In this document: positions 1 to 48,540 of the stretch, piece by piece
Layout: each line of letters begins with the position of its first letter
Position numbering within the stretch: the first letter of the stretch is position 1
Assembly (NCBI GenBank): GCA_035538835.1
Contig: DATLJN010000076.1
Location: forward strand, 1-48,540
Length of the DNA stretch: 48,540 nucleotides
Origin: Magnetospirillaceae bacterium
GTDB lineage: Bacteria; Patescibacteriota; Saccharimonadia; Saccharimonadales; EFPC-124
Direction of reading: 5' to 3'
Notes under the pieces: model-generated
Seen by the model: the letters and a program-made list of their open reading frames with translations, nothing else
Told to the model about the DNA's origin: nothing
Databases searched by the model: none
Program-made: the position numbers and the translations under genes

Positions 1-1285
1 GGGCCGGAATGTTGATCAGGTGGGTGCGCAGGGTAGCGCCGCGGGCGGCGGTGTAGCGGGCGGTGCCGGTCAGGGTGGCGGCGGCGCGTAGCAGGTTGTG
101 GCAGATCGCGGCGAGGATGTTCCAGGCGGTGTTGGCGGCAAAAGAACCGGAGGGTTGGTGTGCCCAGGGTCCGTCGATCAGGTCGGACCAGACGGTTTCG
201 CAGATGGCGTGGTGGCGGTGGGTGAGGTCGGCTTGGTCGACGGGTTCGGTGTTGTTGGTGAAGAACGGGTGGTAGCGCCAGACCGGGAACAGCGGGTCCT
301 GGGTGTTGGCGTCCAGGACGCGGCGTACGACCAGCCAGCCGGTAAACGCGTGCGGGGTGTCGGCGAAGGCGGTGTATTCCACTTCGGCGACTTGCGCGTC
401 GGAGATCAGTTCGCCGGTGTCGGGATCTTCGTGGGCGCCTGGGTAATCGACGGGGACGTAAGCGTCGTCGGGGATGCTGTTGATCGCGGCGTCGACGCAA
501 TTGTTGCGGGCTATCGCGAAGGAGAAGGTGGCGCCGGCTTTGACGACCGCGGCGACCACCTTGCCGCTGCAGAACGCCGAGTCGCCGCGCATGAGAATGT
601 TGTGGGCCTGTGCACCGCAGGCTTGGGCGGTGTTGATCGCCTCGGTGACCATGCCGGCCGCGCCCCGCGACGAACCGGCACGCCCGGCCCGTAACCGCAC
701 CCCGGCCACCACCGGCGCGGCTATCCGGGTGCAGATCGTGGTTACCAGTGGTGACAGGCCGCGGCGCAGGACGGTCTTGCCGGCGATTTTGGTGTGGCCG
801 AACGAGGCGCCCTGCTTGGCTTTGCCGTACACCGGACGCAGCAGCGAATCGATGTCGATGAAGCAGCGCTCCTGGATGCCGTCCAGCAGCCCTGTCTGCT
901 GCGCCAGCGCGACCAGATGCCGGCGCAGCACCGCCGCAAGCTGCAGGGTATGGCCGTGGGTGAACTCGCGTAACAGGATCCCCAACGTGGCGTTGGCGTA
1001 CACCCCGCCGAAGAGTTGTTTCATCCCACCGGCACGGATGACGTCCAGGTCGTCGATGCTGTCCGCACCGGCGGCCATCCCAGCCACGATAGAGGTCAGC
1101 TTCGGTGTCGGGTTGGCCGCGCCGGAGCGGACCCGCTCGCTGGTGAACCGGACATGCTCATCCAGCAGCCGGGACAACCCGGCCTGCTCGGCCAGTTCCA
1201 GCAGCGGCACCAGACCCGCATGCGACACCAGATTTTCCTCGTCGAACACCGCGCTATCACCGCGCCAGGCATGAGATGCTTGCAC
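1..1285 (-). CDS. IS1380-family DDE transposase (C-terminal end beyond window start)
   Basis: Absent from the ORF track because its stop lies outside the window. Manual minus-strand translation from GTG 1285 stays open to position 1: VQASHAWRGDSAVFDEENLVSHAGLVPLLELAEQAGLSRLLDEHV...GADSIDDLDVIRAGGM...FGHTKIAGK... This N-terminal pattern is recalled from actinobacterial IS1380-family transposases. Codons are GC3-rich. Confidence 0.7.
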   Translation of the reverse strand, partial: MQASHAWRGDSAVFDEENLVSHAGLVPLLELAEQAGLSRLLDEHVRFTSERVRSGAANPTPKLTSIVAGMAAGADSIDDLDVIRAGGMKQLFGGVYANATLGILLREFTHGHTLQLAAVLRRHLVALAQQTGLLDGIQERCFIDIDSLLRPVYGKAKQGASFGHTKIAGKTVLRRGLSPLVTTICTRIAAPVVAGVRLRAGRAGSSRGAAGMVTEAINTAQACGAQAHNILMRGDSAFCSGKVVAAVVKAGATFSFAIARNNCVDAAINSIPDDAYVPVDYPGAHEDPDTGELISDAQVAEVEYTAFADTPHAFTGWLVVRRVLDANTQDPLFPVWRYHPFFTNNTEPVDQADLTHRHHAICETVWSDLIDGPWAHQPSGSFAANTAWNILAAICHNLLRAAATLTGTARYTAARGATLRTHLINIPA

Positions 1286-1286
1286 C

Positions 1287-1359
1287 GAGAGTGCCTTTCC
1301 AAGCCGGTCTGATCAAGGTCCTAGACAAACCTGATTATCCCAGCAGGACAGGCACTCTC
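1287..1359. repeat. 10-bp perfect inverted repeat GAGAGTGCCT (1287-1296) / AGGCACTCTC (1350-1359) next to the transposase start
   Basis: Read directly from the sequence. It could fold in the transposase 5' leader or lie near the IS terminus. Confidence 0.5.
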
Positions 1360-1751
1360 ATCACATTTCTACGCCACCGTTTGGACACAATGGACCGACC
1401 CCGTCCACGGATTCAGGCTAAGAGTGAAAACTCGTGACGGTGCCTTGAGGTCAAAGGCTGCCAGTCGGTGGTGTTAAATCCACAAAAGTTGTTGACTAAA
1501 TAAACTAAATAATTAAATCTCAAATGGTGCGGGAACGGTGAACCCTGGTGGCGCGCAAAAGCTCGTGGAAGAACATGTGCGCGCCTCCGTGGACTCACCA
1601 TAACCGGCATATTTACCGGCTTCGTTTATTTAAGCATGTCTTGATCTTGCCCTCAATGTGGTGGGTCTGTTCGTCATGCGTGAGGCCCAGTGGATATGCC
1701 GGTACTCCTCCAAAACCCAAGCGACATAACGGAAGGGAGAGGTATGACTAA

Positions 1752-1940
1752 GTGACCAACGTAGACAAACCCGAGCCGGGCAACCCGATCGTCGTCACCG
1801 GCCAGGAGCGGGCGCAACCGGCGGTGCGGCTGCTTGCCAGAGCTGCCATTGAGCTTGCGCGGCAACAGATTTCAGAATCCAAGCGTCAAGCGGAGACCAC
1901 TGGCGACACGCCCGAGCACGAGGGCGGTCGCCGTGCCTGA
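1752..1940 (+). CDS. small hypothetical protein (62 aa), first gene of the transfer module
   Basis: GTG start is preceded by GGAAGGGAGAGG. The frame is GC3-rich. Its stop overlaps the GTG start of the next gene (GTGCCTGA). Confidence 0.4.
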   Translation: MTNVDKPEPGNPIVVTGQERAQPAVRLLARAAIELARQQISESKRQAETTGDTPEHEGGRRA

Positions 1941-4140
1941 CCTTTGCTGGTTCGAAATCCACCCGCCGCGGGAGGTCGACCTGGCCGCGGTCACGGCGGT
2001 TATCCGCCCGCTGGCATCACGACCACGCTACGGCTTTCCCGCTGCGACGCCGCCCGTCGTCTTCGAAATGTGGAGCATCGGCGGCAAAGTTTCGTGGCTG
2101 CTCGGCATGGACCACCGGCTGTCCGGGAGCCTTCCAGCTCAGCTTCAAGCACACCTGCCGCGCCTTGGCCTGACACCCCAACCGACGCCACAGCGGCCGG
2201 CGCTGTCGGTCGGCGCGACTGTCCGCCTGGCCGGGTTGTCCTCGCCGCTGCGTACCGACACGGCGGGCGCGGTGAGCGCCGAACTTAGCTCCACCCTTTC
2301 GCGGCTGGGCAAAGACGAAGCCGCCTGCGTCCAGTGGGTCGTAGGTTCGAGCCAGTCGCGGGTCATTAGCCCGGCGAAGGTGGAGTTGGCCAAGGCGCTC
2401 GGTTTCCGCCCAGGCCATGGGGCGGTGCCGACACCGACCACGGAGCGGCTGTTCCGTGAGAAGGCCGCCGAACCGCTGTTCGGCGTACTTGGCCGCATCG
2501 CGGCTGCGGCCAAGGATTTCAGTCGCGCCAGCGCCATAGTGCGCGGCGTGGGCAGCGCCCTCCATCTCCTCAGTGCCGAACACGCCAGCCTGCGGGTCGG
2601 CCGGACAGATGCCGGAACCGCGCAGCGGCTCCACGACGCGGCCAAGCCGCCGTTTAGCTGGAGCGCAATCTTGAACGCCAGGGAGCTGGCCGCAGTCATC
2701 GGTTGGCCGACACAGGACGATGTGCCGGACCACCTGCCGACCGTCGGCGGGCACATTAACCTGGTTCCGTACCCGTTGTTGGGGGCGGAGCCGGATGGCG
2801 ATACGCACCCAAGCGAGCGGGTAATCGGGGAGAGCCTGCACCCGGCGCAGCGCGGGCAGCTGGTCACCATGCCGATTGCAAGTGCCAACCACCATACCCA
2901 CCTGATAGGTCCGACCGGTTCCGGAAAATCCACGCTCCTGTGTGGATTAATCCAAGCTGACATCGCGGCTGGACGCGGAACGCTTGTCGTCGAACCGCGT
3001 GGGGATCTCATAGAGGATGTGTTGGCCCGGATTCCAGCCGACCGCCGTGACGACGTGGTGGTCATCGACCCGGCGGACGCCTCGCGCGGCGTTGTCGGAC
3101 TCAATGTGCTTTCCGGACCGCGCGAAACCGCCGAACGCCGTGCCGACGAATTGGTTGGTCTGCTGGCAGCTATGGCTGGCAGCAACTGGGGACCCAGAAC
3201 AGCCGACGTCGCCCTGCACGCAATCCTCACGGCCGCAAGGCTTCCGGACGGCACCCTGCCGGATGTCGTGCAGCTGTTGACTAATCCGGGCTTTCGCCGC
3301 CGGGTGTTGGCGCAGGTTGGCGACCCGCTGGTGCTTTCGCCGTGGTGGGCGGGCTTCGAGGCTCTATCGGACGGTGAGAGAAGCCAATACATAGCGCCGT
3401 TGCTCAATAAACTCCGCGCCTTCCTTTCCAGGGATGTACTGCGGCAGATGACCGGCCAGTCCAGTCCAGCGTTCAGCTTCGACGATCTATTTACCAAGCG
3501 GCGCATTGTTTTGGCCAACCTGAATCGCGGGCTTCTCGGCGGCCCGGTATCCAACCTACTCGGTGCGCTGGTGCTCAGCCAGGTATGGGCGGCGCTGCAA
3601 CGCCGCACGGCTGTGCCGCGCGAACGGCGAAGCGTTACCGGCCTGTATGTGGATGAGTTCCAGGACTACGTGGATATCGTCGGTGGCCTCGACTTTGGCG
3701 ACGCACTCGCCCAGTCGCGCGGCCTGGGCGGAGCGTGGACACTGGCACACCAGCACTTCGCGCAGCTGTCGTCCGGCCTTCGGGCGGCGGTCCTCGCCAA
3801 CGCTCGCTCACGAATCACCTTTCGCCCGGGAACGGACGACGCGAAAGCCCTGGCCGTCGCCTTCGGATCGCGGCTCACCGCAGAAGATTTGCTCCGCCTT
3901 GGCAGCTACGAAGCCGTCGCCCAAATCCACCTGCACGGCCAGCCGACCCAACCATTCGCGGTGCGCACCCTGCCGCTCAGCCCGTGGACGAGTAAACCCG
4001 ACGAACTTCGCCGTTCAAGCGCCGAGCGTTACGGGATGGATGGCGCGGCAGTCGATGCCGCCCTTGCCGAACGCTGGCACGGCACGGGCGGCGGATCTCC
4101 CGATGAGCCCATCGGGGCGAAGCCGAGGCGACGGCCATGA
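1933..4140 (+). CDS. TraD/TraG/VirD4-like (type IV coupling protein-like) P-loop ATPase
   Basis: Walker A is GPTGSGKST and Walker B-like is LYVDEFQDY, followed by TLAHQHFAQL and ANARSRITFR. No N-terminal TM segment is seen. Start is set at GTG 1933, in frame with ORF-track 1834..4140, because the upstream part overlaps the small ORF. Confidence 0.65.
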   Translation: MPDLCWFEIHPPREVDLAAVTAVIRPLASRPRYGFPAATPPVVFEMWSIGGKVSWLLGMDHRLSGSLPAQLQAHLPRLGLTPQPTPQRPALSVGATVRLAGLSSPLRTDTAGAVSAELSSTLSRLGKDEAACVQWVVGSSQSRVISPAKVELAKALGFRPGHGAVPTPTTERLFREKAAEPLFGVLGRIAAAAKDFSRASAIVRGVGSALHLLSAEHASLRVGRTDAGTAQRLHDAAKPPFSWSAILNARELAAVIGWPTQDDVPDHLPTVGGHINLVPYPLLGAEPDGDTHPSERVIGESLHPAQRGQLVTMPIASANHHTHLIGPTGSGKSTLLCGLIQADIAAGRGTLVVEPRGDLIEDVLARIPADRRDDVVVIDPADASRGVVGLNVLSGPRETAERRADELVGLLAAMAGSNWGPRTADVALHAILTAARLPDGTLPDVVQLLTNPGFRRRVLAQVGDPLVLSPWWAGFEALSDGERSQYIAPLLNKLRAFLSRDVLRQMTGQSSPAFSFDDLFTKRRIVLANLNRGLLGGPVSNLLGALVLSQVWAALQRRTAVPRERRSVTGLYVDEFQDYVDIVGGLDFGDALAQSRGLGGAWTLAHQHFAQLSSGLRAAVLANARSRITFRPGTDDAKALAVAFGSRLTAEDLLRLGSYEAVAQIHLHGQPTQPFAVRTLPLSPWTSKPDELRRSSAERYGMDGAAVDAALAERWHGTGGGSPDEPIGAKPRRRP

Positions 4141-5081
4141 CCGCTCACAGCCCTACCGACCGCCCTACCCTTCGCCTCGGGCCAGGGGTAGCCCCGACGT
4201 GCGAGAACACCGAGCAGATCGCATCTACTGTCTCGTCGTCTTCCGCGCAGCTTCAGACGACTCGACCGCCCGGCCGCTCAGGACGGATCGCACGCCTGCG
4301 GGAGCGGATGAGCGGGCGTGACGCAGGGATGCTGCAATCGCTGGCACTGCTTCGCCTGATGACCGGCGGGCAGGTCGAGCGGCTGCATTTCACCGAAGGC
4401 TCGCCCGCCACCCGTGGCCGACGCTGCCGGGCGGCGCTCAAGCGGCTGGCCGAGCTTCGGCTCATCGTGCGGCTCGGGCGTCGCATTGGCGGGGTGCACG
4501 CCGGAAGCGCCGCATATGTCATCGGGCTTTCGGGCTACGGCCAGGCGGTCGTCGATAGCGATGGGCCTATGGGCGGCCGGCGACGGCGCGTCTGGGAAAC
4601 CAAGCCAAGCTTTACCGATCACGTCTTGGCGGTCGCCGACCTCTACGTTCGCCTGGTCGAGACCGAGCGGCTCGATCAGTTGGAGTTGCTCGAATTTCAG
4701 GCAGAGCCGCAGGCTTGGCGGCAATCCACCGGCAGTCACGGGCAAGCGGTGACCCTCAAGCCAGATGGATTCGTCCGGCTCGGCGTTGGCGATATGGAAC
4801 TGAGCAACTTCGTCGAGGTGGACATGGACACCGAAAGTCCGGCCACCCTTGGCCGCAAGATGCAGGCCTACGCCGCCTACTACAGAACAGGTGTCGAACA
4901 ACGCAGGCATGGCGTGTTCCCGCGCGTCTGGTGGCTTGGCTGCTCGGCGCGCAGCGTGGAACGCATCGCTCGCGTGGTACGCGGCCTGCCCCTTGATACT
5001 CAACCGCTGTTCGGCGTCGCTCATCTGGAGGACGCCATCCAGTCCCTAACAACCACGGCAAAGGAGGCCGCTCGTGAATGA
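4137..5081 (+). CDS. replication-relaxation (Replic_Relax) family protein
   Basis: ATGA overlap with the upstream gene. N-terminal winged-helix-like segment [19 protein letters not shown], then KPDGFVRL...FVEVDMDTE and YAAYY motifs as recalled for this family. The family commonly sits next to coupling-protein ATPases on Gram-positive mobile elements. Confidence 0.6.
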
Positions 5082-6136
5082 ACAATGAAACATCCCAACC
5101 CGCTAAACCCGCACTGCCACTGGGGCAAATCCTGATCGGAGATGCCCGTAAGCGGCTGCGCGAGCTGCCAAAGGGCAGCATCGACTGCTGTATTACCAGC
5201 CCACCGTATTACCAACTCCGCGACTACGGCCAGAAGGAGCAGCTCGGACTGGAAGACACCGTGGACGACTGGGCACTGAATCTCGCCGATGTCTGCGACG
5301 ACATCGCCCGTGTGCTCAAGCCGACTGGCGCGCTGTGGCTGAACCTCGGCGACCAGTACTCCAGTCACATCCGGCAGGGAACAGCGTTCAAGAGCTTGTT
5401 GCTGGGACCGCAACGGGTGGCGCTGGAGCTGGCAAAGCGGGGCTGGATCATCCGCAACCAGATCGTCTGGGCAAAGAAAAATCCAATGCCCTCAAGCGTT
5501 TCCGACCGCTTTACCAGTAGCTACGAGGTGCTGCTGTTCTGCGTGCGCTCGCGCCATTACCACTTCGACCTCGACCGGGTACGCCAGCCGCACGTCACTC
5601 CGACGCAGCCGAAGCGGCCGAAATCCCTGGACTACCAATACCTACCGAAACATGCCGTGCCCGAAGGCGGGCTGGTCGACCTCAACCGCGGGCTGGGTGC
5701 ACTCAAGGCGCGGGGTTTGGTTGGACATGATCTTGGGAAGAACCCCGGCGACGTCTGGCATTTGCCCACCGCCGCCTACCATGGCTCCCACTTCGCCACT
5801 TTCCCCGTGAGCCTGGTCGAGAGGCCGCTACTAGCCACCTGCCCCGCGAGGGTCTGCGTGGCTTGCGGAACGCCGTGGAAGCGGCGGCCGACGAACAGAA
5901 ACACCCGACCGGTTCGGCTCGGCACGTTGGTGTCGTGCTGCGAGTGCGAAGCAGAGACCCTGCCAGGCGTTGTGCTCGATCCGTTTCTCGGCAGCGGAAC
6001 CACAGCAGTCGCTGCGGAGACGTACGGCCGGCGGTGGATCGGGATCGAGCTCAACCCTGTGTACGTCGAGCTAGCCAACGCGCGCCTGCACCAGTGGCGG
6101 GCCGAACAGGCTGAGCGACAAAGCAAACGCCCGTAG
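5078..6136 (+). CDS. beta-class N4-cytosine/N6-adenine DNA methyltransferase (orphan)
   Basis: Catalytic motif [11 protein letters not shown] is near the N-terminus and the AdoMet motif [12 protein letters not shown] is near the C-terminus. A Cys-rich insert (CPARVCVAC...CCEC) lies between them. No adjacent endonuclease-like ORF. Confidence 0.8.
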
Positions 6137-6229
6137 CAACGTGTCGGCCTCGTCGGTGCCCTGCGGCCGAATGTCGTCATCCCTAAAAACCAAAGTGGAT
6201 GGCCGGCCGCTCGCACCGAGGAGGAGTCC

Positions 6230-6550
6230 ATGACGGACCCGAAGAGCTCCGGCGTCAAGACGCTGGGCGTGAAGCTCGACGATGCGCTGCACAGCCAGTT
6301 CTCACTGGTTGCAGCGCTCGATGAGCTGAGCCTCAACGACGCCGTGATCCGCGCGGTGGCGCTGTACGTCAAGACCAAGCAGCAAGAGCCGGACTTCGCA
6401 GCCAAGGCCGCTGCCAAGCTCGAGGAGATCGAGCGGGAAGCGGCAGCCAGGCGCGGAGCGATCCAGGCGCTGTTTGGCGGCACTGTGCCAGCCGAGGAAA
6501 CCAAGGCGGCCAAGGGAAGCAAGCGCGGCGGTGGCGAGACGGGCGCGTAG
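6230..6550 (+). CDS. ribbon-helix-helix (CopG/Arc/ParG-like) DNA-binding protein
   Basis: SD GAGGAGGAG lies upstream of the ATG. KTLGVKLDDALHSQFSLVAALDELSLNDAVIRAVALYV fits a strand-helix-helix layout. The C-terminal tail is low-complexity and Ala/Lys/Glu-rich. Confidence 0.5.
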   Translation: MTDPKSSGVKTLGVKLDDALHSQFSLVAALDELSLNDAVIRAVALYVKTKQQEPDFAAKAAAKLEEIEREAAARRGAIQALFGGTVPAEETKAAKGSKRGGGETGA

Positions 6551-6560
6551 GTGCGCCGAA

Positions 6561-6586
6561 GGTGGAGGAGCCTTCGCTCCTCCACC
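6561..6586 (+). terminator. G+C-rich hairpin after the RHH gene (GGTGGAGGAG-CCTTCG-CTCCTCCACC), no T-tract
   Basis: Perfect 10-bp stem beginning 11 nt after the stop codon. This is an actinobacterial-style terminator without a U tail. Confidence 0.4.
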
Positions 6587-6799
6587 GCACTACCCTCACG
6601 AAATTCGAACTCGTATGGGAGTGCTGAGAATTCCGCAGCACACTCTTTCGAGGAATGCTGCAATAATGACCTTGTTAACATAGGAGGAAGTAAATGTATG
6701 ACACAACGCAAAGATGGCTTTGACCAGGACGGACAACGCGATACCCTACCTGACCCTGGCGCGAAATCTCGCGCCAACGGCGATCTGGGAGGGCGGGAA

Positions 6800-7204
6800 A
6801 TGCATTCCACGAATGACGGCGCGAAACGCGCCATGGTCTATATCCGTGTGGCGAGCGCGGAGCATGGTTCAGAGGAACAGGCGCAACAGCAGGAGGTCGC
6901 CTGCAGGGAAACAGCTCAGCGGCTCGGGTTCACGCCCGTTGCCGTATATAGCGATATTGGCAGCACCGAGCGCCCCGGGCTGCGGCGGATGCTGGATGAG
7001 CTGGACACCATCAAGCCGACATCAGTCATAACCTTGGATCCCAGCCGGTTCGGACGAAAATACCAAGAGAACATGGCGGTGATGACTCGGCTGAGAGCGG
7101 CGGGCGTGGAGCCGGTATTTGCGCATGACCCAACCGAGGATCCGCTCGGACTTTCTTGGCGGCGGAGCGAAGCCTCTGTGGTGCGAGAGGCTGATGCAAA
7201 ATGA
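6800..7204 (+). CDS. serine-recombinase (resolvase) catalytic-domain-only protein
   Basis: SD GGGAGG precedes ATG 6800. MVYIRVASAE..., YSDIGSTERPGLRRMLDEL and ITLDPSRFGRK resemble the resolvase N-terminal domain. No HTH or recombinase domain follows. The usual RVS[ST] motif reads RVAS here. Confidence 0.55.
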   Translation: MHSTNDGAKRAMVYIRVASAEHGSEEQAQQQEVACRETAQRLGFTPVAVYSDIGSTERPGLRRMLDELDTIKPTSVITLDPSRFGRKYQENMAVMTRLRAAGVEPVFAHDPTEDPLGLSWRRSEASVVREADAK

Positions 7205-9180
7205 CCGCACATCGCGAACACGAAGCGCCGCCGCTGCACCTACCGCACGACAACGGCACCGACCAGGATCTTGATAGGCGGTCGGCGCGAAGCCTGCGGC
7301 GTGCAGCCAACAGCGAGGTGACGGTTGCTGGTCGGCGCGCCCTTGTCGTGCAGCTCAACGACACCGGTTCTGGTATTGCGGAAATGGCTACCTTCCTACG
7401 GGTAAAACGACCAGGGCTGGAACAACTGACCGCTACCCATATCCCCAGGGTGGCGATATATCTTCGGGTCAGCACCGAGGAGCAAGCCCGAGTCGGCGGC
7501 CAAGCCGAGGGCTTTTCGATCCCGTACCAACGCGACGCTTGCCTGACGAAGGTGCGCGACTTGGGCGGCATCCTGGCAGGCGAATACGTGGATGCCGGAG
7601 AGAGCGCAAAATCGGCTGACCGTCCCGAGCTGCAACGAATGCTTAAGGACCTCAAGGCCAAACGGATCGACTACGTCCTCGTCCACAAGATCGACCGGCT
7701 GGCCCGCAACCGTGCCGACGACGTCGCCATTAATACGGCCATCGCGGCGGCCGGTGCCAAGCTCATCTCGGTGGCCGAGCCGGTCGATGAAACCCCGGCG
7801 GGCAAGCTGCTCTACAACATGATGGCCGGGGTTGCCCAGTACCACTCCGACAACCTGGCCGTCGAGGTGCTCAAAGGCATGGTCACCAAGGCAAAGATGG
7901 GTGGTACGCCCTACCGTGCGCCACTGGGCTACCTCAACCACCAGGAAATCCACGATGGCATCGTGGTGCGCAGTATCGTGCTCGACCCTGAGCGAGCGCC
8001 GCTGATCCGCTGGGCCTTCGAGCAATATGCCCTGGGCATCTGGTCGTTGAGCCGCTTGGTGGACGCCTTGAATTCGCAAGGCCTGACCTCCCGGCCGACG
8101 CCCAAGCGGCCAGCCAAGCCGATCTCGCTCAACGGCATCCATTTCCTGATGCGCAACCCCTACTACATCGGTGTGGTGCCCTACCGGGGTGTGTTCCACG
8201 AAGGCAAACACGAGCCGCTGGTCAGCGTAGAACTGTGGCTACGGGTCCAAGACGTACTGACCGCCCACCGCGTCTCGGGCGACAAACAGTTCAAATACGA
8301 GCATTATCTCAAGGGCAGTATCTTTTGTGGTCAATGCGGTGCCCGGCTGGTCTACAGCCGCAACCGCGGCCGGGGCGGGGTCTACGAATATTTCGACTGC
8401 CTGTCCAAGAAAACCAAGCGACGCCCCTGCACCCAACGAGCTGTGCGCCTGCATAAGGTCGAAGCTGGCGTCGAACGGCTCTACGAGCACTTCCATCTTT
8501 CGGCTGCAAGGGCCACGCAGATCCGGGACGCGGTGCTCACCGAACTCGCGGCCGACCGTGACGAAGCAGACCGAGAAGTCCAGCGTGCGCTCAAGCGACT
8601 CCGCGCGGCGACTGACCAGCAGGCCAAACTGCTCCAGGCGCACTACGCCGGGGCGGTGCCGCTCGAGCTCATGAAGGCCGAGATGGAGCGGTTGACCAGC
8701 GAGAAAGCCCAAGCCGAGCGTTCCATCGCCAGCGCCAAGTCTTCTGTCGCCGACCTGGAAACCACGCTCAACGCGGCGCTAAAGATTGCTACCGAATGCC
8801 ATACCTATTACCACGAGGCTGAACCAGCCATCCGCCGCAGGCTCAACCAAGGCTTCTTCAAGAAGCTATATATACATGAAGACGGCCAGGTTGACCGCTT
8901 TGAGCTGACCGAGCCGTTTGCCACGCTGCTTGACCGCAGCCTGCCAGGCGTGCTTGCCAACCAGCGGCAGTCCCGGCTCGCCGGGGACCTTGCAGAGCAC
9001 CAGGAGCACAGGCTCGACACCGAAATCACAGCCGAAGACCGCACCAGCCCGTCAGCGGTACTGGCAAAAACCTTCACATGTGTGTCGAAAACAGACCAAC
9101 CGGACGGCGGTGCCATCCGGTTGGGTTTGAACATCCATGATGTGGTGCTGGGAGAGGGAGTCGAACCCCCGAAGACATAA
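7201..9180 (+). CDS. large serine recombinase (integrase)
   Basis: The catalytic domain shows AIYLRVSTEEQ, ADRPELQRML and VHKIDRLARN. It is followed by a recombinase domain, a zinc ribbon (CGQCGARL...DC...C) and a long coiled-coil. ATGA overlap with the upstream gene. Alternative starts are ATG 7384 or GTG 7450. The last ~40 codons lie in mid-G+C DNA, and the stop (9178-9180) falls inside antisense tRNA-Tyr. Confidence 0.9.
   Translation: MTAHREHEAPPLHLPHDNGTDQDLDRRSARSLRRAANSEVTVAGRRALVVQLNDTGSGIAEMATFLRVKRPGLEQLTATHIPRVAIYLRVSTEEQARVGGQAEGFSIPYQRDACLTKVRDLGGILAGEYVDAGESAKSADRPELQRMLKDLKAKRIDYVLVHKIDRLARNRADDVAINTAIAAAGAKLISVAEPVDETPAGKLLYNMMAGVAQYHSDNLAVEVLKGMVTKAKMGGTPYRAPLGYLNHQEIHDGIVVRSIVLDPERAPLIRWAFEQYALGIWSLSRLVDALNSQGLTSRPTPKRPAKPISLNGIHFLMRNPYYIGVVPYRGVFHEGKHEPLVSVELWLRVQDVLTAHRVSGDKQFKYEHYLKGSIFCGQCGARLVYSRNRGRGGVYEYFDCLSKKTKRRPCTQRAVRLHKVEAGVERLYEHFHLSAARATQIRDAVLTELAADRDEADREVQRALKRLRAATDQQAKLLQAHYAGAVPLELMKAEMERLTSEKAQAERSIASAKSSVADLETTLNAALKIATECHTYYHEAEPAIRRRLNQGFFKKLYIHEDGQVDRFELTEPFATLLDRSLPGVLANQRQSRLAGDLAEHQEHRLDTEITAEDRTSPSAVLAKTFTCVSKTDQPDGGAIRLGLNIHDVVLGEGVEPPKT
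9098..9122 (-). terminator. probable intrinsic terminator of the tRNA-Thr/tRNA-Tyr operon
   Basis: The minus strand reads AACCGGA-loop-TCCGGTT, followed by GGTCTGTTTTCG and a second T-run (GGTTTTTGCC). It lies 20 nt downstream of the tRNA-Tyr 3' end. Confidence 0.4.
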
Positions 9181-9228
9181 GTCGTCTGATTTACAGTCAG
9201 ATGCGTTTGACCACTTCGCTATCCCAGC
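9143..9228 (-). tRNA. tRNA-Tyr (anticodon GTA), class II with long variable arm, CCA encoded
   Basis: Minus strand: GCTGGGA-TA-GCG..CGC-A-TCTGA-CTGTAAA-TCAGA-long variable arm-GGGGG-TTCGACT-CCCTC-TCCCAGC-A-CCA. The acceptor and anticodon stems pair perfectly. Confidence 0.9.
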
Positions 9229-9246
9229 ATGCCTTAAAAATAAATA

Positions 9247-9323
9247 TGGAGCCGACGGAGGGATTCGAACCCACGACCCGCTGTTTACAAAACAGCCGCT
9301 CTGGCCAACTGAGCTACGTCGGC
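9247..9323 (-). tRNA. tRNA-Thr (anticodon TGT), CCA encoded
   Basis: Minus strand: GCCGACG-TA-GCTC..GAGC-G-GCTGT-TTTGTAA-ACAGC-GGGTC-GTGGG-TTCGAAT-CCCTC-CGTCGGC-T-CCA. There is one T:T mismatch in the T stem. Confidence 0.85.
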
Positions 9324-9352
9324 ACGTTTACGGCCGGTCGGATACGCTCCAA

Positions 9353-9381
9353 ATAATACCTGATTTACCCTGTTTTTTCAA
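9353..9381 (-). promoter_or_regulatory. sigma70-like promoter for the tRNA operon
   Basis: Minus strand has TTGAAA, a 17-nt spacer, then TATTAT. The -10 element ends 29 nt upstream of the tRNA-Thr 5' end. Confidence 0.35.
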
Positions 9382-9426
9382 CCCGGCTGGCAGTCCAGAC
9401 ACTATCGCCGGACCGCCAGCCGCTCT

Positions 9427-9810
9427 TCACCCTATGAACATTGTGCCCGGCAAACAACAGCAGCAGGCCACGAGCAACATTATAACGCCAGGCCAAAAGA
9501 TGCGCCGCTGCTTGAGCTTGCGAGTATGTCGTCCGACAGCCTCCCAGGTTCCCTCGTTGTCTTGCCACAATACTTCTCCGTGTACCGCCGGGTCAGATTG
9601 AACGGCACGTGACTTTCGCCAAGCTCGGTGCAAGCAGACCTCGATGAGTCCCCACGATGCGAGAGTAGCGAAGAACAGCGCGGCCACATAGGGCTTGCCA
9701 TGCTCGACCATCGACCGCATGGCCAAATAGTCGATACCTGCGTACATGAGCAAAAGGGCGAAGAGAATCTTGCGCGGCGAGATGATGTACCGCCGCACGG
9801 TGCTCGTCAT
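9427..9810 (-). CDS. hypothetical membrane protein (about 3 TM segments)
   Basis: ORF-track frame with SD-like AAAGGAAA upstream. Hydrophobic segments are ILFALLLMYAGIDYL, YVAALFFATLASWGLIEV and IFWPGVIMLLVACCCCL. Confidence 0.5.
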   Translation of the reverse strand: MTSTVRRYIISPRKILFALLLMYAGIDYLAMRSMVEHGKPYVAALFFATLASWGLIEVCLHRAWRKSRAVQSDPAVHGEVLWQDNEGTWEAVGRHTRKLKQRRIFWPGVIMLLVACCCCLPGTMFIG

Positions 9811-9865
9811 ATCGTTTCCTTTCGACGTAAGCCCGGATAATTATACAGTAAACGTGAGAGCGAAA

Positions 9866-10525
9866 CTACATTACCATTTTGCGAGGTTGAGCAATCTGCT
9901 GTTTGGATGCGGTTGGAATAATAATTTTGTCAATTTTGTGTTTAATTGCTTCGGCGAGTTCCATGTCGCCGGTTCGTTCGTAAGCGTCGGCTAAAATTCG
10001 GAGGGACTGCGGGTTTGGCTCAAGCTCCACCGCCTTTTCGAGGTTGGCAATCATCTTTTTATGATCACCTAGCTTTTCTTGCACTTTTGCATACGCGACA
10101 TAACGCGCGGCTAAGCCACTCTCCATTTCGATAGCCTGCTCAACCGCGATCGCCGCTTTTTCGAACTGGCCGGTTTCGTAATAAATAAGTCCCACGTTGT
10201 GTAGGCTACTCGCGCTTGGTTCCAAGCTTTGAGCAATCTCGAAGCATTCAATGGCATCGTTAAACGCGCGCTGTTTGGAATACAAAATCCCAAGTCGATT
10301 GTAAGCTGCAGCATTGCGTTCGTCGACACGCAAAATGGTCAATAGTGCTTTTTCGGCGTTGAGATACTTTTTTTCACGTAGGCCAACTTGGGCAATTTGC
10401 CACAGCTTATCGAGCCTATCAGTAATACGACTCGGCAATTGCTGCCCAGCTTGTTCGTTGGTATCGCGGTAGAACACCCACAGTGCAAGCGCCCCAAACC
10501 CCACCAGCATGAGTAACGTAAACAT
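9866..10525 (-). CDS. membrane-anchored tetratricopeptide-repeat protein
   Basis: An N-terminal TM helix (MFTLLMLVGFGALALWVFY) is followed by several 34-residue TPR-like repeats (A..Y..LG..Y....F..A...FE.A..L.P). Confidence 0.7.
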   Translation of the reverse strand: MFTLLMLVGFGALALWVFYRDTNEQAGQQLPSRITDRLDKLWQIAQVGLREKKYLNAEKALLTILRVDERNAAAYNRLGILYSKQRAFNDAIECFEIAQSLEPSASSLHNVGLIYYETGQFEKAAIAVEQAIEMESGLAARYVAYAKVQEKLGDHKKMIANLEKAVELEPNPQSLRILADAYERTGDMELAEAIKHKIDKIIIPTASKQQIAQPRKMVM

Positions 10526-10548
10526 AATTTGACTCTAGTATATCACTA

Positions 10549-11349
10549 TCACTGCATGAATACATGGGTCAGTTGTGCGCGAACATTGCCGTTTTGCTGG
10601 AGACGTTGCAAACACGTTTGCAGGGCATCAGCAAACGCAAATAAATTATCAGCCGGTGCTCTGCGAATCTGCTGGGTCAACATGTATGCCATTGCCTCGA
10701 GCGTAGCGATGGCGACCGCGCGGTCTTTGCTGATATTGTTCACCTGGGCTAAACGTTCGTAGACCGGTGCGCCAAGGAGTTGTTTTGCGCGCTGCATAGT
10801 GGCCTTGTGCTGTTCAAATGCCTGTGGGTCACGTAAAAGCGTGACAAACGTGGCGGCACGGCCCGACGCGACAAACAGCATCTGAGCCAATGACTGCGCA
10901 TCAATATGCATCTTAGCTGCGTAATCACTAAGTACGGTGCCTGCAACTGGCAACACCGCTACTGTTTGCACGCGCGATAGGATTGTTGGTAGCAAACTTG
11001 CGGTGTGTGGCGCTGTTAACATAAATGTCACGTTGGGTCGAGGCTCCTCGAGGAGCTTTAAAAAGGCATTTTGTGCCTCGGCGCCCATTGCTTCGGCATG
11101 GTCGATGATCACCACCTGATGGCCTGTTTGCTTGCTCCGGGTGCGTGCGTAAAGTGTGCGTGTGGCTTCTATGGTGATCGTCCCCTTTTCGTCTGGTTCG
11201 AGCACCATGATCAGCTCTGGCGAAGTAAGGCTTGCCGCCCAACGCCTTGCCACGGTGAGTTTGCCGGTGCCATGCGGCGCTGTTAATAGCAATCCTTGTG
11301 GCGCGTCGTGGGCCAGCGCTACAAGCTCGGTCCGAGTGCGTGGGTGCAT
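10549..11349 (-). CDS. holB: DNA polymerase III delta' subunit-like AAA+ clamp-loader protein
   Basis: P-loop LLTAPHGTGKLTVARRWA, a VVIIDHAE (DExx-like) box, NAFLKLLEEP and SRVQ (SRC-like) motifs. Start trimmed to ATG 11349, after the stop of the upstream gene. Confidence 0.7.
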   Translation of the reverse strand: MHPRTRTELVALAHDAPQGLLLTAPHGTGKLTVARRWAASLTSPELIMVLEPDEKGTITIEATRTLYARTRSKQTGHQVVIIDHAEAMGAEAQNAFLKLLEEPRPNVTFMLTAPHTASLLPTILSRVQTVAVLPVAGTVLSDYAAKMHIDAQSLAQMLFVASGRAATFVTLLRDPQAFEQHKATMQRAKQLLGAPVYERLAQVNNISKDRAVAIATLEAMAYMLTQQIRRAPADNLFAFADALQTCLQRLQQNGNVRAQLTHVFMQ

Positions 11350-11356
11350 GAGTAGT

Positions 11357-12232
11357 TCATCCACGAATGAGGGTCTCCAAAAACCGTGTGAGTTCTGTTG
11401 GTAACGGCGCCTCGAACACTCGGCGTTCACGGGAGGGCAATGTTAGTTCAAGTACGGCGGCATGCAAAAACATACGTTCAAGGTGTGGTTCGGTTTTACC
11501 GTACAGTGTGTCGCCTACGATAGGACAGCCTAAATACTGCATGTGCACACGCAATTGATGGGTGCGTCCTGTTCGCGGTGTGAGTGAAAGCAGCGTGTAG
11601 CCTGTGTATTCTTCCAATGTCTCGTAATCGGTCTCAGCCGACTTACCGTTACCCCCCACCCTAAAGGTTTGCGGTTTTTTAGGGTTGCGCTCGATAGGCA
11701 GTTGAATCGTAGCGGCCGGTTCTTTTGGACGCCCTTTTACAAGGGCGATGTACGTCTTTTTGACCCTACGAGTCGAAAATTGTTTTTGCAACCAACGTTT
11801 GGCGAGCGAGTTCTTGGCCGCAATAATCACACCCGACGTTGCGCGATCGAGCCGATGCACAATACCCGGGCGGTTTGTATCAACGCCGTCGGTGGTACGC
11901 GGGCGCACAAATGTGGCGACGGTAAGTTCATCACTCACCACGCCTTTAGCATGGGTGAGCACACCTGCCGGCTTGTTAATGACAACCACATCGTCATCCT
12001 CGAACAACACCGGTAAGGTGGCCTCAGAAAAGTCTGGAACTTCGGGCATATTTACCGTAATAACGTCACCTATATTAAGTTGATAGCTCGGTTTAACAAC
12101 GACATCATTAACTTTTACGGCGCCGACGGTCGTTTGTTTTTGCCAAAAACTGCGCGAAAATTCGGGAACAGTACGTGCTAAATAAGCGTCAATGCGTTCG
12201 CCAGATTGGGAAGCAGTAAACATTGTAGTCAT
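11357..12232 (-). CDS. RluA-family 23S rRNA pseudouridine synthase with S4 domain
   Basis: S4-like N-terminus (RIDAYLA...), catalytic HRLDRATSGVIIAAKN, and KTYIALVKG. ATGA overlap with the trpS stop. Confidence 0.85.
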   Translation of the reverse strand: MTTMFTASQSGERIDAYLARTVPEFSRSFWQKQTTVGAVKVNDVVVKPSYQLNIGDVITVNMPEVPDFSEATLPVLFEDDDVVVINKPAGVLTHAKGVVSDELTVATFVRPRTTDGVDTNRPGIVHRLDRATSGVIIAAKNSLAKRWLQKQFSTRRVKKTYIALVKGRPKEPAATIQLPIERNPKKPQTFRVGGNGKSAETDYETLEEYTGYTLLSLTPRTGRTHQLRVHMQYLGCPIVGDTLYGKTEPHLERMFLHAAVLELTLPSRERRVFEAPLPTELTRFLETLIRG

Positions 12233-13419
12233 GGGCGTGGTCGGAGGCCAACGGCTTGCTGCACGCGTAACAGCTGAGCGGCAGCAAGGTTGCGCGCAAC
12301 CGCTTCGTCGGCTTCAATTTTGGCAAGCAATGCCACTTGGTCAACCCCCGCAAGGGCAGTCTGGAAATCCTTTAAGAAGTCGCCCACTTCCTTTGCGGCG
12401 GCTTGTTTAAGATCACCATACCGCGTTTGGCCCTTCCACTCGGCAATAACTTGTTGCACTGGGCGCTTCTGTAGTAAAGCGACTATCTGCAATAGGTTAC
12501 TCACGCCGGGCTGGCGCTTCCAGTCAAAATTGATCACGCCTTCGCTGTCGGTTGTGGCGGCCATGATTTTTTTAGCAGCCGTTTTGGGTTCATCGGCAAG
12601 TGTGACAAAACCGGCTGGATCTTCGTCGGACTTACTCATCTTTTTAGCCGGATTACGGAGGCTGCGGATTCGCACACCTTGGTCGAGTCCCGAAAATTTC
12701 AGCTGCGATTGCCAGTCGGCAGGTACGGTCGCAAAAACACCTTCGGCAAACACGTTTTTAAAGCGCTCATTAATACGCAAAGCAAGATCACGCGTTAGTT
12801 CGAGATGCTGTTTTTGGTCGTCGCCAAGGGGAATGTATGTGGCATTGTAAAGCAAGATATCCGCCGCCATAAGCACCGGGTAGTTAAATAACCCGACACT
12901 CACCGACTCATTCTTAAGCTTTTCCATTGTTTTTTTGAGATCACGCTCAAAAAACGCAGCCAAAAAGTGATCGCCAAGCCGACGCGTGCGACGCAGTAGG
13001 CCGCTGAGCAACTCTTTACTGTCGGCATCACGGGCCAGCCCGGCTTTGTCTTTAAACTGTGTCATTCGACTAAGCTCACCCATGTAGGTAAAACAATCCA
13101 AAATCCAGGCAAGCTCACTATGCTGAGATACGTAGCTTTGGCGATAGACTCGCACGGCGTTGCTTTCAAGGTCGATCGCGCCGGCCGCTACATAAAATGC
13201 CACATTCTGGATGGTATTTTTATGGAGTTCGTCGTGATTTATCGGTGTCGTAAACGAATGCAGATCTGGCACAAACATAAAAAAGTCGTGCGTCTTTTTG
13301 TGAGATTGTGCGAGGTTAGCCATAGGCAACATCGCACCAAGGTAATTAGCGATGGTCAGGTTACTGTTGGCGCGTAGCCCGGTGAGTACCCGCGGCTTGT
13401 GTGTCGGTTGGTTAGCCAT
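12229..13419 (-). CDS. trpS: tryptophan--tRNA ligase
   Basis: A class I HIGH-region equivalent (LTIANYLGA), KMSKS (KKMSKSD), and MTQFKDK plus YPVLMAADIL as in TrpRS. It carries a ~45-aa insert relative to typical ~330-aa enzymes. Confidence 0.85.
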   Translation of the reverse strand: MANQPTHKPRVLTGLRANSNLTIANYLGAMLPMANLAQSHKKTHDFFMFVPDLHSFTTPINHDELHKNTIQNVAFYVAAGAIDLESNAVRVYRQSYVSQHSELAWILDCFTYMGELSRMTQFKDKAGLARDADSKELLSGLLRRTRRLGDHFLAAFFERDLKKTMEKLKNESVSVGLFNYPVLMAADILLYNATYIPLGDDQKQHLELTRDLALRINERFKNVFAEGVFATVPADWQSQLKFSGLDQGVRIRSLRNPAKKMSKSDEDPAGFVTLADEPKTAAKKIMAATTDSEGVINFDWKRQPGVSNLLQIVALLQKRPVQQVIAEWKGQTRYGDLKQAAAKEVGDFLKDFQTALAGVDQVALLAKIEADEAVARNLAAAQLLRVQQAVGLRPRP

Positions 13420-13444
13420 AATATTCCTTATTATACGTGAGCTT

Positions 13445-13470
13445 TTAAAAAACCGCCTTGTTCGGCGGTA
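13445..13470 (-). terminator. intrinsic terminator-like hairpin upstream of trpS
   Basis: Minus strand reads ACCGCC-GAACAA-GGCGGT followed by TTTTTT, about 25 nt before the trpS start. An upstream GGCGG (about 13493) could pair alternatively with the CCGCC arm. Confidence 0.45.
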
Positions 13471-13737
13471 AGATGCATGAAAATATTATCTCCGCCAGAG
13501 GTAAGTTGAGTGCCACCAATAAATAACAGTTACTGCCATAGTATCTATGAGTGTAAAGGGCGGCTAAGCACTTGTAAAGCGATATCCCGATACTCACGAA
13601 AAGCATAAGTATATTAAAAAATAAACTTGTACTTTTAGGCAACATATGGTAAGAATACTAGTGATTGTTCGCGTAAGCTGCGCGTATTTTGACGATGCGG
13701 AGCGAACGCGTAAAAAGTAATAGTTATAGGGCAAATT

Positions 13738-14697
13738 GTGGAGATATTTTGGAGTTCCATCGACCTTGTACGCCTAACCTTTTTGGTTGGCGCCGTACTG
13801 GCACTGCTGTATAAGAAAAAGTTTGGTGTCACGCCAGGCGGCATCATTGTCCCCGGGATTCTTGCAAGCCTTATCTTTATCAACTTTCCTGCTTTTATTG
13901 TTATGTTAGCGCTCAGTGTTCTGTGCTGGGCGATATATAAGTATACGTTCGGTCGTTTTGCGTTGACGCGCCGCTGGGCGTCGCTTATTACAATCTCTGT
14001 ATCTGTCGTGCTGGGACTTATATCTATGGTTGCATTTAACTCGGCACACATCTTTAACCAAGAATTATTGGTAAGTCTCGTGGTACCTGGCCTTATTGCT
14101 ATTAGTGCACGCAAATATGGGCTGGGTAAGGTGATGATAGGAACACTATCGGTTACAGCAGTAAGCTACCTGGCCGGTTGGGCGCTCGCCTATGCTATCC
14201 CTTACGAGATACTTACCTACATGACCGTCAAACTCGGCACCTACACACCTTTGAGCCTCGAAAATCCTGCGCTCGTATTTATTGTGAGTCTTTTAGCCGC
14301 GGTGCTGGTGTATTACAAATTTGGTATCAGAGGCGGTGGCTACATGGTTGCGCCATTTATTGCGGCTGTAACCGTAAGCTCGCCAATACAAGCGCTCCTC
14401 GTTGCTGTGGGAGTCGCACTCAGTTATATCGCGGTGCGTTTGCTCCTACGCTTCACGCTTGTTATTGGGCTAGAGCGATTCGTGTTTAGCCTGGTGTGCG
14501 GCTACATTGTTATTACACTTATTGATTTACTCGCCACAATGGTTGTGATTCCTGGATACCGCCCAACGCCAATTGTGCTTATTATTGCCGTTGCCGTGTT
14601 TACCAACGACCTATCTTTGCAGTCACTCAAATCAACGCTGCTCAAGGGCTTTTCACCGACCCTAGCGATGGCACATCTCGCCAGATTGGCGGTGTAA
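13738..14697 (+). CDS. pgsC: PgsC/CapC-like poly-gamma-glutamate synthesis membrane protein, double length
   Basis: GVTPGGIIVPGIL and LVVPGLIAISARKYG match the two CapC VPG motifs. The second half repeats them in diverged form (GIRGGGYMVAPFI, MVVIPGYRP). The protein is polytopic. GTG start. Confidence 0.65.
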   Translation: MEIFWSSIDLVRLTFLVGAVLALLYKKKFGVTPGGIIVPGILASLIFINFPAFIVMLALSVLCWAIYKYTFGRFALTRRWASLITISVSVVLGLISMVAFNSAHIFNQELLVSLVVPGLIAISARKYGLGKVMIGTLSVTAVSYLAGWALAYAIPYEILTYMTVKLGTYTPLSLENPALVFIVSLLAAVLVYYKFGIRGGGYMVAPFIAAVTVSSPIQALLVAVGVALSYIAVRLLLRFTLVIGLERFVFSLVCGYIVITLIDLLATMVVIPGYRPTPIVLIIAVAVFTNDLSLQSLKSTLLKGFSPTLAMAHLARLAV

Positions 14698-14698
14698 A

Positions 14699-15925
14699 AT
14701 GTTCATTCTTGGCGCCGTTATTGTATTAGCTGCAGCTTACGTAGCTGTTGGTGTTATAAACCAACGACAACATTACAAAGCGATGCAAAACCTGGAACAC
14801 CGCATTCATGTTAACGGTATTCGCGGCAAGTCATCGGTGACGCGCTTGATCGCCGCTGCGCTGCGCGAAGGTAACATCAAAACTGCTGCTAAAACAACTG
14901 GCACCGCGGCACGTATTGTTGTCGACCACCAAAACGACACGCCTGTCCCGCGCAAAGAAGCCGACATTGCCGAGCAACGACGCATGCTTAAGTTTTACAC
15001 CGGCGATTTGCACCGCATGTACACCGGCGACGACTACAAAGCTGTTGTATTTGAGTGTATGGCGATCAACCCAATCTACCAACGTTACCTAGAAGATAAA
15101 ATCATGCACTCCACCATTGGTGTTATCACTAACGTACGCGAGGATCACGTCGAATTGCTCGGTACAACTCTGCCCGAAATTGCCCGCAGCCTTAGCATGA
15201 CCATCCCTAAAAACGGCCACCTCGTGACTGCCGAAACCAACCCTGAACTCCTGGCCATTCTTAAACAGGAGTGCGAAGTCCGCGGTAGTAAACTCCACGC
15301 TGTCGGCACCATGCGCATTACCGAAAAGCAAATGGCAGCCTTTAAACACTTTGAATATCGCGCCAATGTTGCCATTGCCGTTAAAGTGGCCGAGCTGCTC
15401 GGCGTTACACGCCAAACAGCGCTCAGCGGCATGCACAGCGCACAACCCGACCCCGGTGCCTTTATACTCAAGAAGTTTGAACGCGACACTAAAACCCTGC
15501 ACTGGGCAAACCTATTTGCCATTAACGACCGCGAAAGCTTTATTTTGACCGTTGATTCGCTACGTAAAAAAGTTGGTGCGCGCACCAAAAAAGCGGTGAT
15601 TCTTAATAACAGGCACGACCGTCCGGAACGCGTGGCGCAGTTTGTCGACATTGCTGTTAATTCGGTAAAAGCCGACTATATCTTTACCTTTGGCGACTAC
15701 GAAAACCAAGTACGCTATGAGCTTAAAAAATATCCAAACGTGCGCGTAAAAGTAATGCACCTTGGTAACGGCACCGAATACAAAGACGCGTCGGGCGAGG
15801 TATTGTTCGAACAAATTATCGGCACTATCAAGCAAAAAGAATGTATTTTGTTCGGTACGGTTAATATTCACACACGTCAGGCACAGTCGCTGTTAACGGT
15901 GCTGGAAGGCTCTAATGCGCACTAA
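14699..15925 (+). CDS. pgsB: poly-gamma-glutamate synthase PgsB/CapB (Mur-ligase-like amide ligase)
   Basis: An N-terminal TM helix, then HVNGIRGKSSVTRLIAAAL (P-loop), ECMAINP, ITNVREDH and PDPGA. It is collinear with Bacillus CapB as recalled. Confidence 0.85.
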   Translation: MFILGAVIVLAAAYVAVGVINQRQHYKAMQNLEHRIHVNGIRGKSSVTRLIAAALREGNIKTAAKTTGTAARIVVDHQNDTPVPRKEADIAEQRRMLKFYTGDLHRMYTGDDYKAVVFECMAINPIYQRYLEDKIMHSTIGVITNVREDHVELLGTTLPEIARSLSMTIPKNGHLVTAETNPELLAILKQECEVRGSKLHAVGTMRITEKQMAAFKHFEYRANVAIAVKVAELLGVTRQTALSGMHSAQPDPGAFILKKFERDTKTLHWANLFAINDRESFILTVDSLRKKVGARTKKAVILNNRHDRPERVAQFVDIAVNSVKADYIFTFGDYENQVRYELKKYPNVRVKVMHLGNGTEYKDASGEVLFEQIIGTIKQKECILFGTVNIHTRQAQSLLTVLEGSNAH

Positions 15926-16580
15926 AATTCCCGGGGCCGTTTTTGTAATGATTCTTGTTGGTTTCTTTAGCTACCTCACGTATCAACATTTCTTTTTTGA
16001 TGATACAGCCGTGGCAAAGTCGGCAATCCAATTTAAGATCGACCAGCTCAATATCGCCCCCGATGCGCCAGCTAAGCCACCCGAATATTTTGGGCTTAAG
16101 CGCGCCGAAGTCGCTTTGCAGGAATACCACAAAGGCGTTGTTGAACCAACGCCTGGCTGCAACTGCGGCCCCGATGTCGATAAATACACCGAGAGCACGC
16201 CCGCCCAGTGGTGCGCCATGTTTGTAAGCTGGGTGTCCAAAGAGGCCGGCGCGCCAATGTACGACGAACGCACAAAATCGTGGCGTTTTATGAACTCACG
16301 TCTGCTTATCGAATACCTAAAATTGAGCGGCACTTGGTATAGCCGTGAGGAAGTAATTACCAAAAACCTTAAGCCACGGCTCGGCGACTTTGTGTTCTTT
16401 TACCGCGGTGAGCTGGAAGAGAACTTAGGCCACGTTGATGTCGTTGTCGATGTTGATGGCGCGCCAGGCACTGCTGGTTTAATTGGTGGCAACATCCGCG
16501 ACCGCGTTATGTACCGCGAAAATTTCCCTTACCAAGAACATTATGGCTTTTTAGGCTTTGGCCGACCAGAGAAAGATTAG
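15915..16580 (+). CDS. membrane-anchored CHAP-domain cysteine peptidase/amidase
   Basis: An N-terminal TM helix. Candidate nucleophile in QWCAMFVSWV, and GDFVFF...GHVDVVV...GGN consistent with the CHAP Cys-His-Asx arrangement. Confidence 0.6.
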   Translation: MRTKIPGAVFVMILVGFFSYLTYQHFFFDDTAVAKSAIQFKIDQLNIAPDAPAKPPEYFGLKRAEVALQEYHKGVVEPTPGCNCGPDVDKYTESTPAQWCAMFVSWVSKEAGAPMYDERTKSWRFMNSRLLIEYLKLSGTWYSREEVITKNLKPRLGDFVFFYRGELEENLGHVDVVVDVDGAPGTAGLIGGNIRDRVMYRENFPYQEHYGFLGFGRPEKD

Positions 16581-16587
16581 GTTACGT

Positions 16588-17784
16588 ATGTCGTTATTCA
16601 AAAAATTATCAGCCGAACAAAAGAAGACGTATATTTTTATCGGCGGCGCCGGGTGTATGGTGTTGGGCCTTATTATTTACGGCCTGTACACTCACCGCCC
16701 TCAGCCAAACGATACCTATTCTAAAACTCTGAGCAGCAATACGGCACTCGAAAGCCGCGTACTATTTGGTGGTGACGTTTATTGGGGCAGACATATGAAC
16801 GATTGGTCGCAAGCCAGTCCACTTAAAGAAGCGTATCCGTTTTCGCGCCTGCACGAACTCAACCGCGATAAATACGACGCGTGGGTCGTTAACCTTGAAT
16901 GTCCCGCCATTCCAGGAATTAAACAGCCGATTGGTTTTGTGCCCGAACTGTGGGAATTTAACTGCGACACCGATTACTTAAAAGAGGCTGCCAAATGGTT
17001 CACGGCTGTATCGCTTGGCAATAACCACATCGCTAACCAAAAACGCGAAATCGGCCAAGAAACAACACGTAAAACTCTGGACGAATACGGTATCCAACAT
17101 TTTGGCGGATTTAATCCACACAACAAGGATGATGTTTGTAACGTTATCTCGTTGCCCGCACGCGCTCGCATAAACGGCGAACAAAAAGATGTACAATTAC
17201 CGGTCGCTATGTGTGGTTACCACGGCGTATATTATACTGTGACCGATTCTGCGATTGCAGAAATACAGAAGTACGCCAAGTATATGCCGGTCATTAGCTA
17301 CCCGCATATGGGGCGTGAATATCAAGCTACCGCCGACGATAAGCGCCGCATACTTTATCAAAAAATGATCGACAATGGCGCCGATGCTGTGCTCGGCAAC
17401 CACCCGCACTGGGTGCAGCCCGTCGAAGAATATAAAGGCAAGCCGATCTTTTACTCGATGGGAAACTTTATCTTCGACCAGCAATTTAGCCCCGAAGTCA
17501 TGCGTGCCGCAACGGTGGATGTGCGTTTTACACTCGACGAAGGCGCGGCAACATCCGAACAGTTACAAGCTTGGATTGACTTAGGCCAGCGCTGCGTGCA
17601 AGATAACGATGATTGCCTCGCCATTGCCGAGCAACAGCAACTCACCAAGCTCCCTATCCATCTCAGTTTCGATATTATTAGTCTCGACCTTTCAAACCAA
17701 ATCACTAAAAAAGCCGACATGCGTCTCCACGAGGAAGTCTTAACCCGACTCAATTGGCACGAGATCAAAACAAAATTGCGTTAA
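16588..17784 (+). CDS. pgsA: CapA/PgsA-family poly-gamma-glutamate synthesis protein (metallophosphatase fold)
   Basis: TM anchor, then GGDVYWGRH, NLECP, LGNNH, YPHMGREY and GNHPHW motifs. Start moved to ATG 16588 (the track start at 16558 is TTG and overlaps the upstream gene). Confidence 0.75.
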   Translation: MSLFKKLSAEQKKTYIFIGGAGCMVLGLIIYGLYTHRPQPNDTYSKTLSSNTALESRVLFGGDVYWGRHMNDWSQASPLKEAYPFSRLHELNRDKYDAWVVNLECPAIPGIKQPIGFVPELWEFNCDTDYLKEAAKWFTAVSLGNNHIANQKREIGQETTRKTLDEYGIQHFGGFNPHNKDDVCNVISLPARARINGEQKDVQLPVAMCGYHGVYYTVTDSAIAEIQKYAKYMPVISYPHMGREYQATADDKRRILYQKMIDNGADAVLGNHPHWVQPVEEYKGKPIFYSMGNFIFDQQFSPEVMRAATVDVRFTLDEGAATSEQLQAWIDLGQRCVQDNDDCLAIAEQQQLTKLPIHLSFDIISLDLSNQITKKADMRLHEEVLTRLNWHEIKTKLR

Positions 17785-18278
17785 TTGCTCAGAACCATTG
17801 CCGCGCGTAGGTTGGTTACATCAGTAACTTGCCGAACGAGGTAGGTCGCATAATCTATATCGGGAATTGCAAAATAATTTGGTACACCTGTGGGTGCGGC
17901 TTGGCCGTGATGGATGATCGTCCAATCAATACCCGCTTTTTGCAACATATTTTTAAACTGGTGGGGTTCAGTTTTATAAAAATCTGCCGCCAGAATCAAA
18001 CGCACAATACCAAAGGCATGCATGGTATGGACGACATTTCCGAGCGTTTCAAAATCGGTAACAGCGTAAGGCAAACAGATAACGGCGTGCGCATCCTCGA
18101 ACGCCGCCTCGATAAGAGAGACATCCTGTAACGACCCCTGAACAACCGTTAGCTCTGGGTCTGATACGCTAGGATTAACCTTGGGGCCTAAAAAATGTAT
18201 AGAATAGCCCGAACCCAGCGCATGGTTTAATAAATATTGGTCGACCTGACTTGTGCCACCTAAAACCGCCAATTTCAT
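17781..18278 (-). CDS. small NAD(P)-binding (Rossmann, NmrA/SDR-like) protein
   Basis: MKLAVLGGTSQVDQYLL is a glycine-rich dinucleotide-binding N-terminus. SD GGGGA lies upstream of ATG 18278. The track ORF 17781..18506 is over-extended into rpsI. The stop codon overlaps the capA stop (TTAA). Confidence 0.6.
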   Translation of the reverse strand: MKLAVLGGTSQVDQYLLNHALGSGYSIHFLGPKVNPSVSDPELTVVQGSLQDVSLIEAAFEDAHAVICLPYAVTDFETLGNVVHTMHAFGIVRLILAADFYKTEPHQFKNMLQKAGIDWTIIHHGQAAPTGVPNYFAIPDIDYATYLVRQVTDVTNLRAAMVLSN

Positions 18279-18325
18279 AACTATCCCCTTTTGACGATAG
18301 TACAGCACATTGGCCTTTCGCGGCA

Positions 18326-18371
18326 ATGCACAAAAAACACCTGCCACTGATGACAAGTGTTTTTTGTGCAT
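18326..18371 (-). terminator. long hairpin/terminator after rpsI (15-bp perfect arms ATGCACAAAAAACAC / GTGTTTTTTGTGCAT)
   Basis: Read directly. It lies 14 nt downstream of the rpsI stop, and the A/T runs sit inside the stem arms. Confidence 0.5.
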
Positions 18372-18384
18372 AGTATAAGCCGTT

Positions 18385-18783
18385 TTAGCGCTTCGAGAAC
18401 TGTTCGCGTTTGCGTGCGCTGCGGAGACCGTATTTCTTTGGTTCCACTTCGCGTGGGTCGCGCTTAAGCAGGCCAGCTTTTTTGAGCGTACCACGGAGGT
18501 CGTCATTCATAGTGCTGAGTGCTTTGCTGATCGCTAATTTGCTTGCATCTACTTGGCCAGCCGTACCGCCGCCATCAACTTTAATAGTGATGTCATAGGC
18601 GTCTTTTTTACCAAGCAGCACAAGTGGTTTTACTAATTCGTGCATGAGTGCTTCGTTACCCGCAAGGTAATCGGCAGCTGGCTTGTCGTTAATCGTGATA
18701 TTGCCTTTACCACCAAATAGGCGCGCACGAGCAGTTGATGATTTGCGGCGGCCAAGGCCGTAAAAATATTCGTTTTTAGTCAT
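18385..18783 (-). CDS. rpsI: 30S ribosomal protein S9
   Basis: YGLGRRKSSTARARL near the N-terminus and C-terminal RKREQFSKR. Confidence 0.95.
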   Translation of the reverse strand: MTKNEYFYGLGRRKSSTARARLFGGKGNITINDKPAADYLAGNEALMHELVKPLVLLGKKDAYDITIKVDGGGTAGQVDASKLAISKALSTMNDDLRGTLKKAGLLKRDPREVEPKKYGLRSARKREQFSKR

Positions 18784-18784
18784 A

Positions 18785-19219
18785 TTACTTCTCTACCTTT
18801 ACTGCCACTGGTTGTTGTGGGGCGTGTGTGTGGTCAGCGCCGCCGTACACCTTGAGGCGTTTCAAGCGATCATCAACCAATTTGTTCTTAGGGAGCATCC
18901 CACGAACTGCGTCGATGATGACTCTGCTTGAATCGCGCTCCATCTGTTCTTTAAGACTGCGCTGCTTGATACCACCTGGGAAGCCACTGTGACGGTAGTA
19001 CTTTTTGTCTTCCATCTTGTCGCCAGTAACAACTAAGTTGTCGGCGTTGATGACTACAACAAAGTCGCCGCCGTCGATGTGGGCAGTGTAGGTCGGCTTG
19101 TATTTACCTATAAGGTATTTAGCAATAGTAGTTGCCACGCGGCCAAGCGTAGCTTCACTGGCGTCAACAACAACCCATTTGCGAGTGACCTCGGATGGCT
19201 TTTGGCTATATGTTTTCAT
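18785..19219 (-). CDS. rplM: 50S ribosomal protein L13
   Basis: RKWVVVDASEATLGRVAT and YYRHSGFPGG. Confidence 0.95.
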   Translation of the reverse strand: MKTYSQKPSEVTRKWVVVDASEATLGRVATTIAKYLIGKYKPTYTAHIDGGDFVVVINADNLVVTGDKMEDKKYYRHSGFPGGIKQRSLKEQMERDSSRVIIDAVRGMLPKNKLVDDRLKRLKVYGGADHTHAPQQPVAVKVEK

Positions 19220-19220
19220 A

Positions 19221-19652
19221 TTACTTCTCCGCCTTTACGGTCGCTTTAGGGGCGACTTTTTTTGGCTTTTCTGCTGGCGCAGGAGCGGCGGCAATATCAT
19301 CCACAAAGCTCACTTCGGCCATCTGTGTGTTGTCGCCCACGCGCAAGCGGGTTTGCTTAATGCGTAGATGACCAGAAGTGCGGGCAGTAAGCTTTGGAGC
19401 GATTTCGTCAACCAATTTGTGCGACGCTGCAACCGTACTGAGACCGCCTAGAACCTGGCGACGGCCGTGAAGGTCGCCCTTTTTGGCCTTGGTAATGAGG
19501 TCTTCTACGTATGGCGCGATTTCTTTCGCCTTTGGTAGCGTGGTCTCGATACGACCATATATAACGAGCGAGGTTGCAAGCCCTTTTATGAGAGCTTTGC
19601 GCTGGTCGCGCTCGCGGCCGAACTTGCGGCCCTGGTTTCCGTGACTATGCAT
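19221..19652 (-). CDS. rplQ: 50S ribosomal protein L17 (with Ala/Pro/Lys-rich C-terminal tail)
   Basis: RKFGRERDQRKAL and IETTLPKAKE. Confidence 0.9.
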   Translation of the reverse strand: MHSHGNQGRKFGRERDQRKALIKGLATSLVIYGRIETTLPKAKEIAPYVEDLITKAKKGDLHGRRQVLGGLSTVAASHKLVDEIAPKLTARTSGHLRIKQTRLRVGDNTQMAEVSFVDDIAAAPAPAEKPKKVAPKATVKAEK

Positions 19653-19655
19653 GAC

Positions 19656-20579
19656 TTACAGCTCCAACTCCGTCAGCTTCTCTTTTACTTCGTCGAGTGC
19701 TTTGCTGCCAAAGCCCTTGAGCTCGCGGAGTTCCGTGTCGCTCAGGGTTACGAGGTCGTTGATGGTGCGGATATCATTGTTAATCAGCGCGTTTGTGGTG
19801 CGAGCGGTCAGGTTAAGATCTTCGATTGGCGTCATCAGTTCTGCGGCGTCGCCGTCAGCACCTTTGCTACCAACTGCGGGACCGGCTTCGACGCGGGTGC
19901 TCCCGGCAAGTGCGGTGTATTGGTTAATAAGAATTGCAGCAGCTTCTTCGAATGCTTCTTTAGGACTTACTGCGCCATTGGTGTCAACAGTGAGGCTTAG
20001 TTTGTCGAGGTCAGTTGCTTGGCCAACGCGGGTGTTTTCGACTTTATAGCGAACGCGCAGCACAGGGCTAAACAAAGCATCGAGCGCAATGTAGTCGCTG
20101 TTTTGGCGGCGGGCGGTAGATTCTTCGATGGTGCGGTAGCCGCGGCCACTGTCGATAACCATATCCATAACAAAGCTAGCTTTAGGGTCATCAATAGTCG
20201 CAATCACCATATCTTTGTTGATGATGTCGATGTCGGCAGTCGCTTTAATGTCGCCAGCTGTGACAACGCCAGCACCCTTTTTCTCGAGACGAACCGTGAC
20301 CGGCTCGTCGCTATGGTTCACCATGCGAATATTTTTAAGGTTCAGCATGATATCTACCACATCTTCTTTAACACCGGGGACGGTGGTAAATTCGTGGGTC
20401 ACGCCTTCGATGCGGAACGATGTGATTGCAGCACCACTGATACTGCTAAGCAGCACGCGGCGCATACTGTTACCAAGCGTCATGCCGTAGCCCTTGTGTA
20501 AGGGTTCGACGACAAATGTCGCGCTTGTTGATGTGTGCTCGTCGATGTTGGCGAGCGTTGGGTTGTGAATGACTTTCAT
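19656..20579 (-). CDS. rpoA: DNA-directed RNA polymerase alpha subunit
   Basis: EPLHKGYGMTLGNSMRRVLLSS in the N-terminal domain. The C-terminal domain has LNLTARTTNALINNDIRTINDL. Confidence 0.95.
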   Translation of the reverse strand: MKVIHNPTLANIDEHTSTSATFVVEPLHKGYGMTLGNSMRRVLLSSISGAAITSFRIEGVTHEFTTVPGVKEDVVDIMLNLKNIRMVNHSDEPVTVRLEKKGAGVVTAGDIKATADIDIINKDMVIATIDDPKASFVMDMVIDSGRGYRTIEESTARRQNSDYIALDALFSPVLRVRYKVENTRVGQATDLDKLSLTVDTNGAVSPKEAFEEAAAILINQYTALAGSTRVEAGPAVGSKGADGDAAELMTPIEDLNLTARTTNALINNDIRTINDLVTLSDTELRELKGFGSKALDEVKEKLTELEL

Positions 20580-20617
20580 TCGCGGTGATCTCCTTCAACC
20601 TTCTTTAAAAGTCTTTA

Positions 20618-21235
20618 TTACCGTGAGTAATACTCAACAATAAGCTGTTCGTTAATATCGGCCTCGGCTTCTTCGCGTTTTGGCAGGCCAGTAATGGTGA
20701 TAATCATCTTTTTAGGGTCGCTCTTCATCCAGCTAAAGGTTGGCTGATTCGTGTCCTTCATGATGTCATCAAGGTGGGTAAAGTATTGCGTTTTAACACT
20801 TGCAGGGCGAACAGTGATAATGTCGCCTGGTTTGACACGCAAGCTTGGAATATCGACGCGAGTGCCGTTAACCATGAGGTGGCCGTGACTAACCAGCTGG
20901 CGTGAACCACGACGGCTCACAGACCAACCAGCGCGGTATACCACGTTGTCGAGGCGGCGTTCAAGAAGTTGCAATAGCACGCGGCCAGATTGACCAGATG
21001 TGCGGCTTGCTTCCTTCATGAGTTTTGCAAACTGTTTTTCGAGCATACCGTACAGGCGGCGAACTTTTTGCTTTTCGCGCAACTGCTGGGCATACATGCT
21101 CTGTTTACCCTGGCGACCGTGGGCGTGCATGCCTGGAATGCCAGATTTTTTAGCCATGATTTTGTGCGCTTTAGGGTGCAAAGCGTACCCTTCGCGGCGT
21201 GACTGTTTAACAATAGGGCTACGATCTCGTGCCAT
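20618..21235 (-). CDS. rpsD: 30S ribosomal protein S4
   Basis: The QLREKQKVRRLYG and LERRLDNVVYR S4 domains. Confidence 0.95.
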   Translation of the reverse strand: MARDRSPIVKQSRREGYALHPKAHKIMAKKSGIPGMHAHGRQGKQSMYAQQLREKQKVRRLYGMLEKQFAKLMKEASRTSGQSGRVLLQLLERRLDNVVYRAGWSVSRRGSRQLVSHGHLMVNGTRVDIPSLRVKPGDIITVRPASVKTQYFTHLDDIMKDTNQPTFSWMKSDPKKMIITITGLPKREEAEADINEQLIVEYYSR

Positions 21236-21237
21236 AC

Positions 21238-21639
21238 TTAAGCCCTCCGTGCCTTACGTGGGCGCACACCACCGTGTGGCTCACCTGTTTTGTCAGAAAT
21301 CTTCTCAACGCTGATACCAACATTTTGCAATGCGCGTACCGCAGCATCGCGGCCAAGGCCAACGCCTTTGACATATACTTCGACACTTGTCATGCCAAAG
21401 GTCTGTTTGGCAGCCGCTGCAGCTTTTTCGCTTGCAACCTGTGCAGCGTAGGCAGTGCCTTTTTTAGAGCCTTTAAAGCCCATAGCGCCGGCGCTTGCAG
21501 TAGTGAGTGCGTTGCCTTTTTTGTCAGTGAAAGTAATAAGCGTGTTGTTAAAGGTAGCTTTAACATGCATTGCGCCCGATGGTACGCTGCGCTTTGCTTT
21601 CTTCTTGGTAGTCGTGGGTTTTACAGTAGTTTCTGCCAT
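21238..21639 (-). CDS. rpsK: 30S ribosomal protein S11
   Basis: HVKATFNNTLITFTD and GFKGSKKGT. Confidence 0.95.
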   Translation of the reverse strand: MAETTVKPTTTKKKAKRSVPSGAMHVKATFNNTLITFTDKKGNALTTASAGAMGFKGSKKGTAYAAQVASEKAAAAAKQTFGMTSVEVYVKGVGLGRDAAVRALQNVGISVEKISDKTGEPHGGVRPRKARRA

Positions 21640-21646
21640 ATTAATC

Positions 21647-22033
21647 CTAGGTCTTAGACGCTACTTTCTTCTTGGTTCCACCCACAGTTACCTTTTTGCC
21701 ACGGCGAGTACGCGCGTTGGTGCGTGTACGCTGACCACGGCCAGGAAGGTTTGCTGCGTGGCGCAGGCCACGGTAAGATTTGATCTCTTTAAGACGCTTA
21801 ATATTAGTCGTTACCACACGTTGAAGCTCGCCTTCTACAGTGTATGTGGCAGAAATCTCATCGCGGATGCGCTGCAGCTCGCCTTCGCTCAGATCTTTAA
21901 CTCGCGTCGTCGGCTCAATTTTAGTTGCTTCGAGAATTTTAGCAGCATGAAACGGTCCAATACCATAAATATAGGTAAGGGCAATCTGTACTTGCTTTTC
22001 GGTTGGGACAGTAACTCCGGCAATACGAGCCAT
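21647..22033 (-). CDS. rpsM: 30S ribosomal protein S13
   Basis: MARIAGVTVP and LTYIYGIG. Confidence 0.95.
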   Translation of the reverse strand: MARIAGVTVPTEKQVQIALTYIYGIGPFHAAKILEATKIEPTTRVKDLSEGELQRIRDEISATYTVEGELQRVVTTNIKRLKEIKSYRGLRHAANLPGRGQRTRTNARTRRGKKVTVGGTKKKVASKT

Positions 22034-22035
22034 AT

Positions 22036-22149
22036 TTAACCCTGCCTCTGCTTATGACGAGGCTTTGTTTTGTCTTTGTAGACAAGTTTGCCTTTGCGAC
22101 GAGTAAAATACCCGTTGCCTAGTCGTTTAATACTTGGTCGAACCTTCAC
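22036..22149 (-). CDS. rpmJ: 50S ribosomal protein L36 (37 aa, non-Cys type)
   Basis: Below the ORF-track size cutoff. Manual translation gives VKVRPSIKRLGNGYFTRRKGKLVYKDKTKPRHKQRQG, with SD AAGGAGA upstream of the GTG, in the canonical slot between infA and rpsM. Confidence 0.8.
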   Translation of the reverse strand: MKVRPSIKRLGNGYFTRRKGKLVYKDKTKPRHKQRQG

Positions 22150-22182
22150 GCGATGTGTCTCCTTGGCGCTTGATCCTTACGG

Positions 22183-22473
22183 TTAATCTCGTAAGCGGAA
22201 AGTGATTCTACCCTTTGTAAGATCGTAAGGGGTTAACTCAACTTCCACCTTATCCCCTGGTACGAGACGGATGTAATGCTTGCGCATTTTACCGGCAACG
22301 TGGCCGAGGATGACATGGCCGTTTTCAAGTTCCACATTAAACTTTGCTCCGGGGAGCGCCAGAACGACGACACCGGTTAGTTTAATTACCTCTTTGCTCT
22401 CCGGTGTATTGCGTTGCCTGGGGGGGCGCGCAGTTGCCGAGGCCGATGGTTTGAATCTTTTAGGACGGGCCAT
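22183..22473 (-). CDS. infA: translation initiation factor IF-1 with a ~25-aa basic N-terminal extension
   Basis: The S1-like core is [65 protein letters not shown]. Confidence 0.9.
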
Positions 22474-22725
22474 AAATTACAATTATTGATTATACAGAGG
22501 TTTATCTCTGTTGTAAAGCGCTACTTTAAAGATTATCGCACGACGTTGTGCGTTGATAATAATATAGTAGCTTATTTGGACCGAAATACAAAGGTTCGTC
22601 ACAAAACCTGCACTCTAAATGACTCGTGAATAATGTCTATACCATCCTGATATTATTTAGCTAAGATTTAACCCCGTCATCCCAGCCATTAGATTGTGCA
22701 AACATTATTTTCTAGCAATGTAGGT

Positions 22726-22748
22726 AAAACGGGCCTAGTCCCGTTTTT
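22726..22748. terminator. bidirectional terminator after secY (AAAACGGG-CCTAGT-CCCGTTTTT)
   Basis: The stem is flanked by A- and T-tracts and abuts the secY stop at 22750. Confidence 0.55.
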
Positions 22749-22749
22749 A

Positions 22750-24171
22750 TTAATCTTCGTCGTATGTCACCATTAACGCGCGCGAGTTAATCTGCCGCAA
22801 CGTCTCGAGCGTTACCGAAACAACAATCAACAGCCCAGTACCACCGATGGCGAGATTGGTGGTACCCGTAAAGCCCAATTTTGCAAACGTAAATTCAAAT
22901 ACAAACGGCAGCACGGCAATAAGGCCTAGCGCGATCGAGCCAAACAACGTTAGGCGTGTCACTGTCCTTTTAAGATACTTCTCAGTTTGAATGCCAGGGC
23001 GAATGTTAGAGATAAAGCCGCCTTGTTTTTGTAAGTTTTCGGCGATTTCGGTGGTGTTAAATACAATACCTGTATAGAAATACGTGAACAACACAACGAG
23101 TATAAAATATGCTGCCGGATAAATCATGGCCGTTATATCACCGGCCGCAAACGTCGTAGCGCTCGGAGTCTGAAACCACACCGCGAGGTTGGCACCAATG
23201 ACTTGCCAATCGGTATTCGCGCTCGCCTTCATCAGCTGGCCTAGGAAGGCTGGCAAAGCTAAAAACGCCACAGCAAAAATAACGGGGATAACTCCAGCGG
23301 TAATCAGCTTGATCGGCAAAATACTAGTGACGCCGCCGTACTCACGGTTGCCCTGTACTCGCTTGGCATAGTTGATGGTAACGACGCGCTGCGCCTCATT
23401 AATCTTAACGATAATATATAGCACCGCAAGCCCAAGCACAGCCAATATCACCGTCACCAGCGTCGCCGGCCCATTTATTGGAAGCGTAAACCAGTTGAAT
23501 ACTTGCAAAGCATCAGCCGGGGTCGGCACGCTGCCAATAGAAGTAATCAGCGTGCCCAGTGTCTGTGGTAACTGGCTAATGATGCCAGCAAAGATGAGCA
23601 GCGACATACCGTTCCCCACCCCTTGCTCGGTCATGAGCTCACCAAGCCACATAAGGAGCATCGCACCAGCAGTCATTGCGCCCACCATCACTACCCACTG
23701 GAAGGGCGACGTGTTAGCCGTTATATCAACACCCGATGCCCCGGCGAGCACTGTTTGGCGCAGAATAAATATAAATGCAATGGATTGTAAAATTGCCAGT
23801 GGCAGCGTAATAAGTCGTGTCCACTGTTGGATCTTGCGCCGGCCCACCTCGCCGTCTTTATGAAGTTCCTCGAGTCGCGGTATAGCCTTAGTGAGCAGCT
23901 GTGTAATTACAGAGGCGGTAATATACGGCGACAAGCCTACAAGCACGATTGATAAATTAGCCAGCGCACCCCCAGAGAGGATGTTCATAAAACCGCCCAA
24001 GTCGCTTTGGCTAATAACGTTGCTCAGTACCTGTTGTAACTGTGTTGGTTCGGCAAGAGGTACGGGTACATGCGACAAAAGACGATAAACAATAATAATA
24101 CCTAGCACAATAAGTAGGCGTTTTTGCATGTCGCGGCTTTTCAGCGATTTGAAGATAGTTTTCCAGCTCAT
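22750..24171 (-). CDS. secY: preprotein translocase subunit SecY
   Basis: Ten-TM profile with typical SecY segments (GGALANLSIVLVGLSPYITASVI, TEQGVGNGMSLLIFAGI). Confidence 0.95.
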   Translation of the reverse strand: MSWKTIFKSLKSRDMQKRLLIVLGIIIVYRLLSHVPVPLAEPTQLQQVLSNVISQSDLGGFMNILSGGALANLSIVLVGLSPYITASVITQLLTKAIPRLEELHKDGEVGRRKIQQWTRLITLPLAILQSIAFIFILRQTVLAGASGVDITANTSPFQWVVMVGAMTAGAMLLMWLGELMTEQGVGNGMSLLIFAGIISQLPQTLGTLITSIGSVPTPADALQVFNWFTLPINGPATLVTVILAVLGLAVLYIIVKINEAQRVVTINYAKRVQGNREYGGVTSILPIKLITAGVIPVIFAVAFLALPAFLGQLMKASANTDWQVIGANLAVWFQTPSATTFAAGDITAMIYPAAYFILVVLFTYFYTGIVFNTTEIAENLQKQGGFISNIRPGIQTEKYLKRTVTRLTLFGSIALGLIAVLPFVFEFTFAKLGFTGTTNLAIGGTGLLIVVSVTLETLRQINSRALMVTYDED

Positions 24172-24239
24172 CAGGTCACCTGTTTGTTACTCATACACGA
24201 TATCATAGTGTCGCTAAAGCTGCCAAGCAAGATGTGCTC

Positions 24240-24261
24240 GGGGCGGGCGCTAACCCGCCCC
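24240..24261 (-). terminator. G+C-rich perfect hairpin GGGGCGGG-CGCTAA-CCCGCCCC after the hydrolase ORF (no T-tract)
   Basis: Read directly. It begins 7 nt downstream of the stop at 24268. Confidence 0.4.
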
Positions 24262-24267
24262 CAAGCG

Positions 24268-24816
24268 TTACCGGCTGAGATATGACGACAAGCGGCGGCT
24301 ATACCACGTAAGTGCCATTGCGATCGTCCAAACATGGCCGCGTGTCGGTAACTGGTGGTTAAACGCCCCAGGCACCACACTGAAGGTCGGCCGCACAATA
24401 TCGTCGAGCCTACCGCGGAACGACCCAATCCGCGCTCGCAGCAGAGGGTCGGCTTGCGAGAACCGCTTATCGAATTCGGCCAACGCAGTATTGAGCAGCT
24501 TGTTCTTACTGTGTTTGAACCGATTGAGCGGCGAACTTATTGCAACGACTCGTCGGATACGATTAGGCCGCAGCAAAAGCAGCAACGCGGCGATGACCCC
24601 ACCCGCGCTGGAGCCGACGATAACGATCTGCTCGCCTCTTGGCAGCGCGTCGATCCAAGCGAGGATCGGATCGAGTCGCGCCTGCAAGTCATCATCGCCG
24701 AGCTGCCAAAAGAACGGCTCGTACCGTGGCTCAAAACCATACAGTCGCCAGACTGGTAGTACCAAGCGTATTCGGAAATCGTGATCCCCCAGACCGCCTA
24801 TCTCGAGTAAACGCAT
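24268..24816 (-). CDS. small alpha/beta-hydrolase-like protein, inserted between rplO and secY
   Basis: Nucleophile-elbow GxSxG in VIVGSSAGGVIAALLL. Visibly more G+C-rich than its flanks. No clear SD. Confidence 0.5.
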   Translation of the reverse strand: MRLLEIGGLGDHDFRIRLVLPVWRLYGFEPRYEPFFWQLGDDDLQARLDPILAWIDALPRGEQIVIVGSSAGGVIAALLLLLRPNRIRRVVAISSPLNRFKHSKNKLLNTALAEFDKRFSQADPLLRARIGSFRGRLDDIVRPTFSVVPGAFNHQLPTRGHVWTIAMALTWYSRRLSSYLSR

Positions 24817-24833
24817 ATCACAACTATACCAAA

Positions 24834-24855
24834 ACGCACCCGTTCCCGGGTGCGT
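24834..24855 (-). terminator. intrinsic terminator after rplO
   Basis: Minus strand reads ACGCACCCG-GGAA-CGGGTGCGT followed by TTTTGG. It lies between the rplO stop (24877) and the hydrolase start (24816). Confidence 0.55.
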
Positions 24856-24876
24856 TACTTGGTTCCATAAAATGCT

Positions 24877-25389
24877 CTAGGCCTTTTTTGGAGTTTTTTC
24901 TGCCTTGTTTTCGGCACGCATTTCAGCTTTGAGCTTGTTTTCTGGCAAGTGCGGTGTTGGCAGTTTCTCGAAGCTACCACCAGCCTTAGCGATGGCCTCT
25001 TGAGCGCCTTTACTTGCACCCTGTACTTTAAGAGTTATTTTACCTTTCACTTCACCGCGCAAAATAACTTTAACGGCATGGAATGGGCTGATGATCAACC
25101 CAGCTTCGGCAAGCGACATGTTATCGGCAGTTTTGCCAGCCATAACGCTGAGCTGGTCGGTGTAAACAACCTGCGCAGGAACGCGAAGACTTTTAAAACC
25201 GGGGAGCTTTGGTACACGCTGCATCAAAGGTCCCTGCCCACCAACAAAGGCTGGTGAGTGCTTTTTACCGGTACGAGCATTCTGACCCTTGGTACCGCGG
25301 CCAGCAGTTTTACCCTGGCCAGCACTAATACCACGGCCAACGCGTTTGCGGTTTTTGTGGGCTTCTACCTGTAAATCGTTCACTTTCAT
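24877..25389 (-). CDS. rplO: 50S ribosomal protein L15
   Basis: KRVGRGISAGQGKTAGRGTKGQ. The start overlaps the rpsE stop (TAATG). Confidence 0.95.
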   Translation of the reverse strand: MKVNDLQVEAHKNRKRVGRGISAGQGKTAGRGTKGQNARTGKKHSPAFVGGQGPLMQRVPKLPGFKSLRVPAQVVYTDQLSVMAGKTADNMSLAEAGLIISPFHAVKVILRGEVKGKITLKVQGASKGAQEAIAKAGGSFEKLPTPHLPENKLKAEMRAENKAEKTPKKA

Positions 25390-26045
25390 TACTTAGTCTC
25401 CTTTTTTGGAGCCTTTTTAGCTGGAGCTTTGGGTGCCACAACTGCTTCCACAGGCGCTTCAGTCTTTTTAGCTGGAGCTTTTTTAACAGGTGGATTCAGC
25501 CAGTTTTCTTCGGCAACGAGGGTACGTAGCGCTTCGATAGTTGCATAGGCGTTGTTTACTTTGTTGTTCGAGCCAAGAGCTTTGCCAAGAAGGTTAGTCA
25601 CGCCGGTGAGCTGCATAATAGAGCGCATCACACCGCCGGCAATAATACCGGTACCGGGCGCAGCGGGCATCAGGAGTACTTTAGCGCCACCAACTTTGGC
25701 ATTAATGTCATGTGGAATAGTCGCTTTTGTGGTAACTGGGAAGGTAATGAGCTGTTTTTTAGCTTTGTCGGTTGCTTTTGCCACAGCCGCTTGCACGTCC
25801 TGGCCTTTTGCAACGCCAACGCCAACGCGCTGCTTGCCATCACCAACGGCCACAAGTGCCTTAAAGCGGAACCGGCGGCCACCTTTTACTACGCGGGCAA
25901 CGCGGTCGATACTCACCACATATTCTTGGAAGATTTTTTCTTCGCGCGGTTCGTTTGAACGGTCGTTCGAGCGACGGCCACGATTTGGTCCACCTTGGCG
26001 GCGATTATCGCGGGGATCAATACTTACTGCTTGTTGTACTGCCAT
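25389..26045 (-). CDS. rpsE: 30S ribosomal protein S5 with Lys/Ala/Pro-rich C-terminal tail
   Basis: VVSIDRVARVVKGGRRFRFKALVAVGDG. Start trimmed to ATG 26045, just after the rplR stop. Confidence 0.9.
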   Translation of the reverse strand: MAVQQAVSIDPRDNRRQGGPNRGRRSNDRSNEPREEKIFQEYVVSIDRVARVVKGGRRFRFKALVAVGDGKQRVGVGVAKGQDVQAAVAKATDKAKKQLITFPVTTKATIPHDINAKVGGAKVLLMPAAPGTGIIAGGVMRSIMQLTGVTNLLGKALGSNNKVNNAYATIEALRTLVAEENWLNPPVKKAPAKKTEAPVEAVVAPKAPAKKAPKKETK

Positions 26046-26046
26046 A

Positions 26047-26403
26047 TTAGAACTCCAATCCTGCCGCACGTGCAGCATCTGCAAGCGCTTTTAGGCGACC
26101 ATGATATTTACGGCCATTGCGGTCAAACACTACTTTGGTTACCTTAGCCTTTTTAGCTTTAGTGGCGATATCTTTACCGACCCATTCGGCTTTAACGCTC
26201 AAAGCGCCCGTTGCTTCTTTAGCACCAACAGAGGTGCTTGCTGCCAAAGTTTTACCAGTTGTGTCGTCGATAACCTGCGCGTGAACGTGCATGTTGCTGA
26301 CAAACACATTCAGGCGTGGGCGCTCAGCCGTACCAATCACCGTCGATCGAACACGGTTTTTGCGCAAAATGCGCGAGGCAACTTTGTGTGTAATTTTACC
26401 CAT
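26047..26403 (-). CDS. rplR: 50S ribosomal protein L18
   Basis: RPRLNVFVSNMHVHAQVIDD and YHGRLKALADAARAAGLEF. Confidence 0.95.
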   Translation of the reverse strand: MGKITHKVASRILRKNRVRSTVIGTAERPRLNVFVSNMHVHAQVIDDTTGKTLAASTSVGAKEATGALSVKAEWVGKDIATKAKKAKVTKVVFDRNGRKYHGRLKALADAARAAGLEF

Positions 26404-26405
26404 TA

Positions 26406-26945
26406 CTATTTACCTCCCGTCTTGCCGGCTTTGCGCAAGATTGTTTCATCAACATATTTAATACCCTTACCTTTGTAAGGTTCGGGCTTCTTAAGCGAGC
26501 GGATTTCGGCAGCAACTTGGCCAACAGCCTGTTTGCTGATGCCGCTGACGGTAATAATGTTCTTTTCTACCTTCAGGTCGACGCCTTCTGGAGCTTGATA
26601 CTTAACAGGGTGCGAAAAACCAAGCGCAAAATCAAGCGCACGGCCGCCACCACTCACGCGGTAACCAACACCGTTAAGTTCTAATTTTTTCTCGAAGCCT
26701 TTACTCACCCCTGTTACCATATTGGCAACAAGCGCGCGCATAAGGCCGTGACCAGCGCGTGCGAGCTGCTCATCGTTGGCGCGAGCAACAATTGCCTGGT
26801 CGCCTTCAATGGTAACAGTCACATCTGGCTGACCAAATTGAGTGAGCGTGCCTTTTGGGCCAACGACAGTCACAAGGTGCTTGTCATCAACCGTGATTGT
26901 CACGCCACTCGGGATTTGAATTGGCAGTTTTCCGATTCGACTCAT
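26406..26945 (-). CDS. rplF: 50S ribosomal protein L6
   Basis: MSRIGKLPIQIPSGV and EPYKGKGIKY. Confidence 0.95.
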   Translation of the reverse strand: MSRIGKLPIQIPSGVTITVDDKHLVTVVGPKGTLTQFGQPDVTVTIEGDQAIVARANDEQLARAGHGLMRALVANMVTGVSKGFEKKLELNGVGYRVSGGGRALDFALGFSHPVKYQAPEGVDLKVEKNIITVSGISKQAVGQVAAEIRSLKKPEPYKGKGIKYVDETILRKAGKTGGK

Positions 26946-26956
26946 TATTTTACTCC

Positions 26957-27358
26957 TTAATATACCTTACACAGAACTTCGCCACCCAAGCGAGCTTTGC
27001 GGGCAGCTTGCCCGGTCATCACGCCTTGGCTGGTCGAAACTAATACGATACCGCGACCGCCTTTAATGCGGGGGATTTCCGTTGCACCGGCATATACGCG
27101 CTGGCCAGGTTTGCTGACACGGTGGATTTCGGTGATGGTGCTGTTTTCGCCAGGTTTGTTAATGGCGATTACAATGCTACCGCGCGGTTTGGCTTCGACA
27201 AATTTAACATCGGCCAAGTAGCCAGCTTTTTTAAGCGCTTCAGCAATCGTCAATTTAATGTTGCTCGCCGGAACAACGATATCAGTTTTACCAACCGCAA
27301 TTGCGTTGCGGATACGGGTCAACAGGTCGGCGATGGGGTCAGTTGTTTGCATACTCAT
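26957..27358 (-). CDS. rpsH: 30S ribosomal protein S8
   Basis: DPIADLLTRIRNA. Start set at ATG 27358, which has AGGAG 7 nt upstream. Confidence 0.9.
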   Translation of the reverse strand: MSMQTTDPIADLLTRIRNAIAVGKTDIVVPASNIKLTIAEALKKAGYLADVKFVEAKPRGSIVIAINKPGENSTITEIHRVSKPGQRVYAGATEIPRIKGGRGIVLVSTSQGVMTGQAARKARLGGEVLCKVY

Positions 27359-27369
27359 AGTGTTAACTC

Positions 27370-27639
27370 CTACCAACTGGCCTTAGTTACGCCAGGGATT
27401 TCGCCTTTGCTTGCTTTTTCGCGGAACGAAATACGATCAAGACCAAAGCGGCGAATATAACCGCGCGGGCGCCCAGTTAGTAATGAACGGTTTTTGCGAC
27501 GGGTCGGGCTACTATTGCGAGGCAAAAGTGCCAGGCTTTCGTAGTCGCCGGCTGCCTTGAGTTCGGCGCGCTTGGCGGCAAACTTGGCAATCAGCATCAA
27601 ACGCTTTTTGTCGCGTGCAACGATAGATTTTTTAGCCAT
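27370..27639 (-). CDS. rpsN: 30S ribosomal protein S14 (long, non-zinc type)
   Basis: [13 protein letters not shown] and C-terminal [11 protein letters not shown]. Confidence 0.95.
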
Positions 27640-28227
27640 CTAGCGGTTCTCCTTCTCGAATGGCAGCCCAAAACCGGTTAGTAATGCGCGGCTGTGGCTA
27701 CGTTCTTTGGCTTTAATAACAAAGTTGATTTGCAGACCGTGGGTGGTGGTTGTGTCCTCAAAACCTAGTTCTGGGAAGACTGATTGATCGGTAAGACCAA
27801 GGTTGTAATTACCTTCTTTGTCGAAGGCTTTACCACTCACGCCGTGGAAGTCACGCACACGTGGTAACACCACGTTAACTAGGCGGTCGAGGAATTCGTA
27901 CATACGGCCGTCGCGTAGGTTGACACTCACACCGACGCGGTTCATACCGCGGCGAATCTTAAAGGTTGCAATCGACTTTTTAGCCATGCGATCAACTGGC
28001 TGTTGACCAGTAATCTTACGCAGGGTATTTACCACTGTTTGGTGAAAACCTTTGTCGTCTTTGTGCTTACCAATACCAACGCTCACAATAATTTTCTCGA
28101 GCTTCGGCACCTGGTGCGCGTTTGCAAGCTCCAATTCTTTTTGGAGACGTGGCACTAGCTCCCCTTTGTAGAGGGCTTTGAGACGAGCAGTATCAGTCTT
28201 TTGACTTACTGTCTTTTTGGTTGCCAT
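27640..28227 (-). CDS. rplE: 50S ribosomal protein L5
   Basis: The motifs PKLEKIIVSVGIG, FKIRRGM and DFHGVS. Confidence 0.95.
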   Translation of the reverse strand: MATKKTVSQKTDTARLKALYKGELVPRLQKELELANAHQVPKLEKIIVSVGIGKHKDDKGFHQTVVNTLRKITGQQPVDRMAKKSIATFKIRRGMNRVGVSVNLRDGRMYEFLDRLVNVVLPRVRDFHGVSGKAFDKEGNYNLGLTDQSVFPELGFEDTTTTHGLQINFVIKAKERSHSRALLTGFGLPFEKENR

Positions 28228-28228
28228 C

Positions 28229-28546
28229 TTATTTAATCTCCTTCTTTGCAGCTTGTGTCGCTACACGCACTTTTGTGCCATCTTTTTTAACCATGTAGCC
28301 AATTCGTGTTGTTTTAGCAGCATCGGCTGGGCTGACGAGTGCAACTTTGCTCACGTCCATACCAACATGAATGTCTTTACTGCCGCCTTGCGGGTTAACC
28401 GCATTTGGCTTAACAAAGCGCTTACGTGTGCCAATACCTTCGAGTTTGACAGTGTTTTCTTTAGGGTGAATGCTGAGCACTTTGGCAGTTTTACCCCTGT
28501 GGGCTCCAGCAATAACTTTAACCATGTCGCCAGTTTTAATCTTCAT
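28229..28546 (-). CDS. rplX: 50S ribosomal protein L24
   Basis: The KOW motif [23 protein letters not shown]. Confidence 0.95.
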   Translation of the reverse strand: MKIKTGDMVKVIAGAHRGKTAKVLSIHPKENTVKLEGIGTRKRFVKPNAVNPQGGSKDIHVGMDVSKVALVSPADAAKTTRIGYMVKKDGTKVRVATQAAKKEIK

Positions 28547-28914
28547 TACAGTACCTCCGGAGCAAGGCTGATGATCTTCATGTAGCCCTTTTCGCGTAGT
28601 TCGCGGGGAACCGGGCCAAAGACACGAGTCGCCTTAGGGTTCTTGTCGTCGCCAATAATAACGGCGGCGTTGTCGTCAAAACGGATTGTGCTACCATCTT
28701 TACGCTTAATGGCGTGTTTGGTGCGCACAACAACGGCTTTAACAACACTTTTACGTTTAACAGCACCAGCAGGGTTTGCCTGCTTGACGCTGGCAACAAT
28801 AATGTCACCAACGTGAGCGTACCGACGACCAGTACCACCAAGCACGCGGATGCACAAAATTTCTTTGGCGCCACTGTTGTCGGCAACGTGGAGGCGGGAT
28901 TCTTGTTGAATCAT
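28546..28914 (-). CDS. rplN: 50S ribosomal protein L14
   Basis: [27 protein letters not shown]. Confidence 0.95.
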
Positions 28915-28918
28915 ATGG

Positions 28919-29281
28919 TTACGCCTCTACTCGAGTACTGCCTGTAGCAGTACGAATTTTCTTTGCTTGGCCGAGACCGGAGGCTTTAGCCGAGGGCGAG
29001 CTTTCCGATGCGACGGTTTCGTCTTTAAGCTCAACGGTTGCGTGACCGGTTTCGATCACTTTACTGAGGGCAAAAGACTTGCGTTTGCTCACCGGGCGGG
29101 TTTCGGTAATTTCTACCTTGTCACCTTTGTGAGCTTCGTTCTTTTCGTCGTGCGCGGCAAACTTTTTGGTGACGGTGTAACGCTTGCCATACACCGGGTG
29201 AGTTACGCTGCGACTCACAGCCACCGTAATGGTTTTGTCTTGCACGTCAGAGGTAACGACACCAGTTAGTTTACGAGCCAT
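28919..29281 (-). CDS. rpsQ: 30S ribosomal protein S17 with C-terminal extension
   Basis: [22 protein letters not shown] and [15 protein letters not shown]. Start trimmed to ATG 29281, after the rpmC stop. Confidence 0.9.
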
Positions 29282-29282
29282 A

Positions 29283-29519
29283 TTATTTCTCCTGCTCTTT
29301 CTGCGCGTCTTCGCGGGCTTTCTCGGCAAGCACAGTCATGGCTTTTGCAATGCTCTTACGAGTTTTTGCAATAACTGATGCACTTGGGAGTTCGCTCGCT
29401 TTGTTAGCGCGATGCTGCTGCACCAGTTCCTTGCGAAGTTCAGCGACTTTAGTTAACAAATCAGCAGTTTCCATACCACGGAAGTCTTGTAGTACGTTCA
29501 CTTTTTTAGCTTCGGCCAT
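29283..29519 (-). CDS. rpmC: 50S ribosomal protein L29
   Basis: Position between rplP and rpsQ, and [18 protein letters not shown]. Confidence 0.9.
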
Positions 29520-29932
29520 TACGCCTCCTCCCGAGATATGAATTTAGTCTTAACGGGTAGTTTATGGCTTGCAAGACGCATTGCTTCGCGGGCGATTTCT
29601 TCGGTCACGCCCTTCATTTCGAACAATACGGTGCCTGCCTTAACTTTTGCAGCAAAATATTCTGGGTTACCTTTACCGCCGCCCATTTTGACGTCAGCAG
29701 GTTTTTTAGTAACAGGAGTGTGTGGGAAAATACGGATCCAAATCTTACCACCACGCTTAATGTAACGGGTCATTGCCTGACGTGCAGCTTCGATTTGGCG
29801 GCTGGTAATGCGTTCGTTTTCTTCTGACTGCAAGCCGTAATCACCGAAAGCGATATAGTTGCCAGCGGTTGCAACACCGGTGTTTTTACCGATACGGACT
29901 TTGCGCCACTTGGTTTTCTTTGGTAACAACAT
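29519..29932 (-). CDS. rplP: 50S ribosomal protein L16
   Basis: [11 protein letters not shown] and [26 protein letters not shown]. Confidence 0.95.
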
Positions 29933-29940
29933 AACTACTC

Positions 29941-30573
29941 CTACGCCTCGCCCTTATAGACCCAAACTTTAATGCCAACAATGCCGGCATTCGGGATTTG
30001 AGCGGTGGTTAGGTTGTAATCAATGTCAGCACGAAGGGTGTGAAGTGGAACGCTGCCCTGGATTTCTTTTTCGCGGCGTGACATTTCGGCGCCACCAAGG
30101 CGGCCAGCAACTTCGATGCGGACACCACGAGCGCCAGCGTTCATGGTATTTTGGGCGGCCATTTTAACGGCGCGGCGCCAGTTAATACGGCGTTCGAGTT
30201 GACGGGCAATGTTTTCGGCAATCAGTTTAGCAGCCAGTTCTGGGCGCTTAACTTCTTCGATATTGAGGCGAACAGGGCCGCCAATAATTTTTTCGATCTG
30301 GACCTTGAGTTCTTGCGCACCAGAACCACCGCGGCCAATCACAACACCAGCTTTCGCCGTGTGGATTGTAATTGTCGCCAGGTTTGGTGAGCGCTCAATG
30401 TCGATCTTTTGGATCGTCGCGCGGGTTACAAATTTGCTTTCGATCGCGGCGCGAACAGCAATATCTTGGTTCAGCCAAGCAACGTATTCTTGTTTGCTGG
30501 GGGCAAACCACTTGCTGCGCCACTCTTTGTTCACCTGCAAGCGAAAGCTAATTGGGTTTACTTTTTGACCCAT
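29941..30573 (-). CDS. rpsC: 30S ribosomal protein S3
   Basis: [12 protein letters not shown], plus a KH domain. Start trimmed to ATG 30573. Confidence 0.95.
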
Positions 30574-30574
30574 A

Positions 30575-30967
30575 TTACGCCTCCTCTTTCTTGGCATCAG
30601 CTTTAGCGGCTGACTTCTTAGCTTTTACGTCACCACTGAGTTCCACAAATACGTGGCTTGAGCGTTTCTGGAATGGCAAAGCGCGGCCCATAGCAGCTGG
30701 GTTAAAGCGCTTGAGGCGCGGCCCGGCTGTTACTTGGAGCGAGGTAATCATAAGGGTTGCTTCGGAAAGGCCTTTGGCGTTAATAGCGCTCGCTTTGGCA
30801 GAAGCAATTAATTTAGCAACAGGTTTAGCGGCGCGTTTTGGTGTGTGCTCAAGAATAACCAAGGCGTCAACGACGCTGCGACCGCGAATCAAGCTTGCAA
30901 CCAAGCCGATTTTGCGCGGACTTTGGCGAATACCTTTTGCAGATGCGGATACGGTAATGTCGGCCAT
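30575..30967 (-). CDS. rplV: 50S ribosomal protein L22
   Basis: IRQSPRKIGLVASLIRG and LKRFNPAAMGRA. Confidence 0.95.
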   Translation of the reverse strand: MADITVSASAKGIRQSPRKIGLVASLIRGRSVVDALVILEHTPKRAAKPVAKLIASAKASAINAKGLSEATLMITSLQVTAGPRLKRFNPAAMGRALPFQKRSSHVFVELSGDVKAKKSAAKADAKKEEA

Positions 30968-31233
30968 TATTTTTTATCCTTCTTAGCGTGACCACGGAAT
31001 TTACGAGTTGGGCTAAATTCGCCTAACTTGTGACCAACCATGTTTTCGCTAACAAATACAGGAACATGCACGCGACCGTTGTGCACGGCGATGGTGCGGC
31101 CAACCATTTCGGGAGTAATAGTGCTGGCGCGTGCCCAAGTTTTGATGACGGTTCGGTCATCGTTACCAAGAGCAGCGACTTTCTTAGCCAGTTTAGGATC
31201 GATAAATGGACCTTTTTTAAGTGAACGACTCAT
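30967..31233 (-). CDS. rpsS: 30S ribosomal protein S19
   Basis: [12 protein letters not shown] and [13 protein letters not shown]. Confidence 0.95.
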
Positions 31234-31235
31234 AG

Positions 31236-32072
31236 TTATTTCCTCTTCGCCTCGTGGCGTGAGCGCACGATAAACTGATTAGTGTTCTTGCGGCGGCGGG
31301 TACGATATCCGAGGGTTGGCTGGCCCCAAGGTGTTTTAGGTACACCACCAATACCATGAGCACCACCGTCACCACCACCGTGGGGGTGGTCTACGGCGTT
31401 CATAACCACACCGCGGACGCTCGGGCGGATACCCATGCGGCGCTTGCGGCCGGCTGAACCGATCTTGATATTTTGGTGCTGTTCGTTGCCAACCATACCG
31501 AGGGTTGCCATGCAAGCCAGTAATACCTTACGGACTTCGCCGCTTGGCAAACGGAGCTGGGCATAGTCACCTTCTTTGGCGACAAGTTGAGCTTTCGTAC
31601 CAGCAGAACGGCACATTTGACCGCCCTTGCCTGGTTGGAGTTCGATGTTGTAGATAAGCGTACCGGTTGGGATTGCGCTCAGCGGCATGCGGTTGTGGTT
31701 TTCGACAGCGACTTCGACGCCACTACTAATTGTCTGCCCGACCTTCATGTCGTTACCGGCGAGTACATAGTGATACAGACCGTGTTGATCGCGAGCGCGG
31801 GCAATGCGTGCGGAACGGTTCGGGTCGTATTCGATACCTTCGATAACCGCTTCGGTGCCAGCGGCAAGTCGGTGGTTCACCAAACGATAGAACCGCTTAA
31901 CCCCACCGCCGCGGTGGCGAGTAGTAATGCGGCCCATATTGTTGCGACCAGCAGTTGATTTTTTAACGCGCATCAGGCTCTTAATGCCTTTTTTGTGCGT
32001 AATCATGCTGGTGTCCTGGGTAGTCATACCCCGGCGCGCAGCAGTATTTGGTTTGTGCGTTTTAATAGCCAT
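31236..32072 (-). CDS. rplB: 50S ribosomal protein L2
   Basis: [16 protein letters not shown] and [11 protein letters not shown]. Confidence 0.95.
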
Positions 32073-32374
32073 TACTTCTTCTCCTCTGCTTCAGCAAATA
32101 CAGGGATAGTCTGGCCTTCGGCGAGGCGAACATACGCTTTTTTAACATCGTTGCGTTTACCGATAACCGGGCTGCCGCCTTTGCGGTACGATTTCTTAAC
32201 CTTACCTTTGGCAAGCACCGTATTAACATCTACAACGGTTACGTCATACTGTTTTGCAACAGCGCTGGCGATTTGCTGCTTGTTAGCGCGAACTGGCACG
32301 TCAAACACGTACATGCCGTTTTGAGCCTGGGCGTATGTCTTTTCGCTAATGCGTGGGTGAATCCTGAGTTCCAT
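32072..32374 (-). CDS. rplW: 50S ribosomal protein L23
   Basis: ISEKTYAQAQNGMYVFDV. Start trimmed to ATG 32374. Confidence 0.9.
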   Translation of the reverse strand: MELRIHPRISEKTYAQAQNGMYVFDVPVRANKQQIASAVAKQYDVTVVDVNTVLAKGKVKKSYRKGGSPVIGKRNDVKKAYVRLAEGQTIPVFAEAEEKK

Positions 32375-32376
32375 GA

Positions 32377-32973
32377 CTATGCCCCCAACCATTCTTCGAC
32401 TGCTTTAACCGCAGGCGTGGTCATAATTAAGGTATCAGCGTTGAGGATAGTAAACACGTTAAGATACGTGGCTTGCACGAGCTTGAGGCCTTCGATGTTG
32501 CGAGTTGCCCGGGTGAGTTCCGGCGTTTTGTTGTCGACAACAATTACGATGTTATCGCCAGCCTTCACTTTTTGTGTGGCGAGGAATGCAGCGATTTCTG
32601 ATGTTTTACCAGTGGTTTTAACATCGGCAACGGTAACAATTTCTTTTGCCTGCGCAGCAAGCGTTAACGCTTGGCGAAGAGCCACGCGCTTAGCTTGTAC
32701 TGGAATGGTCTTGCTGTAGTTTTCGTTGCCAAGCGGCCCGAACACAACACCACCTTTGCGCCAAATTGGGTTGCGGGAGCTACCAAAGCGGGCGCGTCCG
32801 GTGCCTTTTTGTTTCCAAGGCTTCTTACCACCACCGCTTACCTGGCCACGCTTCAGCGTTTTGGCGAGGTTAACTCGGCCGTTCGCCAAATAAGCGTCAT
32901 ATGCGAGCTTAAGTAGCTCATGGTTTGGCACCTCAACAGCAAACACGCTCTTCGGAAGAGTAGTTTCGGCCAT
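32377..32973 (-). CDS. rplD: 50S ribosomal protein L4
   Basis: KPWKQKGTGRARFGS. Confidence 0.95.
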   Translation of the reverse strand: MAETTLPKSVFAVEVPNHELLKLAYDAYLANGRVNLAKTLKRGQVSGGGKKPWKQKGTGRARFGSSRNPIWRKGGVVFGPLGNENYSKTIPVQAKRVALRQALTLAAQAKEIVTVADVKTTGKTSEIAAFLATQKVKAGDNIVIVVDNKTPELTRATRNIEGLKLVQATYLNVFTILNADTLIMTTPAVKAVEEWLGA

Positions 32974-33587
32974 TATTTGGTTCCTCCGATCATAATAAGG
33001 CCACGGCGTGGACCAGGCACAGCACCTTTGAGTCCAATTACTCCGCGGTCAACATCAACAAGAGCGACGACTAGGTTTTTAACGGTGACGCGTTCGGCGC
33101 CCATGCGGCCGGCCATGCGCTTACCTTTAAAGACTTTTTGTGGGTACATCGAGCCAATTGAGCCCGGTTTGCGAACATAGCCATTACCACCGTGGGTGTG
33201 GGCGCTTTCGCTAAAGTTATGCCGCTTAATTGTGCCAGCAAATCCTTTACCCTTGCTAGTTCCTGTTACGTCAACTTCTTCACCGATGGTGAATTGCTCG
33301 ACGGTCAGGGTTGTGCCAACGGCAACATCTTCCGGCAGCGTGTCAACACGAACTTCACGGATGAACTTCGGAGTTGTTTTGCTGGCGGCGACATGGCCTT
33401 TGGTGGCATTGCTCAAGTTCTTACCCATTCCAAACCCAATTTGCACAGCAGTATAGCCGTCTGTTTCAGACGACTTCACTTGAGTCACCGTGCATGGGCC
33501 CGCTTGGATTAATGTTACTGGAATAGCAACACCATCCTCCTGGAGGAGCTGGGTCATACCAAGTTTGGTACCTAATAGCGCTTTCAT
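32973..33587 (-). CDS. rplC: 50S ribosomal protein L3
   Basis: MKALLGTKLGMTQ and GKGFAGTIKRHNF. Start trimmed to ATG 33587, which has AGGAG upstream. Confidence 0.95.
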   Translation of the reverse strand: MKALLGTKLGMTQLLQEDGVAIPVTLIQAGPCTVTQVKSSETDGYTAVQIGFGMGKNLSNATKGHVAASKTTPKFIREVRVDTLPEDVAVGTTLTVEQFTIGEEVDVTGTSKGKGFAGTIKRHNFSESAHTHGGNGYVRKPGSIGSMYPQKVFKGKRMAGRMGAERVTVKNLVVALVDVDRGVIGLKGAVPGPRRGLIMIGGTK

Positions 33588-33706
33588 AGTCGCTCCTATT
33601 GAAAATACTCGGTATGCTACGGTTTCCCTCGTGGCAAAGAGAGCCGGGACCTGTGAGCCTACCAAGATCTTCGTTTAATCTTGATAAAAGTTACCTGGGC
33701 AGTATA

Positions 33707-33724
33707 CCAGAGGCGCACCTCTGG
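33707..33724 (-). terminator. hairpin CCAGAGG-CGCA-CCTCTGG downstream of the 33760..34035 ORF (no T-tract)
   Basis: Perfect 7-bp stem, 36 nt after the stop. Confidence 0.3.
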
Positions 33725-33759
33725 CGTCAAGAAGTTTACAAGATTTTGTTATCCAGGAG

Positions 33760-34035
33760 TTATAAAACAATACCAGCTGGTAAGAAAAACGTAATAATCG
33801 TCATAAGTACAAGGAGCGCATATTCGATTTTGCGGTCGATTTGGAAGTGGTCATGCGAGGCAAAAAGCAGGCCAATCACTAAACCAAGCGGGAACCCATG
33901 AATTAAAAAATCGCCAATCGGGATAGGCTGGCTAAATTTGAGCCAAAATGATCCGAGCACTACATATAACACAAGTTTCAAAAAATACGCGCTGTCACGT
34001 TCGCCACTTTGTTGTTTGATTTTTGTTTTTGTCAT
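33760..34035 (-). CDS. small hypothetical membrane protein (91 aa, about 3 TM)
   Basis: MTKTKIKQQSGERDSAYFLKLVLYVVLGSFWL... is hydrophobic. Start trimmed to ATG 34035 because the longer track ORF overlaps the divergent gene. The SD is weak. Confidence 0.4.
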   Translation of the reverse strand: MTKTKIKQQSGERDSAYFLKLVLYVVLGSFWLKFSQPIPIGDFLIHGFPLGLVIGLLFASHDHFQIDRKIEYALLVLMTIITFFLPAGIVL

Positions 34036-34145
34036 GTCGTTAGGTCTTATTGTAACCAAAACTTTTATGCTTGGCAAACTGTACAGGCCTGCGTATGCTG
34101 GTACTGCCGCCTGCGCCCCCAGCAGGCCGATGTAGGAGGGGTCCA

Positions 34146-34520
34146 TTGTTAACAACCAGAGCACACATCATTAAAGCAGAACGAGCTGTGGTCATCGAAA
34201 CCATCGAACACACAGCACTAAAGCCCGGTGACCGCATTTACTTGCTGGAGTTTGTCGGCGGCGCGGTGAAGCTCAAAAAAACGGGCCTATACGTGCGCAC
34301 CACAAACAGAGGCTCTGAACGAACGATTCGGAGACGCGAAGAAACTGCCGTGCTCATCTTTGTTGCTTGGGACGGCGACAAAGAAGAATCAAGACACCCC
34401 GTTGACAGGCTCGGCCTCATGCTCACCAGCGAGTCGTTCCTTGTTGTAAAATCACTTAAGGGAATCGACTGGAAGGAAGACCGTCCGCTCAGTCGAAGAC
34501 ACCTCCACACTCCCAGGTAA
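34146..34520 (+). CDS. hypothetical protein (124 aa), antisense to the ribosomal operon
   Basis: Strong SD AGGAGG (34134-34139) lies 6 nt before an in-frame TTG at 34146. G+C is moderately elevated. No recognisable domain. Confidence 0.4.
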   Translation: MLTTRAHIIKAERAVVIETIEHTALKPGDRIYLLEFVGGAVKLKKTGLYVRTTNRGSERTIRRREETAVLIFVAWDGDKEESRHPVDRLGLMLTSESFLVVKSLKGIDWKEDRPLSRRHLHTPR

Positions 34521-34564
34521 ATACTCGGCACACAATGCCCGCGCGGGGTGGGACTCCTCCTACT

Positions 34565-34606
34565 CCGCAGCGATACCGCACAACAACTTGTGCTGTGCTG
34601 CTGCGG
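34565..34606 (+). terminator. compound G+C-rich hairpin (CCGCAGC..GCACAA-CAAC-TTGTGC..GCTGCGG) after the plus-strand ORF
   Basis: Read directly from the sequence. Confidence 0.35.
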
Positions 34607-34609
34607 CAA

Positions 34610-34640
34610 CAAAATACCCGCCTTATCTGGCGGGTATTTG
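34610..34640. terminator. bidirectional terminator directly after rpsJ (AAAATACCCGCC-TTATCT-GGCGGGTATTT)
   Basis: 9-bp stem with an A-tract on one side and a T-tract on the other. It abuts the rpsJ stop at 34643. Confidence 0.6.
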
Positions 34641-34642
34641 AT

Positions 34643-34972
34643 TTACATGCGGATTTCTGCGTCGCACCCGGCTGGAAGGCTGAGGTTTTGTAGCGAGTCG
34701 ATTGTCTTAGGCGTTGGGCTTAAGATGTCGATAAGGCGCTTATGCGTTCGCATTTCGTAGTGTTCACCACCACGCTGCTTGTAGACGTGCGGGCTACTAC
34801 TGACCGTGTAGCGCGTTTTGCGTGTTGGCAGCGGGACTGGCCCGATGACTGTTGCGCCTGTACGCAGGGCTGTGTCGATGATTTGTTTTGCTGATTGGTC
34901 GATAACTTTATGGTCATAGGCCTTGAGACGGATACGAATCCGCTGTTTTACTTCGAGGGCTTGTGCCGCCAT
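34643..34972 (-). CDS. rpsJ: 30S ribosomal protein S10
   Basis: [21 protein letters not shown] and HKRLIDI. Start trimmed to ATG 34972, which has GGAGAA upstream. Confidence 0.95.
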
Positions 34973-35069
34973 AGTATTTCTCCGGTGTACAGTAACCTCT
35001 GCTCGATTCATGGCTTTGGCAGCTCATGTCTGGCCGAGTTGTCTGTACGATTAATATGATATGAAAACT

Positions 35070-35098
35070 ATTATAGGATACAGCCTCGTTGCTGGCAA
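35070..35098 (-). promoter_or_regulatory. near-consensus sigma70 promoter for rpsJ
   Basis: Minus strand has TTGCCA, a 17-nt spacer, then TATAAT, about 100 nt upstream of the rpsJ start. Confidence 0.45.
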
Positions 35099-35173
35099 GT
35101 CTATCGTAGTTGTCAGATCATAAAAACATGTTCTAAGATAGATTGACCAAATACCGTCTACACCTGGAGAGTC

Positions 35174-35347
35174 ATGGTAGACCTCGCCAAGATTGGTGGC
35201 AGCGGCCTGCTAGCGCTGCTCAGCCTACCTGCAGCCAATGGCTGGTTCGATAAAGACTGGGGCATTGGCGTATTCGTGTTGCTGTGGATTGTTTGGGCGT
35301 TGGTGCTGTACGTCGGCTGGCCGATCATTGAGGCCATACTCGACTAA
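35174..35347 (+). CDS. small hypothetical membrane protein (57 aa)
   Basis: Below the track cutoff. SD GGAGAG lies 4 nt before the ATG. Translation is MVDLAKIGGSGLLALLSLPAANGWFDKDWGIGVFVLLWIVWALVLYVGWPIIEAILD, which suggests two hydrophobic helices. Confidence 0.35.
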   Translation: MVDLAKIGGSGLLALLSLPAANGWFDKDWGIGVFVLLWIVWALVLYVGWPIIEAILD

Positions 35348-35407
35348 GTACCGGCATCACCGCAGGTGGCGCGCTCACTGCGCGTCACCTGTTTCATTTT
35401 GTGTAAT

Positions 35408-35441
35408 AAAAAGAGAGCCGCAGGTCGCGGCTCTCTTTTTA
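35408..35441. terminator. bidirectional terminator after tuf (AAAAAGAGAGCCGC-AGGTC-GCGGCTCTCTTTTT)
   Basis: 10-bp stem with flanking A- and T-tracts, 14 nt from the tuf stop. Confidence 0.65.
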
Positions 35442-35454
35442 TTGGGTCGTAAGA

Positions 35455-36642
35455 TTATTTTACGATCTTAGTTACCACACCAGCACCAACGGTGCGGCCG
35501 CCTTCGCGGATTGCGAAGCGTAGACCTTGCTCCATAGCAATTGGGGCAAGCAGTTTTACCTTAAAGGTGATTGTATCACCAGGCATAACCATCTCTTTGT
35601 CGGCTGGGAGTTCGACCTCACCAGTTACATCAGTAGTACGGAAGTAGAACTGTGGTTTGTAACCCTTGAAGAATGGGGTATGACGGCCGCCTTCTTCTTT
35701 GGTAAGCACGTAAACCTCAGATTCAAATTCGGTGTGTGGCGTAATGCTGCCAGGTTTAGCGATAACTTGACCACGTTCGATGTCGTCGCGTTCAATGCCG
35801 CGGAGCAGCAATCCAGCGTTGTCACCAGCTTGGCCTTGGTCGAGCTGTTTCTTAAAGGCTTCGATGCCAGTTACCACTGTCTTACGAGCAGCTTCTTGGA
35901 TACCGACGATTTCAACTTCTTCGTTAATCTTAACGATACCAGTTTCGATACGGCCGGTAGCAACCGTGCCACGACCCTTAATACTAAAGACGTCTTCGAT
36001 TGGCATCAGGAACGGCTTATCGAGTTCGCGCTTTGGCTCTTCGATGTAGTCGTCCATAGCTTTAACGAGTTCCATAATGGCGTCTTCGTATGTAGCGTCG
36101 CCTTCAAGGGCTTTAAGAGCTGAACCCTTAATGATTGGGGCTTCGCGGTCAAAGCCGTTCTTGGCCAGGAGGTCACGAACGTCTTCCTCAACCAGTTCAA
36201 CCAGCTCAGCGTCGGCCATATCCATCTTGTTTAGGAACACAAGAATCTTTGGCACACCAACCTGTTTTGCAAGTAGCACGTGTTCGCGGGTTTGTGGCAT
36301 TGGGCCGTCGGCGGCAGATACAACCAAGATTGCACCGTCTACCTGTGCGGCACCGGTAATCATGTTCTTAACGTAGTCGGCGTGACCAGGCATGTCGACG
36401 TGCGCGTAGTGGCGCTTTTCGCTTTCGTATTCCTGGTGAGAAGTTGCGATGGTAATACCACGCGCCTTTTCTTCTGGTGCGTTGTCGATTTGGTCATACG
36501 CAACTGGTTTGTTAACTGCGCTCGGCATTTTTTTTGCGAGAACGCTAGTGATTGCCGCAGTCAAAGTAGTTTTACCGTGGTCAACGTGACCCATGGTACC
36601 AACGTTGACGTGCGGTTTGCTACGGTCAAATGTGTCAGCCAT
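35455..36642 (-). CDS. tuf: elongation factor Tu
   Basis: [18 protein letters not shown] and NKMD GTPase motifs, with full-length collinearity to EF-Tu. Confidence 0.97.
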
Positions 36643-36713
36643 TTATATGCTCCATTATTTTCTTAATTTCGCGCATGAGGTAGCAGAGCCACCGGATGCG
36701 ACGTATGTTCCAG

Positions 36714-36743
36714 ATTATACAAGAGAAGCCCCCGAGGTGTAAA
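36714..36743 (-). promoter_or_regulatory. sigma70-like promoter for tuf
   Basis: Minus strand has TTTACA, an 18-nt spacer, then TATAAT with a TG extension, about 70 nt upstream of the tuf start. Confidence 0.4.
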
Positions 36744-36760
36744 GACTTTGTACAAAAGCG

Positions 36761-36789
36761 GAGGTCCGGAACTGCTCGCCCCGGACCTC
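36761..36789 (-). terminator. G+C-rich perfect hairpin GAGGTCCGG-11 nt-CCGGACCTC after the HTH gene
   Basis: 9-bp stem beginning 11 nt after the stop at 36800. No T-tract. Confidence 0.4.
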
Positions 36790-36799
36790 TCTCGTGCTC

Positions 36800-37192
36800 T
36801 TATTCGGTCGTGATAGGGACACGACGCGCGCGCCGGCGATTTTGGATCTTCTTTCGCTGGAGCCGCTGTCCTTTGAGTTGTCGCGGGTCGACCAACCTGA
36901 CCAGGCTAGGCCGAAGATCCAACCCAACAACGCGAGCATAGCGCTGCATTGTCGAAAGCCGACCATCCTCGAGAAGGTCCGCCTCGCGCCGCTTAACCAG
37001 CCGCGGCAACCAGTACCACACTGTCGCTCGCCTAAACCAGCCGGGTCTGTGTAGCCAGCCAATTTTGGAAGCAAACTCGTAATCGGTCATACCTAGCGCC
37101 CGGCGCATGGCGTGCAGGTGCGAAACCAACATATAGCGGTTGTACGAATCGACTTGCTCGCCTGACAATACAGGCACAGCGCCGTCGGTCAT
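36800..37192 (-). CDS. XRE-like helix-turn-helix protein with basic C-terminal tail
   Basis: SD GAGGAG is present. LHAMRRALGMTDYEFASKIG...STMQRYARVVGLDL resembles an HTH_XRE layout. G+C is elevated. Confidence 0.45.
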   Translation of the reverse strand: MTDGAVPVLSGEQVDSYNRYMLVSHLHAMRRALGMTDYEFASKIGWLHRPGWFRRATVWYWLPRLVKRREADLLEDGRLSTMQRYARVVGLDLRPSLVRLVDPRQLKGQRLQRKKIQNRRRARRVPITTE

Positions 37193-37269
37193 GGTAACAC
37201 TCCTCAGACTGAGGCCTACAGGGGCACGGTTATAATACGGTTAGTAGCCACAAAAAGCAATTTCAGGAC

Positions 37270-37887
37270 TTAAGCCGCGATCGCTTGGCTTTGAGGACCC
37301 GTATAGACTTCGCGTAAATCGGTTTCGAGTTCACTAATAACTGTGGCCGCCGTGAGCTGTGTGGCATATTCAGCGGCAGTACGACTATCGGCCATTTGGT
37401 TAACCGTATGCTCAAGATAGTCATGCAAAATAACAGCGTAATCTTCTAGCGCGGCTCGTAAATATACGGTTTGGTCAGGCTGTGGATGTTCATCACCTAA
37501 AAGAGATGCCGCGTAGTTTATGGCTAAACTACTACATTCAAAAGCCTCATTGGGGCTAAAAAGGGCATCGGGCGCCGTAATTACGTAGGCAGCTACCCTC
37601 AGTAACAACCGTTCACGTTCTTGAGTAGTGATTTCTGCTGATTTAAGTACACGCACACCATATTCTGCGGGCCGCGGCCTCGGAAGATGGTCGGTAGCCA
37701 GGAACGCCAGCTCTTCGGCCAAGTCAGGAGAAAACCTTAATGCGCGCGCAAATAATCGTTTGAGCGACGCTTCAATTGCTGCAGCATCGCCTTCAGCAAG
37801 CTCAGTAAGGGTGGCCTCGAAGACCGAGTTAATTGAATCCTGTTCTGCCGCTGCCTCGTTGCCGGCCGGTTCTTGTCTTTGTTCCAA
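37270..37887 (-). CDS. hypothetical acidic, predicted all-helical protein (205 aa)
   Basis: TTG start with AGGAG 9 nt upstream. No recognisable motif. Confidence 0.4.
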   Translation of the reverse strand: MEQRQEPAGNEAAAEQDSINSVFEATLTELAEGDAAAIEASLKRLFARALRFSPDLAEELAFLATDHLPRPRPAEYGVRVLKSAEITTQERERLLLRVAAYVITAPDALFSPNEAFECSSLAINYAASLLGDEHPQPDQTVYLRAALEDYAVILHDYLEHTVNQMADSRTAAEYATQLTAATVISELETDLREVYTGPQSQAIAA

Positions 37888-38250
37888 AACTAATAACTCC
37901 TGTAGCAGCTAGGCTAACAGGTATTTGGATCTTACGCAACTATATACTAAAAATAGACGATAGAGCTACAGATATAGATCATCCAAATTTGACTTTAAAG
38001 TTCACCCCGCACATGCAATGTGGCCCATAAAACTGAACCGCAGTCTTCGAATGCAGAAGGAGACCTGTGGGCATATAACTCTTAGCGATCTGCATTCAGG
38101 TGATCAAACGCGCGCACGAACCAGCCACATTGTTGTGATGCCCATTTCGCCTTAGTTGGCGTGACACCTCATCTGACTGTCACAGATGATCTGGTGGGCC
38201 AGGCACACGCGTCCCTCATCTTAAGCTTGTGCGGTTGGGGAGATTGGATT

Positions 38251-38277
38251 CAACCTCCCGCGCGGAGGTTGTTTTTT
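38251..38277 (+). terminator. plus-strand intrinsic terminator with no annotated plus-strand gene (CAACCTCC-CGCGC-GGAGGTTG-TTTTTT)
   Basis: 8-bp G+C-rich stem followed by six T on the plus strand only. It overlaps the stop codon of the minus-strand ORF 38276..38725. Confidence 0.5.
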
Positions 38278-38725
38278 ATAGTCCGCGTAAATCGGCAATA
38301 ATATTTAATAGTTCATCAGCGGTTTCGTGGAGATACATCCACCTTAATTGAGCAATGACACCCTCATCCTGCGTCCCTTCAGGGCCATAAATCAGATCTA
38401 AAAATTTGTCGGCATCATCTAGTTCAAGCCACAACTGTGCTTTTGCAACTTCATAACCTATCCGCGCCCGTTGGTTATTACCCCCTGCAAGGCTCTTTTC
38501 GGCGGTTAGTTCATAACCCTCCAGCAGTTCATGATGCCGTGGATTTGTCTTGTCAAAGCCGTTATCTGCGATGATTTGTGCAACTAGCTGCCGACGCGCC
38601 TCGCCGGCCTGAGGAGATTCTACATAATCCAATACTTCAACAACTGTGCCGAGCCTTTCATTGATGACTTCAAGTTCAGGATCGAGGCGTGCATAATGTT
38701 CGTGCGACTGATCTTGTTCGGTCAT
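38276..38725 (-). CDS. hypothetical acidic helical protein (149 aa)
   Basis: ORF-track frame. There is no SD, but a TATAGT box ends 7 nt before the ATG, so the mRNA may be leaderless. Confidence 0.4.
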   Translation of the reverse strand: MTEQDQSHEHYARLDPELEVINERLGTVVEVLDYVESPQAGEARRQLVAQIIADNGFDKTNPRHHELLEGYELTAEKSLAGGNNQRARIGYEVAKAQLWLELDDADKFLDLIYGPEGTQDEGVIAQLRWMYLHETADELLNIIADLRGL

Positions 38726-38836
38726 ATGTTTACTATATATAAACTTTCAAGAACGTGCAGTATCAATTTCCATTCTTGGAAATTTACAAATAATAAATAA
38801 GTGTTATAATTATAACGTTCTTTGACAAAATAATTC

Positions 38837-38886
38837 GTTACTGGTAGCTGTAAGGATATGGGCATATTCTTACAGCTACCAGTAAC
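38837..38886. repeat. 50-bp near-perfect palindrome (18-bp perfect arms GTTACTGGTAGCTGTAAG / CTTACAGCTACCAGTAAC, extendable to 24 of 25 symmetric positions)
   Basis: Read directly. It lies in the AT-rich divergent intergenic region, ending 25 nt before the SD of the serpin-like gene. Confidence 0.8.
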
Positions 38887-38922
38887 AGCTGGAGTAAGTA
38901 GCAAGACTTGAGAGGAGATCCA

Positions 38923-39882
38923 ATGTCTGGAATCCGAGACTTGGGCCGCACGAGTGGTACTGTCCCCGCCAGCACCGACCTTCCAACAATCACAGGCAGT
39001 ATCGCCTTCACGAACGGGCCCATCGCCCGTGCGCTGAACGAGTACGCCCTGGTCACTGGACTGAGCGGTCTGGAAGCGCTGCAGCTCGTTGGTACCAATC
39101 CCGGTCAGGCCGAGTTGATCGACTGGATCGTCACGCACTACGCGCAGATCGCCCATCTGCGGGATCTCACCTCGCTGGCAAGCCGCGACTACGCGGTGCT
39201 CAACAGCTTCCTGGAGGCCCACGGGTTCTCCCCGCTGTTCACACCGTTTCCTCAAAGCGATGTCGGCATCACCGCGATCCTCGACGCCCCCATGAAGTGG
39301 GTCGAGGCCGGAGAGCGCACCACCATCACCCGCATGGCCGGTAGTCAGCAGGCCACCTACCCCGCGTTCAAGCTCAAGAGCACTGGCGCGAAACGCCAGC
39401 ACCTTTTCGACGCCGGACCCTTCACCGACCGGGTCGTCATCAAAACTCAGAATGGTCACTTCGTCTACTTGGGCATGCTGCCCGAGGATATGGAAGGGCC
39501 GCGCGACGGCGCCGCCGTCCTGAAATTGGCGCGCCAAATGCTGGGAGCTCGGACTCAGGACACCCACGATCCGGCGGGAGTCATTCTGCCGATGATCAGC
39601 TTCGACAACGTCAGCGAGCTGCCGTGGCTCAACGGCCTCGCTGTTGGCAAGAGCGACACCCTTAACCAGTGCCGCCAGCACGTCAAGTTCTACATGAACG
39701 AGATTGGCGCGCGCATCTCCGCTGCTTTCGCCGGCGTGATGTTTCGTAGCGCGCCGCCTGCGCCGTATGTGATCAACCAGCACTTCGTGCTGGCCATCGC
39801 CGACGACACAACGCCAACCACAGTGCTGTACCTGCACCCCGACGATAGTTGGGCTGAGCCGCCCGCTGGAGTCATCCAGTAA
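38923..39882 (+). CDS. serpin-like protein (short N-terminal region), G+C-rich
   Basis: SD GAGGAG lies 5 nt before ATG 38923. The C-terminal ~200 aa are collinear with serpins as recalled. PMKW matches the s3A KGKW region, and MLPEDMEG matches LPDEG. ILPMISFDNVSELPWLNGLAV matches LPKLSI..DLK..L..LG. NEIGARISAAFAG is a hinge-like ExGxxxxAA. YVINQHFVLAI matches 10 of 11 positions of the PROSITE serpin signature as I recall it. Confidence 0.55.
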   Translation: MSGIRDLGRTSGTVPASTDLPTITGSIAFTNGPIARALNEYALVTGLSGLEALQLVGTNPGQAELIDWIVTHYAQIAHLRDLTSLASRDYAVLNSFLEAHGFSPLFTPFPQSDVGITAILDAPMKWVEAGERTTITRMAGSQQATYPAFKLKSTGAKRQHLFDAGPFTDRVVIKTQNGHFVYLGMLPEDMEGPRDGAAVLKLARQMLGARTQDTHDPAGVILPMISFDNVSELPWLNGLAVGKSDTLNQCRQHVKFYMNEIGARISAAFAGVMFRSAPPAPYVINQHFVLAIADDTTPTTVLYLHPDDSWAEPPAGVIQ

Positions 39883-39897
39883 CAATGTCAACGAGCC

Positions 39898-39918
39898 GCC
39901 GGGGGACCCATCCCCGGC
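39898..39918 (+). terminator. G+C-rich hairpin GCCGGGG-GACCCAT-CCCCGGC after the serpin-like gene
   Basis: 7-bp perfect stem, 16 nt after the stop. Confidence 0.35.
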
Positions 39919-39979
39919 AGTTCCCCAGAATCACTCAGCCGCATGGGTGGTTGTGGGGAGCTAACTTAATAAATTCTAC

Positions 39980-40009
39980 AAAAAACACCTCGCAGTTGAG
40001 GTGTTTTTG
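39980..40009. terminator. bidirectional terminator shared by fusA and the serpin-like gene (AAAAAACACCTC-GCAGTT-GAGGTGTTTTT)
   Basis: The stem is flanked by A- and T-tracts, 16 nt from the fusA stop. Confidence 0.65.
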
Positions 40010-40024
40010 CACGTTTCGTGAAAC

Positions 40025-42103
40025 TTATTTCGCGCGTTTGCTAATAATCGCTTCAGCCACGTTGTTTGGCACTTCTTCGTAATGTGCAAGTTCCATACTG
40101 GAGCTGGCGCGACCTTGTGTTGAGCTACGCAGTTCGGTAGTGTAACCAAACATCTCAGCCAAAGGCACCATTGCGGTAATCTCTTTGACGTTACCGGCGA
40201 GGTCTTCCATGCTGTCAATACGACCGCGTTTGCTGTTAAGGCCGCCAATGACATCACCCATGAAGTCTTCGGGGGTAACGACGACGACTTTCATAACTGG
40301 TTCGAGTAGCACTGGCGAAGCTTTTTTAACACCTTCGCGGGCAGCCAGCGCACCAGCCATTTTAAAGGCCATCTCGTTGGAGTCAACTTCGTGATAGCTA
40401 CCGTCGTACAAGGCAACTTTTACGTCAACTACTGGGTAGCCGGCGATAACACCGCCATTCAGGGTTTCTTCGATACCGTTTTTAACAGGGGTGCGATATT
40501 CTTGCGGAACCACACCACCTTTAATCTCGTCGATAAATTCGAAGCCCTTGCCGGTTTCGTTTGGTTCAACGCGGATCCAAACGTCACCGTACTGGCCGCG
40601 ACCACCAGATTGTTTGATGTACTTACCTTGTACTTCGACCATCTTCTTGATGGTTTCGCGGTAAGCCACTTGCGGCTGCCCAACATTAGCTTCGACTTTA
40701 AACTCGCGCTTCATGCGGTCAACAATGATCTCGAGGTGAAGCTCGCCCATACCACTAATGATGGTCTGGCCGGTTTCTTCGTCGGTGTGCACTCTAAAGG
40801 TCGGGTCTTCTTCGGCAAGGCGCTGCAGGGCGATGCCCATTTTTTCTTGGTCGGCCTTGGTTTTAGGTTCGATAGCGATGCTGACTGGTGGATCTGGGAA
40901 GTCGATGCTTTCAAGAACAATCGGATTAGATGGGTCGCACAGCGTGGTACCAGTGGTGGTACCCTTAAGGCCCACAACGGCAGCAATGTCGCCGGCGCCG
41001 ATTTCGGTGATGTCTTCGCGCTTGTCGGCGTGCATTCGCAGCAGGCGACCAACTCGTTCTTTTTCGCCAGTGCTGGCGTTAAAGATATAGCTACCAGCGC
41101 TGAGCTTACCGCTGTACACACGTACAAAAATCAATTTACCAACAAACGGGTCGGTGGCAACTTTAAAGGCAAGACTGGCCATTGGTTCGGATTCGGCAGG
41201 TTTGCGTTCGATTTTGTCGCCAGTCTTTGGGTGTGTGCCCCAAATGCTACTTACATCAAGCGGACTTGGGAGGTAATCAACAACAAGGTCAAGCACCTTT
41301 TCGACGATCACGCCACGGCCATCGCCACCAGTTACAATATAAAATTCACCAGTCAAAACAGATGCGCGGATTGCAGCTTTAAGTTCGGCTTCGGTAATTG
41401 CCGTTTCGCCACCTTCGAGGTATTTCTCGAACAGTGTGTCGTCGGCTTCGACGGCCGCTTCAACCAGCAATGTGCGGGCGTTTTTGCACTTTTCGAGCAT
41501 ATCAGCAGGCACATCGCCTTCGACCAACTCATGGTCGGCGAATTCTTTATAGGTGTAAGCCTTCATGCTGACCAAATCGACAACACCGTTGATTTCCTGT
41601 TCAAAACCGATCGGCAGGTGGATTGGCAGCGCCCGCTTGCTAAGACGCGCGTGGATACTTTCTAAAGACTTGTAAAAGTCCCCACCCGTTGAGTTGATCT
41701 TATTAATAAAGCACACGCGTGGTACGCCGTATTTGTTAGCCTGGCGCCAAACGGTTTCGGTTTGGGCTTCGACACCCATTTTGCCGTCGAACACTACAAC
41801 TGCGCCGTCGAGCACGCGCAAAGAACGCTCAACTTCGGCCGTAAAGTCGATGTGTCCAGGGGTGTCGATAATGTTAATCTTGTGCTCTTTCCAGAAACAC
41901 GTCACAGCAGCGCTAGTAATAGTAATACCACGTTCGCGTTCCTGCTCCATCCAGTCAGTGGTTGTTTCGCCTTCGTGCACAGCGCCAATCTTGTGGCTCA
42001 GGCCGGTTCGGTACAAAATACCTTCGGTGGTGGTTGTTTTGCCCGCATCAATGTGAGCAATAATACCAATGTTACGGAACATGTTTAGGGGGACGTTGGC
42101 CAT
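40025..42103 (-). CDS. fusA: elongation factor G
   Basis: [20 protein letters not shown] and NKIN motifs. The protein is 692 aa and collinear with EF-G. Confidence 0.97.
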
Positions 42104-42201
42104 AAAATCCTCAGTTATGTTATTACTGCTCTTTTTAGAGACATCAAAAAAGAGCGATTTACAGAGAAGTATAGCATAAAACAGATGAGCTTAAAAGGGT
42201 T

Positions 42202-42230
42202 GCGGAGGTGAACGCTAGTGTCACCCCCGC
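42202..42230 (-). terminator. hairpin GCGGAGGTGA-9 nt-TCACCCCCGC (9 of 10 paired) after ORF 42240..43028
   Basis: Begins 10 nt after the stop. No T-tract. Confidence 0.3.
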
Positions 42231-42239
42231 CCCGAAGGA

Positions 42240-43028
42240 TCAGACGACAAACTTGACGGGGACGTCGTACCTGCCGCCTCGTTCGCCTATCACCTCAGCG
42301 TGGTGCCGGTCGCCAAACGGATCAACAAACCACACCACCCCAGGATTCTGTGTTGGAGAACTCACGAGCGGCGCCAGATACAGTGCCGGGCCACTCGTTT
42401 TGGGCTGTAGCGCCTGGAATAGGTGCGGTTGCCGCATATTCATACCCGCCGGCCGCCGCGGCAACAGATATACGCCCTGTGGTACCTGCGGCGAGTGAAC
42501 CGCTGGCCGTGACGTTTGTGCGTGTCTCGGTAAGCGAACATCGAGCACAAGGCCATTCCGTCCGTGCAATGTTGCTTCAAAGACTTGGGCGTTGAGGTCC
42601 CGCAAGGTGGCACGATACTGCCCCCGACGCCCAAGGACGTCAGTCTGCACAAGGACCACCTGGCTCGGTACACCGGCTGGGTGAATACTCAGGAACATGC
42701 CGGTCTGCATAGCTGAACACCATGTCGACCAGTTCGGCCCCGTGTACGTAGCACTTTGAACCTGTTTTACCTTTTTCCTCGCAGTGCCTGGGTAACGAAC
42801 GTCAACCGTCAACTCGCCAGTTGTTTGGTCAACAGTGAATCCAACAAAATTCTTGAGGGTTCCACCGTCCACCAGTCGGCCATGTACGGTAACATATCGG
42901 CCGTCGTTACTTATCGAAAAGCCGTCGATGCGAACATCGCCAATCTCCGGTACGAACATCGGCTGGCGATTCACCGCAAACACCGCAAACTCCTCGGCCG
43001 TGAGCGTTACTACGTCGGGCGATCCCAT
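42240..43028 (-). CDS. hypothetical protein (262 aa), G+C-elevated, no recognisable domain
   Basis: Strong SD GGAGAGGAGAG lies before the ATG. The frame is GC3-rich. Confidence 0.5.
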   Translation of the reverse strand: MGSPDVVTLTAEEFAVFAVNRQPMFVPEIGDVRIDGFSISNDGRYVTVHGRLVDGGTLKNFVGFTVDQTTGELTVDVRYPGTARKKVKQVQSATYTGPNWSTWCSAMQTGMFLSIHPAGVPSQVVLVQTDVLGRRGQYRATLRDLNAQVFEATLHGRNGLVLDVRLPRHAQTSRPAVHSPQVPQGVYLLPRRPAGMNMRQPHLFQALQPKTSGPALYLAPLVSSPTQNPGVVWFVDPFGDRHHAEVIGERGGRYDVPVKFVV

Positions 43029-43101
43029 CTCACTCTCCTCTCCATGGGTTGACGAAATAATATCACATCTGGATATAGTTGAGATAAAAACATAATCTTC
43101 C

Positions 43102-43130
43102 TTGACATATTTTATATTTTATGTTAGTAT
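43102..43130 (+). promoter_or_regulatory. sigma70-like promoter for ORF 43184..43519
   Basis: TTGACA, a 17-nt spacer, then TAGTAT, in the AT-rich divergent region. Confidence 0.4.
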
Positions 43131-43183
43131 TGTATGTATTTGTGGACCCCTCCACGTAGAACGTTGACGGAACAGGAGAGGTT

Positions 43184-43519
43184 ATGGACTACGCACAACA
43201 GCGCAGGCACGCCGAGAATGAGCAAATCATTGTTGGACCGCTCACGCATGTGCCACCACAGCCCACGCCAGAGCCCAAGAAGAAAGCCAACATCCTGGTA
43301 ACGCTGGCAACGGTGCTATACGCGGCCGCCATATTCGTCCTGGTTGTTACGGCGTACCCCCTGGTCCTCATCAGGGAAGCTCCAGACTGGGATCTCAAGG
43401 CCGCGCACTCGTCCTCCATCTTCACCCCGATCTATATCGGACTCGCGGCCTATGTCGCTCTATACACCGGAGCCGTTTGGATCTCCAAAAAGCAACGGCG
43501 AAAAGAGCGCGAAGGGTAG
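43184..43519 (+). CDS. hypothetical membrane protein (111 aa, 2 TM)
   Basis: SD AGGAGAGG is present. Hydrophobic segments are ILVTLATVLYAAAIFVLVVTAYPLVLI and IFTPIYIGLAAYVALYTGAVWI. Confidence 0.5.
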   Translation: MDYAQQRRHAENEQIIVGPLTHVPPQPTPEPKKKANILVTLATVLYAAAIFVLVVTAYPLVLIREAPDWDLKAAHSSSIFTPIYIGLAAYVALYTGAVWISKKQRRKEREG

Positions 43520-43564
43520 AAGGATAGCACCACGGTACAAGTGTGATGACCGAACTCCTGTTCC

Positions 43565-43611
43565 GTCTCACACCCCTAGCAGTAAAATTTTTACTTCTGC
43601 GGGTGTGAGAC
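43565..43611 (+). terminator. long hairpin (11-bp perfect arms GTCTCACACCC / GGGTGTGAGAC)
   Basis: Read directly. It lies between the stop at 43519 and the rpsG-proximal terminator. Confidence 0.4.
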
Positions 43612-43645
43612 AAAAAAACACTCCTCGATCTGGGGAGTGTTTTTG
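43612..43645. terminator. bidirectional terminator after rpsG (AAAAAAACACTCC-loop-GGAGTGTTTTT)
   Basis: 7-bp stem with A- and T-tracts, 15 nt from the rpsG stop. Confidence 0.6.
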
Positions 43646-43659
43646 TTGCCGAGCAGTTT

Positions 43660-44139
43660 TTACGTGCGGGCAAAGTGGGCAAAAGCGCGGTTGGCCTCGG
43701 CCATTTTGTGGGTGTCTTCCTTTTTTTTGAAGGCGGAGCCGGTTTGATTGATACTGTCAACCATTTCAGCAGCCAAGCGCTGAGCAATTGGCACTCCTTT
43801 GCGGCTGCGCGCAGCTTGCACAAACCACATAAAGGCCAGATGCTGTTGGCGATGACCACTTACTGGAAATGGTATCTGATAGTTAGCACCACCAACGCGG
43901 CGGCTTTTAACTTCCATGCTTGGGTAGACATTTTTAATTGCTTTCTCAAACACAGCCAACGGTTCTTCGGCTTTCAGCTTTTTAGCAGCAAGCTCCATCG
44001 CTTCGTATACTGCAGATTCAGCAACTTGCTTTTTACCGTTCAGCATGACTTTGTTAATCAAACGCTGCACGAGCACGCTGTTGTATTTGCGGTCGGGCAT
44101 CAATTTGCGTTGCAGCGATTTAGTCTTTTTGCGTGGCAT
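43660..44139 (-). CDS. rpsG: 30S ribosomal protein S7
   Basis: MPRKKTK... and NVYPSMEVKSRRVGGANYQIP. Confidence 0.95.
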   Translation of the reverse strand: MPRKKTKSLQRKLMPDRKYNSVLVQRLINKVMLNGKKQVAESAVYEAMELAAKKLKAEEPLAVFEKAIKNVYPSMEVKSRRVGGANYQIPFPVSGHRQQHLAFMWFVQAARSRKGVPIAQRLAAEMVDSINQTGSAFKKKEDTHKMAEANRAFAHFART

Positions 44140-44552
44140 TATTTGCTCTCCTTCTTGGCGCCGTATTTACTACGAGCTTTTTTGCGATCTTTCACGCCTT
44201 GGAGGTCGAGTGTACCACGAACAATGTGGTAACGTACGCCTGGAAGGTCAGGCACACGACCGCCGCGCACCAGCACCACCGCGTGTTCTTGCAAGTTGTG
44301 GCCTTCGCCGCCAATGTAAGCCCAGATTTCGTGGCCATTGGTAAGACGCACGCGGGCAACTTTACGGAGAGCCGAGTTAGGTTTACGTGGAGTGCGGGTA
44401 GTCACCTTAATACATACGCCGCGTTTAAAGGGCGATTTTGTGTCGAAGTAACGGCCTTTGAGCGTATTTTGGATACGGCCCAGGGCAACAGATTTGCTCT
44501 TTTTGCTCGCCGTTTTGCGTGGCTTGCGAATGAGCTGGTTAATAGTTGGCAC
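44139..44552 (-). CDS. rpsL: 30S ribosomal protein S12
   Basis: [28 protein letters not shown] and [16 protein letters not shown] start. Confidence 0.95.
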
Positions 44553-44744
44553 TTTTGTGCTTCTCCTTATTACAGTTTAACCGTTGGCGCAGTGGTAAGC
44601 AGCGCTACTTGGTTCTTACTTATGCGGTCATTTTATAAGAATGTACACGCTCTTATAAACTCGGACCGAAGTGAAACTCACCCATTACGATATCAGATTT
44701 AACTTAAAAGTTCAAGTCGAAAAAATTGCCAGGAACATACTTTT

Positions 44745-45467
44745 ATGATAAAGTACGACAATCCCTCGATGAAAGGCGGATCAACTATGGGAAGCTTGAG
44801 GATCGTGCAGCTGACTAAGCTCGCACACCCACTCGCGCCGGGGACGGTAGCGTTTAGCCTCGCTCCGTCGTCGCAGTGTGAACATGACAATCACCACCGT
44901 AACCCGTGGAGCTTACTCCGTTTCACAGGGGTTGCCCAAGCAAGCGGCACTGTCAAGGTCGGAAGCAACGGCAAGGACCGGACCTACACATCGCTGTGGA
45001 ACCGCTACCTTCTATTCAAGGTCGAACCACGCGCCATTACCGAACTCAAAGCTGATGACGTGCTGGTCGAGGGCGACTTCGTCGCCGCGTTCTCCTATCC
45101 GTGCGCCAGGGCACTACCCTTCATGTTTGCCGGTCCTGCCTGGTTGACCACAGAAGGGTTCAAAGCCTACCGCACCGACCTCGACCCCTTCGGCAGCAAG
45201 CTCTGCTTCACAACCAACCCTGCCGGATGGCTCTTGGTGGCGGCGGAGTGGAACGTGCCGCTCGACCCTCAAGGTCTCGAGCAGTGGCAGGAGGTCATAC
45301 TCTACGACTACGAAGACGGGAAAGCCAACGCACGCACCTTTAGCCAGTTGAACGACGGCTTCGTGGGTTTCGCGGGAGGCGCAGGCGGCATAGGCATTGA
45401 ATGTCTTGGAAAGTCCCACTGGCTCTTCCGCCATGTACGCATTCCCCGTGTTGTCAGCTTGCCCTGA
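44745..45467 (+). CDS. hypothetical protein (up to 240 aa), G+C-rich, no recognisable domain
   Basis: ORF-track frame. G+C-rich coding starts near 44790, so ATG 44787 (MGSLRIV...) or ATG 44769 are alternative starts. It converges on rpoC. Confidence 0.45.
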   Translation: MIKYDNPSMKGGSTMGSLRIVQLTKLAHPLAPGTVAFSLAPSSQCEHDNHHRNPWSLLRFTGVAQASGTVKVGSNGKDRTYTSLWNRYLLFKVEPRAITELKADDVLVEGDFVAAFSYPCARALPFMFAGPAWLTTEGFKAYRTDLDPFGSKLCFTTNPAGWLLVAAEWNVPLDPQGLEQWQEVILYDYEDGKANARTFSQLNDGFVGFAGGAGGIGIECLGKSHWLFRHVRIPRVVSLP

Positions 45468-45470
45468 CCC

Positions 45471-45497
45471 GTGGCCGCCGCCCTACGCGGCGGCCAC
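45471..45497 (+). terminator. G+C-rich perfect hairpin GTGGCCGCCGC-CCTAC-GCGGCGGCCAC
   Basis: 11-bp stem starting 4 nt after the stop at 45467. No T-tract. Confidence 0.45.
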
Positions 45498-45515
45498 ACC
45501 CAAAACTTATCAATC

Positions 45516-45547
45516 AAAAACACCCGGTCGTAGTGCCGGGTGTTTTT
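45516..45547. terminator. bidirectional terminator after rpoC (AAAAACACCCGG-8 nt-CCGGGTGTTTTT)
   Basis: 7-bp stem with A- and T-tracts, 16 nt from the rpoC stop. Confidence 0.6.
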
Positions 45548-45562
45548 GTGTTGTCTTTATTT

Positions 45563-48540
45563 TTATTCGTCTGCGAGCGATGGCTCACCGGCAACGCCCG
45601 TACCAACGGGGATCTTGCGGCCGATGATCACGTTTTCCTTTAGACCGTACAAGTTGTCGACGCGGCCACTGGTTGCGGCGTTAATCAACACGCGAGTCGT
45701 ATCTTGGAAGGATGCGGCGCTCAAGAAGCTATCGCTCCAAATTGATACTTTGGTGATACCGAGTAACAACTGGATAAACTGCGATGGGTTCTTACCTTCG
45801 CTGACGAGCTGTTTGTTGGTTTCGACAACAGCGGCTTTTGACACAATGTCGCCGGTTACAAACAGGCTGTCACCTGGGTCTTCTACCTGAACGCGACTAA
45901 ACATCTGGCGAACAATGATCTCCAAGTGTTTGTCGGCAATGTTCTGGCCCTGCGCGGCGTAAATTCGTAGCACTTCGTTGATGATGTAACGCTGAGTTGC
46001 CTCAACACCCTTTAGTCGCATCAAGTCGTGCAGGTTAAGCGAACCATTGCTCAGCCGGTCACCAGCTTCTACCTCGTCACCGGCAGCAACCGTGAGTTGC
46101 TTAAAGCCAGGGATTTCGTAGCGAGCAGGCGTTTGGTTGTTACTACTGAGCACAACGTGCGTTTTGGTTGCTTCAACAATACCGTCGAATGGCGCGGTGA
46201 TTGGGCGGGACTCGTCTTTATCAGCGGCAAGCACGTCGCCAGCAAGCACTTCGGTGCCGCTTTTAACGCGCGCTTTGCGGCCGTCGAGTTCCATCTTTTC
46301 GATCTTGCCCTTGCGCGGTGTGATCTGCACTATGTAGTTGTCGCCATCTTCCCATGTCTCAACCGTACCGGCGATTTCGGTCATGTACGCCTGGCCCTTT
46401 GGCTGGCGAGCTTCAAATAACTCGTCAACACGTGGCAGACCCTGGGTGATGTCTTCACCGGCCACACCAGATGCGTGGAAGGTGTTAAGCGTCAGCTGTG
46501 TACCCGGCTCACCGACTGATTGTGCGGCAATAACACCGACTGGCTGGTGAACGGCAATCAGTTTGTTGGTGGCCATGTCGATGCCATAGCTCTTCGGCGC
46601 AACGCCGCGGAGGTTTTGGCCGGATAGCACACTCATGATCTTAACTTCAGCAAGTGATTCATCGGCGTTGATAGCCGCAGCGATTTCGCGGGTGATTAAC
46701 TCACCTTGCTTAACGTGACCCTTAACAGTTTCGGCAGCGTAACGGCCAAACAAGCGGTCGCCAAACTCTACCATAGTCTCGATGGTTTCTTTGCGGTAAA
46801 TCGCAAAACCGAGGTCCTGAGCTTCTTCGTCGATCGTAAAGATGTCCTGAGACACATCTACCAAACGGCGAGTCAGGTAACCGGAGTCGGCGGTCTTAAG
46901 CGCGGTGTCAATCAGACCTTTACGGGTACCGCGGGTGGCAACAAAGGCTTCGAGCGGTGATAGGCCCTTTTTGTAGCTTGAACGAATTGGTAGCTCAATT
47001 TCTTTACCAGTAGCATCAACCATGACACCAATCATTGCGGTGGCAAGTTTGACGTTGCTAATGTCACCACGGGCACCAGAGCTGACCATCACGGCGATCG
47101 ACGTGTCTTCTTGTGCAAGGCGGCCTTGCAACAGTTCCAACACTTTTTTGTCGATACCGCGCCAGTTAGCAACGGTAAGGCTGTAGCGTTCTTCATCGGT
47201 AATCAAACCTTGTTCGTATTGCTGGCTAATCTTGGTGGCGCGGTCTTCGCCCTCGGCGATGATACCGTCGATTTCTGGCACCTCAAAGTAGTCAGTCATA
47301 CCGGTCGAAACGGCACCAAGCGTTGCGTATTCAAGCGCAATGTCCTTAACGGCGTCGGCGACTTGGGCGGTAATTTCTGAACCGTATTGTTCAAAGACAC
47401 TGGCAAGTACTTTGCCGAGGCGTTTCTTGCCCATCACGTCTTCGACGTAGGCGTAATCTTCTGGCAGAATTTCGTTAAAGTACACGCGGCCAAGGGTTGT
47501 TTCACGGACCTCGCCCTTAACAGGAACGATAATCGGCGTTTGCAACATAATACTGCCGGCTTCGTAGGCAAAAATTGCTTCGTTGACGCTGGCAAATCGG
47601 CGCACTTTATCAACCTGTGCGCTTGGTTTTGGATAGGTCAAGTAGTAGCAACCCAGCACGATGTCCTGGCTGATGTTCAAAATCGGCGAACCGTCAGCAG
47701 GTTTGAGCAGGTTGTTTGTTGCGCTCATTAAGTTGCGGGCTTCGGCCTGAGCAAGATCGCTCAGCGGAAGGTGCACAGCCATCTGGTCACCGTCGAAGTC
47801 GGCGTTAAAGCCCTTACAAACGAGTGGGTGCAGCTGAATCGCTTTACCTTCAATTAATTTTGGCTGGAAGGCCTGAATCGACAAACGGTGCAGCGACGGT
47901 GCCCGGTTAAGCAAAACGTACTTCTCTTTAATCACTTCGTCGAGTGCATCCCACACCTCTGATGCGCCAGATTCGATTAACCGAGTTGCGCTCTTAATAT
48001 TGTGGGCGTGTTCGTTTGCCAGCAATTCGGCAATCACGAATGGTTTAAAGAGCTCCAAAGCCATCAATTTTGGCAGACCACACTGGTGAATCTTAAGTTC
48101 CGGACCGGCAACAATAACCGAACGACCAGAATAATCCACACGCTTACCCAAAAGGTTCTGGCGGAAACGACCCTGTTTACCCTTAAGCATGTCACTGAGC
48201 GATTTAAGACGGCGGCGGCCACCAGTTGCGCTCACGGCGCGGCCACTGCGAGCAGCACTGTTGTCGATGAGTGCATCGACTGCTTCTTGTAACATGCGCA
48301 TTTCGTTGCGGCGAATAACCTCTGGCGCGTTGAGTTCGATCAATTTTTTGAGGCGGTTGTTGCGGTTAATGACACGGCGGTAGAGGTCGTTGAGGTCGGA
48401 TGTAGCAAAACGGCCGCCGGTAAGTTGCACCATTGGGCGAAGGTCTGGCGGAATAACTGGCAGAACGCTTACACACATACTGGTCGGCTTAATGCCCGCA
48501 CGGAGCATACCTTCTAGCACCTTGAGACGTTTGACAAGTT
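45563..48540 (-). CDS. rpoC: DNA-directed RNA polymerase beta' subunit (C-terminal ~990 aa; N-terminus beyond window end)
   Basis: [38 protein letters not shown], the [12 protein letters not shown] catalytic loop, and trigger-loop region motifs. The frame stays open to position 48540. Confidence 0.97.

Follow-up and report, generated by a model that had tools for sequence, protein, structure and literature searches.

IMEs that combine a MOBC (PF13814) relaxase, a coupling protein and a serine integrase have been catalogued in Firmicutes (PMC5357655, PMC5704250), PF13814 being treated as equivalent to the MOBC class (PMC5357655). AICEs include pSAM2, SLP1 and pMEA300; serine-recombinase integration at tRNA genes is rare among them, a Mycobacterium group that integrates in tRNA-Leu by serine recombinases being one case (Ghinet et al. 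2011, PMC3218068). For Patescibacteria, the accessible text of one survey (Quinonero-Coronel et al. 2025, PMC12102498) reports 109 relaxases in 103 of 3,035 genomes, with MOBC as the most frequent class (58) and t4cp genes adjoining 39 of the relaxases, and its authors read these relaxases as acquired mobile elements.

We focus here on an element at one end of a MAG contig (DATLJN010000076.1, assembly GCA_035538835.1), analysed over its entire 48.5 kb (48,540 nt; hereafter the window). Like the Firmicutes IMEs, the element is small, carries integrase, nickase and coupling-type ATPase genes in a tightly coupled operon, and has no VirB4 or mating-pore genes in its visible part. It differs from them in its hosts (Actinomycetota and Saccharimonadales), in a soluble ATPase with a novel 290-aa N-terminal domain, and in a large serine recombinase (LSR) that integrates at tRNA 3′ ends, its ORF crossing the att site. 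With AICEs it shares a probable actinobacterial reservoir, a size of 10–25 kb, tRNA 3′-end integration, and a core of one ATPase and one nicking protein, whereas AICEs rely on an FtsK/SpoIIIE-type TraB with RepSA, RepAM or Prim-Pol in place of the TrwB (T4CP) fold ATPase and Replic_Relax nickase found here. The junction, the unoccupied sites, the probable donor phylum (81% amino acid identity, Micromonosporaceae) and the integrase are resolved for this element; the accessible text of PMC12102498 gives no description of donors, boundaries or integration sites.

Composition and gene content

The G+C enrichment of the 5′ region reported in the initial annotation is confirmed. Values per 1-kb window are 0.59–0.685 over 1–9000 and about 0.45–0.55 thereafter, and 0.63–0.66 over 1–9142 compares with 0.51 for the remainder (by segment, 0.659 for 1–1415, 0.634 for 1416–9142 and 0.508 for 9143–48540). 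GC3 is 0.71–0.84 in the element genes, lower (0.61) in the small resolvase ORF, and 0.49–0.58 in all but one of the ten flank ORFs measured, the exception being orf127 (0.70). This ORF is strain-specific and adjoins tRNA-Thr. The flank EF-G is 91–92% identical to Candidatus Saccharimonadales MAG proteins, and the top similarity of the flank TrpS (52%) is to a Saccharibacteria MAG sequence; judged by these proteins, the flanking chromosome is that of a member of the Saccharimonadales (CPR/Patescibacteria), in agreement with the CPR host proposed initially. The NCBI name of the MAG is "Magnetospirillaceae", so the bin may carry a wrong label or be mixed.

Table 1. Features of the element and the adjoining host tRNA genes (window coordinates)
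Feature	Position	Strand	Basis or remark
IS1380-family DDE transposase, partial (437 aa readable)	1–~1290	−	Pfam DDE_Tnp_1_4, 75.6 bits
Left homology breakpoint to family members	1416–1443	+	blastn
Conserved non-coding region	1444–1751	+	alignment A2, 4 family members
62-aa ORF, conserved	1752–1940	+	overlaps ATPase gene via GTGCCTGA (1933–1940)
Coupling-protein-like ATPase, 735 aa	1933–4140 (alternative start 1834)	+	Pfam TrwB_AAD_bind, 30.4 bits
Putative Replic_Relax / MOBC-class nickase (PD-(D/E)XK fold)	4137–5081	+	Pfam PF13814, 152.8 bits, full length
Orphan N6/N4 DNA methyltransferase	5078–6136	+	Pfam PF01555 (N6_N4_Mtase), 144 bits
106-aa ORF, conserved	6230–6550	+	sole family match weak HicB, E 0.016
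Small resolvase-domain ORF	6551–7204	+	Pfam Resolvase only, 52 bits; unique to window copy
Large serine recombinase (integrase), 659 aa	7201–9180	+	Pfam Resolvase 107.9, Recombinase 47.2, Zn_ribbon_recom 37.2 bits
Element right end	9096–9142	.	hairpin + conserved arm; putative P half-site of attR
tRNA-Tyr(GTA)	9143–9228	−	ARAGORN + Rfam; intact, host type
tRNA-Thr(TGT)	9247–9323	−	ARAGORN + Rfam; host gene, operon shared with tRNA-Tyr

The transposase gene extends past the left contig end, and the IS terminus is located somewhere within 1291–1415. Its tblastn matches are annotated IS1380 family transposases on Rhodococcus, Nocardioides, Mycolicibacterium and Streptomyces plasmids (60–64% identity), which bears out both the family call and its actinobacterial type. 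By blastn, window 1416–6798 matches 9440–14808 of an Allorhizocola locus (L085) and 1444–6798 matches 9506–14844 of a second family member (L083), at 73–74% identity. The DUF2637 gene of the Allorhizocola locus ends at 9445, and window 1416–1443 corresponds to its last codons, which places the IS at the 3′ end of DUF2637. A Logan contig from the same sample (L082) also carries the IS/element junction. Relatives possess at least 9 kb of further element DNA on this side. With its left end lying past the contig end, the element may be mobilisable, as initially favored, or self-transmissible.

Within the conserved non-coding region (mean column identity 78%, with long invariant runs) lie a sigma70-like promoter (TTGACT, 17 nt, TAAATC) and, at about 1551–1588, a stem-loop, GGCGYGCR-N20-YGCRCGCC, in whose stem RNAalifold finds three compensatory pairs across four sequences. 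The region is a candidate promoter plus oriT or 5′-UTR element. The ORF that follows has no Pfam or PHROG match, and ORFs of 62 to 76 aa occupy the equivalent position in L082, L084 and L085. From here on gene starts and stops are coupled as originally described, through GTGCCTGA at 1933–1940 and ATGA at 4137, 5078 and 7201.

The ATPase comprises an N-terminal alpha/beta domain of ~290 aa followed by a TrwB-like NTPase with an all-alpha domain C-terminally; an identical protein is already on record (P0001), and named homologs are annotated as [quoted passage not shown]. Its AlphaFold model (pLDDT 85.9) retrieves TrwB as the best Foldseek matches (E 6e-10, TM(target) 0.60–0.65). No transmembrane segment was found (Kyte–Doolittle, no 19-residue window >1.5); the protein is soluble and lacks the anchor by which canonical coupling proteins are held in the membrane, a point against the reading favored here. 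The adjacent nickase, whose fold assignment follows PMC3424549, matches the PHROG "replication initiation by nicking" (E 1.6e-12) and is a putative relaxase or replication-initiating nickase; it could be a replication initiator instead of a relaxase. The methyltransferase keeps its position in L083, L085 and L106, the last with ArdA directly after it, and likely serves in anti-restriction or establishment. ORFs of 104 to 105 aa stand in L083 and L085 where the window has the 106-aa ORF, possibly an RHH/HicB-like regulator or recombination directionality factor; the ORF called RHH initially is present, its family assignment weak. The HMM searches that had been proposed recovered PF13814, PF01555, the Resolvase and Recombinase domains and the coupling-protein domain.

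Two serine recombinases had been annotated, of which one is a functional-looking integrase and the other a small, probably degenerate resolvase ORF. In the latter, residues 52–83 are the N-terminal leader of the family LSR, here displaced, and the catalytic domain that comes after it is divergent, with RVAS in place of the expected RVST; BLASTP identity is 29–32% to LSR catalytic domains and 47% to the L085 leader, and window 6798–7450 has no blastn counterpart in L083 or L085. The integrase alignment shows an invariant catalytic motif, YLRVSTEEQ, and conservation as far as ...VRLGLH..LV..G.EP. Its best homologs (58–62% identity) are, where named, nearly all actinobacterial, one being labelled an Acidobacteria MAG, and its relatives in the PDB are the TP901-1, A118 and phiC31 integrases. 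Phage LSRs such as those of TP901-1, A118, phiC31 and Bxb1 integrate within protein-coding genes. The element LSR has their three-domain architecture and catalytic serine motif, and its integration is likewise expected to be host-factor independent; its clade differs in targeting tRNA genes (Tyr, Leu, Arg) at their very 3′ end, with a CDS reading across the site.

As LSRs are typical of phages (PHROG integrase, 307 bits), the segment might be what is left of an integrated prophage or phage-plasmid of actinophage-like type and not a conjugation-type element, a reading also favored by the nickase PHROG and by the ATPase match to phrog_5156 (function unassigned, 134 bits). We consider this very improbable: neither the window nor the 10–17 kb of visible element DNA in L083, L085, L106 and L107 contains a capsid, terminase, portal or tail gene, a search for ATPase relatives in IMG/VR found none, and the ATPase fold is TrwB-like.

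The junction at tRNA-Tyr

The element/host boundary falls at 9142|9143, directly 3′ of the tRNA-Tyr CCA end; the initial annotation had correctly placed it near this gene, at ~9060 rather than here, and the end of the integrase ORF at 9180 is not the boundary either; the final 12 codons and stop codon of the LSR are the reverse complement of tRNA-Tyr. On the host side, a promoter-like site of the tRNA operon lies at 9381–9353, and relatives (L090, L094, L097) keep the order tRNA-Tyr, tRNA-Thr, TPR, holB, rluA. An identical copy of the 34-nt 3′ half of tRNA-Tyr occurs in 18 mid-GC, Saccharimonadales-like metagenome contigs, 16 of which carry the whole gene unchanged. None of the 18 contains the element, so these are unoccupied sites of the kind for which a search of related genomes had been proposed; most have a native hairpin/T-run terminator downstream of the tRNA. 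Identity to the nearest relative (L096) begins precisely at TGGTGC, the CCA end.

On the element side, the terminator scan confirmed the hairpin noted earlier, at 9096–9124, with a 13-bp stem followed on the minus strand by TCTGTTTTCG; it appears terminator-like for the minus-strand tRNA operon. The arm GGTTTGAACATCCATGATG occupies 9124–9142, its first base common with the hairpin stem. L083 and L085 show the same hairpin plus GGTTTG(C/A)ACA.. adjoining the tRNA 3′ end, at the same distance as in the window. The contig contains just one element end, and neither an att repeat nor an inverted P′ arm was found in it.

A second case comes from a different sample. On a 114-kb contig (L083/L105, JAWVHH010000298.1), G+C falls from ~0.61 to 0.48 at tRNA-Leu, where a different family member is likewise situated. 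Its flank proteins share clusters of at least 90% identity with proteins of the window's MAG, and the two host flanks correlate at 0.84 in tetranucleotide composition; the L083 host is probably a close relative of the window's host, a link made through MAG membership (locus-tag prefix) and composition, not a marker gene.

These observations bear on whether a G+C-rich segment of a soil actinobacterium was joined via the tRNA to a Saccharimonadales contig during assembly or binning. Conserved tRNAs are places where assembly graphs tangle, the contig terminates in a repeat (the IS), the MAG label is odd, and Logan, the sole independent assembly of the same-sample reads (SRR8487022), breaks inside tRNA-Thr and does not span the junction. 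Such a chimera is nevertheless improbable: the entire tRNA-Tyr is of host type, none of the actinobacterial tRNA-Tyr genes compared resembles it, and element DNA begins directly after the CCA end. Because the longest exact word common to element and host sequences is 16 nt, no k-mer at k ≥ 21 could bridge them. The constant spacing from the tRNA 3′ end and the independently assembled element-to-mid-GC-host transition at tRNA-Leu also argue for genuine integration beside tRNA-Tyr, as first proposed.

Proposed mechanism

In our model, recombination by the LSR would join an attP on the element in its circular form to an attB that comprises the tRNA gene's 3′ end and the sequence immediately following it. 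The tRNA would remain intact, with the element end supplying a replacement terminator-like hairpin, and the integrase, whose ORF spans the att site, would have one extreme C-terminus while the element is integrated and another once it is excised. In the excised form, an origin within 1444–1751 would be cut by the MOBC-type nickase, and the soluble TrwB-like ATPase would hand the DNA to a transfer channel encoded outside the visible part, for which the DUF2637 membrane protein of relatives, a helper conjugative system and the resident Patescibacteria T4SS are candidates. The orphan methylase may shield incoming DNA from restriction. The actinobacterial-type IS1380 would have inserted at the DUF2637 3′ end, where the assembly broke.

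Reservoir and direction of transfer

The ATPase is 81% identical to that of Allorhizocola rhizosphaerae (Micromonosporaceae) and 50–57% identical to those of many named actinomycetes; all remaining named homologs are actinobacterial (Micromonospora, Glycomyces, Frankia, Pseudonocardia, Streptomyces and similar). The actinobacterial character claimed for the region is thereby upheld, the nearest named relatives of the element all belonging to soil actinobacteria. The Allorhizocola member (L085, at tRNA-Arg) and L083 (at tRNA-Leu) share with the window the gene order ATPase, MOBC, methyltransferase, small ORF, LSR. Element G+C is 0.62–0.63 in all hosts, and the tetranucleotide correlation of the window's element is 0.89 with the Allorhizocola flank versus 0.54 with its own host flank.

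The insertion could be real and yet the family long-resident in Saccharimonadales, or moving from them into actinomycetes, and hence no record of host-to-epibiont transfer. Saccharimonadales-borne copies (window, L083 and possibly L107) do share a clade, at 78–84% identity, with just one actinobacterial copy, element G+C is equal across hosts and below the Allorhizocola flank (0.68), and MOBC relaxases beside t4cp genes are reported for Patescibacteria genomes in the accessible text of PMC12102498. We regard this as unlikely, given that the clade lies nested within sequences from Micromonospora, Glycomyces and other actinomycetes, some of them on 7–12 Mb chromosomes. A G+C content 13 points above the host is atypical for a long-term resident, whereas 5 points below an actinomycete host is typical; the element is missing from all 18 contigs that share this tRNA-Tyr 3′ half, and the accompanying IS1380 is of actinobacterial type.

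We therefore favor, with good though incomplete confidence, a family whose reservoir lies mainly in Actinomycetota (Micromonosporales, Glycomycetales and relatives), window 1416–9142 representing the integrase-proximal part of a member in a Saccharimonadales chromosome, 3′ of tRNA-Tyr. Transfer most probably ran from Actinomycetota to Saccharimonadales, and most probably recently enough for the composition to remain unameliorated. Of the host-to-epibiont transfer across phyla suggested initially, the actinobacterial affinity is borne out, and the epibiont–host tie between the window's host and Actinobacteria is one that we infer. The element at tRNA-Tyr provides direct sequence evidence of mobile DNA crossing between CPR bacteria and the phylum that they are presumed to parasitise.

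Composition, Gene Content, and Origin of the Element

Most probably, the window, a complete 48,540-bp contig of an NCBI TPA MAG, records a real and probably recent event in which an integrative element of an actinobacterial family entered a Saccharimonadales chromosome, as judged from the sequences on both sides of a tRNA-Tyr junction. Its ATPase and integrase both have exact matches among recorded proteins. The G+C content in 1-kb windows is 0.59–0.685 over 1–9000 and ~0.45–0.55 beyond 9000, with segment values of 0.659 (1–1415), 0.634 (1416–9142), and 0.508 (9143–48540). Furthermore, the element genes have GC3 values of 0.71–0.84, compared with 0.49–0.58 for nine out of ten flank ORFs. The G+C-rich segment that the initial annotation had placed at the left of the window is thus borne out by both measures. 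Of the mobile-element genes named there, Pfam backs the transposase, the ATPase, the Replic_Relax protein, the methylase, the resolvase ORF, and the large serine recombinase (LSR), while the supposed RHH ORF gave a weak HicB-like match only. The profile searches proposed at that stage retrieved PF13814 (152.8 bits, cut-off 25.3, covering profile positions 1–191 of 191), PF01555 (N6_N4_Mtase), PF00239 (107.9 bits), and PF07508 (47.2 bits). The tight gene coupling it described is present throughout, with the GTGCCTGA overlap and all three ATGA junctions, as is the hairpin near the element end (9096–9124).

Features of the window and the support for their assignment
Feature	Coordinates	Strand	Support
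IS1380 DDE_Tnp_1_4 transposase	window left end, off contig edge		Pfam, 75.6 bits
TrwB_AAD_bind P-loop ATPase	1933–4140		Pfam, 30.4 bits
Small resolvase ORF	6551–7204		Pfam Resolvase
Three-domain LSR	7201–9180		Pfam
tRNA-Tyr	9143–9228	minus	
tRNA-Thr	9247–9323	minus	
Pfam-less island ORF	36800–37192	minus	
Pfam-less island ORF	37270–37887	minus	
Pfam-less island ORF	38276–38725	minus	
Pfam-less island ORF	38908–39882	plus	

The affinities of the element lie with actinomycetes, in agreement with the actinobacterial character first assigned to it, which homologue taxonomy and tetranucleotide usage both uphold. Its ATPase shows 81% identity to the one in Allorhizocola rhizosphaerae, a Micromonosporaceae isolate, 57% to those of Glycomyces and Micromonospora, and ~50% to those of Frankia, Lentzea, Pseudonocardia, and Streptomyces, with several of the actinomycete homologues located on 7–12 Mb chromosomes. 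Named LSR homologues are actinobacterial with the exception of one Acidobacteria MAG, at identities of only 47–62%. In tetranucleotide usage, the element correlates at 0.95–0.97 with other family members and at 0.89 with the chromosomal flank in Allorhizocola; the value against the flank of its own host is 0.54. A neighbor-joining tree, given without branch-support values, groups the window with Allorhizocola and pairs two further members from assembly GCA_040384045.1 (L083 and L107), all four being nested among Micromonospora and Glycomyces; this topology hints at more than one interphylum event. In a plasmid database, the only near DNA match was a 45-nt piece of the IS, the ATPase matched at ≤35% identity (Embleya/Streptomyces records), and Replic_Relax gave no match. 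IMG/VR returned no ATPase relative, and LSR relatives only at ≤45% identity. The IS1380 transposase is 60–64% identical to annotated IS1380 transposases across 93–100% of its readable part, and copies at this identity reside on plasmids of Rhodococcus, Nocardioides, Mycolicibacterium, and Streptomyces. A single IS end lies inside the contig; from 1416 leftward, the IS and then the contig end stand in place of the upstream genes of the relatives.

The flank encodes core chromosomal functions (holB, rluA, trpS, pgsBC, rpoA, a ribosomal-protein operon, secY, tuf, fusA, and rpoC). Its EF-G is 91–92% identical to proteins of "Candidatus Saccharimonadales bacterium", some of them from contigs of 0.56–0.89 Mb, and the best match of its TrpS is a Saccharibacteria MAG sequence (52%), followed by one unnamed bin (48%) and all others at ≤39%. 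The order tRNA-Tyr, tRNA-Thr, TPR, holB, rluA is common to the window and three related contigs in which tRNA-Tyr is identical (L090, L094, and L097). EF-G, TrpS, and this shared synteny all mark a Saccharimonadales host, in line with the CPR-like traits that had been read from the flanking chromosome. The NCBI label of the MAG is "Magnetospirillaceae bacterium" (locus tags VM581_...), which is wrong for this contig because EF-G and TrpS point to Saccharimonadales; on these comparisons, the bin is mislabelled or mixed.

Several further features of the flank were observed. The region 13738–17784 carries pgsC-like, pgsB, and PGA_cap genes for poly-gamma-glutamate synthesis together with a CHAP-domain protein, a capsule-type cluster in a Saccharimonadales genome. 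A 3.3-kb island with four ORFs lacking a Pfam match occupies the fusA-tuf interval (36700–40020), with a local G+C peak of 0.617 at 39001–40000. A further candidate gene there, orf389 (38722–39891, minus), was rejected, as it looks like a spurious antisense reading of the plus-strand ORF. A putative membrane ORF of 127 aa (9427–9810), relatively G+C-rich (GC3 0.70), separates tRNA-Thr from the TPR gene; it is mostly without counterpart in L090, L094, L096, and L097, relatives on the host side, and appears to be a strain-specific insertion beside the tRNA pair. In a distant, Saccharibacteria-like contig (L003, 13903–14201; TrpS 48% identical), the tRNA-Tyr/Thr cluster is inverted beside the trpS-rluA-holB-TPR block and includes an extra tRNA-Thr(GGT). 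An inversion of the tRNAs relative to trpS was considered from this comparison and set aside, given that closer relatives are arranged like the window.

The tRNA-Tyr Junction and a Second Case at tRNA-Leu

A scan of metagenome contigs with the 34-nt 3′ half of tRNA-Tyr matched 18 contigs, from all of which the element is absent. The initial annotation had proposed looking for an empty site at tRNA-Tyr in related genomes, and these 18 unoccupied contigs supply it. The 86-nt tRNA-Tyr is unchanged in 16 of the 16 contigs showing the whole gene (one with a single extra base), and most of the 18 unoccupied sites carry a native hairpin/T-run terminator after it. L096, the nearest relative, has the Tyr-Thr spacer and downstream DNA in common with the window (85% over 385 nt), and its identity to the window starts exactly at TGGTGC, the CCA end of the tRNA. 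Based on the 18 contigs and the L096 breakpoint, tRNA-Tyr is wholly host-type, and the element runs from the base after CCA (9142|9143). Two other contigs differ at this locus. In L100 (WNGM01042027.1, 2622–2680), the same tRNA-Tyr is represented by its 3′ half alone, and beyond the anticodon loop the DNA is unrelated, which is what an att repeat from a different, tyrosine-integrase-style element at the same tRNA would look like; L103 has tRNA-Tyr without tRNA-Thr directly after it.

An assembly chimera at this junction would also bring actinobacterial and Saccharimonadales DNA together. A de Bruijn misjoin requires a shared word of k−1 bases; exact matches between the element and host sequence, taken from the host side of the window and from the 18 Saccharimonadales contigs, reach 15–16 nt at most, and those between the tRNA region and other family members reach 10–12 nt. 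No actinobacterial tRNA-Tyr resembling that of the window was found in the plasmid collection, mislabelled actinomycete chromosomes included. Logan contigs from the same run cover the IS/element junction (L082), and on the host side extend into tRNA-Thr (L104), stopping short of the element/host junction.

Further evidence on the chimera comes from L083, a 114-kb contig assembled from another sample (SRR26324625; GCA_040384045.1), whose element is 79.5% identical to that of the window in the ATPase and 58% in the LSR. The possibility that L083 is an actinobacterial locus was ruled out by its G+C profile, which is 0.57–0.67 up to tRNA-Leu and 0.45–0.51 thereafter, and by its flank proteins. The latter are a FAD-linked oxidase, a tRNA-binding protein of 108 aa, and a further protein of 364 aa, and their clusters at ≥90% identity contain proteins with the VM581 locus-tag prefix that the genes of the window also bear. 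The host flanks of the two contigs show a tetranucleotide correlation of 0.84, level with confirmed relatives. The G+C step, flank clusters, and flank tetranucleotides thus point to a related but distinct element in the same placement at a different tRNA, with a host that is probably a close relative of that of the window. Two independent misassemblies of identical geometry are very unlikely, and insertion at the tRNA-Tyr is the reading that we retain.

Architecture and Predicted Functions of the Family

The Allorhizocola member (L085) and L083 share with the window a gene order of small ORF, ATPase, Replic_Relax, methylase, ~105-aa ORF, and LSR, at 73–74% DNA identity to window positions 1416–6798 and 7450–8935. 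In each relative the LSR ORF terminates within an opposite-strand tRNA, namely tRNA-Arg(CCG) in L085 and tRNA-Leu(GAG) in L083. In all three elements, a hairpin plus the arm GGTTTG(C/A)ACA.. abuts TGGTGC directly, which is the reverse complement of the GCACCA-3′ end of the tRNA. An LSR alignment is kept up to "...VRLGLH..LV..G.EP", and the remaining residues are the tRNA T-arm read backwards; therefore, the integrase gene spans the attachment site. The hairpin of the window lies inside the LSR coding end and is followed by a short T-rich run on the minus strand, because of which it may replace the displaced terminator of the tRNA operon.

Relatives extend at least 9 kb further upstream, with DUF2637, MT-A70 or CAP, several small ORFs, and a STAND-type NTPase. 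VirB4 is absent from the window and from what is visible of L083, L085, L106, and L107, none of which reaches the left end of the element. Direct repeats of the tRNA 3′ part and inverted copies of the element-end arm were likewise absent from the window, L083, and L085, so attL was not located. The third member mentioned above, L107 (JAWVHH010013329.1, 5661–7824), encodes an ATPase 81% identical to that of the window, which an apparent frameshift breaks into pieces of 101 aa and 626 aa. The contig also carries a STAND NTPase, small ORFs, and DUF2637, which the missing left part of the element in the window may resemble. The assembly it shares with L083 comprises >13,000 contigs and is therefore not a clean genome.

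The LSR is a predicted integrase with its breakpoint mapped to TGGTGC at the tRNA CCA end. Its N-terminal resolvase catalytic domain is present, with the serine motif YLRVSTEEQ invariant among the aligned LSRs, and is followed by the Recombinase domain and a zinc ribbon (PF13408, 37.2 bits). Among solved structures, it is closest to the TP901-1, A118, and phiC31 integrases, with the A118 integrase C-terminal domain matched at E 5e-7. Integration by large serine integrases is generally held to need no host factor, which would make phylum crossing mechanistically easy. The preceding resolvase ORF is peculiar to the window copy, where a ~420-nt insertion interrupted the LSR leader and brought in a divergent catalytic domain with RVAS in place of the expected catalytic RVST; this ORF may be an inactive remnant, or it may act on the integrase as a regulatory partner.

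Replic_Relax (PF13814) constitutes the MOBC relaxase class (PMC5357655) and adopts a PD-(D/E)XK fold (PMC3424549). Since relatives retrieved through a PHROG match are labelled "replication initiation by nicking", the nickase is a putative relaxase or a putative rolling-circle initiator. The ATPase displays the Walker A motif GPTGSGKS, and in its structural model (pLDDT 85.9) the C-terminal ~420 residues superpose on TrwB (Foldseek E 6e-10, TM(target) 0.60–0.65) and the N-terminal ~290 residues form a soluble alpha/beta domain. No 19-residue Kyte-Doolittle window above 1.5 was found in three family members. As modelled, the ATPase is coupling-protein-like yet without one defining feature, the N-terminal membrane anchor. 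In member L106, ArdA directly follows the orphan methylase, which suggests an antirestriction and establishment role. Among the window, L083, L085, and L107, the noncoding region 1444–1751 is more conserved than the genes and displays an invariant TTGACTAAATAAACTAAAT, a stem-loop GGCGYGCR-N20-YGCRCGCC with three compensatory pairs among the four sequences, and a sigma70-like promoter; the region is a candidate promoter plus oriT or 5′-UTR element.

Relation to Known Systems and Implications

Among described systems, the element comes nearest to the IMEs of Firmicutes that combine MOBC relaxases with serine integrases, and to the AICEs of actinomycetes. Membership among the latter fails because an FtsK-type TraB and RepSA/RepAM/Prim-Pol are lacking and the ATPase is TrwB-like; searches of the window, L083, and L085 gave no PF01580, RepSA, DUF3631, or Prim-Pol match. 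IME traits present in the window are the integrase, nickase, and ATPase, on a contig that ends in the IS at position 1. The element boundary is defined at attR, the sole att site in the contig, and by the 18 unoccupied sites. The finding documents an LSR clade targeting the extreme 3′ end of tRNA genes, a type of serine-recombinase integration that was called rare (Ghinet et al. 2011, PMC3218068). MOBC relaxases, often beside t4cp, occur in ~3% of Patescibacteria genomes and were interpreted by the authors as acquired mobile elements, according to the survey by Quinonero-Coronel et al. (PMC12102498); the general phenomenon had therefore already been noticed. The searchable literature yielded no case in which donor phylum, integrase, att site, and unoccupied sites are all resolved.

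Cultivated Saccharibacteria are epibionts on Actinobacteria. To our knowledge, direct evidence for DNA flow between the two is thin, and CPR mobile elements have barely been described. The window adds an intact-looking element that sits in a Saccharimonadales chromosome, at a position resolved to the base pair, and has ~80% protein identity to that of a Micromonosporaceae isolate; a second relative lies beside a different tRNA in what is probably a sister genome. It thereby offers a concrete, testable instance of mobile-element exchange between phyla and a possible marker for inferring the hosts of uncultured soil Saccharimonadales. The LSR and its tRNA-Tyr attB are a candidate host-factor-independent pair for engineering CPR bacteria. 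More speculatively, and with considerable doubt, the family may be an active shuttle of small tRNA-targeting serine-integrase elements that have moved repeatedly, possibly both ways, between soil actinomycetes (Micromonosporaceae-like) and the Saccharimonadales living on them. This would entail at least two separate arrivals in one Saccharimonadales lineage (tRNA-Tyr and tRNA-Leu). Patescibacteria depend on a chromosomal T4SS for epibiosis, and the nickase and the soluble TrwB-like ATPase may make use of it. In that event, the element would mark which host an epibiont lives on, and the LSR with its tRNA-Tyr attB would be a site-specific integration tool at hand for CPR genetics.

What the first reader, a model, noticed from the sequence alone, without database searches (positions are those of the whole stretch)
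9040..9230. The integrase reading frame leaves the island, crosses the tRNA terminator and stops inside antisense tRNA-Tyr
G+C-rich island DNA ends near 9055-9065. The large serine recombinase ORF has no stop there. It continues about 40 codons through mid-G+C DNA that looks like the native terminator of the tRNA-Thr/tRNA-Tyr operon (hairpin 9098-9122 plus T-runs on the minus strand). It then runs 38 nt into the 3' half of tRNA-Tyr before reaching TAA at 9178-9180.

This implies the attachment crossover lies inside the 3' end of the int coding sequence. Integration and excision would then give the recombinase different C-termini, a possible switch on activity or stability (a comparable idea exists for integration-dependent phage immunity systems). 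It also means int transcription runs antisense into a tRNA gene.
Basis: inference. Interest (0 to 1): 0.65.

Follow-up and report, generated by a model that had tools for sequence, protein, structure and literature searches.

The report
Integrase gene ends inside target tRNA
A mobile element sits exactly at the 3' end of a tRNA-Tyr gene, and its serine integrase gene has no stop codon of its own, so its last 12 codons are borrowed from the antisense tRNA; about 40 related elements beside many different tRNAs share this layout.

Summary
The sequence facts are right. A 659-codon large serine recombinase (LSR) ORF (7201-9180) reads 38 nt into antisense tRNA-Tyr (9143-9228) and stops at TAA 9178-9180.

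The proposed boundary (9055-9065) is wrong. Two related Saccharimonadales genomes without the island match the window only from 9143, the tRNA's encoded CCA end. Each then has its own, unrelated terminator or another tRNA.

The stretch 9060-9142 is element DNA. Homologous LSRs beside at least 13 tRNA types keep the same layout: an A-run, a hairpin (an antisense terminator for the tRNA), the motif rGTTyGMA, an 11-nt spacer, then the CCA end. In 39 loci the 75 codons before the tRNA hold 0 stops in the ORF frame, against 94 and 118 in the other two frames.

So the crossover does lie inside the int ORF, but about 12 codons from its end, not about 52. The terminator is supplied by the element, not native. 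The C-terminus must differ after excision, but the tail is predicted disordered and a regulatory role is untested.

This is not an assembly chimera. The element family also occurs in an actinobacterial isolate (76% nt identity), while this host is a Saccharimonadales bacterium.

The parts
1..9142 (+). Right-hand 9.1 kb of an integrated mobilizable or conjugative element. Its left end lies beyond the contig start.
   Evidence: G+C is 0.62-0.675 against about 0.50 in the host. Gene order matches L001, L002, L085, L094 and L095. Similarity to island-free relatives L163 and L164 starts only at 9143.
1834..4140 (+). TrwB-like coupling protein (768 aa)
   Evidence: Pfam TrwB_AAD_bind. It is 77-79% aa identical to L001 and L002.
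4137..5081 (+). Replic_Relax family protein (putative relaxase or replication protein)
   Evidence: Pfam PF13814, E = 1.5e-44
5078..6136 (+). N6/N4 DNA methyltransferase
   Evidence: Pfam PF01555, E = 7.8e-42
6551..7204 (+). Small ORF holding only part of a resolvase catalytic domain, just upstream of the LSR
   Evidence: Pfam Resolvase profile positions 1-101 of 145. A similar ORF lies upstream of the LSR in L085, L094 and L095.
7201..9180 (+). Large serine recombinase ORF, 659 codons. The folded part ends near residue 580. Residues 596-659 are predicted disordered.
   Evidence: S91 invariant; pLDDT below 50 for residues 596-659
9086..9124 (-). Element-borne intrinsic terminator for the tRNA-Thr/tRNA-Tyr operon: stem-loop 9124..9096, then TCTGTTTTCG 9095..9086. 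It is encoded antisense within LSR codons 'KTDQPDGGAIRLG'.
   Evidence: An equivalent hairpin with a different sequence is present in 31 of 42 related loci. It is absent from the island-free relatives, which have their own terminator.
9124..9142 (+). Putative P arm of the attachment site: motif GGTTTGAA (9124-9131) plus an 11-nt variable spacer
   Evidence: The motif rGTTyGMA lies 19 nt before the antisense CCA in nearly all related loci, whatever the tRNA. In L153 a candidate inverted copy lies at the other end of the element.
9143..9145 (+). TGG, the antisense of the encoded CCA end. This is the junction, and the crossover most likely lies here.
   Evidence: Identity with L163, L164 and the X6 and X8 contigs begins exactly here. 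TGG is the only sequence shared by the candidate attL and attR of L153.
9142..9180 (+). The last 12 codons (VVLGEGVEPPKT) plus TAA of the LSR ORF, encoded by host tRNA-Tyr DNA
9143..9228 (-). Host tRNA-Tyr(GTA), intact and 100% identical to that of island-free relatives
9247..9323 (-). Host tRNA-Thr(TGT), upstream in the same operon
9353..9381 (-). Promoter-like site (TTGAAA-17-TATTAT) for the tRNA operon, conserved in L163 and L164
   Evidence: alignment A2 columns 17-50

Best explanation
The window holds the right end of an integrated mobilizable or conjugative element. It encodes a coupling protein, a Replic_Relax protein, a DNA methylase and a large serine recombinase (LSR). The LSR integrates the element at the very 3' end of tRNA genes, here tRNA-Tyr(GTA) of a Saccharimonadales bacterium.

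The junction is at 9142/9143, and the crossover is most likely inside the encoded CCA (TGG, 9143-9145). The LSR gene is the last gene and reads outward. Its final roughly 20 element-encoded codons are laid over two DNA signals:
- On the opposite strand, an intrinsic terminator (9086-9124). This replaces the native terminator that integration cuts away from the tRNA operon.
- The P arm of the attachment site (9124-9142).

The ORF has no stop codon of its own. It is closed by the first in-frame stop in the antisense tRNA (TAA, 9178-9180). In the excised circle it must be closed by whatever the other end of the element supplies.

Shown: the anatomy, the junction position, the family-wide conservation and the absence of stops. 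Inferred: the exact crossover dinucleotide, the roles of the terminator and the P arm, and any regulatory consequence.
For: 1. Empty sites. L163 and L164 are the same locus in related Saccharimonadales, carrying trpS, rluD-like, holB, the TPR gene, tRNA-Thr and tRNA-Tyr. Their tRNA-Tyr is 100% identical to the window's, and they diverge from the window immediately after ...CCCAGCACCA. L163 continues with its own hairpin plus T-run. L164 continues with tRNA-Thr(GGT). Logan contigs in runs X6 and X8 show the same break at 9143.
2. Homologs. 17 LSRs at 48-62% identity keep the C-terminal 45 residues. In about 44 of 82 fetched loci a minus-strand tRNA of at least 13 different types follows the LSR at once. 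The order is an A-run, a hairpin, rGTTyGMA, then 11 nt, then TGG, with 19 nt from the start of the motif to the TGG.
3. Hairpin. It is kept as a structure while its sequence changes: 31 of 42 loci have z < -2, and the median dG is -19.8. In the window it is called terminator-like on the minus strand.
4. Reading frame. 39-40 loci read through the CCA in the same frame, with the stop 7-143 codons further on. Stops in the 75 codons before the tRNA number 0 in the ORF frame against 94 and 118 in the other frames. In the last 21 codons the counts are 0 against 31 and 44.
5. No tRNA-fragment direct repeat of 15 nt or more lies within 10-12 kb upstream in 23 long loci. This fits the minimal crossover of a serine recombinase.
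6. L153. Candidate attL and attR share only TGG and are flanked by inverted arms. Only 1 of 300 shuffles scores as well.
7. Not a chimera. A k-mer unitig in run X2 spans 8782-9302 with 0 differences. Island and host have equal depth in four runs.
Against: - The window lacks the left end of the island, so its own attL, attP and excised-form C-terminus are unknown.
- The exact crossover rests on one candidate attL (L153, whose LSR is only 41% identical). That candidate is only modestly significant once 22 loci tried are taken into account. Candidates in L001 and L094 are no better than chance.
- The tRNA is identical in empty and occupied sites, so a crossover a few nt deeper inside the tRNA cannot be excluded.
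- The terminator and P-arm roles are inferred from sequence only.
- A few relatives do not fit simply. L083, L097 and L115 have no tRNA after the LSR. L103, L118 and L134 have only a 3' half tRNA.
Confidence: 0.82

Rival explanations
1. The island ends at 9055-9065. The next 40 or so codons are the host's native tRNA terminator region, and the crossover lies there.
For: There is a local G+C drop from 0.70 to 0.53-0.57 around 9040-9129. A hairpin plus T-run is present on the minus strand.
Against: Island-free relatives share nothing with 9060-9142 and have different terminators. The same peptide and DNA layout follows LSRs beside other tRNAs in other hosts, including an actinobacterial isolate.
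Confidence: 0.02
2. The crossover lies deeper inside tRNA-Tyr, in the T-loop or anticodon loop. The element would carry its own copy of the tRNA 3' part, as in classical tyrosine-integrase islands. The stop codon at 9178-9180 could then be element DNA, and the C-terminus would not change on excision.
For: The tRNA is identical in occupied and empty sites, so the boundary inside it cannot be seen. L103, L118 and L134 show an LSR followed by only a 3' half tRNA.
Against: No tRNA-fragment repeat of 15 nt or more is found upstream in 23 long loci. L001 and L002 have LSRs 84% identical, yet their tRNA parts are unrelated beyond TGGTGC. The candidate L153 junctions share only TGG. Serine recombinases use a 2-bp crossover (established knowledge).
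Confidence: 0.1
3. The junction is an assembly chimera. A high-G+C actinobacterial contig would have been joined to a Saccharimonadales contig through a shared tRNA-like sequence.
For: The G+C change is sharp. The LSR's named relatives are actinobacterial. The join lies at a tRNA.
Against: An independent unitig in run X2 covers 8782-9302 without a branch. A run X4 unitig covers 9000-9179. Island and host depths match in four samples: 6.9/7.4, 2.9-4/3.5-4.7, 4.3/2.6 and 3.5/3.5. The same high-G+C element beside a mid-G+C flank recurs in L001, L085, L094 and L095.
Confidence: 0.02
4. The missing stop codon is functional. In one version, int mRNA ends at the two-way hairpin before any stop, so it is a non-stop message subject to tmRNA tagging. 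In another, convergent tRNA transcription and the changed tail couple integrase level or activity to the integration state.
For: There are 0 stops in 39 x 75 codons, although the tail is predicted disordered and the 11-nt spacer is free to vary. On the + strand the hairpin is followed by GGUUUG. A promoter-like site drives the tRNA operon towards int.
Against: There are no expression data. The tRNA-encoded tails differ widely in length and sequence. The candidate excised tail in L153 is just 8 residues. The open frame could be kept only because the disordered tail up to the P arm has some role.
Confidence: 0.2

Closest known systems
[quoted passage not shown] 2011, PMC3218068)
   Same: A serine recombinase integrates a mobile element at a tRNA gene. 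The hosts are actinobacterial. The element is conjugative or mobilizable.
   Different: That paper calls such cases rare and reports one tRNA per group. Here a single family sits beside at least 13 tRNA types. The junction is at the CCA end, the int ORF reads into the tRNA, and a terminator is built in. I did not test sequence relatedness to those recombinases.
Classical tRNA-targeting islands and phages with tyrosine integrases (sublocation classes of Williams 2002, as cited in PMC3218068)
   Same: The element inserts at the 3' side of a tRNA gene and leaves the tRNA intact, with int next to the att site.
   Different: Those elements carry a 15-60 nt copy of the tRNA 3' part, which leaves a direct repeat. 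No such repeat was found here, and the enzyme is a serine recombinase.
Integration-dependent immunity of mycobacteriophage BPs and relatives (PMC4557955)
   Same: attP lies inside a coding sequence, so integration changes the C-terminus of the product.
   Different: There the gene is the repressor and the integrase is a tyrosine recombinase. The removed tail is a degradation tag with a demonstrated effect. Here the gene is the serine integrase itself, only about 12 codons change, and no effect has been shown.
Myxophage Mx8 intP/attP and the SSV1-type integrases of archaeal viruses
   Same: attP lies within the integrase gene, so integration alters (Mx8) or splits (SSV1) the int reading frame. 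The targets are tRNA genes.
   Different: Both are tyrosine recombinases. In Mx8 a large C-terminal part is replaced, and in SSV1 the gene is cut in two. Here only a short disordered tail is exchanged.
Large serine recombinases of phages (phiC31, Bxb1, A118/LI)
   Same: The domain set is the same: catalytic domain, recombinase domain, zinc ribbon and coiled coil. No long att identity is seen.
   Different: Identity to phage and plasmid LSRs is below 31%. In those phages attP lies outside int (from my own knowledge). Here the P arm is inside the int ORF, and the target is a generic tRNA end.

Membership tests
Large serine recombinase (LSR) | N-terminal resolvase catalytic domain with the nucleophilic serine | tested here: met
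   PF00239, E = 6e-31, residues 84-235. The motif YLRVSTEEQ has S91 invariant in 18 sequences.
Large serine recombinase (LSR) | Recombinase domain, zinc ribbon and coiled-coil insertion | tested here: met
   PF07508 and PF13408. Long paired helices at 435-482 and 488-531 in the model.
Large serine recombinase (LSR) | 2-bp crossover, with att sites that share little beyond it | tested here: inconclusive
   No long repeats in 23 loci. The candidate L153 attL and attR share only TGG. No biochemical test was possible.
tRNA-integrating genomic island, ICE or IME | Inserted at the 3' side of an intact tRNA gene, with an empty site in relatives | tested here: met
tRNA-integrating genomic island, ICE or IME | Direct repeat of the tRNA 3' part at the far end | tested here: not met
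   Not testable in the window, because the left end is missing. Not found in 23 related long loci.
tRNA-integrating genomic island, ICE or IME | Transfer functions (relaxase, coupling protein, mating-pore genes) | tested here: inconclusive
   A coupling protein and a Replic_Relax protein are present. No VirB4 or other pore genes are seen in the 9.1 kb held or in the roughly 10.7 kb upstream stretch of L001. This suggests a mobilizable rather than a self-transmissible element.
Systems in which attP lies inside a coding sequence (integration-dependent immunity, Mx8 intP) | The reading frame crosses the att junction, so the integrated and free forms encode different C-termini | tested here: met
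   The ORF runs from the element (up to 9142) into the host (9143-9180). The same holds in 39-40 related loci.
Systems in which attP lies inside a coding sequence (integration-dependent immunity, Mx8 intP) | The change of C-terminus alters the stability or activity of the product | not testable with these tools
   This needs expression and stability assays.
Intrinsic (Rho-independent) terminator | G+C-rich hairpin followed by a T-rich tract on the transcribed strand | tested here: met
   13-pair stem with 9 G-C pairs, tail TCTGTTTTCG. z = -4.46. Recurs in 31 of 42 loci.
Intrinsic (Rho-independent) terminator | Transcripts end there | not testable with these tools
   No RNA data exist for this soil organism.

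The most novel reading that the evidence does not exclude
This LSR family may recognise generic features of a tRNA gene end (GCACCA plus the T-loop) rather than one tRNA. That would let it hop between tRNA types and between phyla (Actinomycetota and their Saccharimonadales epibionts). The strict absence of an own stop codon may be a selected device. It would tie integrase production or stability to the integration state, either through a non-stop message ending at the two-way terminator or through collision with tRNA transcription.
Probability: 0.2. Interest if true: 0.8.

Novelty: new variant of a known kind. Interest (0 to 1): 0.6.

Why it matters
If this holds, it defines a broad and so far undescribed class of serine-integrase elements with four linked properties:
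- They use the CCA end of almost any tRNA gene as a landing site.
- They bring their own terminator to repair the operon they cut.
- They fold the attachment arm and that terminator into the integrase's own reading frame.
- They leave the stop codon to the target.

This gives a simple sequence rule for locating the att sites of such integrases, which is useful for delimiting islands and for integrase-based genome engineering. It also offers a testable case of integration-state-dependent gene ends in a serine recombinase. Finally, it gives a concrete example of one element family shared by Actinomycetota and Saccharimonadales, where relaxase-bearing elements are reported to be scarce (10.1101/2025.01.22.634366).

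Tried and rejected
- E. coli genomes, megablast with the host flank: no match.
- PLSDB plasmids and INPHARED phages with the LSR protein: nothing above 31% identity, so no free attP form.
- Exact look-up of the TPR protein: not on record. The wrong ends were trimmed in the first cluster look-up, and this was repeated correctly.
The empty sites came instead from the TPR protein's relatives and from Logan contigs.
- Search for tRNA-fragment repeats, and for inverted copies of the P arm, at the left ends of 22-23 long loci. Only L153 stands out. L001 (36 of 300 shuffles as good) and L094 (184 of 300) are at chance level.
- L083, L097 and L115 as possible attP forms: the geometry is inconsistent, so this is left open.
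- Attempt to find an empty tRNA-Leu(GAG) site to fix the left end of L001. The contigs L165 and L166 end at or inside the tRNA.
- Reading the contig extension left of window position 1. The Logan contigs reach 150-507 nt further, but their letters are not shown.
- Rfam search: only the two tRNAs.
- The assembly-chimera idea was rejected.
Full report
**What is at the coordinates.**
- ORF 7201..9180 (+) encodes 659 residues with Resolvase, Recombinase and Zn_ribbon_recom domains, so it is a large serine recombinase (LSR).
- ARAGORN and Rfam place tRNA-Tyr(GTA) at 9143..9228 and tRNA-Thr(TGT) at 9247..9323, both on the minus strand.
- The ORF's TAA is at 9178-9180, 38 nt inside antisense tRNA-Tyr.
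- A 13-pair hairpin (9096-9124) followed on the minus strand by TCTGTTTTCG is called terminator-like. It folds far better than shuffles, z = -4.46.
- G+C is 0.62-0.675 up to 9000 and about 0.50 afterwards.
The local G+C dip at 9040-9129 (0.53-0.57) is real, but it is no deeper than dips inside the gene.

**Is the join real?**
- The window is a whole 48,540-base contig from soil metagenomes.
- In run X2 an independent k-mer unitig covers 8782-9302 without a difference, and in run X4 one covers 9000-9179.
- Island and host sides have the same depth in all four runs.
- Together with the recurrence of the same architecture elsewhere (below), an assembly chimera is rejected.

**Where the island really ends.**
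- The host side encodes RpoC, EF-G, EF-Tu, SecY, TrpRS and HolB.
- Relatives of the TPR protein next to the tRNAs are named Candidatus Saccharimonas or Saccharimonadales.
- Two relatives, L163 (98% aa identical in that protein, 76-86% nt over the region) and L164, hold the same locus without any island.
- Their tRNA-Tyr is 100% identical to the window's. The alignment breaks immediately after ...CCCAGCACCA.
  - L163 continues TAGTAAAAGCCCGTGTACCATGCACGGGCTTTTATATT, its own terminator.
  - L164 continues with tRNA-Thr(GGT).
  - The window continues CATCATGGATGTTCAAACC....
- Logan contigs of two further soil runs (X6, with 0 differences over 9143-9240, and X8) break at the same base and also carry their own hairpin plus T-run.
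- The right end of the island is therefore at 9142/9143. The 9060-9142 stretch is not native host DNA.

**The stretch 9060-9142 belongs to the element family.**
- Seventeen homologs at 48-62% identity keep the C-terminal residues 'RPSAVL..F.C.SKTDKPDGGAVRLGLHxxxLVPPxGFEP'.
- The final 'LV..G(F/L)EP' is simply antisense CCA, acceptor stem and T-loop.
- I examined L001, L002 and 80 metagenome loci fetched with the LSR alignment. In about 44 of them a minus-strand tRNA follows the LSR at once: Tyr, Leu, Arg, Val, Gly, Ala, Glu, Met, Ser, Pro, Phe, His or Thr.
- All show the same order on the + strand: an A-run, a hairpin, the motif rGTTyGMA (GGTTTGAA at 9124-9131 here), 11 variable nt, then TGG.
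- The motif starts 19 nt before the TGG, even where the CCA is not encoded.
- The hairpin differs in sequence but persists as a structure: 31 of 42 loci have z < -2, and the median dG is -19.8 kcal/mol. On the tRNA strand it is followed by a T-rich tract.
- The conserved 'PD...VR' residues are the two arms of the stem (CCGGAC/GTCCGG).
- I read this as a terminator that the element brings with it, to replace the one that integration separates from the tRNA operon. That operon has a conserved promoter-like site at 9353-9381.
- AlphaFold gives pLDDT below 50 and no secondary structure for residues 596-659. The folded protein ends near residue 580, where distant homologs also stop aligning.
- The 'conserved C-terminus' is therefore best explained by constraints on the DNA, not on a folded domain.

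**The open frame is not an accident.**
- In 39-40 loci the LSR ORF crosses the CCA in the same frame (xTG GTx) and stops 7-143 codons further on.
- In the 75 codons before the tRNA, these loci have 0 stops in the ORF frame, against 94 and 118 in the other two frames. In the last 21 codons the counts are 0 against 31 and 44.
- This holds in loci with 42% G+C as well.
- No member ends its integrase before the junction. The stop is always supplied by the target.

**Where the crossover is.**
- The empty sites bound it on the outside: nothing beyond the CCA is shared.
- On the inside, 23 long loci show no tRNA-fragment repeat of 15 nt or more within 10-12 kb upstream.
- L001 and L002, whose LSRs are 84% identical, sit at tRNA-Leu(GAG) and tRNA-Arg(CCG). 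Their sequences agree only through TGGTGC.
- In L153 there is a candidate left junction...TTCTAA|TGG|AGTTTTTATTTGAACC. Its arm is the inverse of the right arm, AAGTTCGAATAAGAACTCAT|TGG|. Only TGG is shared. Just 1 of 300 shuffles scores as well, but 22 loci were tried.
- The best reading is a crossover within the encoded CCA. A position a few nt deeper cannot be excluded for the window itself.
- Consequence: residues 648-659 (VVLGEGVEPPKT) are host-encoded. The excised form must end differently. For L153 the prediction is ...NSLEFLFEPF* instead of ...NSLVAGTGFEPVTFGL*.

- The core idea survives in corrected form. The att crossover lies inside the int ORF, the C-termini differ between the two states, and int is convergent with a tRNA operon.
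- Whether the tail change matters is open.
  - Against: the tails are heterogeneous and predicted disordered.
  - For: the complete absence of stops.
- A non-stop message ending at the two-way hairpin, or interference from tRNA transcription, are speculative mechanisms that I rate at about 0.2.

**Comparison with what is known.**
- Ghinet et al. (PMC3218068) call serine-recombinase integration into tRNA genes rare. They list eight Mycobacterium AICEs in one tRNA-Leu gene, and phiRSM1 in tRNA-Ser.
- attP inside a coding sequence is known for the repressor of BPs-type mycobacteriophages (PMC4557955). From my own knowledge it is also known for the tyrosine integrases of Mx8 and SSV1.
- I found no description of an LSR family that combines all of the following: targeting the CCA end of many tRNAs, an att arm and a replacement terminator inside the int ORF, and no stop codon of its own. 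Five literature searches were run, and two were read in detail. This is absence of evidence only.
- No close relative exists in PLSDB or INPHARED.
- I class the finding as a new variant of a known kind.

**Noticed on the way.**
- The island backbone (1413-6642) is 76-77% nt and 72-84% aa identical to an element at tRNA-Arg(CCG) in the isolate Allorhizocola rhizosphaerae (Micromonosporaceae). The host here is Saccharimonadales, a group known as epibionts of Actinobacteria (10.1101/2025.01.22.634366). That paper found only 109 relaxases in 103 CPR genomes.
- Similar high-G+C elements beside 47-48% G+C flanks occur in L001, L085, L094 and L095.
- The LSR is much more diverged (58%) than the backbone.

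Noticed in passing
window 1-9142 compared with L002 4726-9957: The host is a Saccharimonadales (CPR) bacterium. The island backbone is nevertheless 76-77% nt and 72-84% aa identical to an element in the actinobacterial isolate Allorhizocola rhizosphaerae. One element family is therefore shared by Actinomycetota and their presumed epibionts. The island keeps 62-67% G+C inside a 50% G+C genome.
   Followed up: partly
window 6551-7204 (+): A small ORF holds only part of a resolvase catalytic domain ('YIRVASAEH'; Pfam profile positions 1-101 of 145) and overlaps the LSR start. A similar ORF precedes the LSR in L085, L094 and L095. Possible roles are an accessory or directionality factor, or a remnant.
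   Followed up: partly
window 7201-9180 compared with L001 and L002: The LSR is only 58% identical to those of L001 and L002, while the neighbouring backbone proteins are 72-85% identical. The L001 and L002 LSRs are 84% alike yet sit at different tRNAs (Leu-GAG and Arg-CCG). This points to module exchange or fast change of the integrase, and to loose tRNA specificity.
   Followed up: partly
run X7 contig over window 9143-9384: A related Saccharimonadales tRNA-Tyr is preceded by ...AACAGTGGTTCAAGTAAGGGCTTT|TGG. This looks like the P arm of a different member of the family, so the same tRNA-Tyr would be occupied by another element in another soil.
   Followed up: no
window 9124-9131 and 9160-9167: The P-arm motif GGTTTGAA is the inverse of the antisense T-loop GTCGAACC 28 nt away, with the midpoint at 9145/9146. 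The junction is thus a near-palindrome built from the element arm and the tRNA T-arm. What this means for site recognition is unknown.
   Followed up: partly
L103, L118, L134; L083, L097, L115: In some relatives the LSR is followed by only a 3' half tRNA that stops matching at the anticodon loop. In others it is followed by TGGTG... with no tRNA at all. These could be excised forms, pseudo-sites, or targets broken by later insertions.
   Followed up: partly
L163 11383-11830 compared with L164 11390-11392: Between tRNA-Tyr and tRNA-Thr(GGT), L164 has 3 nt and L163 has about 450 nt, including a terminator and a small ORF. The same tRNA end has therefore been a site of change in an island-free relative as well.
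   Followed up: no
window 13738-17784: PgsC-like and PgsB-like poly-gamma-glutamate synthesis genes lie in a Saccharimonadales genome. At the same place in L163 the called genes hit CapC, a Mur-ligase domain, CHAP and PGA_cap.
   Followed up: no
window 39001-40000: G+C is 0.617 inside host DNA of about 0.50. ORFs lie on both strands (38722..39891 - and 38908..39882 +), and the minus-strand ORF has no NCBIfam hit.
   Followed up: no

Follow-up and report, generated by a model that had tools for sequence, protein, structure and literature searches.

RESULTS

Core units and their borders

We analyzed a 48,540-nt stretch of DNA (the window), in which the core genes of a ribosomal-protein and elongation-factor cluster, contiguous in most bacteria, all lie on the minus strand. 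Its fusA is 75-80% identical to that of Saccharibacteria MAGs, and the contig is of Saccharibacteria and mis-binned. Positions 1-9180 form a 64% G+C element of actinomycete type. The initial annotation had claimed that five junctions between core genes hold extra ORFs, and ORF calls and translations agree: rpoC|rpsL (J1; 44553-45562, one ORF), rpsG|fusA (42104-43659, two), fusA|tuf (36643-40024, four), rpsJ|rplC (33588-34642, two), and rplO|secY (24172-24876, one). A sixth junction, tuf|rpsJ (34973-35454), had gone uncounted and has the same layout.

The core gene upstream of J1 is rpoC (45563..48520, minus strand, from its ORF and translation), whose 5' end is truncated by the contig end and which is 92-93% identical to rpoC in the relatives L166-L168 and L084; its bidirectional terminator (45515..45548; A-tract/stem/T-tract) folds at -21.2 kcal/mol (z -6.8). 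The rpsL-rpsG unit (43660..44552, minus strand; rpsL 44139-44552, rpsG 43660-44139) is preceded by a promoter-like site (44630-44659), and the nucleotide block that it shares with relatives begins at about 44679-44699; a bidirectional terminator follows rpsG (43614..43644, z -5.0). fusA (40025..42103, minus strand, from its ORF and translation) looks like a unit of its own, with a conserved nucleotide block that begins 33-59 bp 5' of the start codon and a bidirectional terminator (39981..40008, z -4.2). tuf and its promoter-like site (35455..36743, minus strand; site at 36714-36743, 11/12 consensus matches) lie in a conserved block that begins at 36727-36745 in three relatives, and tuf ends in a bidirectional terminator with a 17-bp perfect stem (35405..35443, z -10.5). 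The rpsJ unit (34643..35098, minus strand) comprises rpsJ (34643-34972), a promoter-like site (35070-35098), and is followed by a terminator (34612-34639, z -5.3). rplC and its promoter-like site (32973..33730, minus strand; site at 33701-33730) open the unbroken rplC-to-rplO block, and the conserved nucleotide block begins at 33731 in all three relatives.

Folding against shuffled sequences bears out the terminators proposed earlier after rpoC, rpsG, fusA, and rpsJ, and adds that of tuf (z -4.2 to -10.5 for the five; only 0-1 of 200 shuffles fold equally). The motif AAAAACAC...GTGTTTTT occurs four times in the window versus zero expected, once 3' of rpsI. Most relatives carry strong terminators after tuf and rpsJ, as well as after fusA, rpsG, and rpoC where the junctions there are open. 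Nucleotide homology between the window and L166-L168 is confined to blocks of promoter and gene(s) (plus terminator). As proposed, fusA, tuf, and rpsJ look like separate transcription units: each has a terminator and a promoter-bearing upstream stretch that is nucleotide-conserved in relatives. Work on cultivated Saccharibacteria shows that the promoters of tuf and rpsJ, like the terminator of tuf, function on their own (PMC10633639).

Genes in the junctions

At rpoC|rpsL, ins1_240 (44745..45467, plus strand, GC3 0.70) encodes a Pfam-less, mostly beta protein and converges on rpoC. A search of 1.84 billion representative proteins yielded just 3 relatives, one of which (36-39% identity) occupies the same junction in L084/L085; no homology was detected to the 244-aa family at the equivalent position in L166-L168, and its AF2 model (pLDDT 68) gave no significant match in the PDB. 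A G+C-rich hairpin lacking a T-tract lies just 3' of its stop (45470..45498, plus strand, -29.2 kcal/mol, z -4.5), and nucleotide homology with L084 extends through it.

At rpsG|fusA, ins2_111 (43184..43519, plus strand, GC3 0.70), a small protein with two hydrophobic segments, converges on rpsG; clustering at 90% leaves it a singleton, and a search for a counterpart in L166-L168 found none. Between its stop and the rpsG terminator stands a long hairpin with 23-nt arms (43565..43611, -30.5 kcal/mol, z -8.0). Across an A+T-rich divergent region (43029-43183) lies the Pfam-less ins2_262 (42240..43028, minus strand, GC3 0.61), co-directional with fusA and without detectable homology (hhalign probability <1%) to the 245-251-aa family that has the same place and orientation in L166-L168.

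The fusA|tuf junction is the most populated. Converging on fusA, ins3_324 (38923..39882, plus strand, GC3 0.78) encodes a divergent serpin-like protein: its family profile matches the hinge, reactive-centre loop, and C-terminal strands of PAI-1 (E = 2.4e-4), and its top Foldseek matches are all serpins, the model being poor. Eleven relatives (53-61% identity) were found, none from a named actinobacterium; the homologues in other genomes occupy unrelated loci, where they too are G+C-rich. An A+T-rich divergent promoter region (38726..38907), which holds a 24-nt near-perfect palindrome (38837-38886), leads to ins3_149 (38276..38725, minus strand), an acidic helical ORF of native-like composition with its own hairpin (38251-38271), which shares 33% identity with an ORF of 190 aa from this slot in L167. 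The Pfam-less ins3_205 (37270..37887, minus strand) is also native-like in composition and shows no homology to the family of membrane-anchored 200/205-aa proteins at the equivalent position in L167/L168. Last comes ins3_130 (36800..37192, minus strand, GC3 0.66; terminator 36761-36789), which from its sequence alone may be read as helix-turn-helix-like; it shares 35% identity with the 131-aa ORF that directly precedes tuf in L168, and an ORF of 159 aa in L166 is also related.

At tuf|rpsJ, the small membrane ORF insT_57 (35174..35347, plus strand; NCBI record HVI69496.1) converges on tuf and is followed by a G+C-rich hairpin (35362-35392, z -3.5). The rpsJ|rplC junction holds ins4_149 (34071..34520, plus strand), a possible ORF converging on rpsJ whose start and coding status are uncertain; its exact sequence is absent from the protein collection, and the ORFs of 129/171 aa that occupy this position in L166/L167, also convergent, do not resemble it. 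Beside it, ins4_91 (33760..34035, minus strand), a small membrane protein of native composition, shares 80-81% identity with its counterparts in L166-L168 and is also found between rpsJ and rplC in L001-L005 and L015. At rplO|secY, between the rplO terminator (24835-24854) and its own hairpin (24236-24266), ins5_182 (24268..24816, minus strand, GC3 0.65) encodes a small alpha/beta-hydrolase (Pfam Abhydrolase_1, E = 2e-7) whose counterpart at this junction in L171 (GC3 0.55) is 71% identical.

The second hairpins each lie between the terminator and the stop of the converging ORF and are mutually unrelated in sequence. Their proposed presence stands for four of five (z -2.5 to -8.0) and fails after fusA, where the candidate beside ins3_324 (39896-39920, z -0.9) is no better than shuffles. 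The plus-strand ORFs converging on the upstream core gene are present as proposed, ins4_149 being a possible ORF only. Convergence at five of six junctions has a probability of ~0.11 under a coin-flip model and is alone not significant, and the slot ORFs of relatives are mostly co-directional.

Composition

Measured against 40 native genes (GC3 0.509 +/- 0.045, maximum 0.584), the atypical composition reported initially is real: 7 of the 11 inserted ORFs are GC3 outliers (0.61-0.78). These are insT_57 (57 aa, GC3 0.71) and ins1_240, ins2_111, ins2_262, ins3_324, ins3_130, and ins5_182 (GC3 0.61-0.78, z +2.2 to +6.0), the last six with codon usage outside the native range. Three others (ins3_149, ins3_205, and ins4_91) are native-like or A+T-richer, and ins4_149 is borderline, its coding status being uncertain. 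GC1/GC2 of the cassettes is 0.61/0.445, versus 0.58/0.40 for native genes and 0.69/0.49 for the 64% G+C element.

Related genomes

In 24 distantly related Saccharibacteria, these junctions are widened as well, reaching as much as 7.5 kb. Counting a junction as wide above 400 bp, rpsG|fusA is wide in 9/21, fusA|tuf in 14/21, tuf|rpsJ in 10/17, and rpsJ|rplC in 7/11; rpsL|rpsG (0/21) and rplC|rplD (0/10) are tight. In a mostly non-CPR tier, the corresponding counts are 0/37, 2/25, 1/16, and 2/17. The junction contents of the distant relatives are unrelated to each other and consist of ordinary genes, e.g., CTP synthase, alpha-amylase, VanY, and histidine kinase, with no integrase or transposase among the 25 listed of 31 matched Pfam families.

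Four close relatives, with core proteins 89-95% identical, likewise have every one of these junctions occupied by Pfam-less, GC3-rich ORFs, and their core units each retain a conserved promoter; no same-species genomes were found. In L166-L168, all five covered junctions (rpoC|rpsL to rpsJ|rplC, tuf|rpsJ included) are occupied, and 24 of 24 slot proteins have no Pfam match. Positional homologues of the window's genes range from well conserved (ins4_91, 80-81%; ins5_182, 71%) to barely recognizable (ins1_240, 36-39%; ins3_130, 35%; ins3_149, 33%), and within L166-L168 slot proteins are 28-39% identical versus 92-100% for core proteins. Since the genomes compared are almost saturated at synonymous sites, missing homology of slot genes could reflect extreme divergence and not replacement.

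DISCUSSION

As a whole, the interpretation offered in the initial annotation is partly supported. Neither a special event nor the new kind of insertion mechanism that it had envisaged finds support: these junctions stand open throughout Saccharibacteria, and the four close relatives have all of them occupied. ORFs do occur at the same junctions clade-wide, some of them from the same families, but their composition is not core-like. A site-specific mechanism or small mobile element targeting terminator hairpins downstream of essential genes would suit the five cassettes that begin, in the same orientation, right after a bidirectional terminator, and the GC3-rich ins2_111, ins3_324, and insT_57, which lack a counterpart in close relatives. 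We nevertheless consider it very improbable: no recombinase, transposase, or integrase was found in or beside the slots of the window or, by the Pfam matches listed, of the 24 + 4 related genomes, the cassette borders of the window share neither direct or inverted repeats nor an end motif, the second hairpins are unrelated, and the slot genes of relatives, some of them ordinary housekeeping genes, are for the most part co-directional. That the junction contents are chimeric joins of assembly or binning is hardly credible, despite the NCBI label of the contig (Magnetospirillaceae) and the 64% G+C segment at one contig end: a Logan assembly made independently, seemingly from this very organism given its identical fusA, reproduces the stretch between rpsL and fusA together with these inserted genes, relatives show the same slot organization on contigs of 0.4-1.1 Mb, and each cassette is flanked by conserved promoters and terminators.

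The initial annotation had also asked whether the genes are host-derived. Cultivated Saccharibacteria live on Actinobacteria (PMC10633639), and DNA of G+C-rich actinobacterial hosts, or of their mobile elements, could have been captured repeatedly at these intergenic sites. The seven outlier ORFs are nearer in GC3 and codon usage to the element at 1-9180 than to native genes, and the coupling ATPase of this element matches one of Allorhizocola rhizosphaerae at 81% identity, with nucleotide identity of 72-74% across 1416-8405 and of 66% across another 307 bp that reach 8935. Against this origin, which we judge improbable, no actinobacterial homologue of any cassette and no match among plasmids and phages was found, ins1_240 has just its 3 relatives, and the eleven of ins3_324 include none from a named actinobacterium. 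Cassette GC1/GC2 is close to native and far from that of the element, the opposite of what amelioration predicts for an actinobacterial import, and the slots and several slot families are common to relatives. A purely vertical history, in which an ancestor of the clade acquired the spacer genes a single time and these then changed very rapidly under selection that was weak or diversifying, with divergence past recognition and occasional loss but no continuing horizontal exchange, seems unlikely. In its favor, the convergent 240-244-aa ORF at rpoC|rpsL and the co-directional 245-262-aa ORF at rpsG|fusA keep their position, orientation, and length; the two rpoC|rpsL families track the core phylogeny (the window and L084 versus L166-L168); with synonymous sites saturated, fast-evolving proteins could turn unrecognizable; and slot proteins within L166-L168 stay at 28-39% identity where core proteins are at 92-100%. 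This history is at odds with the patchy fusA|tuf slot of closely related genomes, where the window alone has the serpin-like gene, the window and L167 have the 149/190-aa family, and L167 and L168 have the 200/205-aa membrane family, whose place in the window is taken by a different 205-aa protein. The serpin-like family also sits at unrelated loci in other genomes, and high GC3 outlasting synonymous saturation demands an extra force.

We therefore favor, as the probable reading, separately promoted and terminated units whose spacers are old gene slots, with turnover via transformation and recombination. The slots would be permissive for small, fast-changing, G+C-rich genes; in the window's genus-level clade, each holds one to four small genes that are lineage restricted. 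Some of these are inherited in place with very fast divergence; others show no detectable homology from one genome to the next, which would imply gene turnover within fixed slots. Such turnover could proceed by DNA uptake through natural transformation followed by double crossover within the highly conserved genes on either side, a route that would need no dedicated mobility machinery. Saccharibacteria are naturally competent and integrate cassettes with ~1-kb homology arms (PMC10633639), and hot spots that lack mobile elements and diversify through recombination in the adjoining core genes are found more often in transformable bacteria (PMC5635113). The slot model gives no account of why slot ORFs remain GC3-rich.

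The repeated layout of bidirectional terminator, cassette hairpin, convergent orientation, and divergent promoters may be a residue of selection, because only insulated insertions would be tolerated beside very highly expressed genes. On the favored reading, the rpoBC-str-S10-spc region of Saccharibacteria is not one superoperon but a chain of units (rpoBC; rpsL-rpsG; fusA; tuf; rpsJ; rplC to rplO; secY onward).

Results

The contig was deposited under the label 'Magnetospirillaceae bacterium' (a 48,540-bp MAG contig with locus tags VM581_), and its fusA is 75-80% identical to those of many Saccharibacteria MAGs. Judged by sequence identity, the core genes of the window are those of Saccharibacteria, and the contig has probably been mis-binned. 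The first 9.2 kb has a G+C content of 64%; from ~9.3 kb onward it is 51%, and this part carries, on the minus strand, rpoC, rpsL-rpsG, fusA, tuf, rpsJ, rplC to rplO, secY, infA, and genes of the alpha operon. The initial annotation had described five junctions of this cluster as holding extra ORFs, and we find them where it placed them, at rpoC/rpsL (44553-45562), rpsG/fusA (42104-43659), fusA/tuf (36643-40024), rpsJ/rplC (33588-34642), and rplO/secY (24172-24876), with one, two, four, two, and one ORFs, respectively (named by junction number and length in amino acids, as in ins1_240). A sixth junction, tuf/rpsJ, had not been counted and has the same layout as the others. In a Logan assembly that apparently represents the same organism (identical fusA), the segment from rpsL to fusA is reproduced with the same inserted ORFs.

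The shared layout proposed for the cassettes (the inserted ORFs with their neighboring hairpins) behind rpoC, rpsG, fusA, and rpsJ is borne out and extends to tuf. Reading along the minus strand, an A-tract/stem/T-tract hairpin lies ~15-45 bases past each of these five genes, followed by an unrelated, G+C-rich second hairpin and then by the stop codon of a plus-strand ORF converging on the core gene. Against shuffled controls, the predicted terminators gave folding z-scores of -4.2 to -10.5; among the second hairpins, four out of five beat their shuffles as well (z of -2.5 to -8.0), the one after fusA being no better than them (z of -0.9). The frame AAAAACAC...GTGTTTTT, which is expected nowhere by chance, is common to three of the terminators and has a fourth copy after rpsI; such a hairpin represents the organism's own type of terminator and does not mark the end of a cassette. 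The classical co-transcribed str/S10/spc layout is not found here, as gaps of 482-3382 bp with strong predicted terminators follow rpsG, fusA, tuf, rpsJ, and rplO. Upstream of rplC, 18 nt repeat one arm of the tuf terminator; this match was dropped as being at about chance level, and convergent orientation was not significant as a statistical signal.

A hairpin, GCUCUUUUU...AAAAAGAGC, in the fusA leader (42128-42155, minus strand) lies partly within a nucleotide block conserved in relatives and may have a regulatory role in the leader. A 24-nt near-perfect palindrome (38837-38886; 96% complementary, 2-nt spacer) in the A+T-rich region of divergent promoters that separates ins3_324 from ins3_149 may be an operator. 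The ~390 bp at 37888-38275, which hold no convincing ORF and end on the plus strand in a stem and T-tract (38251-38271), may encode a small RNA or be what remains of a lost cassette. A search of the spacers for structured RNA with Rfam returned only two tRNAs at the gathering threshold and only chance-level matches at E ≤ 1. Farther along, infA directly follows secY, without adk or map (22474-22749); the secY/infA junction of the close relative L171 (5426-6670 of that locus) holds a 414-aa ORF without Pfam match, and this junction is another variable slot of the cluster.

With forty homology-supported native genes of the window as the reference (GC3 of 0.509 ± 0.045), six inserted ORFs have a GC3 of 0.61-0.78 and codon usage beyond the native range, and GC3 is 0.71 in insT_57, the 57-aa ORF of the tuf/rpsJ junction. 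The claim that most inserted ORFs are richer in G+C and GC3 holds for these but not for three others, which are native-like or A+T-richer, nor clearly for ins4_149, which is of borderline composition and may not be a gene. Mean GC1, GC2, and GC3 values are 0.61, 0.445, and 0.69 in the GC3-rich cassettes, 0.58, 0.40, and about 0.51-0.53 in native genes, and 0.69, 0.49, and 0.75 in the actinomycete-type element at the contig end; the G+C excess of the cassettes thus lies mainly in the third position. Under the usual relation between GC1, GC2, and GC3, such cassette values would be expected of genes from a genome of ~58% G+C. The composition would fit such a source genome or a local force acting on synonymous sites; it is not the one that a partly ameliorated actinobacterial gene would show. 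Outside the ribosomal cluster, beside tRNA-Thr, a 127-aa membrane ORFan (9427-9810, minus strand) has a GC3 of 0.70, so that GC3-rich ORFans are not confined to the ribosomal junctions.

Searches of Pfam, PHROGs, NCBIfam, and PADLOC gave no match for any cassette ORF except the hydrolase ins5_182, and a reading of the cassettes as defense systems was rejected for want of a PADLOC match. For ins1_240, three relatives were found among 1.84 billion representative proteins, and its AF2 model (pLDDT of 68) is that of a mostly beta protein with no significant match in the PDB. ins3_324 (38923-39882, plus strand) looks like a compact, divergent serpin. The profile of its family (eleven relatives, 53-61% identity) aligns with residues 311-372 of PAI-1 without gaps over the hinge, the reactive-center loop, and the C-terminal s1C/s4B/s5B strands (E = 2.4e-4), and almost all of the best 50 of 60 Foldseek matches (E ≤ 0.001) are serpins or serpin-containing proteins, at TM-scores of ~0.3 from a poor AF2 model (pLDDT of 55). 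At ~320 aa the protein is shorter than typical serpins, and Pfam gave no serpin match at E ≤ 0.1. Its relatives are single genes at unrelated loci of other contigs, and each stands out as G+C-rich (GC3 of 0.74-0.99) against surroundings of 48-58% G+C. From their hydrophobic segments, ins2_111, insT_57, and ins4_91 are predicted to be small membrane proteins, and ins3_130 looks helix-turn-helix-like from a reading of its sequence and a weak SlyA match.

Close relatives were drawn from the 90%-identity protein cluster of the window's fusA, on contigs of 0.4-1.1 Mb; a metagenome scan with fusA found nothing closer than 79%. Their core proteins are 89-95% identical to those of the window, and their core DNA about 76-84%. 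In three of them (L166-L168), every junction from rpoC to rplC is occupied, with 1-2 ORFs between rpoC and rpsL-rpsG, 1-3 before fusA, 1-3 between fusA and tuf, 1-2 between tuf and rpsJ, and 3-4 between rpsJ and rplC. None of 24 slot proteins of close relatives matched Pfam, and most of the slot genes have a GC3 of 0.64-0.93 in loci of 52-53% G+C. Nucleotide homology to the window is restricted to blocks that start 30-150 bp upstream of a core unit, spanning its predicted promoter, and end at, or just beyond, its stop codon or terminator. These alignments indicate that the core units and their promoters are conserved and that the intervening DNA is not. Between rpsJ and rplC, L166 (15976-17480), L167 (16803-18307), and L168 (17511-19039) carry a DUF3152 gene and a gene for a 258-266-aa protein, both missing from the window.

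Several inserted ORFs have homologues in the same position in close relatives, at identities of 80-81% for the small membrane protein ins4_91, 71% for ins5_182 (rplO/secY of L171), 36-39% for ins1_240 (rpoC/rpsL of L084 and L085, where rpoC is 93% identical), 35% for ins3_130, and 33% for ins3_149. By phmmer and by hhalign profile-profile tests, no homology was detected between ins1_240 and the 244-aa family found in the same place and orientation in L166-L168, between ins2_262 and their 245-251-aa family, or between ins3_205 and their 200/205-aa membrane-anchored family, and cryptic homology between the cassettes and these families was accordingly rejected; no counterpart of ins2_111, ins3_324, or insT_57 was detected in the three genomes. 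Among L166-L168 themselves, slot proteins share 28-39% identity, versus 92-100% for the products of rpsL, fusA, tuf, and rplC. Since four-fold degenerate sites among the close-relative genomes are near saturation, lost similarity alone is no proof of replacement, and extreme divergence is possible. The slot genes are shown to be real and under constraint by the 30-40% identity that they retain, by their conserved lengths, and by the order GC3 > GC1 > GC2. At fusA/tuf, about six families are distributed patchily over four genomes, which is hard to explain without gain and loss. The same GC3 excess is present in all close relatives despite the saturated synonymous sites, and may be kept up by continuing import or by a local force, e.g., GC-biased gene conversion.

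For a wider comparison, window proteins were mapped onto 80 loci around fusA, one genome per species. In the Saccharibacteria tier, the junction exceeded 400 bp at rpsG/fusA in 9/21 loci, at fusA/tuf in 14/21, at tuf/rpsJ in 10/17, at rpsJ/rplC in 7/11, and at rpoC/rpsL in 5/15, the widest measuring 7.5 kb; rpsL/rpsG and rplC/rplD were never widened. In the mostly non-CPR tier, the rpsG/fusA, fusA/tuf, tuf/rpsJ, and rpsJ/rplC junctions were almost always below 250 bp. The gap ORFs of distant relatives are mostly unrelated among themselves, and their G+C content is not raised. Those matched by Pfam are ordinary cellular genes (CTP synthase, alpha-amylase, class-V aminotransferase, VanY, histidine kinase), with no integrase or transposase among the 25 families listed of 31 matched. 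In most of these genomes, tuf and rpsJ are each followed by a strong predicted terminator; after fusA, rpsG, and rpoC, such terminators are predicted where the junction is open and absent where the genes abut. Since the junctions are open across Saccharibacteria, the 'cut superoperon' is a property of the phylum and not the result of an event in this genome.

The 64% G+C contig end (1-9180) encodes a type IV coupling ATPase, a Replic_Relax protein, an N6/N4 DNA methylase, a short resolvase-domain protein, and a large serine recombinase. The ATPase is 81% identical to its Allorhizocola rhizosphaerae homologue, all named matches being to Actinomycetota, and positions 1416-8405 share 72-74% nucleotide identity with a syntenic element of that species (66% over a 307-bp stretch at 8629-8935), whose recombinase likewise abuts a tRNA gene. 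The window's recombinase ORF stops within the 3' end of an intact tRNA-Tyr (9143-9228), which is followed by tRNA-Thr (9247-9323) and Saccharibacteria genes. The region is either an actinomycete-type integrative conjugative element in a Saccharibacteria chromosome, by host-to-epibiont transfer, or else a chimeric join made at the tRNA; the junction is spanned by no independent contig. In a Saccharibacteria context, positions 13738-17784 (plus strand) carry a CapC/CapB-like/PGA_cap gene set, apparently for poly-gamma-glutamate capsule synthesis, together with a CHAP-domain gene.

Discussion

The core genes of this cluster form separate conserved units with their own predicted promoters and terminators, and the spacers between them are open phylum-wide and all occupied in the genus-level clade. 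The contents of these slots are a mix of in-place divergence and content differences, with neither mobility genes nor ends in common. Such an arrangement, in which flexible gene slots lie between conserved core genes, is of a known kind and does not constitute a new type of element; we know of no earlier account of the comparative picture. The concept of the 'minimal mobile elements' of Neisseria is likewise that of different whole genes between conserved core genes, without mobility genes. Mobile-element-free hot spots of horizontal gene transfer (Oliveira et al. 2017, PMC5635113) are also fixed intervals bordered by conserved core genes in which whole genes vary from genome to genome, and, like the slots, they lack integrases, transposases, and repeats; the Saccharibacteria phylum is naturally transformable. 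The same conserved flanks recur here in all genomes compared (L166-L168, about 76-84% nucleotide and 89-95% protein identity), and at several positions phmmer and hhalign find non-homologous content between them, although extreme divergence could look the same. Searches of the cassettes with Pfam, PHROGs, NCBIfam, and PADLOC found no integrase or transposase; the cassettes have no terminal repeats, nor are any repeats common to their borders. The slots differ from both hot spots and minimal mobile elements in that they are flanked by genes of the operon cluster that is best conserved in bacteria, several of the slots lying inside what is elsewhere a single operon. They further differ from both in that our comparison is between species and not strains, and in that the cargo consists uniformly of small ORFans that stay GC3-rich.

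The Proteobacterial supercluster (2019, PMC6735719) is the same ancestral cluster opened by insertions in some lineages, and terminator-promoter arrangements at unit borders matter there too. In the abstract and introduction of that study, the insertions separate operons; in the window, the breaks also fall inside str (rpsG/fusA, fusA/tuf), S10 (rpsJ/rplC), and spc (rplO/secY), at almost every possible border at once. Other element types were considered and rejected. An integron array is contradicted by the lack of a tyrosine recombinase near the slots and by hairpins that differ in sequence and architecture and stand beside ordinary terminators; an insertion sequence, MITE, or transposon by the lack of a transposase domain and of paired inverted repeats bracketing any cassette. 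The features of a tRNA-linked integrative element are found only in the separate element at 1-9180, not in the cassettes.

Our working model is that slot contents would turn over through transformation, with double crossovers in the flanks, which are highly conserved, and that the repeated layout would reflect selection for insulation beside very highly expressed genes rather than a common insertion mechanism. Passages of Wang et al. 2023 (PMC10633639) describe Saccharibacteria as naturally competent and able to integrate linear DNA with ~1-kb homology arms. The tuf and rpsJ promoters and the tuf terminator of cultivated strains function there as independent parts, which supports separate tuf and rpsJ transcription in the phylum; the cassette used in that work sits at a different locus, and the passages say nothing of spacers in the ribosomal cluster or of the genes in them. 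Transformable bacteria more often have hot spots that lack mobile elements and are diversified by recombination in the core genes beside them (PMC5635113), and insertions between operons of the same supercluster are known in Proteobacteria (PMC6735719).

A purely vertical history with very fast divergence strikes us as rather unlikely: the divergence of the slot proteins and the near-saturated four-fold sites could mask homology, but the patchy fusA/tuf families suggest gain and loss. Capture from actinobacterial hosts (the initial annotation had tentatively suggested host-derived genes) is improbable and poorly supported, since no named relative of a cassette protein is actinobacterial, a concatenated cassette-protein query had zero matches in plasmids and phages, and the composition is unlike that of a partly ameliorated import. 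An element targeting terminators, for which there is no positive evidence, seems very improbable, and the undescribed insertion mechanism also suggested earlier is not borne out by the cassette borders, which reveal neither shared ends nor repeats, or by the cassettes, which encode no recombinase domains. An assembly artefact is excluded for practical purposes.

Beyond turnover by transformation, a more far-reaching proposal, which we consider speculative and on balance doubtful, is that the spacers are dedicated hypervariable loci of the lineage; flanked as they are by the best-conserved DNA of the genome, they could be exchanged through natural transformation even across species that have diverged. 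The cargo would then be fast-evolving factors of the epibiotic lifestyle, such as the compact serpin and the small membrane proteins, and its GC3 richness would be maintained, despite saturated synonymous sites, because recombination is frequent, acting by GC-biased gene conversion or by bringing in DNA again and again from a pool of ~58% G+C.

The slots are no evidence of a novel type of mobile element. Why their genes stay rich in G+C is a concrete puzzle, bearing on recombination or gene flow in the reduced genomes of epibionts. Should the slot model hold, conserved primers in rpoC, rpsL, rpsG, fusA, tuf, rpsJ, and rplC would make these short loci amplifiable samples of the accessory-gene diversity of uncultured Saccharibacteria, and the slots would offer natural insulated insertion sites beside strong promoters for the genetics of cultivated strains. 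The ribosomal cluster, a backbone of CPR phylogeny and binning, would then also be a site where lineage-specific genes accumulate and turn over in Saccharibacteria.
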